Counted from the stretch's first letter, positions 1 to 64,000 are shown. The stretch: DNA of 64,000 nucleotides from Trichoplax sp. H2 (GCA_003344405.1 NOWV01000124.1:1-64000), one strand, 5' to 3'. The notes: a model not told the origin generated them from the sequence alone. Numbers and translations are program-made.

Positions 1-199
1 TAACTAATGTACGGTGATGGACATACCAAGTTAAGATTAGCAGGTACTGTAAGATATCTACAGTGCGGTAGAATGTCCTTCGTACTGTGGTCAATTCTAT
101 ACCAATCATTATAATGTGTCTAAGGATCGCTGTCGTATGCAAGCAAAGCTTGCTCTGTCGATAACAACCGTTATAAGAAAATGTAACAATCAAAATGGC

Positions 200-796
200 T
201 GTATAGAAAACTCTATAAAGATTCTATATTTATTCAATTTTCATCAGAATATTACATGAAATCAAAATTTAAAGGCCCAGTGGCCACCCTTAGCGATATA
301 ACGAATACTATTTTAATAATCAGTACTCTGCAGAAATTACTACCTTAGAGCTATTCGTTTTACATGAAGAAATCTTTAGGTTAAAAGTACTGTAAGAATC
401 TTATACTGACCTATTGAAATGAACCCATAATCAGAGTCATTTAACAGTAGTATAAATACCCCCGCGCTGCTTTATTTATTCTATACTGACTATCATAAAT
501 ATATATTATACAAAATCAAGTATATTGTAAATAGAATTATGTCGATAGAAACTGGCACAGGTATATAAGAGCGTGCCTTTAATAATAGAAGGAGTTCTGA
601 TATTACATTGCCTAGCAGTATATTCTATCGTTCGAATAAAGAGGATTTATGAAGTTATCTGGATATACTTATTGCTGAATAAGGTCTTATACTGAGCTGG
701 TCGAATTAGTAAAGCTTATTAGCAACGGTATATTACGGTAGAGCGGTTACGCTAGGAATAAAATCAGTTACTTGTGCCGCAAACGATGTTGTGACA
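200..796 (+). mobile_element. Candidate solo-LTR-like element; 3' part shared with LTR family C
   Basis: About 476-796 is near-identical to about 35879-36200. It ends GTTGTGACA. A possible start TGTATAG at 200 gives a 4-bp TGGC flank on both sides (196-199, 797-800). The 5' boundary is less certain. Confidence 0.55.
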
Positions 797-2364
797 TGGC
801 TATATAAATTAGGTTGATAATATCATCATAATTGCTACTGCATATTTTCGGTATTAGGACTTAAAATGATCTTGTTTTATAATTTGTATTTCGAATTTCT
901 GCTGATGTATTGTAATGTGGCTAAATTCAATGAATGAGTGAATAAAGTTAGCATTTGTCTGAATGTTTGTCTTTAATTTGGCCATATGTTTTAAAACTAC
1001 TTGTATGATTTAATACAAGAACTGGTAGTCATTCATATGTAGTTACTTATAAGCATTACGTATGGGAAATGTATTCCAAATAAGGACTTTTCTATGTATT
1101 TTCTCATATAGGTAAAAACGCATGTGAACACCTTATACCGGTAAGAATATACTCGAATTTTTCTCATTTAATATCGTTTTATGAGTCTCCTTATTATTAG
1201 TGTAAATTGTACTATTCAGTCAGTATCGTCTATTATTTCGTATTTCAATGATTTCTATTCGTGCTGACAATTTTTGGAGTACCTGCTCTAATTCTTTAGT
1301 AAGCTAGGTTGTAACTGGTAGTTAGCTTATTTACTTTTCTATCTCATGTACGGATATAGCAAATTATCTGCAGCCTCAAAATTTAACTTTTCATCGCTCA
1401 AATTTAGAGTCCTTGTAGTGAAGTTCGTAAATTGAAACTAAACTTATCATAATTACTTCCAATTTATGTCGCAGCTCAATAAATAATGCAAACCAGCTAA
1501 CTCGCAACTAAAATAGACGGCTGCCAAGCTGAAGTAACAAAAGACTCTTGTCGACCTTTTTATAGCAAGATTATTTAAATAACAACCGTACTAAACTTTA
1601 GAACTCCAAATCTTTCACGCATGACAGGGTTTTTATTATATGAAAACAGACTTATTCATAGTATTAGTAAAATTACTTTTGATTATTATGGGTAAACATA
1701 ATGAAAATGTTAAATTGTTACACAGCATTTGCAACAAGTATGAATAATATTACAAAAACAGGCTATTGCGTCTGATAGCGCAATAATCTATTTATGATAT
1801 TAATCATTGTAGAATTATATATGCTAGACTAAGGGAATTATTCCTTTTATCTCACAACATTAAAACCGAACTCTTTTATTCACCTAATAGAGTTCATCTT
1901 ATATGATGAGAAAGTATTGAGGCTTAAAGTTAGGAGTAGGATTTTAATTTGATCTAATGTGATTAAGAAATCATTTTGATATCTCTATGATAAAAATCTA
2001 TCAACAAAAAAGATGCTGTACTATTCTAGAAATAAGAAAGTTGCTAGCATTTAACCTAATTCTATCAAGTGTTGACGTGGTTTGAATAATATAAATATGG
2101 ATATCCATTAGATGAGAGACTTATCAATATATGAAGAGATATGAAATTAAAGTTTAAGAATGGCACACTGATATTTGAAATATAATGTTGCGATTAAGTG
2201 TCAATACTAAAGAAAGAACTTCAGTTTCTTGCAAAGTGCACTTTATTACATAAATTGGATTTGCTATGCAACTACCAAGGATTATTTAGGTACAGTTAGA
2301 AAATCTGTGTCACTCAAATTCTTCATTAATCTTCAATTACTTACGGAATGATATTTTAGTTACA

Positions 2365-2561
2365 CCATCCTATTTCAGTGATGAAATCTCAAGATCAGTT
2401 ATAAGTTTCGTATCTCGCGATCATTAATCCACGCTGCTAGTTACAGCATATAAGAATCTCATGGTAATGGCTTAATTAACGCATTCTATTTATATCTCAG
2501 AATCTTAAATAGAAATACCTTAGTAGAAATACATGTTGCAATCGTCTACAAATAAATATTT
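2365..2561. repeat. Haplotype duplicate (empty allele) of 2582-2606 + 3162-3332
   Basis: The sequence before the N gap repeats after the gap with a few SNPs but lacks the 550-bp element. Confidence 0.8.
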
Positions 2562-2606
2562 NNNNNNNNNNNNNNNNNNNNCCATCCTATTTTAGTGATG
2601 AAGTCT

Positions 2607-3156
2607 TGTAATGTAACTTAGTATTGTGATTGTAGACTGTTAGCCATGTGTAGTATAATGTACGGTAGATATTTATCCTAAGAGATATTTGGTAGCTGTA
2701 ACTATAGACTGTAGTGGTAGAGACTCTATGCTAGAGTACAGATGACTATATACAGTAAGGTGTTGAGTTACTAATAAGGCTATAGGTAAAAATAAAACTG
2801 TAAATCATATATTAGGATATGGTTAATTCATTGTACTTTGGCTGGTGTGAATAATGTCTACGTAAGTACTGTAGTCGTATCCATATTGGATTAGTGATGG
2901 TCCGCAGTAGAATAGTCTTACTAAGAATAATTTAACTATGTGTAAAATAAGGTAAAAGGTTGCCATGCGGATTGTAGCTGCGAATGCTACGAAAAGTATA
3001 AAAGCATGCAACTTTAGATTATTCTGTTAGTTCGTTCTAGAAGTCTTTAGAAGTAGTATTCGGTTAGAGTAGAGCTGTGTAGTTAATCTTTGTATAAGAT
3101 TCAATAAAGCCCTTATTTTTCTAAAATTTGGAATTTCGTGATTGGTATATATCACA
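2607..3156 (+). mobile_element. Solo LTR-like element, family A (550 bp)
   Basis: Starts TGTAATG and ends TATCACA. Perfect 5-bp TSD AGTCT (2602-2606, 3157-3161). AATAAA near the 3' end. Near-identical copy at 43512-44062. Confidence 0.85.
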
Positions 3157-5362
3157 AGTCTCAAGAGCAGTTATAAGTTTCGTATCTCGCGATCATTAAT
3201 CCACACTGCTAGTTACAGCATATAAGAATCTCATGGTAATGGCTTAATTAACGCATTCTATTTATATCTCAGAATCTTAAATAGAAATACCTTAGTAGAA
3301 ATACATGTTGCAATCGTCTACAAATAAATATTTGCACAATCTTACCATTACACTCTCAATTAATCTAGTTTTATACTATCCTATAATTATATTCTTAAAA
3401 TAATTTAGGGCTGTATTTATATATAAGCGCTCAGTTATAGGAATTTTAAAGGCATAAATGAAATAGAAAGATAGCATAACATACAGAAACTATCAATTAT
3501 TCCATAAAAGCGATTTTTCTAGTATGCACTTGTGACGGAGTACAGATTCCGTTAATTAATTGTAGCATTAGCCTTAGTAATTAGTAATTAAGATTTTATT
3601 AATTGTTAATAACATTTATTTATTAGTGTAGTATAAAATAACAAAATGTCGCATTTTTAAGTTTAAGAGCTTCAGTACTAGTACATAAATAAAAGAAATA
3701 CTGAATAATCGCTATAAATGAATATTAAATTTACAGCTACTAATGCTACTGGCTTATTATGTACAATATAATATCAAAAAGAAAATTAGCTTTCATGTCT
3801 TATAATTCATGAGAAAATTCTATTATTTCAAATTCTTGCGATAACCGATGATATGATGATAGTGAGAGGCGTTCGTTTTGCATTTGCCGTGGCCTGTCTT
3901 GTAAAGAAGATTTAATTCTAAGTCCAGATGAATAAATGGGTAGTACCAAGCAATGATTTCATGCTACTTCCAGTAAATCATCGATTATTTCTAATAAAAA
4001 TCAGGCATCGTACTTGTGGTAGAATCGCATCGTTGTTATTTTTAATCATTTTGACATTATAAAACAGATAATGGACTTAGCGATTATTAGGAAGTAACTT
4101 TTGCATAACTATTGTAATATACTTTCTATAAGATAACTTACCTAGGAACGTGCTTTTCCTTAATTTATATATGATGCTATACATATTTTTAAAAGATAAA
4201 TGCATAGTTTTGCAATGTTATCTATAAATTAGTAAACAATTTTCACGCTGATTTACTATGAATTGAATGGTTTTTTGAATAAAGTTTGGCTTCACTTATA
4301 TCTAAGAGAGATTAGTGTTGTGTAAGTGTTCCTCCTGGCGATTTGGAATTTTAAGTAGTTAGAATCGCATTGTAGGTAAATGCAAGGAGGACAAACCTGA
4401 TAGTAGATTTACGGCGTATAATTTCTATGATGGTTTTGACTGTTTCTCGTTACAAATATCAATTTGAAACGAGAATATATAATTAGGTCGTTTTTGGAAT
4501 TCTTAAATTACCAATCTATAATAAACTTTAATTTATCTTTACTCGACCGCATCGTTTCGGTTTTTCAAAGCATAATTCATAGGCTTATTTCTACTGCTAA
4601 GCAAGTGTAGAATTTGCCCAGTTCTACCGTAAACAATTGCCTTCTTCAACGATCAGTTGGTTGGGATCAGAGTGCTTGACGGTCTCACAGCGAGATCATT
4701 CCGAAGGGATAAAAAAATACTATAGTTTATTAAGATTGTTGATTAATGAAATCAAACAAAATAAGATTAAAATTGCAGTAATCTGCCATGTCCTTTTATA
4801 GTTGTGGCACTACAACCTTCGTGCACACTATCAATGAAAGCAAATATTCGTTACTTTCCTCATAGGCTTACTATGGGGTTTCAAAACAGAAATTAGTATA
4901 AGTCAAATAGATAAACGAGTTATTTAACAGTGTTAGATTACAAAACCAATCAATTCAAGGAATTCTAATGAATCCTTATTTACAGCTAATGTGTTAACCG
5001 TAGTCACTTGAAAGCAACTATAATAATTATAATACTCAATATACTAATTTTATCATTTACACGTACCGCCTCCATTAATAACCTACTTAACAAGACTAAA
5101 ATAAATGTTCACAACGCACTAACAAAATATTTGTGATAAACATAAATGATGTAGTATCAAGTCTCTACAGCAAGTTAACATCTATTACTTATACAGCATT
5201 TAATATTCTTTAATTTTAATGATCTTATAAGACTTACAATGGACTTCTGTTAGAACTGCTTATTAAGGACTAAGCTATAGCAATGAATTTATAATGAAAA
5301 TGTTTTGCGATAGAAATATTTGCATTCCTTGATCGAAATATATCGTTGATGCTATTTAGAAA

Positions 5363-6439
5363 TTATTTAGCAAGCATATGAATATTCAGTTTGGAAGTAT
5401 GGATTATGTTTGCTGAATTGTTGCGGCTGGATTGTTTGGATGAAGACACAGTAATATGACTTGGTTTAGGAGTAATAGAATTTTCGTTTGATGATATATT
5501 AACTCTTCGTAATAGTTGTAAAGCTTTATTTCGAATATTGCAATCGAACTTAAAATAGATGAAGGGATTTAGTACGGTGATACTTGTTGTTGCTGGATAG
5601 GAGAAGAACGCTAAAAGGAATGATATCGTGCTTTGTTCACGTAGTTTCAATAGTGATGCTTTTGTTACAGCTACTCCAAACACAGTTGCAAAAAATGGCC
5701 AAGTAGTCAGAATATAGCACAGAGTTATACTTATCAGCATGCGAATAAATTTTTTCTTTTTAAAAAGATGTTCTGAATCTTGCTGTAGCGTTTGTCCTGG
5801 TTGTAAATAACTTTGCTGATGTTTGATAATTTGCCAATAAATAAGGACAATAATAATTGAAGGAATAATATAGAGGATAATATCAAAAATGATAAAATAA
5901 ATAGATAGAATAGTATTCATTTGGGCAAATTCACACATATAATTATCAGCTTTATGACTTCTAACAATGAGTAATAAGGGAAAATTAACTATCGATGATA
6001 GAATCCAAACTAGAATCTCGCTTGTAACGATTACTTTCAATTTTTGAATTCGATAGAAAGCCTGCATTGGTTTAACGATCACAAAATATCTATCAATTGC
6101 AATTAAACACAAATTCATCATAGATATTCCGTAAGAATTCAGAGTAATAAAAAATACTATTCTACACATAAGTATACTTGAACTGTAGTTAAGAAAATAT
6201 CCCGCAATTTGTATGTATGCACAAATTGTGGTAATGGAAGAAATTATGTCAGACACTACTGATACCAGCATCAAGCGATATGTTATTTTATTAAAATATT
6301 TATCTGAGATGAAAATATACAACAAAAATATATTAGCTATAACACCTATCACAGATAACGGAATTGCTGAAACGGATGCATAAGAGTATAAGGTAGCATA
6401 AAATTTACTTAGGGTTAGATTCGGGTTTGATTGATTCAT
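5363..6439 (-). CDS. Intronless class A (rhodopsin-like) 7TM GPCR, 358 aa (cluster gene 1)
   Basis: Seven hydrophobic segments. TM1 GVIAN, TM2 SD, TM3 C...IAIDRY, TM4 W, ECL2 Cys (MCE), TM5 YIIP, TM6 TWP, TM7 NPFIY. N-terminal N-glycosylation sequons NQS and NLT. Confidence 0.93.
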   Translation of the reverse strand: MNQSNPNLTLSKFYATLYSYASVSAIPLSVIGVIANIFLLYIFISDKYFNKITYRLMLVSVVSDIISSITTICAYIQIAGYFLNYSSSILMCRIVFFITLNSYGISMMNLCLIAIDRYFVIVKPMQAFYRIQKLKVIVTSEILVWILSSIVNFPLLLIVRSHKADNYMCEFAQMNTILSIYFIIFDIILYIIPSIIIVLIYWQIIKHQQSYLQPGQTLQQDSEHLFKKKKFIRMLISITLCYILTTWPFFATVFGVAVTKASLLKLREQSTISFLLAFFSYPATTSITVLNPFIYFKFDCNIRNKALQLLRRVNISSNENSITPKPSHITVSSSKQSSRNNSANIIHTSKLNIHMLAK

Positions 6440-9400
6440 AATTTATAGAAGTCTGAGAGTATAATGTAAACTCAATTTATATAAATTCTTTTGCCTCGTC
6501 CGATCTTCTTATTATCAAACGGTAAACATAGGCAAGAAAATGCCGTATCTTGATGAATACGTATATTGTACACCAAAGTACGTTTAGTATCTTCAATTAG
6601 GTGATTTATGAGTAGTTATATAGCTAGCTTACTTAAATAAATGCAAATCATTAGTCATGTGAAGTCAACTTATTTAGATCATCTTAAAATGGTGGATATA
6701 ATTAGTAAATATTCTTTACTAAAAAATTTTGCTTGGTCAAATTACTTTGGATTAGGTCTAAAAATACAGTACAGAGTATATAACAACGATCAATGCAATA
6801 CAAGTATCTGTCTAAGGGCGTTATATTCTAATTAGTATGTTAACAATCAGTTAGGCATCTTTTAAATGTTAACCCTACGACCATGTAATCTCTTTAAAGA
6901 ATAAAATAAGATATTATAATTTTAATTCAGCAGCATCGATCTGATGTAGCTATTGGCAATAACAAAGTTATACTTTATGGCCAAAATTCAATGGATTGAA
7001 GACTACCAGTTTACCTATGACAGGAAAGGATTTCTTTAAGGTATTTCGGTACAGACTATCGTATACCATCAACAGTTAGTGGTAAAGAACCTACTTTCGC
7101 TGCAATGCTTTAATATTCCATCACCTCTCAATATTATTGCTGCTGTCGAAAGTGTGCTTTGCAATTAACGATAGTAAAATCCAATAAGATTTACAACAAT
7201 ATAAGGTTTGTTTATCGAGTTTCTCCAGTTTAGAATTTAGTTACGAATGGAACACTAGAGACCTCTTTAGTATTAATTACAATTAATGCTGTTCACAAGA
7301 TTTATTTAAATTGATATGCTTGAAAAGACATAAGAGCAGAAACGATTTCAATTATAATCATAAACAAAGACGAATTTAAAATTTAATCATTTGAATTAGT
7401 CTTGTTTCAGCATATAATAAATTTTTCTGATTGTGTTAGCAAGAATTAGAAGTTATTTATGATAGGATGCAATAAACAACGAGATAAAATTCGTTTACAG
7501 ATTACAGTATTAGATCAATATATTATTACGAAAGATTCAATTAATAATAAATTTTAAAAGAATGACATTCTAAGATATTACCTTTATTTTTTTAGCAAGT
7601 ACTAACCGTAATGATGACAATATTAAGATTTATGCTCTATCGAAATCCTAACTACAAAACACGTCCTTGTAGTCGTAACATGCTGATATCGAAAGCTTAT
7701 CGATTATTGACAATCAATTGCATATGTAAATGTGTTATACCGGAACGAATATTGACAATTGAAAATATTACTCTTAAGCACATTTATAATTTTTATAGTA
7801 GAAATATTAGGATTAGCTGAATCGCTGCTTAGGATATCATATCCTTATTTTCTGATAAGCGATATTTTAGTGATATTTACTGTTCTTGTTTTACAAAATT
7901 TCGATTACTTTGTTAATAAATCAGTTAGAGATGGGCCTTAATTATGGTCTACCTTACCGTTAAGATAGTTGAATAAGTACATTAGTAGCCAATATCGAGA
8001 ACATCCATATTTGTAGTGCTAGGTAAGATAAGTAATATATTAACGTGGATATTATTTGTGATAGTTTATTACATATTTGATGTTGATTTTATTATGTGTA
8101 GATAGTAGTAATATTATTCAACTTCTAGCTATTGATAGTTGAATTAGACAACATATAAGCTTAGATTAAGATGAATAAGGGATTAAAAGAACTTGCTGAT
8201 AGAAAACTATGTAAGGAACATCTCATTTCGAGATGATGTCTCTCCTACTAAGGTATAATAATAATACCGTCGTTGTTTATAAATTAAACGGTTTCTATAT
8301 AAACGGGAACGTTTGAATTGAGTTGTGTGGTAGAAAATTATAGATGTGTCGATGCTTATAAAAGTTCTATCTTTACGGGACTTCGCTGTGTATGTTTAAC
8401 CTTTAGTAAAAAGGTGTTCAAGTCAGTAGTCACTTATAGACTTTTACTCTACACTTCCTCATTGCAGAGTTGCAATTGTGACAGCCTTGTACATTGTATT
8501 GATAGTTCTCATTAAATATGACCATAGCAGTTTACGTCAATGGATAGCTCTTATTAATACTAAGCCTCGTAATTAACATGCTAAGATGGCGGGGATTATA
8601 GTAAACGTTTTTTATTCGCTGACTTCTTTCAATCGCCACTTTTACTTTTAAGATTACTTTAGTAACAGTAATAATTATTGAAGAGAGGTAACTAAAGTTT
8701 AAAGACTCAGCTAACTTTATTATGCATCTAATTCTTGCTGTAATTTAAGAAGTATTCATCAATGCCTTTTATGATTGATTATCATTAACATTTATAGGCG
8801 GCTGAAAGTACCCATAATAGATAGGCAAGTCAATGACATTTGAAATATCATAAGAACACAATGTGGCAGCTATTTAATTTATGCCTTAATTTCGCTGTTT
8901 ACACCCTAAAAGTTTTTAGTATTTAATTATGCCTTTTATAATAATTAGTTACGCGAAAAATTATCTGCTTAGACAGTTTTCTCCTAATATTTAATCCAAG
9001 GAGATTTTTATTTCTTAATAAGTAGATGTGTTTATTATTTTAAAATGTTGATTTTCTTGTGTAATATTTATTTAATGACGTACCCGACGTTAGTTGAGTT
9101 TTCATGCTCGTATATAAAATATCACAGTATGAATAAATCTCTACCGTAGATGAAATGAAAAAGTTTAGAGACATCATTCTAACATGTTCGGAAAAGAATA
9201 ATTGTAATTTCTCCGTCAGCAAAAATATGTAGCAAATATTTAGTACCCTCTGATCCGATCCAATTATTAACTTAGATACTCTTCAATTTTAAAACACAGG
9301 AAACTATTCAGTTGCTTACTGCTGATTTGAACCTATCTCTGTTATTATCATCTAGCTATATTTATACAAGGGAAACCCTTATACTCAAATTCAATTGAAG

Positions 9401-10018
9401 GAGTAGTAAATTCATTAAATGCATCTCATTGCACTGCTAATGTGGCCGTAAAAAAAATAATATTTATCATCATTTTTATGCATGTAACTTACCCTAACAA
9501 TATGTAATTAACAATATCGCGTAGGCTATACAAAAGTGGAATCTTTTTATGTTTTTATTTAATAAGTAATGAATTGGCGTCGCCTTGCGAATAAATAATT
9601 TGTAGATTGAGGAATTTCGCTAAATACTATCAATAAATAACTTTGGTATGCTGACACTATACAGCAGGATTTTAATACAGTAATTAAATCATGCCTCGCG
9701 AATTGAAAGATTATTTTTACATTTTAAGAAATTATTCATTTTTACCTTTTAAAGAGGTTGTTACTTTAAATTAGACGTTCGGAAATAGACAATCCATATC
9801 ATACGGAGCTTTCATCTGTAATATTTTTGAAATATAAATCTACATCTCATCTTTATCATACGCCCTTCTTAACTTGATACCTAAAACATATCTAGAAACT
9901 AAATATTTGCCTTATTGACGCAGCCGCAGAGAATTCTAGTATATTGAACTGTCTCTATAATTTTACTAGTAATATCTATTGCTTATATACTTATAATTNN
10001 NNNNNNNNNNNNNNNNNN

Positions 10019-10142
10019 CATAGAGTCTCTACCACTACAGTCTATAGTTACAGCTACCAAATATCTCTTAGGATAAATATCTACCGTACATTATACTAAA
10101 CATGGCTAACAGTCTACAATCACAATACTAAGTTACATTACA
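10019..10142 (-). mobile_element. LTR family A terminus (truncated by N gap)
   Basis: Reverse complement of about 2607-2730, ending ...GTTACATTACA. Followed by ACATC, which is present once in the empty allele at 9842-9846. Confidence 0.8.
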
Positions 10143-11859
10143 ACATCTTATCTTTATCATACGCCCTTCTTAACTTGATACCTGAAACATAACTAGAAAC
10201 TAAATATTTGCCTTATTGACGCAGCCGCAGAGAATTCTAGTATATTGAACTGTCTCTATAATTTTACTAGTAATATCTATTGCTTATATACTTATAATTA
10301 TTTTCTCCAATCAATTTCATTAAAGCGTCTTTCATGCCAGAAATCAAATAGCATTATTCTATGCAATGATCTTGATTACAGTTATTTAAGTTTATTAACC
10401 CAAAATTTCAAATTGCCTGCCAGGTTTTACTTTGATTACAGTTCGATAACAGTAGCAATTGGAAGTAAGATATTTATCATTAACGTGATAGCAATTTATT
10501 ATATAATGTTAAGTATTCTATTTAATGAAGATGTTCTGCAAATAAAGAGTTCTGCTCTACTATTAAAATAAAAATTGATTCACGGTTGCTCGTACGCAAG
10601 AAAATATGATTACTTAAACATACTAATGAACACGAGTCGTATGCAGGTAAATGGCATTAAAAATTTTGATATGCAGTATATCGATGATAAGCTTTCATTT
10701 TATTCAGAAGAAAAAAAATTTTACTTCGTTATCTGAATGTTATCCATTTAACTAGTAAAAATGCTTCTTTCATTATGAGTAAAGAAAAATGATAAGAGAT
10801 CATTCTTAAATCAAACTATCTTAAACTAATTTGCATTGACAATCATTTCATAAGAAACAAAGATGACTGTAGTAGTTTCAGTCAATTATAGCAGTAATTG
10901 AAGTACGGTAGCATTAAGATGTAGAATAGTCTATTATACTTGTAAGGTAATTTCATGATTGATGATGATGAATCGGTGTACTTACACTATTCTTGCTATG
11001 TGTGCATAAGATTACAATAGTCGGCTATATTAGGTGATGTTTTTGTGTAATGCCTTAATATAACTATTAGATAATAGGAAATTGTTATCGTGGAAACGAA
11101 GTCGATTGTCCGGTTTATCTTGGCTACTTAGGACTGTTTTTAAGAGGGAATAAAAATGAATTCTTCTTTTGTCAAGCCTTCTATTAATAAACGGATACAT
11201 TTTAAGATTAAATACGTTGTTTGCCTAATCTTACGTCACGTTTGAGATTTGCTTAATTTTAATAACTCAGATTTTGAGTTAGACGATTGCTAACCTGAGG
11301 GGTTGTGAAACCAAGAACTACAATGACTGTACATTATTTTAGAACTTGCTTTGTCTGTCAACATTGATGCATATTGTCTAATAAAATAACTAGAAATTAT
11401 TCCCTTGTCACGGAGTGATGTCCGTGAAGCTATATTGATTTTGTTATTAATTAATTAATTATTTACCAGCATTAATTAATTACCTTACGAAAGAAGTATA
11501 CTTATTCTAGTAGAATTGTATTGTTCGCAGTGTTACTTAAATAGTGATAAGATGAAAACTGCGACACCCCTACTTCATTATTATAGCTTCAAAGCCTATT
11601 TAACATAAGAAGATAAATGATGCTACGAAACTCGTTAATTGTTAATTATATTCGAGAAACGATATCTTTCATTTAATGTCAGCATGAAATTTGATCGCAG
11701 TAATATTGGATATTGGATAAAATGACTAGCAGCGATAATACATGTATATACAAACAAGTGCTGCATTTTTATAAATGATTTAAGTACTTTATTGCGGGAT
11801 TTTGAAATTAGCTTTAAGCAGATCTGAAAACAGGAAATGNNNNNNNNNNNNNNNNNNNN

Positions 11860-12414
11860 GATATCTGCACTATCACGAGCACTTTTGCTCTACTAGCAGA
11901 CTACACAAAGACTTAAACGCCTCGTATTTTACGTTAAACACTAAGTTGGACAATTCTTCTTTATTTCACGATATACTGCATTTATATACTATTCCTCAAT
12001 AGTTCATGAGTCATAGTTAATACAATTAACATTAGAATCATTTACTGAATTAGATATTAATTTTAGCTACTGCTCTCTTAATGCAGACAACAGTATTTAC
12101 GAACATAGACATGTAATAACTAATACAGAATAGTCAGATTACGATATGTCCTATCACGGAACATTTCCATGATAATTTACAGTCTATCATAAGTAAATTA
12201 CAATCACAATGATTCGAACTGTAAGCAGATGATTTGCATTCCCTATTATAACTATTATAATTTCAGTATGTGTATAAGTGTCACTGTCATAAAAAGTCAG
12301 TGCTATATTAAAATACAGTATATCCAAATTATAAGTTAACTAAATAAGGATAGTCTAACAGAATTATCCTAACATAGTTATTTCTACTGTAATACAGTAT
12401 TTAACACTGTAACA
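11860..12414 (-). mobile_element. LTR family B copy (truncated by N gap)
   Basis: Reverse complement of about 41975-42526, ending ...CACTGTAACA. The flank from 12415 duplicates the empty allele at 11467-11839. Confidence 0.8.
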
Positions 12415-13425
12415 CAGCATTAATTAATTACATTACGAAAGAAGTATACTTATTCTAGTAGAATTGTATCGTTCGCAGTGTTACTTAAATAGTGATGAGA
12501 TGAAAACTGCGACACCTCTACTTCATTATTATAACTTCAAAGCCTATTTAACATAAGAAGATAAATGATGTTACGAAACTCGTTAATTATATTCGAGAAA
12601 CGATATCTTTCATTTAACGTCAGCATGAAATTTGATCGCAGTAATATTGGATATTGAATAAAATGACTAGCAGCGATAATACATGTATATACAAAACAAG
12701 TGCTGCATTTTTACAAATGATTTAAGTACTTTATTGCGGGATTTTGAAATTAGCTTTAAGCAGATCTGAAAACAGGAAATGCACTATTTTTTAAGTTTAA
12801 CATCACCATAATTCTGTATTGCACCTCCGATTTGGGATAAAAAAGACATTTCCTCAATCTCACCTCCTTGAGATTTAAGTTTATTCTGGGATTGCTTATA
12901 GTAACAAATCATTTTTAAAATAATCGAGATAAAAAAAGTACCTCCATATTACGAAGGAATTTGACAGTAAATGATTAATCAATTAAAGATTGATATGGTC
13001 TTTTATGTAACCTAAAAGCAGCAGTTGAATTTTTTTTATACAAGTAAATTCATTATTCAGAAATAGATGCATCTGATCTTAAATAATTAATATGGCAGTA
13101 GCGAATGATACGCATATTAAATGTGCGTTATTGCTAAGCTTGCATAAAATCTTTTGTTTAAACCTTAAAAGCAAGCTGACAGTAACTTTAGCTGTAATCG
13201 CAGCATTTTTAATAAATTTAGTATTTAATCTCCATTTTTTTCGCATAAGTATAGCTTAATTGCCTTATTACTGTATTTGGTTGGTCATGCTGATGTACTG
13301 ATAATAACGCTAAAAAGACCTCAGGTAATTAAATTATTACATATTAATTGGTATTTTGTAGAATATCACGTAGCGCACTTTGTTAGTTTTACATTATTTA
13401 ACTGCGTATGAAATTGAAAGCTGTA

Positions 13426-14034
13426 TGTAACTATAAGTAAAAGTGTACATGCAAGGTAACTGTATGCAAAGTGACATAGTATTGTGATTGAAGACTATTA
13501 GCCATGTTTAGTATGATGTACGTTTAGTATCTTTTCTATATTTGTCTTATTATATATTTAGTAGCCCAAAATTATAGACTGTAGGGATGGATTCTATGCT
13601 AGAGTACGGATGACTATATACAGTAAGGTGTTACTAAGCTACTAATAAGGTTAGAAGTAAAAATAGAATTGTAAATTATATATTAGGATATGCTTGGTTC
13701 ATAGTACTTTGAGTCGTAGGAATATAATGTCTATGAAAATACTGTAATCATTTCTATATTGGATTAATGATGGTTCGCTGTAAAATATTGCGACTAATAA
13801 TAAGCTGAACATGTATAAAATATGATAGAATGCTGCTATACTGATTGTAGCTGCAAAGGCTACGGAGAGTATTAAAGCAGGAGACATTAGATTCTCTGAT
13901 TGTTCTTTCTAGAAGTCTTTCGATAGTTGTATTCGTCTAGAGTAGAGCCGTATGTAGCTAGTCTTTATATTAGATCTAATAAAACTTCTAATTTTTTAGA
14001 ACTTTGGAATTTTCGTTGGTCAGATTTTATCACA
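13426..14034 (+). mobile_element. Solo LTR-like element, diverged family A (609 bp)
   Basis: TGTAAC...TATCACA with perfect 5-bp TSD CTGTA (13421-13425, 14035-14039). Alignable to 2607-3156 by eye. Confidence 0.8.
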
Positions 14035-15113
14035 CTGTAGTATCTCTGCTATTGAAGCAAAAGAACATTAAGCTAGTCATTTCATTACTAGTGTTTGTAA
14101 TATGACCATTGCCCACATTAAACTGTTACAAATGAATTTAACTGTATCACCTGCAATTTACACGTACTTATAACTATCGGTTTATTCTCATTGTTTAAAA
14201 GAATTTTTGCTCATTGCAAGTCATAATATTTTAGTTATTTTATGTCACAAACCAGCTTCGTTACAAAGATAACGTAAAGCAAATCTCTAAATTGCTTTAG
14301 TCTCCGGGATTCAGTATCCTTTAATTATTTCACAAGAATATAGACGCCTTTGCTTCTACGTTAAACAACTAAAGAACTCTTCTATTATTTAACTATTTGC
14401 TGAGTTAAAATACCATTCGGGCAGCTGCTATCATGTATGAATCGTAACAGTTCGTGAAATTTAGTTTATATTAATAAGCTAAATTAATACAGAAGTTGTT
14501 CGTAATCTTATACATGTACTGAATAATTTAATTACAGTAATCATGTGATCGACCATTGTTGGATATAGGTTAGGTAAAATAAAAGCTATTGCACGACTCT
14601 GAAGCCACATGTAGCAATTTAATTTATAGTAAAGGACTAAAAGTAGAGTCCTTTATAGCTTTCAGTATGTAACTAGTATTATTTTACTATACAAAATACC
14701 TAGAAAGTGATAGTGTCTTTAAGGTTTACCCTGCCAAATCATCATGTCGCCATCTTTTCTTCTTAATTATTTTACAAGATATTATATAGATTACTATAGA
14801 AGTAGCCCTAGAGCAATTACCTAATCTAAAGAAAGGGCGTTTCATCGTCTATTCAAATTATAAATGAATTTGACTTAGTAACAAAACCCTATCCTTATAG
14901 AAAGGGGATTTATAACATGACAGTAAAGTACTGTAATGTAGTCTATAATCGTACAGTTACCGTACAACCTGACGCTAAAACATCAACTGTCAATACTAAG
15001 CGATACTAATGTCAGAAAAGTAGTCGTAATAGTCATATAAAATTTTTGATAAGCGATTACTGTGATCTTTATAAAATCCGGATTTTTCGGATTGGGATTC
15101 CGGAACCGATCGG

Positions 15114-15203
15114 ATTTATGTCCAATATAGTTTACCCGTATTAATTTATGTCAGATATAATTTTTCTGTATTAATTTATGTCCGATATAATTTTCCTGTT
15201 TTA
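15114..15203. repeat. 30-bp tandem repeat x3
   Basis: ATTTATGTCCAATATAGTTTACCCGTATTA / ATTTATGTCAGATATAATTTTTCTGTATTA / ATTTATGTCCGATATAATTTTCCTGTTTTA. Confidence 0.8.
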
Positions 15204-15842
15204 ATTTTTGGATTTTAGTTTATGGAAAATATCGTAAGAATTGATTTTTGAAATTTGAACTTTTTGTTATGAATTTGAAACTTTGGAATTTTATGACGTG
15301 ACATGAAAGTCACATTAGGAAAGTTTAGTTAGGAAAATAGAAAATAAGATGGAAATTGGTAGAGGTTCTGTTGATTGTTAAGTAGTTAGACTGTTATTTT
15401 TATGACTAAATCCTGATGTTTAAAGGTTATTTTTTAGACTTTTATAATGTATTAGTGATAGGAATTATGTTAGAAGTAATATTGGATGTATTTTATAGTT
15501 ATCTTGTTGGTTTTATAGTGTTTTGTATGGGAATCATAGGGTAAATTGTGTCTGAAATTTGAATGATTTTTTTTTCTTATATGGTGCAAAGTAGTTTTGT
15601 AAAATGGATCTTAAGAGCGGTTGATTGGTAAATGTTTAGTTTTAAATACCTCTGACGGCTCTATGAAGCCTATAAGTGATAGTGCAATTAGAAAATTTAG
15701 AGAGTGAGTAGAATAAGATTGTTTTGAAGAACTTGTTGAATTTAATAGGCCTTCGGAGTCGAATTGTCGTAAGTTAAAACGTTCTTGTTTTTGAAAGGTT
15801 GTTTGGTTATTAACAGTTTTTAAATCTGTCACTTATTTTATT

Positions 15843-16041
15843 AATACTTAAAGTTAAGTATTTGTAAGTTTGTTCGGTTTATACTTCTCTCCATTTTGTT
15901 TTGTAATAAATTGTTGTTCGATTATTTCCCCAAATTTTATTTAGTGTCAAAGTTTCGTTAAGTCGACCGGAGTGCAACGAAAGTAGAATCAAAGTTTATT
16001 AAAGTTTTACAGCTTGATCTCTACACTTTTCATTTCATTAC
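15843..16041 (+). repeat. Interspersed repeat D, copy 1
   Basis: About 200 bp highly similar to 36548-36746. Confidence 0.75.
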
Positions 16042-17865
16042 GAATTGATTCATCAAAAATACTTCTACCATCAAAGAAGCCTTAAATCATTCGTCAGTGT
16101 ATAGCAACATAAGGAATTGTTGAGTTAATATATGTGATAATTCTGATTGGTAATTCAAATCTTTATTTAGTTCAACGCTAGGCTCATACTAATGAAATGT
16201 TAACATACTTTGTTTTCAAGATAAACAATAAAATTACGAAGGCAGTAATTGAAGATATCAAGTTCCATTCGACATTACATCATTTTTTCCGCTCTAGTAT
16301 TTACTATTAATATTAAACAGATTCTATAGATCCTTAAGGGAATTGTAAACGAAGTTATTCGGTTTCGGTAGAGGATTTTAGAAATATCGTTTCTTAGAGT
16401 CTATACTGAGAAAGAGATAGTATACAATGCTATAGATCTCCGGATTCAGGATAGCTTTAGAAACTAGAGAATTATCTTTTATACTCTACTTGTTTACATC
16501 GCGAGGATCGTAAACAACAACAATCGTAACGGATCATAATTCTAGAATATGGTTTTGTTACTTAACTAAACTTGCCTAATCTAAACTAATTTAGATTACC
16601 CTAGATAAGTAACAATGACTGAGAAATGCACTTTCAGAATCTTCTAACTATATCTTTATTCTCGAAAATGCAAGTCTAATTTAATATTCAAAATCAATCA
16701 TTTAAATAGCTATTCTAGCCATAAAACCGGTTTACGATGTGTGATATATTTCGACCAATAAGACTTCGAGAATGCATTAAATTATTCCTAGTTTAATCCA
16801 GTGAATTTGTAATATTACTATAGATTAACTTTATGTTTGCCCTAGCTTATAATAAACAGGATTTATATTGAATTTGCCATTGACAATTCATATACCATAT
16901 TTAGTATAATTTAACCTGTATTAGGAACAGGTTTGTATCGGCTATATTAAGTCATCAAATAATTCATGCACATATCCAAATTAATAACTATCTTAACGTG
17001 ATACATATACATGTCTAAATTAAGTAAGTTATCATTCATCACGGTAGATTCACTACCGTGACAGGTTTCTATATAGCAGTGAAACCTATACGCTTTACTA
17101 TAGTATTCGAAGTCAACTTGTTTATCTTACCTTAATATGAGTACTTATTTATCACAATTAAAGTCTCGCTTCATAAACAACACTAAATTTAACAAAGGAG
17201 TAAATATGAGACCATATTAACTCTATTGCATAAACAACTACAAATTGCATAACCCGCATGCGATCTTTCATTTGCAAGATGGAAGGCTAGCGAACATATC
17301 TCCAAGTCTAGTAATACTAAGCTACTTCTTTACAGGGAATAAAGTTAAAAATTTTAAATTAGCTCATGAATAGATAATTTTAAAATATTTGTAGAAACTA
17401 TCCTTCTTGAAAAATATGAAAGGAAATTTTATCTAGTATTTGTCAATTTCTCAATACGAAATATAACTACATGCAATTATTGGAGCACTATTATAAAATA
17501 CTGATATGCCGTGTTATGAATGAATTAAATTTTGTTACCAATATATTAATTAAGAGTAAGTAGAGTTAGAATAATAGACCAAAATCTGTTGCATTATGAA
17601 GCTGCAAAATTTTAGTTTCGTTTATTACAAATATAGAGTAATGTACTAGAATGCTTAGCCCTTCATCAGGTGCTGAATCTGATCTTAAAAGCAAGTTTTG
17701 GATTTCATGTAATAGCTCGGTTATAATCTGCAAGGAAAGCAAGTGAATATTTACGAGGCAAAAATACAGAGAGAAGTTATTCCAAATTAGAAATATTTAA
17801 AAGTTAATAAAATTAAAGCGATCATTGCCTTTTAAGAGTAATTCACCTAACTTAATGCCTTGATT

Positions 17866-18956
17866 TTATAATTCAGAATTTTTGCCTAGATCACTACTAG
17901 AATTATATTCCAATTTATGAGCAAAGCTAAAGACGGTAGAATTATTATGACTTGGTATCTTTGATGCTGTAGATAGACTTGCTTGGAGAGCAAAATTTGA
18001 TGCGATTTCTTGGGAATACATAAGTACAATAGCTATTGCTCTGGTTCGTATATTAGGGTCAAATCTAAAGTAAACAAATGGGTTAAGAATTGTAAGGCTT
18101 GTTGTTACTGAATATGAAAAGAAAGCTAGTAAGAATAATATTATGCTTTGATTTCGTAATTTCAGTAATGAAGATTGGGTGATAGCAATTCCCAAAATCG
18201 TTGCAAAATATAGCCAAGTAATTGTGATATAGTTTAGAGCAATTCTAATCAGAGTATTGATGAATTTCCTCTTCTTAAGTTGGCGTTCGTTTTACTGACT
18301 AGATTGACAGGCTCCGGGTTGAACGTAACATTTTTGATGAAGTACTATTCTCCAGTAGGTAATTTCAATCGTAATTGATGATATTATGTAAAGAATTACA
18401 TCATAAATGACAAAATAAATTGATAAAGGAACATTTACTTCTGCAAATTCGCATGTAATATTGTCAGCCTGATGGATGCGGAGGATGATTAATAAGGGAA
18501 AATTTACCATTATTGATAAGATCCAAATACCTATTTCACTAACCACCACAAATAAGTTCCTGTGAATGCGATAAATACTTATCTAAGGTCTGACGATAAC
18601 AAAATATCGATCGATGGCAATCAAACTCAAATTCATTATCGATATTCTATAGGAAGTCATAGTGATATAAAAAATGCTTCTGCACATGATGATGCCAGAG
18701 TGCACGTCTAAAGTATACCCAGCAATTTGACTATAAGCATAGATCGATGTAATAGATGAAATGATGTCGCTATAGACAAAAGTTAGTATCAAGCGATAAG
18801 TTGTTTTGTGAAAGCATTTATCGGTAGTAAAATATACAGCAAAAATATGTTTGCTATTAAGCCGATAACAGGTAGTGGGATTGCAGCGATGTGGGCATAT
18901 GAATAGAGAGCTGAATAAAATTGATTGTGAGTTTAATTTGCATGTGAATGATTCAT
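17866..18956 (-). pseudogene. Class A GPCR pseudogene (cluster gene 2; closest to gene 1)
   Basis: ATG at 18956 (MNHSHAN*THNQFYSALYSY...IGLIANIFLLYI). Stop at codon 8, a 1-bp frameshift near 18830, and in-frame stops at 18583-18585 and 18292-18294. DRY and NPFVY are retained. Confidence 0.9.
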
Positions 18957-21067
18957 GATTCTAAGGTGAAGTTATAACAACAGTAAGAATATAATGAAAA
19001 ATCAAAAAAACGTTGAGAAATTATCACTGTATTATATATTGATTAGTATATTATATCTGTAATTAATGAGTTGATATACGTTGTGATTGTCTGTTAAGGT
19101 ATATTTTGGGCCGTGAAATATCTTGACTAGATGTAGATTAATTTCTTAAAGAAACTGTTAACTTTACTGTAGATGTTAGCAAAAGGTCTAAACGACATAA
19201 TGAGTTAGTGTACTAACTTTGGCTATTTTCCTACATAAAACTCTAATAACTGAAAATACCGATACAATGTGTGGCAGAAAGACAAGTTTGACCTCCGTTA
19301 CTGACTAAGATAATGCCTAAAAGTTCGCTAGTAAGTGTGTGGAATATAAAAAAGATCGTAAAAGACGATTCGAAAACGTAATGAATGTTAAAATATATCT
19401 AGTGAGTGCTTTTAGTTCAATAAATGAACATGCATATGTATTACCTATTGATAAGACGATTAATTACTTTGCAAATGAATGTGCAGCTGATCTCAGGATA
19501 AATGCTAAAGTATTAAGTTGTGGACTTCTGGTCAGATAGTGTATGTAAGATGCAACATCAGCTTGAATATAGATATTGTCTTTCGCTTTCTGCTTTATCT
19601 GCAGCGAAAGATAGATAAGCAGGTATCTTATAATTCCTAAAATCGTAATCACAAAATAAACAGTTCCTGTTTATGACGCAATAATAGGAAAGTGTAATAG
19701 TCCTAGCTTTATACTGGTAATTAAAGCTTAAATTGTATAGTGTTATATTGGTATCAAATTCAACTAAAAGCTAATGCACTGTAATGGCAATACAAATATT
19801 AGAAAGTTATAATATTCTATACTGAATCCTGTTACTGTCTGTAACACACATTATTGTACGTAATTACATAGATAATTCGAAGGATTGTGTCTTAATAACA
19901 TAAAATCGATATCAATTTGAGCCGCTATGGATTTAAACCTCCTTGTTGTCAGAGTCTTCTAGATTGATATAAGAGAGATCGCCAAAATTAATTTTATAGT
20001 CACCGTAGGTATTGCTAGCATTTGCATTAACTCATGTCATAAACTCATAGTGTTACATTTCGTCATTATAATGCGATGTTTGTTGCATATTACTATTAGA
20101 CACATAGTTTTCTAAATCCGGCGATATCCTATTAAATATGCTGCCCATTATAATTATCAATACTGAAGAAATTCATAATAATGGCAAGTACAACGCTTTG
20201 TTCAGATTAGAGTTTGTAAATTTGATTCGAGCATTCTTATACAGATGTCGTCTATACCTAGTATAAATATATCTGGTAAGACTGATAATAATTTACATCG
20301 CTAACGGTGCTTTATGGGTGTTTTAAAGTAATGCTTGAGAAGATATTGCAATCCAACAACGTAAATATCTTAGAATCTGCTTTTTACAGCTGATTTATGC
20401 ATATCCTAATCTTGTCAAATTATAACTCGCTATGACTTAGGTAAATCTGAAATGTTGTAATTTAGACTTAAATTAGTAGTTGGCTTGTTAACGACCATTT
20501 ATACCATTTAATGATGTTTTTAATATAAGTAGAGTAGCATCCAAAGAAATATTTATTTATGATCGGCAGCTATAGAATCAAAAGTTAAATTCTTGCTGAT
20601 TAAGTATTGAAATGTAATATGATATGTAATAATATTGCAGCTGGTTTTGGATAACTGAATACGAATCTCAATATTTGATAATATGTAATTCTTAAGATAC
20701 GTCAATTTAAGAATTGCATTGAACTTGGTATAAAAGAGCTAGCAGATGATTTAATGAGGATTCCAAGCTATTTAGGAGCTATATCGATCAGTAAGACTCT
20801 GCACATTAATTTTGTTAGTGGCCTATCCACATCTTTCAAATCGATATTAAAATATAAGTAAACGTAGTGAAGCAGCCCATGTAACAGTGAAGATATGTAA
20901 AACCATGCAGTATTAGATATTAATAGAAGATTAATTATGTTTAAATGGATTGATTGCCATGATTTTGGACTATTCCTTAAATTATCTTTGTGGTCATAAC
21001 AACTCATGACAATACAGAATAATGTGACTAATAACTGATATCAATTGNNNNNNNNNNNNNNNNNNNN

Positions 21068-21268
21068 GATATGTCCTATCACGGAACATTTCCATGATAA
21101 TTTACAGTCTACCATAAGTAAATTACAATCACAATGATTGGAACTGTAAGTAGATGATTTGCATTCCCTATTATAACCATTAATTTCAGTATGTGTATAA
21201 GTGTCACTGTCACAAAATGTCAGTGCTATATTAAAACATAGTATATCCAAATTAGAAGTTAACTAAAT
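21068..21268 (-). mobile_element. LTR family B internal fragment next to N gap
   Basis: Matches about 12144-12345 and the reverse complement of about 42044-42245. The terminus is missing. The flank 21268-21491 duplicates 20824-21047. Confidence 0.7.
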
Positions 21269-22216
21269 ATCCACATCTTTAAAATCGATATTAAAATATA
21301 AGTAAACGTAGTGAAGCAGCCCACGTAACAGTGAAGATATGTGAAACCATGCAGTATTAGATATTAATAGAAGATTAATTATGTTTAAATGGATCGATTG
21401 CCATGATTTTGGACTATTCCTTAAATTATCTTTGTGGTCATAACAACTCATGACAATACAGAATAATGTGACTAATAACTGATATCAATTGATATTGCTA
21501 GTAAAAAGAAGGCACTTTATAAGCAAATGTTCATATTTCAATTCTCTTTCGTTATAAAATATTAATTGCTCTAATTGATATTACTGAAATAAGAATAAAC
21601 TAAAACTACTGGCATTATTTAAGTTATCAAATGGTAAACATCCATCAGAAAAAGAAATTTGAAATATCTTGTGCATTCGTTTTGATGCTCTAGAAAAATC
21701 TCCAGAATGAGTCTGCAAACTAATATTACACAGGAGCAAATACTTTTGAAGTAATTGCGATAGAGATTCTATAATAACTTCCTGAAAATAATTACCTTAT
21801 ATACGTCTGGCAACAACAAAAAATAATGAACTGATGCTATGATGCCCTTTCTATGATATAACAGTGGATTACGATTTACAATAGGCTCCTGCAATTATTT
21901 GCTAGAAATTTCCTTTTCAGATTTCAAATTTGTAAGTCAGGTGTATAGATGTGAAGGTTGATATATCATTTGCCGTTACATAAAGTGTTTCACGTTGAAG
22001 TTGCCCTATGAAAAAGCTAATGGATAGCAGCTACTGCATTAAGGCAGCACCACTGTAATCAGAACAATTAATGAGCACTATGAGGCTTCTTACTCCATAT
22101 TTATAGCAATCATAAGTTAAAATAGTGTCATCTTAGCGATCAATAATGAAATCGAGTTACCAGAAAGAAAATTCATTGCAATTTTCGTACAAATACGACG
22201 AGCTTTCTTCCGTCGA

Positions 22217-23278
22217 TTATACCGATTTGGGTAATCTATGATTGCTTACAATTATTGGTGATGAGATTGACGGTTTAGAAGTACTTTTAATATGGAGGTG
22301 AATTATTGCCGAATTCTTGTTTTTACCCGTAAAACCGACGCGTTGCCAAATAATTGCTGATCTTTTTCGAATATTCACATCAAACTTAAAGTAAATAAAA
22401 GGACTGACAATGGTAATACTCGTTGTCACCGAGTATGAAAAGAAAGCCAGCAAAAATTGGAATACACTTCGATTTCTTAATTCCAATAATTCTTCTCTTG
22501 TAAAGGCAAAGCCAACCAATGTTGCAAAATATGGCCATGTAGTAAATACATAAAACAGTGCTATACTTTTTAACATTTTAACGAATTTTCTATTTTTTAC
22601 GTTTCTTATACTGTAATTTACCGAATATCCAGGTCGCACATAATTCTTTTGATAGTTTATAATGAGACCGTATGTAATGATAATTACGCTGCATGGGATA
22701 ACATACATAATTAAGGTAAATACGATAAAATAAACTGACAGAAGTGGTATAACTTCGCCTTGTTCACACATAAACGTATCTTCTTGGTGGATTTGCGTTA
22801 CCACTAGAGTAGGAATGGTGAATATTATCGAACTAGTCCAGATTAATATCTCAACAGATGTTATAATTCGAATCTTATAATTTCGATAAAACTGCACAAA
22901 GGGTTTAACTATAGCAAAATAACGTTCAATACCAATTAAACATAAATTCATCATGGATATTCCATAGGATGTTAACGTGATAAAAAAAACGCTTCTGCAA
23001 AGTGTAACTGCTACATGGTAATCTTTCGTATAGCTTGCAATATGAGCGAAGCCAAGTATGGAAGTTATAGTGGAAATACTATCGGAAGTTGAAGAAACCA
23101 TAATCAAGTAATAAGTAGTCTTATGAAAGAATTTATCGGTAACCAATAAATATAATAAAAATAAATTAGCTGACAATCCGATAATTCCCAAGCAAGTAGC
23201 AGCAGCGGATGAGTAGACATAGATTGTTGAGTAAAATTCTTGAAGGCTATTATTATGATCGGAAGTATTAACTTGCAT
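22217..23278 (-). CDS. Intronless class A GPCR, 353 aa (cluster gene 3)
   Basis: 7TM pattern with GLSAN, SD, ERY, MCE, YVIP, TWP and SPFIY. Confidence 0.93.
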   Translation of the reverse strand: MQVNTSDHNNSLQEFYSTIYVYSSAAATCLGIIGLSANLFLLYLLVTDKFFHKTTYYLIMVSSTSDSISTITSILGFAHIASYTKDYHVAVTLCRSVFFITLTSYGISMMNLCLIGIERYFAIVKPFVQFYRNYKIRIITSVEILIWTSSIIFTIPTLVVTQIHQEDTFMCEQGEVIPLLSVYFIVFTLIMYVIPCSVIIITYGLIINYQKNYVRPGYSVNYSIRNVKNRKFVKMLKSIALFYVFTTWPYFATLVGFAFTREELLELRNRSVFQFLLAFFSYSVTTSITIVSPFIYFKFDVNIRKRSAIIWQRVGFTGKNKNSAIIHLHIKSTSKPSISSPIIVSNHRLPKSV

Positions 23279-24087
23279 TTTTATAGCTTTCGATTGCTTT
23301 TTTTAAGCAAGAATATTTAATTCTCTTCCTTTAACGCAGAAGTATTAGCTGGTTCACCTAAGAAAGATATGAAATGCATATATAATTATGCTGTACTAAC
23401 TTCTAATTCTTATTAATAATTTAAAAAGGAAATGCCGATCTATAAGCTCTACTGTAAATTGCAAATTCCTATTTGATATTTATTGATTCATATATGTTAC
23501 TGTAACTATACTGAAACCAAATTTATAGCTTTACACACTTACTGAAACTTGTATATGATTTAGACTTGGTTATATTGACTAAGAACTATAGATATCGTCA
23601 CTTCATTCAATCTGTATTTGCTTACAATATAGGTAGTTTTCAATAATTTGGCTGTAGCAAATATACTTCCTCGACATTGTAGCAAGTTGATATCTTGAAA
23701 ATAGGAATAGTAAATTATCACAGTACAAATACACCATTAATGATACGGTATAAATTACGTATTTGTGTTTTGGTAGATTTCCATACTAATTGTTAATTCG
23801 ATATGATTTTATTCTTTCGTGCACGACTCAGTTGCGGTCTTATAGTAGTATAAGATTTTTATTCTATGCGTTCCTCTGTTAGCCTTGTAATGTAAGTCGA
23901 ATAGCTGGCATTCCTATTATGTAACACTAATGAGTCCTTTACATGTTTTCCATACCGGCTACACCGATTGGCATGTTTAATTGTAATGAATTGCGTGAGG
24001 AGTCTATTAACGGAATTCGAGACTCCTTATATTTCTCTTATCTATAATTGAACAAAGAATGGTGTTTTTCCATATTGTTCTACCTAC

Positions 24088-24356
24088 ATAAGTTAGGTCG
24101 ACTAAACTATTGCAATTTTGATTGATTGCTAATATTGCTCGTTAGTAGTTAATTTCTGTTGTCTTTTACGAGTGCATCGCGTTGCTCAAACTACTCGAAT
24201 TAAAGTAATAATAGTCCGACGTTGTCAATTTTAACTGAGTGACCACAGTCTAGAAGGGAAGTTCTAGGCCGAAACTAAAATGAATGTTGACTGTAGCAAC
24301 TTAGAACAGCAGAATACTTTACTTTATCCTTTATCTAGAGAGTAGTCCGTTATACA
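24088..24356 (+). repeat. Interspersed repeat E, copy 1 (inverted relative to 44964-45235)
   Basis: Shared blocks such as TCTAGAAGGGA(A/T)GTTCTAGGCCGAAACTAAAAT, AATATTGCTCGTTAGTAGTT and GCATCGCGTTGCTC. The copies are diverged. Confidence 0.7.
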
Positions 24357-27300
24357 ACTTTTAAGTCGACTGATTGAATACTGAGCATAGGCACGATATG
24401 ATTACTTGTATCAGTAAGTTTGCTACTCTTTTAAGTTCGATTTATGATATCCCATAAACTAGTGATACCTGTAATCTTGACGTATAGCGACCGATGTGTA
24501 ACTATGATGACATAAGTAATTGTTAAAGTAACTCATAATCTCTGATTCTACTTTATTCGGCGATGAAATATTACAGATAAGTTAAAAAAATGTATCCGTT
24601 AATGAGATAAATGTAGTAATGAACAAGACTAAATGTAGGTATCATGCGAAGAATGGATAACTTTCTGTTAAATTGATAATTAATCTGAATATTTCTAGGA
24701 TTAAAATAAGATTGAGAAATTTATTGAGAGCTTCAATAGATTTCCACCATTTTCCTTCTCCTAAGCAGTGGTAATTAGATTTTAGATATTAAAAAATTCA
24801 ATTAATTCAGGCTTGCGCTAGTGCCCTACCCAAAAAGTTGCAGATAAGCTTTTACCAGTTTTATGTTTGGATGCAAAATATCTCTTTGGAAATCGTGACG
24901 GAGAAACTTCACTTGACGAAGAAAAATTATTTTAATAATATACTTAAAATATATGGCTATATTACACTTTCTGAAGCAGCGGTTCAGTTATTATGTTATG
25001 TTAGAACAGTATCCTAATCTTTATAGTAGTTCTTTATTCAATATAATGTATGCTAATAAGTCTTACTGCTACTAATGAAATATGAAAACTGATTTGTATC
25101 TCATAAATAAGCTTAAGTATCTTTCAATAGTTCATTTTATCGTACATCTAGAATGTCTATCCCATCTTTAGTGGGTAGAAATTATCTGTAGTAACATATT
25201 ACGAATATAATGCGTACAATTACCGTTAAACGTTCAAGATTATCACTAGAATTGAAAATTACAATGTTTGAGTTAAGTTAATTAGGAAAATTAGGTTATA
25301 TTGTAAACTCACCGATCACAAAGGCCATAGTTAACCTGAAATGATTATTTTACAATATAACTTCGATCCTTTAATAAAGATACGATTAAATATGTACTCT
25401 TGAGTAAACTTAACCGTATAAAACTAAAATAGCGTATAGTAGAAGTGATGATAATGCACCTAGTTAAGTCCAATTGAAATGATGTAAAAATGTTCATAAA
25501 AGTTGCGATCTAAAGAAGATAGAGTAGACTGAAGTAAAATTACTTAATTAATATCGATGCCAAAATTCAGCCAATCAGATTTATCATATTATTCACAAAT
25601 CTTAGAATTGCAAAATATAATATTACAATTGTTTTCATGAAAAGCGTATTTACTTCTATTATTGAGCTACATAATAAGGTTCATGTAATAAAATTATCTC
25701 TTAATTATTCTATCAAATCTAAATCTAATTCTCACAAATAATTATTTTATGTAGATAAAATTTAGAAAAAGCCATACATTGCAAAATTCAAGAATAGTAA
25801 AGCAATAGTAATAATTAATTAGAACAAGAATCTGATCCAAAGTATAATGAGAAGTGAAGACAAGTCCTTCAAGCTCATCTCTGCCGATTCTAAGTGTAAT
25901 ATGCTTTATTTATTTACGGCAAAATAATTATCTACAATCGGACCTGAGTCATCAAGCAGAAGACTTCCGCTCAATAGATCTATAAAAGCATTTACAGTAA
26001 GAATCAGTCTGCTCAAAATATAAATATTCTTGTATTAATATCTAATACTGTTAGATACTAGGGGTTTTCACAACTACGGTATCTCAATCCATGTTACATA
26101 TAATTCTCCCACCATGATTAGCTAATTGGCAACTTAGTAGCGACTACTTCTAACATAGTAATTAGAAATTTTTTAGTATTAGTGTTAGCATCACGATAAA
26201 TTCTGTTCTAATAAACCAGGCTATATCAAATGTAGCTATCGATTACAATCTAATATAGGGTGCATCACTACGGTTCATTAATTAGAATTTTTAATTAAAA
26301 AAGTTAACTTAACAAGTAAACTCTAATCAAAAGTGATTTGACTTAAAATAAGTCTAAAGTACCTGCGACTTTATTATTATCCAGTCTTTTTAATTTAAAA
26401 AGCATTTAGATTTTTCTAATAAGAGCAGTTTATGGCGATCCTATCGATTCCCTTGAAATTGACTTGAATGGTATATTTTTAATACTTTTTATTCTGAACA
26501 TGTAGTATATACCTTCGATGCCTTTGTTACCCTACAATAAAGTAAAGGCTAATATTTAATGCAGTACTTATTTATGTAGCTTTTATGTATTTTTTTGTAC
26601 GAAGCTAAAGAATACTTTTTAAAAGCAAAACATTAAGGCCCTGTCATCTTGGCGATTTGATGATTTAATGTAAGATCCACTTTAGTAAAATAATTATTAA
26701 TTGATACAAAACTTAAGAATTTCCCTTTATCCCTGTTACGGAGTGAATTTTACTAAGCTGTCGTAACATGGATACTATTAGATAATTTATCTGGGAATGT
26801 ATTTACGTTAATTTATCTATGACGTTAAACATATTTTCAATAGATAAGTGTATAGTTTCATAATATTATGTATAAATTGATAATTATAATTAATGTTTAA
26901 ATCGATTTACTATAAATTAAACGATTTTTAATAAATTTTAGGTTCAGTTATGTCTTAGAGAGACTAGCATTGCGTCACTATTCCTCATGACGATAGGAGA
27001 TCATCAGTATATGGAGTGGACTTTACGTTAATATCTTGGGGGACAAACCTGACTGTGTGGTCATGATTTGAAGTTTTTTATAATAATTTAACTTTGTCCT
27101 CGTTGCAAATTTTGATTTGAAAAATATCTTACAAATTTAAAAAATACGTCTTTCTCGTATTCTACAGCATTCGAAATTGTGCCCTAGTCGTATATCGAAT
27201 GAAATTCAAAGCGATGACTCTAGCTGCGATCTTGACAAAAATTATTATTACAAATATAAGCACCATATGTCGGCTGTGATTCTTACATTTTCTCTATAAA

Positions 27301-28246
27301 GTAATTTCTCTGAACCTGTGAAATCTAGCAAACGTATAATAATATCACCGGGGTTGTTTTGCCAAGCAGTAAGGCATTTGATTTTTAATGTTTAATCTGA
27401 TACTGGAAAATACATAATATTTCTTTTCATCTTGATAATTAGCCAGTAAATAATATTTTCTTCGCATATCTACGATCGCTGATTAAAATTATGCTAACAA
27501 AGAGCAAAATCGAATTCTTTTCCAGCTATTGACAACGTATTTATATGAGACATGCCTGCAAGTGTAATTTTCCGGCAAAGTTTATGCTATTATCTATAAA
27601 AATACTTTATGGTAATCTTTTACATCTTCGTAATAGTGCATCTACTGATTCCATCATTGCAATCTTGTATATCGATATAGTAAAAGTCTGTAATATCAAC
27701 ATGGACTCATAAGCAAATATAGATGAAAGGAAAAAGCATTAAAGCATATTTAAATAAAGCATGGATAGTATCTCAAGTTTTTCGAGGAAAGTACTTGTAA
27801 ATTTGCCGTTCAGAGTCTGTTAAGAAAGATATATTCTATTCAGTACCGTAACTGATACTGTGATAAAGACAAGCTCTTTAGCAATAAAAAATTTTCAATA
27901 AGAATAAAAATAATGATATAATAAGTGAAGAATGAAACAGCAATCTCATATAATACGCAGCAAAGACATAAAGTAGTACACGTACGCTCTGGTAAGAATT
28001 TTATTAATATTACGAAATACATATAACTAATTTTTCAGATATTGAGAATATCTTTTAATCCAGAAATTTTACAAATTTAAGATTGTTATGCTATATATAT
28101 CACATTTAGGTTAAATTAAATATGAAACACAGTAAACTAATTCTTTAGAAATATAGCAAACCACTCATGACTAAAAATACCAGCTAATATTTTTTTATTG
28201 TGCAATGAAGTATTAGTATTTACTATCTGAATTTGCTACAGCTACC

Positions 28247-29251
28247 CTACGATCTCGGTAATTCTTCAACCTGAATTACTATAGATGAGGTTTCTTGCAA
28301 TCCTAAGCTCAGGCGTTTTATTACTTTCTTTGCACTCTTACGGACATTAGCATCGAATTTAAAATAAATAAAAGGATTCAGAATTGTTATACTTGTTGTA
28401 GTAGAGAATGAAAAGAATGCTAATAAAAACGCGGCCAAACTTCTGTTTCTAACTGCAATAAATGAATCTCGAGTGATTGCAAATCCGAATAAGGTCGCAA
28501 AATAAGGCCAGGTAGTTAATATGTATGATAGATTAATGCTTATTAGTGATCTGATAAATTTTCGCTTTTGAATTTTTCCTTCAGTGCTCTCACTCCCGAT
28601 ACACTGACCAGGCTGAGTATAATTTTTTTGATGAACTACAATTTGCCAGTAGATTAGTGCAATTATTGATGACGGTATAACATAGATAATTACAATAAAG
28701 GCAATTAGATAAGAGGCAATCCAATTAGTTATGGTATCATGTTCACACATCATAGTGTTTTCTCGCTGAACTTTCATAAATATTAGCTTTGGAGATGTTA
28801 CTGTAAGCGATAGCAGCCATATCATAATCTCAGCGCTAATTAAAATACGTTTTTTGTAAATGCGATAAAATCTTGTCAAAGGTCTAACGATTGCGAAATA
28901 TCGATCAGTTGCAATTAAACATAAGTTCATCATAGAGATCCCATAAGATGATTGAGCTACAAAGAAAACACCTTTACACAGTACTGATCCTAAGATATAA
29001 TCGAGAGTAAATCCAGCGACATGAGTATAAACAATGATAGAAACTATGGTTGAGATAATATCTGAGATAACAGATGCAAGAATTAAGTAATACGTAACCT
29101 TACGGAAAAAATTATCCGTCAGTAAAATATAGAATAAGAATAGATTAGCGATCAATCCTGTCACCGCCAATGGAAGAGCTGCTAACGAAGCATAAGTATA
29201 AACTTTTGAATAAAATTCTTTCAAGCTATTATTTTCAACGGAAATATTCAT
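28247..29251 (-). CDS. Intronless class A GPCR, 334 aa (cluster gene 4)
   Basis: 7TM pattern with GLIAN, SD, DRY, MCE, YVIP, TWP and NPFIY. Confidence 0.93.
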   Translation of the reverse strand: MNISVENNSLKEFYSKVYTYASLAALPLAVTGLIANLFLFYILLTDNFFRKVTYYLILASVISDIISTIVSIIVYTHVAGFTLDYILGSVLCKGVFFVAQSSYGISMMNLCLIATDRYFAIVRPLTRFYRIYKKRILISAEIMIWLLSLTVTSPKLIFMKVQRENTMMCEHDTITNWIASYLIAFIVIIYVIPSSIIALIYWQIVVHQKNYTQPGQCIGSESTEGKIQKRKFIRSLISINLSYILTTWPYFATLFGFAITRDSFIAVRNRSLAAFLLAFFSFSTTTSITILNPFIYFKFDANVRKSAKKVIKRLSLGLQETSSIVIQVEELPRS

Positions 29252-31384
29252 AACTATCTGAAAATCGACAATGTTCTTAACAAATTTACGGAATAGCGAA
29301 TGGAAGACTAATATGATTCTCCTACAGAAATTACTTGTAACTGATGTTTCATATAATTTTTATTCAGGATGTACTCTTATTCAAATATTTTATATTAAAA
29401 TGGGTGAAAGAGAAAGCTAATTATCGATATATTAATATATTATTTAAGTATGTTCCAACCAGTAAACATTAAATTGCCGCAAAACGCAAATTGAGGGCCT
29501 CCTAAATTGATTCTTTAGATATAATAGATGAATGCTTTACGTCATATATCAGCATACACTGTACGTAAGCTCTAACTTTATTGAATGACAAGGACTATTA
29601 TTATGCGCATGCTATATATTAGCACTAACAAATCCTTATTGCTCGTAGATGTTATAAGCTAGATCAAGGACAAAAAGTTCAAAGGTCAACTAATATGATA
29701 ATGACTATGTAATGGTAGTAATTAATAGATTTCTTACCCAGTAGAGAGTAGAGACAGCTCTGGAATTGAATGCTAAAATAAGTGGATTGAATACTGAAAA
29801 ATACTTTTAATCTCCTGTTAACAGGAAAGAAATTGAATTGCATTAATACACAATAAGGCTCGAAAGCATCATCTTCTTTACCTAAGCTAGCATAATTAGC
29901 AATTTAAGAAGGCACCATGGTTAAGGTGCGTAACAGTAGCAGGACTTTCTTTAATGATTATAATAGAATTTTGAGGATAGCTCTACTCATTTATCGTTAA
30001 ATTCTATTGACTAGTTAGATTCATATTGCTATAACTACTGGGAAACCTATGTTAATATTCGTTTTTATTTAATGCTTTACTAAGATAAGTGCCATTCTGA
30101 ATGCAACATATTGTTACGGAGTTTCTGTATGATAGAATACATTACTATAGAAATAAAGATTTTTGAAACTTGGAATACTGCTTCTTTTCAATCGTTTTTG
30201 TGAGAGTTCCGATATCATCAGTAAGTGTCATACCTTTTCATAATAACGTATTAAGCAGACTGTACCCTTGCTAATGTTAGTTCTAGGTATTTAATCAAGT
30301 TGATAATTTGATAAGTAGTATCGCATTATACCATTTCCTACCGCCTTGATTAGATTTATAACACCTATCTAAACAAGCTATCCGCTTATACAGTCCTTCT
30401 GAGATGAAACAAGAAAGTATCACATCTTGCCATTTCCATGAAGCATTATGAAAAGGCAATGATCAAATATACTCGTATACTTATTCCTATTTAACTTCTA
30501 TTGGCACGGAATGGTAAACTATCTCACTTATATAAAATGTCTTCACCTAAAGAACTGTAACATTATTTGGTTCTGTAATAGTGATCATTGGCCAAATATA
30601 ATAGCAATCGTCAATGATTGTTAATGTTATAGAGTTACTATAATAGATTTTATTTCTCCTAAACATCGAAATTAATGACATAAATCAGGCTAAAATCGGC
30701 ATTTATTTCGTAATACTTTTTTGAATAAGTTAATATAAACAGAGTATAAGATTAATAATTCTAATTATTTAAAAGATATTTTGCTAAAGATTACTACAAT
30801 CACCTATTAATAACCTTCTTTCATTTTTTGTAAATTGTAGATACTTATTTAATAAAATATCTCATTGATTGATTCTTTTCCTCAAGCCTTTAAATGTTAA
30901 ACTACATTATTCATTTAGAATTTCTTAATGCCACTTTAGCGTTGCAAATGCTGTTGCTTTACTATAAACAATAGTAAGAAAAGCGCCATTTCAAAAGAGA
31001 AAGGGTCAATGTACTCGCCATATTCATAAAAAATTTACTTAGTAAGAAGTTTTAATTTTAATTGGATTATTAGCTAAAACAAATGTACTAGTTACAGTAG
31101 ATCAATTCCATGACAAAGCAAAGTTAACATTAAAATTATTGTTGTTTGCTGCAAATTCTTTAATATAAATTTTGGGTAATATTTCCTTATTTGAAAATTT
31201 TAATTGCTATATTCAATAAAGCTACATTAATGGTATTGGATGCCATTAGGGCTGCTAAAGTTTGATGATTATAATTGCCAATATCAAGTATTGTTAATTG
31301 ATAGCTATCGTTACCTACCTGCATATGCTATATGATTGTATGTGAACTAATATTCCACAGCTATGAGGATATCCTACAATTTAC

Positions 31385-31511
31385 TGTTACCGCGTTTATT
31401 CAAAAATCCGTCATTTTTCAAAATGCCTAGTGAATTTGTAAAATGCCTAGTGATTTGTAAAATGTCTACTGATTTTGTAAAATGACGGATTTTTGTATAA
31501 ATGCGGTAACA
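31385..31511. mobile_element. MITE-like element with ~33-bp terminal inverted repeats and internal 19-20 bp tandem repeats
   Basis: TGTTACCGCGTTTATTCAAAAATCCGTCATTTT versus AAAATGACGGATTTTTGTATAAATGCGGTAACA (2 mismatches). Internal AAAATGCCTAGTGA(A)TTTGT repeats. Confidence 0.7.
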
Positions 31512-31834
31512 TTGTTTTTTTAATTTCTTCGAAATGATTAGACACGGAAATACTTGATTAAAATCAGTTGCTATAGTAAGATGGCCAAACATTTTCGAAA
31601 TTATTAGACACGGAAATATTTGATTAAATGATATTCAATTCTCTAACTTACAGCAGTGACAAGAGTTCACGTCTAGACCTTTTCGATCATGTCTAGACCT
31701 TGCAATCATTTCTAGATAATTGTGAAAGAAGGCATTTCCTAAAATTGAAAGCAATTGCTTGAATTCCCATTTAAACAAATTTTGAACAGAATCGCGATTC
31801 AACCAATTTTAAGACATAAGCTGTATTTTATAAG

Positions 31835-32824
31835 TTAAAAACTTCTTACTGAGAATGCTAATTTTCTTGTATCTGTAATATTGCATATGCCTTTAAGAAG
31901 TTGCGTAGATCTATTCCTGATATTGTTATCAAATTTAAGATATATAAACGGGCTTATAATAGAGATACTGCTAGTGACAAAGACAGAAAAAAATGTGAGC
32001 AAATATTCTGAGAAATTACCAGTGACTATCTGTAAATGAGATTTTTTAGTTATAACCATTCCTAGAATTATTGCAAAGAGCGGCCAAGAAATGAAGACAT
32101 AGGATAATGAAATACTTATCAACATTTTTATATATTTTTTTTCTTCGAGTGATATCGATAAGCTTGATTGACTAATACATCTATAGGTTGTATATAATTT
32201 CTTTGATGATTAATAATTCGAAGATAAATGGCAATAATGCTAAATGAAGGTAAAATGTACAGGAAGATAACAATAGCAGCTATATATGTACGAATTGCTT
32301 GTGTAAAAGCTGGAAAGTCGCAAATCATAGGATGGGCTTTATAAACTATTGCACCGAATAAAACTGGAGCTGTTACTGAAATAGAAGCAAACCAAATGGA
32401 AACTTCACAAGTAATTACTATTACCCTCTTATTCGTACGGTAAAAATGTGAGAATGGTTTTAGGATCACAAAATAACGATCTACACCTATCAAACAGAGT
32501 CATAATCGATATACCATAAGAAGTGTACATGATAAAGATTGAGTATCTGCACATTAACGTTCCTCCATGGTAGTTAAGAGCATGGCCTGCTATTTGAATG
32601 TAACCGCCAATTGCCGCGGATGTTGATACAATATTAGATATAACAGATACACTAACTAAATAATACGTTGTTTGATGGAAATATTTGTCTGTTGTTAACA
32701 AATATATTATTAATATATTTGTAATTAACCCAATAAATGAAACGGCTATTGATGCAATGGACGCTTTACTATGCAAAACAGTAAAATAGTCGTTTTCGTG
32801 GCCAGAATCATTAGAATTGTTCAT
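31835..32824 (-). pseudogene. Class A GPCR with two frameshifts (cluster gene 5)
   Basis: Three ORF pieces join into a full 7TM receptor. There is a 2-bp loss at about 32495 (CTG[TG]TTTGATAGGTGTAGATCGT = L-C-L-I-G-V-D-R) and a 1-bp loss in the A8 run at 32135-32142. No other stops. Confidence 0.85.
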
Positions 32825-35509
32825 TTTCTCCTTTCGCTTATTAGGTACGTCAGTAATTTAAACCTTTTCGTTCAAACGCAATTAATAATATTAAATTTCT
32901 TAATAATTGAAAATCAGAAGCAAATGCAATTTAAATAGTCATTGTCTATAAACTGAAAGATTAAATCATAACTATATTATTGTTATATTCCAATTCAATA
33001 AAAATAAAATTTATAAATCAGCATAGTCAAATAGGCTTCACTTTGGAGTCAATAACTACAAAACTATTCCATAAATACAATTTGTTTTATTATCTTATTG
33101 ATATAGTATTGACTGCAGTTAAATCGCATTGTTATATTCTCGTTATGGTGTTTATTGCTGATGCAATGACAATTAATGAAGATAATGAAAAATTATCTAG
33201 ATTTAGTAACTTATACTAAATATGAGTACATAAAAGAAACAGTATTTAAGGCTGTACTAGCTAAGCATGACAGTTTTTACGAAAAGTTGTTGTTAAGAGC
33301 AGATCTTGTTACTCGTTGGTAAAATATAATATAGTTGTTTTTCAGTTACTCGTTGGTAACTTCTATCTATAACTAATAGATTGAATATAGCCAGATCTAG
33401 AGTCTGTTTTTATTATTTACTACTACATCCTAACACGCATAAATGACTTAGTAATGCATTATCGAGTGACAAAAATTACAGATAAACTATATATATATAT
33501 ACGTGACCGACTTCGTATACGGTCACGTTCATATACATGCCTCATCATAGTGATACCGGTAAAATTAAAAATATTTATTGCTATGAAGTTAACTTTAACT
33601 GGTTAAATTCGCCATAAATGTTTAGAATTGAAAAATTTGTAATGTTGAATTTCTGTAGAAAGTCATCAACCTATAGTTCTTATTTAATCACTTTGTAGTA
33701 ATTGTAATAAGACCCAGTAGTTTACAGTATATAGCTGTTTCTGAAATATTAGTATGCTCAGCCTTCAAATTCTTAATTTATTAAATTTGGATATGCAATA
33801 ACGTATTTATTTTCTACGGTTGGTGATGTATTGGTATCGAAGACACAATCTCACTAACAGATTTAATTTTAGTGAATTGAAATTGATTATATTCAAATAT
33901 CATAATTTTTAGAATTGCTTACTTCTGAAATGCGAATTGCATGTATAGTAACTACGATTGAAGAAAGAAGCTGTAATTGATGTGGCAAATATTGCAGTAG
34001 CAAAAGTAGTTTAGAGAAATCGAGTACACGTTATACGAAAATGCAAGAGTAGGACGTTATTGATAGTCAATAGGTTGGTTGCTATGGAACGAATACTGTG
34101 AAGCACGATACTGCATTAAACTATATGGACATATTAGAAATCTATTCTTGTTATTTCGGTTCACAGTTGATATTTAACGAATTGCCCTCATGTTGCTTAT
34201 TCTTATCAACTGGTTACTTGATAATAAAAGGAAATATATTAATTATTTTGTTATTGACTACTATAGCTAGCTTCTTCTATAACAGCATAATTATTTTCAG
34301 TGTTGGAATTACTAAAATTTTATTGGCTTTCTTACTTTTCAGAAAAGTCTTTCACTAGACTCGTACAACTATCCATGAAAGCGTCGCGATAAGTAGGTAA
34401 AAATATTGACTAAGAGTAATTAAATATTTTCTATACTTTTAAAAATGGATATCAGATTTGAAATATTTTAAGTTGAAGTGCCACGAAATACTATTATGAT
34501 TTTCGTAAGGAATTATGATGTTTTATAGCCTTAAATGGATAGCATTATTAATATGATGACTTTACCGATAAACACGGATTACAATTCTAAAGTCACAACC
34601 TTCAAAGATTTTTGAGTCCGAGGAGTAGTCACTGTTTTTCAATATTTATTAACTACTTTATGGTAGCTTACCATACTAGCGCCATTACCATGCTTATGGC
34701 CTTCGTATTAATATATATTCCCATACATTATGTCAATATTTCATTCATAGTAAACGTTACTATAATTTTTGCAGGCTGTCATAATGCCTAATATGCTCAC
34801 TGTAATGGCATACCGCTAGCAGTAAGTCGTTTCTACATTAGAGGCGTGAATTTGAAATTTGAGTCTTCGAAAAGTTATAGCCTTAAAGGACTTGAAGATT
34901 CCGAAATCGCTAATAACAATGAAGTTCATTGTAACAGCATACTGTACTTCTAACAGAAGACTGAAACGATATACCTGAAAAAAAATTAGAAGTATCATGT
35001 CCATCTAGTTAACTGAATCTTCCAATTTTCGATCATCGCAAACAATTTATTGAGTTCCCTTGAACGGGATATCTGATAACGGCAACATGCATATCACAGC
35101 TGAGTTCAGTATGAGTATATCGTAACTTATTTTACTGACTAATTTATCAGTATTAAAGTCAATTAACAAGGAAAATATGTAATCGCTAATTTTAAGAAGC
35201 AAAAAATAGAAAGGTTAGGAGTAGAAGTATCTAATAAGGCGTTACCGCTAAACATATGCAGGCAGTAAGTTGTTCAATATGTTGATTTGTTGATGATTTA
35301 TAAGTTTTAAATCAGCAAGTACAACTTTAGACAAGTACTATGACCAATGTTTGGATCAATAATGGATTTATTTCTTTAAAATAAAATAGTATCTAGTATA
35401 TACTATTTGGTGGATCAGAAAGATAAAGTAACTTAAAATTCCGTGCTGTAGTTAAACAAGAATTAAAACATTAAAAATCATTACTGACATTTATTAATGT
35501 TTACGAGTA

Positions 35510-36548
35510 TGTTACAACCAATCACAAAAATCTAAAATTTATAGAAAATTAGATCTTTATTGGATCTTTATACAAGAATAATGCGTGCATATCCTCAGCT
35601 CTACTCTAACCGAATACTACTTAACACTTCTAGAAAGAGCTACTAGAATAATCTAAGTTTCCAGCTGTTACGGTTCATCATTACCGTAAATAAAAAAAGA
35701 TATATATTCATATTTTTTTCGAAAGTAGAGTTGTGACATATTAAGTCGTTAATGGATTTCTATTAATGAATGTGTGATAAAGATTGTCACACTTGATTAG
35801 TGAGTTGTTAAGTAGCAAGTCTAGCTGATTAGTTAATTGGTGTAAGAGTAATAAACACTTAATATTAATTTACCGATATTTATTCTATACTGACTATCAT
35901 AAATATATGTTATACAAAATCAAGTACATTGTAAATAGAATTATGCCGATGGAAACTGGCACAGGTATATAAGAGCGTGCCTTTAATCATAGAAGGAGTT
36001 CTGATATTACATTGCCTAGTAGTGTATTCTATCGTTCGAATAAAGAGGATTTATGAAGTTATCTGGATATACTCACTTCTGAATAAGGTCTTATACTGAG
36101 CTGGTCGAGTTAGAGAAGCTTATTAGCAACGGTATATTACGGTAGAGCGGTTAAGCTAGGAATAAAATTAGTTATTTGTGCTACAAACGACGTTATGACA
36201 CCAGCTGTTACAAATCTACTTCTTTATAACAAGAAACCGGGTCTTAAACACTATCTTCACTAGTACTTGTGTTCCCAACTAAATTAGGGACCTATCGTAG
36301 TTGAACTAACTCTCAGCTACACAAAAAAACTACTATTGAGTAATAGGTTTAAATACTTTAGTTTATTTTCGTTAACCTTAGTAGTAAAATGTACTAAAGA
36401 AAAACGTAAGAATATTCTTAGCAATAATAGTCAAAAGATCCTGCAAATGACTAACTGGAACTGAGAAGCTAAGACAGTATATCATTACAGTTATTCTACT
36501 ATCGTAAATTAATACTAGTTATACGCAAGGAGCATCAAGCTCCGTAAC
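35510..36548 (-). mobile_element. Family A-related LTR-like element, interrupted by LTR C
   Basis: The minus strand starts TGTTACGGAG and ends GATTGGTTGTAACA. 35510-35660 resembles the 3' end of family A. No matching TSD was found. Confidence 0.5.
35666..36200 (+). mobile_element. Solo LTR-like element, family C (535 bp), nested insertion
   Basis: TGTTAC...TATGACA with perfect 5-bp TSD CCAGC (35661-35665, 36201-36205). Contains TATATAA and AATAAA. Confidence 0.8.
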
Positions 36549-36746
36549 AATACTTACAGTTAAGTATTTGTAAGGTTGTTCGGTTTATACTTCTCTCCAT
36601 TTTTCTTATAATAAATTGTTGATCGATTGTTTCCCCAAATTTTATTTGGTGTCAAAGTTTTGTTAAGTCGATCGGAGTGCAACGAAAGTAGAATCAAAGT
36701 TTATTAAAGTTTTGTAGCTTGATCTCTATACTTTTCATTCATTACA
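36548..36746 (+). repeat. Interspersed repeat D, copy 2
   Basis: Similar to 15843-16041; ends CATTACA. Confidence 0.75.
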
Positions 36747-38967
36747 CTGACATCTGCCAGTAAATAAATCTAAGAACTGATAATCTTTTCATTGGAGGAA
36801 ATTACTCTAAACTAAGCATTTATTTGCATAAATTTGAATTTGAATTTCAATGCAAAATCAGTCACTTAAAGCTATCAGTGAGCAATATGAAGCCATTATG
36901 TCTTTATCCATAAAAGTATAAAATACTTCATGGATAAAGCGGTATAGTTAAAATTTCCTAATTAAATATTTATGATAAGTACTGTTTAGCTGCTACTCTA
37001 TAGATTATTCTATAGCAGACATTATAGCCTGGATATGAGAATTAAATCCGGTAAGTTTTGTTAACATTTACGAGAAAGAGCCACAAAAGCTAGCGACTTG
37101 CAGGAGAAGTTAGTCTACAACTTAGTTGCTGACTATGAAAGCATTACCTGTGCAACTGTATTTCAACGCGATTACAATTTACCTTATAAACCATTTCAGC
37201 GACTACTAGTACCAGTTGGAGTGAGCTAATTTTAAGAATAATAGACGAAGAGATAGAAATGACTATACTGTAGATTCAGTAGAACCAATATGTGATGCAG
37301 AGCAATTAGTAGTGCTAATGTGAAGATGCAGATCATGCACTTATACATTACATAGCGCTCTGGTACCCCGTTTAGGTTGTTGGACAGGTTGAGTAAAAGT
37401 TCAGGACTACTAATATAATGAAACCGAGCTCCGATATTACCGCGGAAGGCCTGGATGTTAAATTTTAAAAAAGTTTTTACTGAAAAATATTCGTTGTGCG
37501 GTCATGCGAAACCAATTACTCTTAGCCTCTTGTTGTTAATTTAACAACGTTTCGATTAATTTACATATTATTTAAGTGCAACATTTATAGCTTAATTTAT
37601 TAATTAAACCGATTAAGACTATAGCAAACCTCTAAGACAGTAATTGCATAGTATAGTATAGTCTATGTGAATGAATATTAATCTTGGAGTTGTGTTTCGA
37701 TTAATAGGATTGAGTAACAAATTAATGAAGATTGTCACCAATTTTAATGTAAACTAGAAATAGGGCTGAAGATTCATATGCTACTTTACAATTTATGATC
37801 TTCAATGATTGTTTCATAGAATCGGACTACTATAAAAGTTAGCTTCAAATTTCAATAGCAGAATTTAAATACTGGTAACTCGTATCGAATTTCAATGTAA
37901 ATCTCAGAAAACCATCAGTCATTGTTGATTACATTTTCTTGCGTTTAAATTCCATTAAAGAAGCTGATAGCTTTTAGTGATTAAGTTTGCTTTACTCTTT
38001 TAAACTGACGTGTATCGTAAGTATGTTGTTTATGTCGATACTATCGCAACAGTTTATTCTTGCATTAATAACATGATGATAGTATACAATTTAATACAAT
38101 GATAGTCAAACGAAATTACTTATTAACTTTTATTCGTGATCTAAACACGAAAGTATTTCTAATCAAGTGCTTTTAATTCTATAAGCAATCATTTCATAAA
38201 CATAAAAATCTAATTCCAAAGTATTATAGAATGAAGGCTATAAAGTTATTGTAAATTACAGCGTTAAACAAAACACAATTGCCTAATATCATTAGCAAAT
38301 AATCATTAATCTATTTATTGAAGGGAAAGAATTCTTTAAATAATCATCTGTAAACGAAATCATGAATTTCGATAGAATATAAAATAGCAGTCTTATTGCA
38401 TTTTAGGATTGTAGTTCAATAAGATTTATTTTCTATTCTGTATACAGCGACAATAATAATTAATTTTTTGATTACAAGTAAAATGGAATTGAAATCAGAG
38501 CTAAATTAATACACAGGCTATTTAACAAAATTTTATTCTAGCGTACGGTGATTCGATTTCGTATCATTAATATTTTGATTATTACCCTTTCGACGATTTC
38601 TTCAGCTTGTTTCCAGATTAATTAACAACGTAAAATTAATTCACCAAAAGTATCCTTATACTAGTGATTAATGAATTAGATTCTTTAGTTATTTTCTTAG
38701 AATATATAAGAATAACTGATATAATATTAAACATTTACATAATAATTAATATCAAACTATATAATCATTTTTCGATGTTAATCAAAGGTTTCCCTGATGA
38801 AAGGAGAAATAATTTGCTCCATCTTTTATTATCCTTCAAGTTTTAATTTGAATACTTACGCCATATCCGCTGTTTTCTTATGAATAACCGCGTTACAACT
38901 CGCATATATTTGAAATCGAAGTCATACCGTTAGCTTGGTTAAAAATTCGTAATATTAATTTAACATC

Positions 38968-39984
38968 TCAGCGGGCTGAAGACATGACTCTGATATGATG
39001 TAGCCTTCGTTGTCGATTTGATTCTAAACCTAGAAGTTGCTTGCATACTTTCACTGCTCTTTTTCGGATGTTACTATCAAACAGCAGATATGTAAAAGGA
39101 CTAATGATAGTTATACTTGTAGTCAATGATCTTGATAATAGCGACGTAACGTAGGCCACTTTATCAGTAAAACGTAGCTGATAATACGTTTTTTTAGTTA
39201 TAGCATACCCTAAGATAGTAGCAAAGTATGGCCAAGTAAAACAGACGTAAGATATAGCAATACTCATTAGCGCTTTGATGAATCTTTTCTTTTGAGCATC
39301 CTCTTCAATTTGCTCTGCATTATTAGTAGCAGGACTAACGTAATTTTTTCGAAAAATTATTATTTTTACATAAACGGTAACGATAAAAGTCGACGGTATG
39401 ATATATAGCATGATGACAAGAAATATTAAATAGGCAGAAATTATGTTTGTAATGGGTATAAAATCGCATAACCCGTAATCTTTATTTTTGGATTCCATTA
39501 CGAGAATCAAGGGAGCATTAATTATCACTGCAGTTATCCAGATCGATATTTCGACAAATAAAAGGAAATTATTTTTATATAGACGATTAAATTGCGACAC
39601 AGCTTTTACTATATTACAGTATCTGTCGAAAGCAATTAAACATAAATTCATAATTGAAATCGTATATGATGTAGCTGTAATATAAACAGCCGATTGGCAC
39701 ATTATATCGGCTCCATTGTCATCAGTGGTTCGAGCTAGGATGTGACTGTAGCCATATGTCATAGATATGGCTGTTATAATATCAGAAGTAACAGAGATCA
39801 TAATAAGGTAATATGTCGGTTTATGAAAATTTCGATCAGTTATAAAGATATAAAGCACAAAGATATTGCTAATTAGTCCAATGATAGCTAATGGAAGAGC
39901 TATTATGGAAGTAATATCATACAACTGAATGAAGAAATTATCAATATTGGTTTCATTCGAATCATTGATAACGCCATGATTCAT
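38968..39984 (-). CDS. Intronless class A GPCR, 338 aa (cluster gene 6)
   Basis: 7TM pattern with GLISN, SD, DRY, LCD, YIIP, TWP and SPFTY. Confidence 0.93.
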   Translation of the reverse strand: MNHGVINDSNETNIDNFFIQLYDITSIIALPLAIIGLISNIFVLYIFITDRNFHKPTYYLIMISVTSDIITAISMTYGYSHILARTTDDNGADIMCQSAVYITATSYTISIMNLCLIAFDRYCNIVKAVSQFNRLYKNNFLLFVEISIWITAVIINAPLILVMESKNKDYGLCDFIPITNIISAYLIFLVIMLYIIPSTFIVTVYVKIIIFRKNYVSPATNNAEQIEEDAQKKRFIKALMSIAISYVCFTWPYFATILGYAITKKTYYQLRFTDKVAYVTSLLSRSLTTSITIISPFTYLLFDSNIRKRAVKVCKQLLGLESNRQRRLHHIRVMSSAR

Positions 39985-41974
39985 GAGTGCAAATCGTTAA
40001 GTGAAGAGTTACACCACAGAAGCTATCAATGAATTTTACATTCACTTACTTGTGAATTTTAAGATTTATCGATACTGTAAAATCACAGTTTCGCTATCAG
40101 ATAGTAGCTAAACTGAATAATGTAACGATAATAAGATTGATCTTCTGGAATTTTAAAATTCCACAAAAATGATGAGGATTAACGTATCATTTTTAGTAAA
40201 TATTCTTACCAAGTTATATAGCAATACTGCCTAGACTTCATTATTCGATCCAAATTTAGCTTTCTGATTCAAACTTTAATTCGTACGGTTAAAGCCCTTT
40301 TTGTCTTAAAGTCACTATAGCGCGAATAAAGTAATAGTTTATTAGTTCATATGAATTTATGCTGACTTCAATTTATTTGTATTGTAACTTAAAAATAAGA
40401 TCAACCACGTATAGCGGAGGATTGTTTTCAAATAAGAAGAGATTTTAGATTGCTGTTGAATTTACGTTGCTTGCACCTATTGCAGAAAAAGATATACCAA
40501 TTAAGTCAGTCGAAATTTTCCTTATTATATAAATGATTTAGAAGAATGTCATTATGATAAAAATAGGTGTAGTGCTATTAAAAATATGGTCTAGGTCTAC
40601 TACTTTTTTTTCATTCCAGAATACGTAAATAAAATGCAAATGACAAGTATTATAACAGTCAGATATACAATTGTATGAATTTCTATAGCTGATAGATGAA
40701 TAATTGCAGTATTCTAATTCAATGATATCAACTTTACTTTCCGTAAAACATGACCGTATCGCAAATACTTCATTTACAGAATGTCCGTTTCATATAAATA
40801 ACATTTACAAAATTGTGAATTTGATGAGCGTCTTCACTTAATCTCAAATTGCTTATATTGCTCCCTATAAGTACTATTCTATATTGCGTATTCGACAGCT
40901 AGCAGTATGGATCAGCTATCATAGAAGTAAATTAGCAATTTCAATAACATCTATAAAAGTATTACAAATTAGAAATTTCGTAATTAGTTTAATTTGCCTA
41001 GCAAATACTGTACCCATATTTAATTTAAATCATAAAGTTTAAAGAATTGCTTGATGCTAAATATAAAGACCTTAGATTTGTTACACGATTAGTATTTCTT
41101 ACTAGAATAGGGGGAATTATATCAAATATTCTGGTTATTCGTAACAATCTAGCACATAAAATCATCTCTTTTTAATTTAGTATTTATTACCTTAGCTTGA
41201 ATATAAATAGACTTTCCTTAGTAATCCCGCTTTTTCTACGATCCTTGTATTAAACAATGTTTAACAATTATAAAGCTATACAGTTAATCATAATCATAAT
41301 ATCAAAATAATACATTTGCTAAATTTATTATCAATAAGGCATCGGTACATCACCAAGTACTACTATGAGGTTGGTTGATCAAGAATCTTCAAGACTTTAA
41401 GAAAATTATGATTTATTGAACAAAAACCTCGTTTATAAAGATGCAATGCAATCGATCAACTGAGGACCTCTAATGAAAAAGAACAATTTTACTGTACTAA
41501 ATTACTCACTTATATACTTTTTTGCTTTAACAATCTTAGCACCTTGACTTACTGCACATTGCAGTATTATCATCTCAAATGCAGGACAGTTTTCATCTTT
41601 CATGTGAAGCTCTAGTGTGAGCATTGAAGAACTTCTCTTCAAAATGATACAGTTACTACGCTAGCAATATCTAATACTTAATCCTCTAACAGAATATCTG
41701 TCACAGTTGAACACAATAATTACGGTAGACATTAAATATATCATCAACTTAGAATACAATATTACACTGTCTTACAGCTGTGTATAAGAATCTTTTAGAA
41801 ATGTAAATTAAAAAATCCTATTTTAAGATCTATTATTGCTTAAATATATTTAATATCCAAAATTATAAGATTTATACTTTACAATACTAACGGTACTGTA
41901 ATAGCTAGTTTCGGGTATTCTGGTATTAATCGTACACAGTACTATATTTAGGATAAGGATTACTAATGGGTACA

Positions 41975-42604
41975 TGTTACAGTGTTAAATACTGTATTAC
42001 AGTAGAAATATCTATGCTAAGATAATTCTGTTAGACTATCCTTATTTAGTTAACTTATAATTTGGATATACTGCGTTTTAATATAGCACTGACTTTTTAT
42101 GACAGTGACACTTATACTCATACTGAAATTAATGGTTATAATAGGGAATGCAAATCATCTACTTACAGTTCCAATCATTGTGATTGTAGTTTACTTATGC
42201 TAGATTGTAAATTATCATGGAAATGTTCCGTGATAGGGCATATCGTAATCTGACTATTCTGTATTAGTCATTACATGTCTATGTTTGTAAATACTGTTGT
42301 CTACATTATGGAAGCAGTAGCTATAATTAATATCTAATTCAGTAAATGATTCCAATGTTAATTGTATTAACTATGACTCATGAACTATTGAGGAGTAGTA
42401 TATAAATGCAGTATATCGTGAAATAAAGAGAATTATCCAACTTAGTGTTTAACGTAAAATACGAGGCGTTTAAGTCTTTGTGTAGTCTGCTAGTAGAGTA
42501 AAAGTGTTTGTGATAGTGTAGATATCGTTCCTTGATACGTGGTTCAAGGAATTGACTTATTGATCGTATGTTGCGTTGTCTTGTTGCAAAGCTGTTTTGT
42601 GACA
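41975..42604 (+). mobile_element. Solo LTR-like element, family B (630 bp)
   Basis: TGTTACA...TGTGACA (short terminal inverted repeat) with perfect 5-bp TSD GTACA (41970-41974, 42605-42609). Internal AATAAA. Confidence 0.85.
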
Positions 42605-43511
42605 GTACAACACTCATCATAGCTTAGTATCTACTGTAATTACATTTTGTATAGTGGGACTACAGAGCCTAGATACGGATTAAGCTTATCTGTAACCAAT
42701 TATCGGATTGATACTATATGGTCTGTAGTCGTACGGCTGCTAGACAACATATATAAGAACACAATGTATATCTGTGTAGGATGCAGTTCTAAGTTCTGCT
42801 TGAATAGGCTTATGTGATTTTGTTCACGGAGTAGAGGCTTTAGTTACAACTAAAGAATCATTAAAACTGATAATTTAGTGTACTGGCTTACAGGTATACC
42901 TAGGCAGAGCGGGTTCCATGAAATTACCGTAAAGAAGTGCAACATACTGCCCAAATTTGATTATAATGATAGCTATATCTGATATAATTATTTTCCTAAG
43001 ATTAGATAGTAGTGTTAATATTAGATGATTCCTAACTTCTGTATTAGATATTGTTGATTAGCTATGGTACAAGATTTATGTGACACTAAATACACTGTAA
43101 TTGAGAAAATGCCCAACACCGAAAGATCACGGACTTTAATATAAGAGTAATGATATTTAAGCAGGATAATTAAGATTATAGAAGATAAATGATGATCTAT
43201 TTGAGGAAAAGTATGCTGTTGGATGACTGTAATTAATTACGATCTATAGCCGCAAATGGAATTATCGAAATTTGTTTAATAACGGCTGAAATGGGCTCAC
43301 ATTAGAGACTTAACTTTGCTTTGTGCTAGAATTACCTTAGATTAGATTCTTTTTAGCAATTGATTATTGCTCCCCTGTTCATTAACTTTTTAATAAAGCC
43401 TCTTCTTGAATTCTCTATTGACTAAGACAAGTGTTTTGTGAGATACTGTTATTACCGTTCTTTTCTTATGTTACCCATATCTGTCCTAAACTTAGTTTTT
43501 GATATATAATG

Positions 43512-44062
43512 TGTAATGTAACTAGTATTGTGATTGTAGACTGTTAGCCATGTTTAGTATAATGTACGGTAGATATTTATCCTAAGAGATATTTGGTAGC
43601 TATAACTATAGACTGTAGTGGTATAGACTCTATGCTAGAGTACAGATGACTATTTACTGTAAAGTGTTAAGTTACTAATAAGGCTATAGTCAAAAATAGA
43701 ACTGTAAATCATATATTAGGATATGGTTAATTCATTGTACTTTGGCTGGTGCGAATAATGTCTACGTAAGTACTGTAGTCGTATCCATATTGGATTAATG
43801 ATTGTCCGCAGTAGAATTGTGTTACTAAGAATAGTTTAACTATATGTAAAATAAGGTAAAAGGTTGCCATGCGGATTGTAGCTGCGAATGCTACGAAAAG
43901 TATAAAAGCATGCAACTTTAGATTATTCTGTTAGTTCATCGTAGAAGTCTTTAGAAGTAGTATTCGGCTAGAGTAGAGCTGTGTGTAGTTAATCTTTGTA
44001 TAAGATTAAATACAGCCCTTATTTTTCTAAAATTTGGAATCTCGTGATTGGTATATATCACA
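43512..44062 (+). mobile_element. Solo LTR-like element, family A
   Basis: Near-identical to 2607-3156; flanked by 4-bp AATG on both sides. Confidence 0.85.
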
Positions 44063-44963
44063 AATGATAGGCATGATAAGATGTTTTTAGTATCGCATTT
44101 GTGGCATATCGTTAAAGATCATAATGTTATCTAGGCATAACGATACTAATACCTAAAAATAAAGTTTCAGTTCAGAACAATTGTACTGGAGATTATTTTG
44201 ACCGCGCTATAACGAAATCTCACGAAAGGAAATTACTAAAAACAGGCAAAGTAAATGCAAACGAACATACTGTAAATGTCGTCAGATCTTATAGTCACTC
44301 CATTAACTGTATGTACAGTACAGTATGTTGCGCTAACGATAATGATGATTAAAAGTTAATGAGTACTTGTTACGATTTCAGATTTACAATACTACGAATA
44401 ATATGTTCTAGCTTAGATGGTGTAAAAAAACTATTAATTATCACATATCTGCTTATATTAGTTACTGTAAAACATATTCTATAGAGAAGCATAGATTGTA
44501 CTTTGTAAAGCGGATAATAAATGTAATTGATTGGCATAGGTGGAATTTAGCATAGATATATAAGAGAGTAAATTTTAATAATAATTAAAGTGATTTGAAA
44601 CTTTTTAGTTGCTTTGTAAAACAAGCCATTAATCTAAGAAGGACATTTTACGTGACTACCAAAAATGTTTCCTTACTGTTTTATACTGCTGACTGATGTC
44701 TTACAATAGGATAGTGAAGTTAGTGACGGTTATTAGAAGTATTAAATTGTAATAAAACCTTAGAATCGTAATAAAGTGAATTAATTGTTTTAAAATTGTT
44801 GTTGTAACAGTAGTTCTCTACAATGAAACAATATTGATAGCAGTGCGTCCTATATAGTACACTAACATTCATTCCATATTGTAATAAAAGTCTCCCACAA
44901 TAACTGTCTTAGTCTATAGTATTTTCTAAAAGGCTTTTATCACAAGGTTTTAGGAATACTGTA

Positions 44964-45235
44964 TGTCGCGGACTACTCTCCCGACAAGGCATAAAGTTAA
45001 GCATTCTGTTCCTCTAAGTTGCAAATGTCAACTACTATTTTAGTTTCGGCCTAGAACATCCCTTCTAGATCACAATTTCCCAGATAGACTTCAAAACGTC
45101 GAGCTACTTTTACTTTATTTTTACTAATTCGAGCAACGCGATGCCCCCCGTAAAAGACTGCAGAAATCAACTACTAACGAGCAATATTCGTAGTTACAAA
45201 TCAAATCATAAAAGTTTAGTCGAACCAACTTATAT
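44964..45235 (-). repeat. Interspersed repeat E, copy 2
   Basis: Inverted, diverged copy of about 24088-24356. Confidence 0.7.
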
Positions 45236-47764
45236 AGATACTCGTCTCTGCAGTTTTTAAATACTTTTCGCTAAAATCCATTCATGACAACTTAATCAAT
45301 CTACGCAGACATGAGTCATCAAACAAAATACTTTTTCTCAAAGAAAATAACATTTCTCCTACGATCTAAATCACTCTACTCATGATATCAAAACTTTTCT
45401 ATTAAGTTCCAGTACTTTTCGGAGTTGTGTATCTTCACAATTTCAGTATTTCTAGTCACATAAATTTTGTACCATAATTAGTCAAATAGCTAATATTAGT
45501 TATTTCAAATATAATAGTTTTCAATCATCTAATTGTAATGAAGGTTAATATTTAGTATTCTCCTTCATAAAATATTTATTTAGTAATGTATTGTAAGATG
45601 ATTTAAGATTTTACTATAGGACTTGAAAGTAATATCCAAATTAGTGTAGATGATAGTGGAAGGATTGTGTTAGACAGTATAATGTGAACCTGTCCACTGT
45701 GGTTGATATAGTTAATACTATTTAAATGTTTGATTTGTAACCGTTGTTACATATTTAGGTTGTTGATGACTAATCTACAAAATTCTTGTAATGTTTACGT
45801 GAACCGTGTCCTTAAGTTGTGAATGACGTCTGTGAGTCATATGTAAGGATTGTCGGTATCTCATTGTAGAATTATAATTGTAACTATTAGTGACTTTTAA
45901 GTGAGAAGATTATGTATTCATTTACTGTAGACTTGTAAGGTTAACTTTATTTGTACTATGTGAGGGAATCGTAAGGTGTAATCTGTTCTAAGATATGTCC
46001 GATTAATTTCTAGTATTGTAGTTTGTAACTACTTATAGCATACTTTAGGATTGATGATTCATAGTTAATAGACCACCTACTGCTCTGCGAAGCATATAAA
46101 ATGGTGGTGTAATCGAGAATACTTTAGTCTTGCTTTCAGTGAAGTCTTCTTCGCTGTAGTCCTGTTTGTAGTTCTTGGTGTTAATCGAAGTCGTGGTCCT
46201 AACCACTAGAGGTCGTGTAACTTAAGAAGAGATCGTAAGTTGTTTTGTTTGGTAAACTTTATAGATCATTTCGCTTGTTAGTTTCATAATGTGTTCAGCC
46301 GTATTGTTATACCTATTGCAAGACTCACTTAAACGGCTTTTTAATTTATAAAGTAAAGCATATTAAAAAAACTGGTGTTGTTCCCCTAATCTCTATCTTG
46401 GTTCAAAGTGTCACCAACCTTAGTGTATCTTAGCAAAATTAAGCTAAATTATTACATAATATTAGCTTTACGATAAAATTTTTTCTTAGTAACCTAACTA
46501 TATCAAATATAGCTATCATTAAAATCAAATATTAGGTGCATCACTAAACATGACTAAATGGCGAAGAATTTAAGCTGTGATATTTCGAAAGATTGTGTAT
46601 CCGTCATAATCGCGAGAAATTTTAAGGACCTTATTTAGCGAAAGGCAATCTTTACGGCCGTTAGTATGAGGAGAAAAACCATGTAAAATCATAGCGTTTT
46701 TGTACTGCCGCCTTATGGTATACAGTACAGTTGATCATAGCTATTTAAATAATAGCGTAGGTGTGCATTACAAAGTACAGATATACTTTACTTACCATAC
46801 AAAAGAAGAGCCCCAAAAATGGTAGCTATGCCAGTGCTGTGATAATGTATAAATGAATTTTGCAATTGACCATTTGATAGATTTAATACTAACATGTACA
46901 ATAGTACAATATTGCAAAATATACCCCAAGAATGATATGCATGCTGTATTATGTAGTGCTTGGGTCTGAAATATATACGTCAGTCCTACTTAAGTGTACA
47001 TAATTCTTTTCTCTAGTAACTATTAATAATTTATCTGTCAAGTTTCCAATGTTATATATTCACTATTAGGTCAATGCAAGTAAGAAACCCACGGGTAGGA
47101 CATATATACATGTACTGGGGGGGATACAATAATGATGTTCACAGCATATAAATTATTTACTAGTAATTATAAACTAATAATGGATTTATCTTATAATCAA
47201 TTTTTTTAATTGAAGACGATAAGTTCGCGATATTTCAAAGGAGAATCTATTTCGTCAGACATGTTTAATATTTGTCCATGATTTTAGTTTACTTAAAAAT
47301 TAACGTTATTTCCCTTATTGTAGATTTATGGCATTAGTAGCCTCTCCAAAGTTGTTACCATCAATCTCTTGAATCATCAATTAACTATCTTAATTCCTAA
47401 ATTAATAAGGACTTTTTTTAAATTTAACGTGAAAGGAATTCTTTAGTTGATGATCGCAATTTGGCTCTTAAATAGTCACCTGCTAATTAACTTAACGGCG
47501 CATGATTCTATTTTATGTTTATGCTAATTAGTTTACTACAATGAACAACAGATCAGATTGGTTAAAATGAGTCAGCAAGAAATTATTGTATAATTTTATT
47601 TCTATTACAAGGAAAGCTATAGTATAGAAATGTGCTTTTTGATTAAAAGCATTAGCTGCAATTTTATTACAATTTTGCGTATATCAACAAACCACATGAA
47701 GAATCCGTGCACGCACAATATTTATCTATTCATTTATTTTATTCATGCTGTACAGTTTGATGAT

Positions 47765-48766
47765 TTAATCGTAAATCGTCATCATGATTGTGCTGCTTCT
47801 AAAGATATCGATACGTTTACAAATACGATGCGATCTGCTTCTTATATTGCTATCAAATTTAAAACACAAGAAAGGATTGATGACTGTTATACTAGCGCTT
47901 AAACTTACAGAAAAAAATGCCAAAAAGAAAAGTGCAAGATTTTTATCACGAATTTCTCTTAGAGATGTTTGTGTGACGGCGAATCCAAATATTGCAGCAA
48001 AAACAGGCCACGTAATTAAAATGTAGGTTAACGCTATGCTAATTAACATTCTGATAAGTTTCCGCCTTTTAAGTTCTTGTATCTTATGTCTGTCGGTGGC
48101 TTCGCCAGGTTGAATATAATTCCTTTGATGCTTAATAATTCTCCAATATACAATTGCAATTACAGTTGTAGGAATAACATACAGCAACATAACAAAGATA
48201 ATAAAATAGGTCGTAGCAAAAAGATCCATGTCAGGAAAATCGCAAACCACATATCTGTCTCGGTATCCGCTAATAATTAGGAACATTGGAGCACTGGTGG
48301 ATGTCGATATTAACCATATTAAAATTTCCACGATGACAATTAATCGACTTTTGTACGAAAGATAAAATCGAGAAAATGGCTGAACAACAGCAAAATATCG
48401 ATCAATAGCTATTAAACATAAAGTCATGATAGAAATACCATAGGAAGATGAAATAATAAACAGAAAATATTTGCACATTGATGATCCGCTTTGAATGCTA
48501 AGATTCTCATCGACTAATAAGGAGTAACATACAATTGATGTTATCGTCGACGTAATATCAGATACAACCGAGACCAACATTAAGACATAAGTACTTCGAT
48601 GAAAGAATTTATCTGATATAAAAATGTACAGTAGAAGTAAATTAGCAACAAGCCCAATCACTGATAACGGTATAGCTGCAATCACAGAATACCAATAGAT
48701 TTGCGAAAATAAAATCTGATTGTTGTAATTATCAGTATCGTTGCCAAGTTCAATAGAGATATTCAT
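47765..48766 (-). CDS. Intronless class A GPCR, 333 aa (cluster gene 7)
   Basis: 7TM pattern with GLVAN, SD, DRY, VCD, YVIP, TWP and NPFLC. Confidence 0.93.
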   Translation of the reverse strand: MNISIELGNDTDNYNNQILFSQIYWYSVIAAIPLSVIGLVANLLLLYIFISDKFFHRSTYVLMLVSVVSDITSTITSIVCYSLLVDENLSIQSGSSMCKYFLFIISSSYGISIMTLCLIAIDRYFAVVQPFSRFYLSYKSRLIVIVEILIWLISTSTSAPMFLIISGYRDRYVVCDFPDMDLFATTYFIIFVMLLYVIPTTVIAIVYWRIIKHQRNYIQPGEATDRHKIQELKRRKLIRMLISIALTYILITWPVFAAIFGFAVTQTSLREIRDKNLALFFLAFFSVSLSASITVINPFLCFKFDSNIRSRSHRICKRIDIFRSSTIMMTIYD

Positions 48767-51700
48767 TACTGCTATTATCAGCCAAAACGAAAGACAAAAA
48801 TTTTCACCAGAGAATTGCTTTATCGCTAGTCGAACATTATCTTAGTTCGGATCATATTAGCGTCGATATGCAGATTAATAATAATATTATAAGTAAATTA
48901 AAGGTACTTACGACAATGGTAGAAATGTGAAACGAGCGACACTACAGGGAAAAGGTCATAAAATTTACGAGCATACCGCGAATATTCAAGTATATAGCAA
49001 TAAATAGTTACTGCACTATTAATTTATTACCTTAACAATGGGAAAAGAATAAAAAATAAAATTAATTAGCAGTTATCTGAAGTTGTACTGATCTGTAGAC
49101 AGTAACAATATATCCAACAATAACTGATATTTATGATTAGCTCATTGCATTAATCTACCAATCAGGTATTGATATTTTGTAAAAATTATAATAATTTAGC
49201 AAAAATTTTATTACCCTTTATTGCATCTTTTCTATCATTTTAAATCATTCGTAAAGATAAAATAAAAATATTGTAAATAGCCTTAATAAATCCCATATTC
49301 GTTCAATTGACTATGAATGAAAGTTAAATTCTCATATTCATGGTCATTGGTAAGTGACGATATCTAAGTTCTTCCTCTTATTTATTATGATTCAGTAATT
49401 GCTTGTTTTTTAACGTTTTAATCTCCTTTCATTTTTGCGAAATTGCTGTATGTTCCGCTATCTTGAAGTAATACAACCCCAAATTAGCATAACGTTACGA
49501 TTGCAAGATAGCAACGAAGATCATTAAACTTTTATATTTGGTTGTAGAATTATCACATTACCTATTTTTAGAAGATTATTACAGTACGTATAGCAATTGC
49601 AATTCTATTCAGATTTTTATGCTAAGATTCCCAGATTTATATAGTCTGCTCTAAGTATGTTGATATTGTGAGATTTGTATTGCGATGCTCTAATTAGATG
49701 AGCAAATTATGAATAGATAGCGCGATAGTAAATTTAGATCTGATCTTGTGACTTGCTTTACAAGAAATAATTTGTGTTGCTCAATTTTAGCGACGTTTGC
49801 TCACTCTTAGGATTTACCAAATTCGAGTTTTGACCATAACTTATATAAATTGCGATTACATCTGCAATAATTTAGATAGTCCAAAGGCAGCCTGATTATA
49901 GCTGGATAATTCTTGGTAGTTGTAAGACGAGCCGATATTATGTAATTAAGTGAAGTTTACTAGAAACGGTAGTTTTTTTTATTATTTTGAGAAGACACTT
50001 CAATCACACTTATCGTAACTAAAATCAATTATACTTCAGTTGGAGGATAAATGTGGCGTATTTTAGGTATAAAGCACCGTATATACTAGTATCATAATCT
50101 ATTCGAATAACTGCTACCGATAGCATTATGCTGCTAAATTGAATTTCCATCCGATTATTAAGTGCTCTATCATAGTCCTTCTGTTCAGAAATATCAGCTT
50201 CCAGTTGATTTTTAGTAATAAATCATGATTTTTTAAGTTTTCTAAATGAAGTGCAGTATAATATTATTAAATATAAATCAGAATAGGAATTTAAGCTGAT
50301 TCACAGTAAGTAAAAGAACAAATCTGATCACACCAACAGGAAATTATCATCATAAATCCAGGATCAGTTTAAGATTTCGTTTAATATTTCATTTCTCATA
50401 CACTTTATAAAGAGTTAAAAATTTTTTTCCACCCCTTTTTCGATTATTTTATTAAGTTTGCAGAATTACTACATTCTTCGCTAAATAGAATATCGCTTAG
50501 TTAAAATAAAAAACTGAATAATTGCAATTGAAAACATTTACTAAAGAATTCATGCCTATAAATTCTTTCCATTATAAAACCTGATTCAAACCTTTGAAAT
50601 CTATTAACCGAAATAGGCCTTCTTAAAAGTTATATGATTGCTAAAAATCTAATTTTTTCACCGGAAAAATTTGACCCATTACAGAAACTGTAAACTACGA
50701 GCCTATTGCTAGGTTTATTCTCCCTGACATCTACCTAAAGTACGACATTAAATCCTAACGATGGGAAGTCATCAAGAGGAACAGTAAGACCACTAGTCAT
50801 TTTTTAGACGAAACTGAACCCAAACTTTGTTGAATAGCTAGTTAGTCAAGTCATAGTAAATCAACATACATATCAATTGTAATTTTATAGATAATATTAT
50901 ACAAGTATGTAGTTATCCATTTAAAATATGTAAATAGTTATAGATAATTTAATATCAGCACACTCTTAGATAAATTTTCATATGAAAAGTATGTTACGAA
51001 AGGTATGCAAAAGTTACTCGATAACAATAGTAATAGCAAGTTTAGCGCGAATGATAATATATCGTGGAATTTTGGGAACGGAATACAATTTTAAGTTCTC
51101 GACGAGATAAAATAGTTTACTGTATAGATCAAAAATCATATCCTATGAGAATATAGACCTCTACTATCTATTATCTCCACACATAGTATATTAAACAACA
51201 TTTACACATAATTTAGTAGCGTAATTCTCCCTAATCATTTTCTGATAGCATTACTAGTTACCGAAATACTTAAATCAACTCGTATGAAATAACTCAATCA
51301 TTCTTTCACCAGACATATTAAGAATTCACTTTGTACGTTTATAGTAGATCAGCTTAGAAATCTAACAGTAATATTTAACATGTTGGAGCCAAAGGAGCTC
51401 CTTTCCGTATCATAAGGATACAATCACAAGTCAAATCACTAAATTTAAAATTTCTTCCAAGAAGAAATGTTTTTGTTATAATTTACTGCTCTTCCTATTT
51501 AGTATCCTCTAACATTAGCAAATTTCATGAATTTATCACGCTATTTTACTCAAAGATTGTGAAGTTAATGATAAAAATTTAATTAGCTGTCGTTATGCAT
51601 CCAGTAGTTCAAATAATATCGTAATAAGATATTCAGCATTCCTAAAAAAATTTTAGTACTACAAAAAAGCACTACGATTAAGAATTTATCTATAAAAGTA

Positions 51701-53223
51701 AGTTGCGAGCCTTAGTGATTTTATCTTGAAAAGTTAACATTGTGCTGATCAGATTGATTAACGAACTTGAATTTTACAACCGTTACATTGTTGCATAACT
51801 TATATATATTGCGAAAGAGTAGGAAGCTACCATAAAAATGCAGGGAGCAATAGTATTTATTAATTCTCTAAAGTATGTTGTCATATAATTAAAAATAACA
51901 GAAGTGGAAATATTGATATGGATATTAATTTAAGTACTAAACATTTTAGATTTTATTGCTTGGTCGATATCTTTACAGAGTTTTAATACTAAGGTAACAC
52001 ATTCTGTTTCACGTTTATTACTAATGGAATGTATATCACCAGATTGTTCTATTGCTGCAATATGAATTAACTACTTTTTCTTTGATATATATTATTCCGG
52101 CCAAAACCCGATATTCGGCCAGTCTAGGATATGCTGGACTTTGGCCGGGCGATACGCGTACTGGCCAACTTCGGACATTGGCCGTAACCTATATAATGAA
52201 TGTACTAAGCCTATTAGATAATTAATTAAAGAAAACACTACCCTACAGGCATGAACAGATGTATAAAAAATCAATTAATAGCAACCGTAAGGCTGACCTA
52301 CGTGATTAAAAGTTTTTGCTATTGTACTAGTTCATTTAATACCGAGCGGACAATAATGATGTTTTTCTAAAAATAAATTTAAGTCTTATTATTGCATATT
52401 TATAATAGTCGTAATAACAAGTAGGGCTCTTCTGCCTATATGAGCACTATCGCAAGCAATTGATAACTGTGCTAGAAAATATCTCGGTTTTTAGCAGCCA
52501 CATTAGGAGTTAATGTCTCTTGATACTTTCTATGGTCATTTTCAGTTGTTATTCTTAGTTAATGCTGATTAGAAACAAAAGAGGTGTCGTATCCGAAAAG
52601 TTAGGATTCATTTCTTGGACTGTGATTTTATTATCTTAAAGAAGTAATTTTAATTAATATATTGTTTTTAATTGTACTAATTGTTCGGTTATTTTTAGTA
52701 TAATTTAAATATTTTTCGCCTTGAATACTCCTAAAATTTTAACGTCAACCGCATTGCCAGGCAATATCTTATAGGCTATGTCACAAGTCTACTGTTTTAC
52801 ACTTTAAGGATTAGACTGAAGAAAAGCTCAATATCTTATCCAATATAAGTTATTTCACTTGACGAAATTTATCTTTGAAACATTAATTTTGAGCATTAAA
52901 TATTTGTTATAAGATAATCACGATCACCATTTTACTGAATTCTATATTTATGTGATCGCAAGGTAAAAGCATTACGACTATCATTCTGATGGAAAAAGTG
53001 ATTTGAGATTTTTTATCAACAGATTCAAATTATTAGATTTAATTAATTTATTGTTCACCTTTAATTATAGAATATAGTGAATTATTCTTAATATAACTGT
53101 ATAATCAAAGAAAATTAGCTAACTAATCAATTAGATTATCTAACTTTCGATAAGTCAACCCATGACTTATTCCTGAAATCTGATGGCTATCATAGCTTAT
53201 TAAGCGATAGACCGGCAATGAGA

Positions 53224-53793
53224 TGTCACAAAACAACTTTCGTGAATGTACCTAAACTAGTCTATCTACTCTTATGGTTCTCCGACTAACTCCGGAGATC
53301 CTCAGTAAGGGAAAACTAACTTATTCCTATACTATAGTAATCAAGTCAAAACGATAGGTTTAGGTTAATAAAGATCTTTATTGCCAGTGTACCCTACGTT
53401 AGCCTCAGTGGAACTGAGATTAAAAAGTAATGATCAAGCTTATATACAGTTTCATATGTCACACAAATAAGATCGGTACTAATCTTTCACATTAAATTAT
53501 AAAATGTGCAATACAGATCCATACAGGCTTACTATAGATTCGACTAGCTCGAAAGTTACTTATCACTTGTCACAAACTAATATTATTAATTAGCACCTTA
53601 TTAACTAACATAATAATCTTTACAGCTTGACATTTTAATTGCTAACACCATATCCACGCTGTATATTACTAGGATAATTAATAACAAAACTCAATTAACA
53701 ACTAGGTCGTTGCCGAGATCGGCAACCTCCATAATAATATTGTTACACATATTAGATCAAAATATTATTCATTTCGGAGCGAACTCCGTCACA
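53224..53793 (-). mobile_element. Candidate solo LTR-like element (570 bp)
   Basis: The minus strand reads TGTGACGGAG...GTTTTGTGACA, with the same 3' end as family B. Flanks are TGAGA / TGAGT (4 of 5 TSD bases match). Confidence 0.55.
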
Positions 53794-54989
53794 TGAGTTA
53801 AGTCAGTCAATTTATTAACCAATACGATAATCGAAATATGTATACTAATATGCAATAGCAGGAAATAATACGAAACATGTGCTATTGATTTACTGCATAG
53901 TGCTATTAGTTTTAAAATAAGCAAGCGATAAACTTTCTCATAAATATTTTTAAGCCATCATAAATAAATCAGAAGGAAAGTTAATTGAATTAATAGTCTT
54001 GTTATCAAATTATCTGATATCTGCCTTCTTTTTTCGAAGTAGTTACTATAATAACTATTAGCAACTTATTGTTACTGAATTAACTGGAATTTCTCCCAAA
54101 TTGCCTTCTATATCAAATTCTTCCCCGAAGAAATGCGTTAGCTACTATCATATGGGGGCGGATTTGGAATATATTTTTTAGCCGCCAATAAATTTATACT
54201 TAGGACAGATTATAATGATGATTATGAACTTCTTCTGGAGCTCTATTTAAAGCATCAAATGTTATAATAATAGGATACAAATTGCTAAAGTACTGATTAA
54301 TAAGTAACCGAATCGCTTCTGTCTATAGAAAGTTTGAGTCATTCGGTTGTAGTAACCGTTTACGTTGTATTTAGCTATGCTGATACTGATGAGTACGATA
54401 ATAACGCATCATTATTATTTAGAACTATAATTTTATGATGTATGCGTTTTCAGCTGCCAATCAGAACTGAGAACGGAAAGCTGAAATATAGCAATGTAAA
54501 ATGATTATACCAAATTGAATTAATAATCAAATTTATTATGTTAGCGTTCGGCGTTCCATCTTTTCTTTACCTAGGCAAATAAAACTTTTCCCTCTAATAA
54601 TTCAAGCAGAAATCGATTTTCACCTGCATAACAATAATAATGAAGTGTTCAAGTTCATTTATATATTATTTCTCAGAAACGATCTAGGATAGTAGAATAA
54701 CATTATATCCAATTATTTTACGATTTGATGCAATATTCAAGATTCGGTCATTTATTGCAAGTGTTTAATTTTTTCAAATTGGTTAATGAATGATTGCATT
54801 GATCTACACTCACAGTGCAGAAACAATGAAAATTAAACAATTTTCACTTTACTTATCAGAAATCTTCCAAGGGATATAAGTGTTAGCAATGAGGAAGCTA
54901 ACTTAAACTTAGTGTATGATTCTGTAATTGGTCGCTGCTGTTTTGATGGTTAATTTCAAACTGGTCATAGAGCAACATTTGAATATCTT

Positions 54990-55921
54990 CAGCCCTCTAA
55001 AAACTGATCGTTAGTATGGCGTATATATAGACATCAAAATACAAAAATATGAACGGATTAATAATAGCCATAAAGTCTATTAAATATATTTCTAATACTG
55101 ATGCCCTAAAGTAAATTTACGTAGGATTAAATAGTTGAGCTAATAATTTCTGCAATACTTACAAAATGACCATGGTGGTGAGAAATAAAAGCGTCACCAG
55201 AATATAGCAGATAGAAATGAAACTAAAGCTCGGATTAATTTGTTCAAAAATTGATGTTGTTGTCTAACTGATAAAATTAGCTCAGATTTAACATAATTTC
55301 TTTGATGAAAGATGATTCGCCAGGAAAGAAATAAAAGCAAGCACGACGGTATTACCTAGCAAATAATCGTTAGGAAATTGTTATAAACTGAAACTGATGT
55401 ATTGAATTCAGAATAATCACAAAATGGGTTAAACTCATCTGAATACGTAATGTGACCCCATTCTGGCGATACTGCTAGAAACGAAGCCAGCCAAATAAAC
55501 ACTTCGCAAATGGCAATTAACTTCTTTTATACAGCCTAAGACTTGAGCGATAAGCCTTAACAATTATGAAATAACGATCAATGCTAATTAAAGCTTAATT
55601 CATAATTTACACGACGCATAGTAAATAGTTAGAATTCGAAAAGTCTACAAAATACTGAGATATTCGTTGACGGGACAGCATTTGCAGGTGCTATCAGGTA
55701 GCAAATGATAGCAACACTATTTGATATAATGTTAGATGTAACGGCCATCAGCATCAAATAATAGGTCTATTTATGAAAGTAAGTATAAGTTACAAAAATA
55801 TGTAATAACACTAAATTAGCAACCAATCCGATGCCCGGTTTATATGAAGCTACAATAGCCGTTACAGTCTAACTGTTGCAATATTCTAGAAGCAGGTTCT
55901 AAAATATTAAAACATTGCCAT
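54990..55921 (-). pseudogene. Heavily decayed class A GPCR pseudogene (cluster gene 8), not in ORF track
   Basis: Manual translation gives colinear fragments GIGLVANLVLLHIFVTYTYFHK*TYYLMLMAVTSNII, IMN*ALISIDRYFIIVK, WRIIFHQRNYV and AIINPFIFLYFD. The 3' boundary is approximate. Confidence 0.85.
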
Positions 55922-57674
55922 TTGTTGCCTTATTTGACTGATATGTATAGTTGTCCATACTGCTAATAGTTCGGTAGCCAAATCAGTGTGCAGATATGAA
56001 TGTTAGGGAAGTGAGCTGCATTATGAGAATATTCCATTTGATTTTCCAGATTATCAGTCTTTCTTTAGTAAATTCTTTTAGTCACACCTAGGTAGGGGGA
56101 TGGTAATTAATCGTGAAAAGATTTTTAACGGTGAAATCAGTAACGAGGTAGAATTATGAAAGTTAATCATATGCGTCATTTATCATATACTCATAGTTTA
56201 CATTACATTATTAATTTTGGCGGAATTATACTTCAAAGAAAGTAGTTAGTAAAATTCTTACTTTAAAATGTTCACAAATCTAGGGAAATCTCTACAGTGG
56301 GTTCTTATTATGCCTGAAGTTCACAATTACGAGTTTTGCATGATTCTTCATAGTAACATTTGCATTCTTACTAATGTACCGCTTTTAAAAGAAAGAAAAG
56401 ATTTGAAGTAAAGTCCTTTAGATAAGCTAAATGTATCATAAATATATGATTTTAATTTTAACTCAAACTGCAATTTGGTACCTTACTTAGTACCTTAGCA
56501 ATTTGTTCGCATCTCTAGAGCAATTTAACTACCAGTATCGGTTCGCTGTATTCCAACTATAAGTCAAGAATGTAGTGATAAAATTAATGTTGACGAATTA
56601 CTTCTTGTGATTGCTGGGAATTAATCAAGTATTATAATATTGATATTAATGATGGAATAATTAGGACGAGCTTACGCATCGTAACAAACATGTACAGTAT
56701 CAGCAAGGGAAATGCCTTCATTATCATTTTCTACTCTAGATTTGTTCAATATCATCATTAGATGGATCATATCAATACTGCAAATTCTGGTCATCGTACA
56801 TCATCACTGACAAAGACAATAATATATAAATATAGAATTTTATTTTTTTTCAGCTTGACAACACTTAATATTCAAACAGAATGAGCTTGGAAGTAGCATT
56901 ACATGAAGAAAACTTTGCCAACCACCAAGATAATAGATCATTTTTAAATTGAAGCCCTCATTTGTAAGGAAACTTTATTATTTCTTTTTATTGAGAAACA
57001 TCAATCATTCTTACCAATATAAGACTTGACAGCTTTCCAGCCACTAGAATTGAACGATCTTAAACAGAAAACAAGTAGTTATATGAATACATATAACGTG
57101 CAAAACGAAGTATCTAAATCAATGTTATTTCCATCAATTAATATGTTAGTAACATAGTAAAGATATAACAGCTACATCATTATGTTTTGATTACTTTCTA
57201 AAATGCTTGAATCAACAAACGAAAATTGATTATATTTTGAAATAATAATGTCGAAATAAATGAATTAGCATTGCAATTATATTATGCAGTGGTAGTATAA
57301 GTTGTTGCTTATGCATGCAGTTTTTATTAATTAAATACGACTACCGAACATGCAATATTTACGGTAGGTACTACTAAACCGCGTACAAAATATAGATCGA
57401 GTAGTGGTTATGTTAGTATTTTGCTGTAGATGAAAACAAATTGATATCCTGTACGCGATTCATTAGATTCTACTTGTGCACTCCGGCTACTTTTACATAC
57501 ACGATACATATGCAGTTCAAGTTTGTTTTATTTTATATTTCGCATTCGATCAATATGGCAAAGTCGAGCATTTACAAGCTATCATTTAATATCGGTAATA
57601 AGTTTCATTTAAGAGTATATCTTGTTTTATTGTTTGCATTTTAATTTATCTGCGATATTAATGTAACGTTATAG

Positions 57675-57931
57675 ATCCAAAGGAGCACTTTTTCCAAATT
57701 GCAAATACAATTGGTTTGGATTGGACAAAATTGGCTGCAACTTTGGATCAATCCATCGATGTTGATAGTATTAAAGATGAAGAGAGTGGGATTTTTGACC
57801 AAGCGATGAAATTTCTCAAGAAGTGGCATAAAAAAAATTATCCAAATGTACATGTTGATCAGCTTCAAGCAGCTTTACGACGAATAGATAGGAACGATAT
57901 TGCTTTGGCTATTAAGCCCACTAAAACATGA
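57675..57931 (+). CDS. Terminal exon encoding a death domain
   Basis: After the acceptor TATAG (57670-57674) it reads PKEHFFQIANTIGLDWTKLAATLDQSIDVDSIKDEESGIFDQAMKFLKKWHKKNYPNVHVDQLQAALRRIDRNDIA...*. This matches the death-domain pattern (IG.DW..LA..L ... Q....L..W ... L..AL..I.R.DIA). Upstream exons are unresolved. Confidence 0.75.
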
Positions 57932-60418
57932 AAATATTGTTGCGTAATGGCATATTTTTCAGTGTAATGCTTGTCTTTCGAATAGTAAGTACGGTATTAT
58001 AGATTGAGAAATTGATTATAACTATTAATCCTATTAAGAACGGAACTGTATTCGTACATGTAGTCGATATTGTGCTTTATTTAACGACTACTTAAAATCG
58101 ATTAAATTCTATTTCTTTAAATATAAAGCAAAAAACGTAAGCAAATTTAATACTCTTTACACTCTGTATTAAGACTATCATCTGTCATAAAGTAATTTTC
58201 AGCTAATTTGTATATTAATTATCGAGTGGAGTGTGCATTTGTACAGCCTCTATGAGATGAAAGAGGAAAGCAAACTAGACTTGATTTGTTAAAAGCAATC
58301 AAATATTTACTTGTATTAATTTTACTATTGCCTTTTCTTTTCGCATACCTATTTGGAGTCTGGTTGTATCTATTTTATAGACCCTATAATAAATCAATTT
58401 ACCTATCTTCCAAAATAGCATAAATTTTAGTCATCGTGCGTACTATAGTCATCGTACCTCAAGAGATTCAGCAAATTAGCATTGTGAATATAAACAGTAC
58501 ATGTATATTCGTTCTGAATTCTCGTTCAGCTGCTTTGGCTTAAATAGCGTGTAGTAAGCTAATTCTAAGGCTCCAATATAAATCAGACTATCGAGATTTC
58601 TATAACCATGTTCAATTTTATTACAAGGAAAAACAAACAGTAGCTGCATCTGCAATAAACTAGCAACAAGAAGAAACCCTCGATTTACTCAATACATATG
58701 CTTATAAACCTAGCAGATATCCTATTAAGTAATTACAGTGAAAATCCGATTCCTTTAATGATGTTATCACATGAAAATGTTGTAGCAACTTACAGCACAC
58801 TCTAAGCCTGAATCTGGACTGTACTCTAAGCATGATTTGATATCGACAGTGCCAGTGTGGTGAGTGGGTTCTAAACCATTTGAGTTCACGATCACTAACT
58901 CAAAATTTAAGTTATCAAAATGGAGCAAATCTCTAACTTGACACTATTAAGTAGACACCGTCTTTAGTTTCAACGTATCGTTATAGCTACTGTCCGTTGT
59001 GCATATTTAAAATAATCAGTTCATATGCTAGATGTCGGTATAAACTACTGTATTTGCATCTTAGTTTTAGTTCTATTTTTTCCAATTAAAGCATCTAAAA
59101 CGAAATTTAAGACCCTGGTATGTACAAGAAAACAAATTAGAATTCCTATTTATCTAAGAGCGGAAATAAGATTGTTATAAACTTCATCGAAATGAAGTTG
59201 AATTTGTCTTTAAACTGATTAGACTCTTAAGCTGGGACGAAAATTGAAGAATTGAAATCTCTTTATAAAACCGGACGCTACGAAGAGTCTCTCAAAGTTT
59301 TACCTATCACTGATCAATCTCGTCAAGAGAATAATAATGAATCAGGCCTAAATTGATATGATATTTGCATCATTCGTCATATTAGGGTATTAGTCACGAC
59401 AGAGCATTAAGATGGATGCACATTTGATAATTGTAGACTTAATCTTTCCCTACAATTCTTACAGTTGGTTTTTTTTTTAATCATTATCAACAATCACTCG
59501 TAAGCATATTATCTAAGTCGATACATATTAATATACGGGCTAAGTAAAGTAACCGAAAATATTATTTTTGACACTATGGCAGAATGATTCCAGATACCTA
59601 TTTATATATTCTCTGCCTAATCCTATCCATATTCCAGGTGTTTCTGTTTTTACACCATATTTTCTTATTCGTCTCATAACAGATTTTTATCCATGCAAGC
59701 ATTCTGATAACTACGGTGATAAATTACTAATATTCACATCTCCTACTTCTATAATTATTTATCTAGAATTGTGTTATTAAGGACTAGATACTGAAGAAAT
59801 CAATTTCTCATTCATTTGCTTTCGTCAATATTTAATGATCATGATTGACTATAAATATAAAGTCAAATATATTTATACAGAGATTATGCGATGCTTTAGA
59901 TGCTAAATTTGGACTGATGTCATTTATTTCTATTGTGGTAGTGGACTGTTTAACAGTATTTAATGCTAGATTCCTTATTAAATTACTTCCTGATTTACAG
60001 ACCACACGCGTATTCAGCAACTGCTGTATTTATTCGAGAAATTGAATAATGTCAATACAGGCTTTCTATCGATCTCAGCCTGGATGTTTATCAATACCTT
60101 TAGATTGATGTCGTATTGACTGCCTTGTTTAATAATAGGAATTGTTTGTTATTAACATATTATTAATTGTAAATAATAAGTAGGTTATAATCTTTTATTC
60201 ATGCCTAAACTTGCATCATGTACATTCCAAAGTCTATAGAGTGCAAGTTAGTGTATTATCATTTTAATTCTCTGAATTAAAACCTTTCTACTAATTAAGC
60301 AATAACCAGGCTTTAAAAATATTTAAAAATATTTGGTAAATCTTCTAATATTTACTGTAAGTGTTTTTATATCATTAGATATCGTACCAGGTTTCAGTTA
60401 TTATGTTAAAAAATTGTG

Positions 60419-63400
60419 CTAGAAACGACGGAATAGACTAGATAAATTGCCTTGAATACTGGACTGAGAAAAAACTTGCCCTAAGGAAATAGAAGGACTA
60501 GGACAGACTTTCTCCAGCCATTTTCTTAGTATTTCGTTGAGCTCCCCAGGTCTGAAAGTATAATTATTGTATAGTAAGTTGTATTATCAAAGGGCAAATG
60601 TACCAGCGCAATATTACGATTTATAAATTCAATTAAATATCTTCGCAAAAAGGAAGATCGTAGGATGGAAATTGATATTGAGAGGACATTTATTAAAATT
60701 TAAAATATTTTTATTTCAGCTTGTAAATAACCTCTTTATCTTAATCGATATTAAAAGTACCTTTCAAACTGAATGCAGTGGCCGCAATCTAAGCTATACG
60801 TGGTTAAATTAGGTACATATTTCTCCATATTTTTAACAAGTCCCTGTCGAAATATATTATCGTATTCTGCGACGACTATTAATGCCGGCTGAGAAACCTA
60901 GAGATAGAACACCAAGTGCATTCACGCCTGATCATCATGCCTTATTTCAACAGTATACTTAGTAAGGCTAGGAAATGGCGAAATTTTATCAGCGACAGGT
61001 TATACGAAATGAAACGGTAACGATTAATCGCTGAAACTACCAAAATTAACGTAAGAACTCAAACATCCAATACCTATCAAAATTACTGAATATTGTAAGC
61101 CAATTGATTGAAATATCATGTATAAGGAAATATAAAATTTACCTGTCTACCAATAAATTTAAGATTCCACTTCCAAGTTTTTGGATAGGTGCGATAGTAA
61201 TTTAATCCAGGTCTACGTTAAGATATCCATATTAGCAGTGTATCATTAAAAGGTATTCTTTGTTGACTTTAATATGGTATATTCGTAAATCATTTTAAGT
61301 ATATCTTTCGGCTTTCAAAGAGTCCGCGTATGAACAGATTAATATTTGAAGCAATCTTATAAATTACATGACTGGAATTTTGCCTACTAATATTTAAATT
61401 TCAATGTCCAGTTTTACAATAGCTCAGCCTTAACTTAAACGCTATCTTCGGGATTCCAAATTTTAGTTAATTACCATTTTAATGTAGAAGACTATACTGC
61501 AAGCCTTAAAAACATTCCTGATATAGATGTACTATCGCTTTATTCCAGTATTACCTAAATCCAGTTTGCTTAAAAGTCTTAATGTACTCTTGCATTTCTT
61601 CTTCGGTTAAGAAGGGCGTATCTGGTAGTTCCTCTGGTAAGCCTACTAGTATGCCGCCTAATAGAGTATAAAAATATTATTTCTAAAAAAGAAACGAGAG
61701 AAGTAAAGTAAAGACATCCTATTTAGCATAGAAATTAACTTCAACACAATTTTTTTAATAAAAATCACTGAATCCCATTATTGTAGCAAAATATGGTAGT
61801 TAAAAACTGGAATAGAATATATACGGTATGCAATAACGATTATTTGATGTTAAGATCTATTTGGTGTTAAATTTATATCTCATTTATGGCTAAAATAGTG
61901 AAATGGAAATATCTACGTCGAACTAAATTACTCTTAAAAAAATAAAATTTTAATTGCAATGACTACTGTACTCTTTTTTAAAATTATATTAAAGTTAGTA
62001 GTATTTCCTAAGCAAAATGTTCTACTTTTCAAGCTCGCATTAAAATCATCCATAGAACGCACCTCTCTTCCGAACAGTACTAAAATCTACTTTATCTTTT
62101 AACCAGCTCTAGATTGTTACACATAAATATGTTTAAGTTAAATTTGAGTCAATATTTTGCGTCCAATCATAGCTACGAAAAATGTAATACAATACACTTA
62201 ATGGACCAATTTGAACTTACAATCGGACCATAATCTCCTAAATAAACGTTAAATGTGCGTTTATAATCTTTCTCAAGTTCAGCTTCTGCTTTACCCTACA
62301 CAATCATTAAGTTACATAAACTAAAAATTTGTGCTAAAACGCATGTAATACGTTGGATAATATTTTCAATACAAAAAATTTAGATTCTTATCTATTCACA
62401 AGAGTGCTATTGATAGATCAAACATGATACCAGCCTAGTAGAATTATTCGCATGCGATTTTTTTGAATCAAATATTCGACAAATACTGGTCCTTGCTTTA
62501 ATTATTTCCTTCACATGGAAATCACTCGTACTATTGTATCGATCTAAATAATACAAATTACGTGTGTTTTTCTTTCTAAAAGCATTTATTAAAAAATATT
62601 ACCTCTTGCTGATAGTAAAACTGATAATCGAATTGTCTCGGATTTTTTTTGATATGTTGTAGAAAGTTCTTATATCGATGTTGAGGTTTATATGGTACGT
62701 TTAGACTGCCTACGGCTCTAATATAATCCATTAATAATTAATAAACAATCTATAAGTCTAACTTTAATAACGAAGTTAGTAAAATAGTTCAGCGGCCAAC
62801 TTACTCGACACGATCTGGAAAATGTAAAGCACAAAACCAAGCAATGATACTGCCTAAGTCGTGGCCAATTAATATCGCTTTGTGTATAAACTGTATATAA
62901 TTTTAATAAATTATGTTAGATCAAGATCGAAAGAATTTCTAACTTGAATCAATTAAATTTCTAAGCAAAAATTTCAGCGTCGACGATAAATTATTATTTT
63001 ATTTCATGCTTATAAGGCGTATAAGTATTTATTCTGTTCTAGTTTTACCAACGAATCCATGGTATCAATGACATCCTGTGCAAGAAAGAAGTATACAATC
63101 TGCTAAGTTGGCAACAATCTTTAACATGATTACGTTTCTAGAATGATTATGACGCTAGTGCATATTGTTGCATTCGATTTGCGTCTGTTATGTTGCAGAA
63201 ATACCACTAATATACTAGTATGTACTTGCCTGCACAATTTTATCTGCGGTATAGTCTTCAATATCTAATTTACAAACGATAATTCACCAGATCATAAATA
63301 ATTATAAACTAGAAATGTATGATGTCAGTTTTAAATAATCTGAAATATTTATTCAGGCTTGGTATTTTCTTTCTTGCATTAGAAAGTATTTTAAAGGCAA

Positions 63401-63916
63401 TCAATGAGTTCTATTCACTAGCATTTGTGGGTCACTACCTGGTGGACAACTAGATTGACCAAATCCTCGTAAATCAAGGGCAATAGCTCGATAGCCTAGC
63501 TTGGCAAGATAGGGAATCTACAGTAAAATAACTCATAACAGTTAATGATGGCTGCTAATTATATAATTTAATATTATTTAAACAACACCATTAAAAAGAA
63601 TGTCTTTTAAAACTCTCTATTAAATAAGTAAATAAATATACCAAAATAGTGATAGCGAGTTACTTTTAAGCTAAGCCATATTTATACTTAGCAATATCAG
63701 TTTGATGCTGCTTAAATTTCTTGATATTAAATAGCAATATTAACTTAAAACAGTATGAATTCTAAATTACTACACCGTTATAATAGCAAATTAACAGCCA
63801 TATGATGAATTCTATCTTGCCTGATATCTCCAGCTATACCAATAATGTGGAAAGCCATGGCATAAAATAATCGGAGGACCATTCCCTTTTTCTACAAATT
63901 TAATTTTTATTCCGCT
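60419..63916 (-). CDS. EPHX2: Soluble epoxide hydrolase (EPHX2-like alpha/beta hydrolase), last 12 coding exons; 5' part lies beyond the window
   Basis: Exons 63821-63916, 63439-63517, 63230-63264, 63049-63075, 62805-62890, 62603-62717, 62221-62295, 62063-62108, 61555-61657, 61143-61212, 60761-60897 and 60419-60551 total 1002 nt with all phases consistent. They give CHGFPHYWYSWRYQIPYLAKLGYRAIALDLRGFGQSS...GHDLG...FDYQFYYQQEGKAEAELE...GFRPGLNYYR...PALIVVAEYD...CGHCIQFERPGELNEILRKWL. Confidence 0.92.
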
Positions 63917-64000
63917 CTGACAATCGTCCATAAGGGAGAAGGTTCATTTCAGTAGAGTAACAAGACGTTAACAAATATTTAGCTTGTTGTTAGCAGTTGG

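Follow-up and report, generated by a model that had tools for sequence, protein, structure and literature searches.

A tandem array of placozoan class A receptor genes in Trichoplax sp. H2: ancient duplicates with secreted peptides as favoured candidate ligands

Placozoans have no neurons, yet they coordinate their feeding and movement, and the ligands of their ~900 GPCRs are an active research question. A stretch of 64,000 nucleotides from Trichoplax sp. H2 (NOWV01000124.1; hereafter, the window) carries a row of GPCR genes, for which an earlier inspection of the DNA (the sequence-only reading) had proposed an olfactory-receptor-like array undergoing birth-and-death evolution. The locus raises the question of how the array arose and what its receptors detect. 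The reading we favour, with a probability of roughly 0.5, is a tandem array of placozoan-restricted class A receptors for secreted peptides that act as paracrine signals.

The five intact copies, used as tblastn queries against the 64-kb window, matched eight loci (A to H), all of which were class A GPCR paralogs on the minus strand; a looser tblastn search (E up to 5) returned no further locus below E 0.66 in the window. The start-to-start distances from A to H were 12517, 4322, 5973, 3573, 7160, 8782, and ~7155 bases (3.6–12.5 kb). Five copies were intact, each a single ORF of 333–358 aa, and the other three (B, E, and H) were pseudogenes. Copy A (5363..6439, 358 aa) has canonical DRY and NPxxY motifs and matched PF00001 with an E of 2.6e-26; it is represented in the protein collection only by a 252-aa truncated form (P0015, from the window's contig). 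Copies C and D, both identified by ORF and Pfam match, are sisters: Copy C (22217..23278, 353 aa) is identical to P0002 on the window's contig and has ERY for DRY and SPxxY for NPxxY, and Copy D (28247..29251, 334 aa), identical to P0001, was the copy modelled with AlphaFold2. Copy F (38968..39984, 338 aa), likewise identified by ORF and Pfam, carries DRYC and SPxxY, and P0033 is its full-length relative with 65% identity. Copy G (47765..48766, 333 aa; P0175 on the window's contig) has NPxxC (Y7.53 to C) and forms its own deep branch. The ORF list and tblastn confirmed the earlier description of eight co-oriented single-ORF paralogs with short N-termini, and the placozoan host suspected there agreed with the protein matches, which are Trichoplax.

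The surroundings of the receptor genes were also surveyed. Sixteen ORFs (75 aa or longer) that do not encode GPCRs yielded a Death domain as the sole match, and 28 more ORFs in 56–63 kb gave nothing but a weak hydrolase match. A shared upstream motif was sought and nothing common was found, the best 8-mer occurring in three of seven upstream regions against control maxima of 3–6. Terminal inverted repeats were looked for at the ends of the ~550-bp repeats, and none were found. A TTTTCAG lies directly before the ATG of D and may point to an intron in the 5'UTR. The X17 and X18 contigs, presumed to come from RNA runs, lay on B, parts of C and E, and some intergenic DNA, with none on D and no spliced joints.

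Lesions were mapped in all three decayed copies by frameshift-aware alignment, in line with the earlier count of five intact and three decayed genes. Copy B (17911..18956), recognized by tblastn and alignment and placed by the tree as the sister of A (57% identity), has three in-frame stops (18935, 18585, and 18294), one frameshift (18827), and the substitutions P5.50 to S and P6.50 to L. Copy E (31874..32824), also located by tblastn, has two frameshifts (32500 and 32172) and zero in-frame stops. Copy H (55024..55921; the alignment covers 55024–55832, and the ATG at 55921 is that of the sequence-only reading) is an old pseudogene with five stops and four frameshifts. It shows 25–33% identity to the other copies, its tblastn traces reach 54901, and it keeps DRYF and NPFIF; in the tree, it groups with P0038 (RDD39711.1, Trichoplax sp. 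H2), a gene of the same contig outside the window.

The lesions of B and E were compared with independent DNA contigs, H being outside the coverage of this check. A contig of run X3 spans B without gaps and with only two differences (18012 and 18013), which are away from the lesions, and a contig of run X5, which carries a second organism label, spans B gapless with one unplaced difference; pseudogene B is common to DNA runs with two organism labels. The frameshift of E at 32172 is crossed gapless by an X3 contig, and indels of E at 32495 and 32597 vary between assemblies. Because these contigs cross gapless, the lesions of B and E are not errors of the window's assembly alone, and assembly error was ruled out as their origin. 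Stop-codon reassignment was also ruled out, since the five long ORFs stay open under the standard code. Of the three losses, that of H would be old, that of B would predate the separation of the two sequenced Trichoplax lineages, and that of E would be the latest.

All five intact copies matched PF00001 (7tm_1) with 79–99 bits (E 4.6e-22 to 3.8e-28), for which the gathering score is 30.5 bits. The AlphaFold2 model of Copy D (pLDDT 84.5, pTM 0.80) shows seven helices and helix 8, and a beta-hairpin was predicted in ECL2 at 159–161/169–171. Foldseek of this model against the PDB returned at least 500 matches at E<=0.001, and all 45 listed matches were GPCRs. The microswitches of class A are N1.50, D2.50, D/ERY, CWxP, and NPxxY, together with the disulfide cysteines of C3.25 and ECL2. 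N1.50, C3.25, R3.50, Y3.51, W4.50, the ECL2 cysteine, and P7.50 were found in all eight copies, and D2.50 in six (N in E and H). D3.49 is replaced by E in C, N7.49 by S in C, E, and F, and Y7.53 by C in G and F in H. Through the departures in three of the five intact copies (S7.49 in C and F, C7.53 in G), signalling could have been changed or lost. The CWxP motif is non-canonical in every copy, with T or S at 6.48 and W at 6.49; as the family is without W at 6.48, its activation may depart from the textbook route.

Residues at two further positions and profile scores were used to examine narrower identities. Aminergic receptors and TAARs pair D3.32 with the ligand amine, and opsins carry the retinal-binding lysine at 7.43. 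In A to H, position 3.32 is T, T, T, A, M, T, I, and T, never D, and position 7.43 is T, T, T, T, S, T, A, and D. An aminergic receptor or TAAR identity was rejected as D3.32 is missing from all eight copies, and an opsin identity as the lysine at 7.43 is absent from all eight. A nematode Srsx/Srx/Srv identity was rejected at 16–36 bits, always far below 7tm_1 (79–99 bits); the Pfam cut-offs of nematode chemoreceptor families were passed only by F (Srsx 26.5) and G (Srsx 36.1, Srx 30.6).

As read from the proteins, the hallmarks of the subfamily are [T/S]-W-P in TM6 (in place of CWxP), NYxxPG in ICL3, and FD in helix 8, and 66 core sequences showed [ST]WP in 53, Y..PG in 43, and FD in 48. Relatives were collected by two word-indexed protein searches, in which 8000 candidates were scored each to give 26 and 23 matches, a sample rather than a census. 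About 50 family representatives reach 190 bits or more, and the first named non-placozoan, P0100 of Owenia, scores 108 bits; when 30 representatives were looked up, 17 of the 18 with an organism name were Trichoplax and one was Owenia. Every named representative looked up at or above 190 bits is Trichoplax and no bilaterian receptor family is orthologous, which upholds the lineage-specific origin proposed earlier. The family thus appears placozoan-restricted, as far as the named matches show. One-to-one orthology to a named bilaterian neuropeptide receptor family was rejected on the same scores (108 bits for the outsider vs at least 190 within the family). Members of the family bear at least 17 distinct bilaterian receptor names in the H2 records.

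Trichoplax sp. H2 has been reported to possess ~923 GPCRs, which are largely placozoan-specific, and GPCRs have duplicated independently in placozoan lineages (PMC10580291; PMC6067683). The array is a real but ordinary member of this known placozoan-specific rhodopsin-like GPCR expansion. The array, its three pseudogenes, and the [T/S]WP / NYxxPG / FD signature are not described in the portions of PMC10580291 and PMC6067683 available to us. The published picture is unchanged, as the lineage-specific expansion, clustering, and cell-type-specific expression of placozoan GPCRs are already in print.

The duplications are ancient. In all ten pairs of intact copies, pS was 0.67–0.77 and thus saturated, dS was infinite or >1.6, and dN was 0.39–0.58; the calculation of paralog dN/dS was abandoned because of the saturated synonymous sites. 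Nucleotide similarity among the copies ends at the CDS edges, with none detected beyond. The trees, of which the large one was built by a quick LG+G4 method with SH-aLRT support only, divide the eight copies into at least four deep subclades interspersed with genes of other contigs. Since pS is saturated, similarity is confined to the CDS, and the subclades are deep, no recent birth took place. Of the birth-and-death evolution proposed earlier, the deaths were borne out (three of eight copies are pseudogenes) and the recent births were not. The array would stem from ancient local duplications, followed by the loss of three members.

The divergence of the five intact copies was unevenly distributed over the receptor. 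Mean pairwise identity was 0.383 on the extracellular side vs 0.528 on the intracellular side (permutation p=0.0003), in agreement with the divergent extracellular and conserved intracellular regions noted beforehand; the loops were the most variable (0.224), and the ratio of outer to inner dN was 1.15–2.0 in all ten pairs. Such outer-face divergence is generic for class A. A diversified pocket had also been expected; however, the canonical pocket positions (identity 0.457) were no more variable than the other TM positions of the outer half (0.450). Some pocket positions are fixed, namely Y5.38 and Y6.44 in all eight copies and Y3.36 and F6.52 in seven. At the G-protein-face positions, identity was 0.727 vs 0.457 at the pocket.

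The best PDB sequence matches were the PrRP, BRS3, orexin, CCK, NK3, NPFF, and SSTR receptors (E 1.9e-23 to 1e-18), although these peptide-receptor matches have 15–22% identity and chains of 5-HT, beta-2 adrenergic, rhodopsin, and GPR183 score nearly equal. Receptors for peptides or small proteins accounted for 44 of the 45 listed Foldseek matches. According to the portions of PMC10580291 available to us, placozoan-specific GPCRs are expressed mainly in peptidergic secretory cells, in unique combinations per type, and were modelled as candidate peptide receptors; two genes with consecutive numbers in its Table S5, TrispH2_001267 and TrispH2_001268, peak in different peptidergic types. Because of the PDB and Foldseek neighbours, the modelled ECL2 hairpin, the variable loops, and this published peptidergic expression, our best guess from sequence and model is that the ligands belong to the secreted placozoan peptides, which we favour over environmental odorants. 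Each intact gene would encode a 7TM receptor whose N-terminus is short and N-glycosylated; this receptor would bind its extracellular ligand via the divergent loops and outer helix halves and would signal via the family-wide intracellular face (DRY, Y5.58, NYxxPG, NPxxY, and helix 8). As this inner face is common to the whole family, all copies probably use the same G protein class. The peptides would act between cells as paracrine signals; 60 placozoan peptides have support from mass spectrometry.

The array could instead be an olfactory-receptor-like chemosensory repertoire, in which environmental chemicals (food or biofilm cues) are detected through a diversified pocket in restricted or mutually exclusive sensory cells. 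We consider this possible but rather doubtful. The tandem, same-strand layout of single ORFs with short N-termini and three of eight copies decayed is what such a repertoire would show, but recent duplicates are absent and fast turnover has left no sign. The lineage-specific family and the more divergent outer side, with its raised dN in all ten pairs, also suit it, whereas the pocket varies like the neighbouring TM positions and is fixed at several sites. G (Srsx and Srx) and F (Srsx) pass the cut-offs of nematode chemoreceptors, yet their 26–36 bits are far under the 91–99 bits of 7tm_1, and the models are related. Zero matches to 7tm_4 (PF13853) were obtained at E<=0.01 with the five intact copies, and neither an OR nor a TAAR occurred in the best 60 PDB sequences or the 45 listed Foldseek matches, which argues against a sensory repertoire of this type and led us to reject a vertebrate-type olfactory receptor by descent. 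The likeness to olfactory receptors therefore holds for the layout (tandem, intronless, with many pseudogenes) and not for descent. The sensory identity of the peptidergic cells, which leaves room for a chemosensory role, was left undecided by the authors in the available portions of PMC10580291.

A bolder proposal, which we consider unlikely, is that the [T/S]-W-P subfamily, without the W6.48 toggle, comprises placozoan sensors of the outside world, each intact copy being expressed in distinct exposed secretory cells and responding to a distinct food or biofilm chemical. If true, a neuron-less animal would use a chemosensory code of one receptor per cell type, with an origin separate from those of OR, TAAR, and nematode chemoreceptors.

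It is improbable that the copies bind small molecules made by the animal itself (monoamine-like, lipid, or nucleotide ligands), like the deorphanised Trichoplax receptors. Five of 56 tested Trichoplax GPCRs were monoamine receptors, class A but of other clades, responding to tryptamine, tyramine, and phenethylamine (bioRxiv 10.1101/2025.04.18.649542, as far as available to us); therefore, small-molecule ligands occur in placozoan expansions. The five monoamine receptors fall into melatonin-related and GPR21/52-like clades and have no DRY aspartate (bioRxiv 10.1101/2025.04.18.649542), whereas D/E-R-Y is retained in the present family, whose best 60 PDB matches include no melatonin receptor. The top PDB sequence matches include GPR183 (an oxysterol receptor) and 5-HT receptors, and the N-terminus is short, both of which are compatible with small ligands, but D never occurs at position 3.32, which holds T, A, M, or I.

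That the array is mostly a remnant, with intact copies under relaxed constraint or being lost and with little present function, is likewise improbable: three of the eight copies are already dead, three of the five intact ones have microswitch departures (C: ERY and S7.49; F: S7.49; G: C7.53), and the six differences listed for Copy C between assemblies comprise three nonsynonymous and three synonymous ones, but five ORFs of 333–358 aa are still open despite saturated synonymous sites, which would be unexpected without purifying selection, dN (0.39–0.58) is far under saturation, the G-protein face is 0.73 identical, and Copy F has its 65%-identical full-length relative elsewhere.

The peptide receptor reading thus remains our preferred one. 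The array is a compact test set, comprising five intact paralogs with a common inner and a divergent outer face and three dated pseudogenes, and the [T/S]WP / NYxxPG / FD signature can be used to retrieve the subfamily from other placozoan genomes.

Compared with known systems, the array is like the published placozoan rhodopsin-like expansions (PMC10580291 and PMC6067683, in the portions available) in animal group, Pfam domain, paralog number, and lack of outside orthologs. It shares with vertebrate OR/TAAR clusters the tandem, co-oriented arrangement, intronless CDS, short N-termini, sizeable pseudogene fraction, and divergent outer half vs conserved inner half; it differs from them in its ancient duplicates, in having neither D3.32 nor 7tm_4, and in a pocket that is not hypervariable relative to its surroundings. 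The bilaterian beta/gamma rhodopsin neuropeptide receptors (PrRP, orexin, CCK, NPFF, tachykinin, somatostatin, and galanin) reach a TMq of 0.67–0.74 and have DRY, NPxxY, the C3.25–ECL2 cysteine pair, and the ECL2 hairpin (predicted here by the model) in common with the array, in which identity to them is 15–22%, orthology is absent, and [T/S]WP stands for CWxP. The Nematostella neuropeptide GPCRs (PMC11087051, in the portions available) belong to another phylum and another family, and the placozoan copies are known here from sequence; they are likewise a lineage-specific class A radiation of a non-bilaterian, and they bind the animal's own peptides.

Under the standard code, exactly five open reading frames (ORFs) of at least 200 aa were found in the window, all on the minus strand, namely the intact receptor copies A (5363-6439), C (22217-23278), D (28247-29251), F (38968-39984), and G (47765-48766). 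Searching the five intact proteins against the window with tblastn retrieved eight loci, on the minus strand only, including the broken copies B (17911-18956; three in-frame stops and one frameshift), E (31874-32824; two frameshifts), and H (55024-55921; five stops and four frameshifts), the last of which was 25-33% identical to the other copies. No ninth locus was retrieved by a looser search of the window, with nothing further below an E-value of 0.66. Neighboring copies were 3.6 to 12.5 kb apart from start to start. The ORF scan, tblastn, and lesion alignment thus agreed in every respect with what the sequence-only reading had counted: eight copies on the same strand, five intact and three decaying, and their spacing.

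All five intact proteins matched Pfam 7tm_1 (E 4.6e-22 to 3.8e-28). The AlphaFold2 model of D, for which an alignment of 22 sequences was the input, had seven helices followed by helix 8, with a short hairpin in ECL2 (pLDDT 84.5, pTM 0.80). N1.50, C3.25, R3.50, Y3.51, W4.50, the ECL2 cysteine, and P7.50 (Ballesteros-Weinstein positions) were present in all eight copies, none of which had Asp at 3.32 or Lys at 7.43. Microswitch departures were observed in three intact copies: C (ERY and S7.49), F (S7.49), and G (C7.53).

A Met-Asn-x-Ser/Thr start was conserved, with N2 in at least 90% of 22 aligned family members, which argues that the five intact ORFs are complete coding regions and that no coding exon lies upstream, although the UTRs may contain introns. 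TTTTCAG lies six bases upstream of the ATG of D, within 29252-29275, and CAG or TAG lies a short way upstream of A, B, and G; these sites are possible candidate acceptors of 5'UTR introns. Among the proteins searched, C, D, and G each formed a cluster of one member, A was represented solely by a 252-aa form that begins at an internal Met, and no second-source protein at least 90% identical to A, C, D, or G was on record. In contrast to these missing proteins, the B-to-E part of the locus was present in the DNA of a second organism label (public sequencing run X5). Models for A, C, D, and G are probably lacking in the other Trichoplax annotation, and the deposited model of A is probably truncated. 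Just beyond the array, an exon-sized plus-strand ORF (57662-57931) with a Death domain (PF00531, E 1.9e-12) is part of an unrelated gene. At 60751-60897 on the minus strand, the C-terminal part of the alpha/beta hydrolase fold was matched weakly and below the cut-off (PF00561, E 5e-4); this stretch may be the final exon of a gene with several exons.

The window contains four 20-N gaps (at 2562, 9999, 11840, and 21048). To the right of each comes part of a dispersed repeat, after which the sequence preceding the gap recurs at 95-98% identity (regions 2384-3333, 9842-10299, 11467-12781, and 20824-21491). In the DNA contigs of X5 and of a further public run, X3, 20837 was joined straight to 21282. 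The gap-side copies appear to reflect scaffolding artefacts or insertion polymorphism where repeats have inserted, and not real duplications. Between the receptor genes, two families of dispersed repeats of about 550 bp were found (2607-3157, 43512-44063, and 13465-14012; 11860-12414, 41975-42526, and 21068-21269), with copies 77-95% alike. The element at 21068-21269 is high-copy, as the contig word depth of its bin was about 19,000 compared with about 20 elsewhere. No terminal inverted repeats were found at the ends of the 550-bp repeats, nor any coding match in the ORF domain search.

The lesions of B and E were checked using contigs of X3 and X5, two runs with different organism labels, over 17000-33500 (95-99+% identity to the window). 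The X3 contig spanned B gaplessly, and its only two differences were away from the lesions. The X5 contig also spanned B gaplessly with a single difference whose position was not placed, and thus X5 shares the frameshift of B and no fewer than two of its three stops. For E, the X3 contig was gapless across the frameshift at 32172. At 32495, the other assemblies had two additional bases (depth 28.8/28.8 in X5 and 12.1/28.3 in X3), which, by calculation, would cancel the first E frameshift of the window, and at 32597 one base was missing in both X3 and X5, which would break their own frame. E is thus dead in all of these assemblies and is still gaining strain-specific indels.

Nucleotide similarity among the copies was 64-69% and ended at the CDS borders, and synonymous sites were saturated in all ten pairs (pS 0.67-0.77; dN 0.39-0.58). 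In the trees, A and B as well as C and D formed sister pairs of physical neighbors, and A-D grouped with TRIADDRAFT_60080 and one protein without a name. F paired with the 65%-identical protein P0033, E grouped with a gene from another H2 contig, G formed a lone branch, and H grouped with P0038 and TRIADDRAFT_60078. The CDS-limited similarity, saturated pS, and tree groupings therefore describe an old, heterogeneous cluster of at least four deep subclades. Losses of three ages are discernible and none of the births is recent; the losses fit the birth-and-death evolution proposed earlier, but its turnover was overstated.

A 22-member profile of the family was searched against 1.84 billion representatives, giving 15,073 matches at E<=1e-3, 2,276 at 1e-10, and 70 at 1e-30. 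Scores of 190-455 bits were reached by about 50 representatives, after which the scores merged into the class A continuum. Among 30 representatives looked up, 17 were Trichoplax-named, 12 were without a name (Logan or ENA), and the one named outsider, from the annelid Owenia (P0100), scored 108 bits, which bears out the proposed lineage specificity. The best named matches of the window's proteins were from Trichoplax adhaerens and Trichoplax sp. H2, and the placozoan host, posed conditionally, was right. Signatures of the family were [T/S]-W-P in TM6 (53 of 66 core sequences; W one residue later than in CWxP), Y..PG in ICL3 (43/66), and F-D in helix 8 (48/66). P0038 (RDD39711.1, 'Neuromedin-K receptor', Trichoplax sp. 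H2) lies on the window's contig but beyond the window itself; the family therefore continues there, and the array or a second cluster reaches past the window. Small clusters of relatives were found on other contigs, for example RDD45986/45987, RDD37252/37254, RDD42310/42313/42324, and three genes on a 345-kb contig.

The deposited H2 records label this one placozoan-specific family with 17 or more unrelated types of bilaterian receptor: substance-K, NPY1, galanin-2, prokineticin-2, apelin, PAR2, CXCR6, SSTR4, CCHamide-1, neuromedin-K, tachykinin-like, GPR183, muscarinic M2, 5-HT1F, 5-HT5B, TAAR1, and rhodopsin. All are best-hit labels, which mislead anyone mining those records. Their scatter argues against orthology to any bilaterian family.

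The two faces of the receptors were compared using Ballesteros-Weinstein anchors on the five intact copies, with helix ranges, pocket positions, and G-protein-contact positions taken as general class A assignments and not computed. Mean pairwise identity was 0.224 in the extracellular loops, 0.447 in the outer helix halves, 0.596 in the inner helix halves, and 0.351 in the intracellular loops (whole outer side 0.383 vs inner side 0.528, p=0.0003), and the 22-member family had the same pattern. The described extracellular divergence and intracellular conservation are thus real as a gradient; such a gradient is generic among class A receptors and therefore does not mark chemoreceptors out. The canonical pocket positions (0.457) were not more variable than the other outer-half positions (0.450). 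All eight copies had Y5.38 and Y6.44, and seven shared Y3.36 and F6.52; 3.33, 4.60, 5.43, 6.58, and 7.39 varied, and the G-protein-face positions had an identity of 0.727.

For T. adhaerens, 420 GPCR genes are cited (Krishnan et al. 2014, PMC4302439); GPCRs are reported to have duplicated independently in Hoilungia and in Trichoplax (Eitel et al. 2018, PMC6067683), and the count for H2 is 923 GPCRs (Najle et al. 2023, PMC10580291). According to Najle et al., the median number of GPCRs expressed by peptidergic cell types is 25, the combinations are unique, and these receptors are largely placozoan-specific and still in need of deorphanisation. Two genes with consecutive numbers in their Table S5, TrispH2_001267 and 001268 (both of group HG10, with no assigned orthology), have their expression peaks in different peptidergic types. 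Out of 56 Trichoplax GPCRs, five were deorphanised as receptors for monoamines, all of other clades (Yanez-Guerra et al. 2025, bioRxiv). No title on this array was found in the literature search; Table S4 of PMC10580291 and the bioRxiv supplements may list its genes.

Of the 730 PDB sequences matching at E<=0.001, the top matches were the PrRP receptor (1.9e-23), BRS3, GPR183, orexin, CCK-A, NK3, NPFF2, SSTR, NPY2, and galanin receptors, with 5-HT, beta-2 adrenergic, and rhodopsin chains scoring little behind. Among the 45 fold matches listed, 44 were peptide or small-protein receptors and one was 5-HT1D (TMq 0.67-0.74, identity 15-22%). Neither ORs nor TAARs were among the 60 best PDB sequence matches or the 45 fold matches listed, and the chemosensory role suggested by the sequence-only reading is unsupported; the available evidence leans mildly to peptide-type ligands in paracrine use. 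The kind of expansion is already described in print, and this locus is a well-delimited new instance of it.
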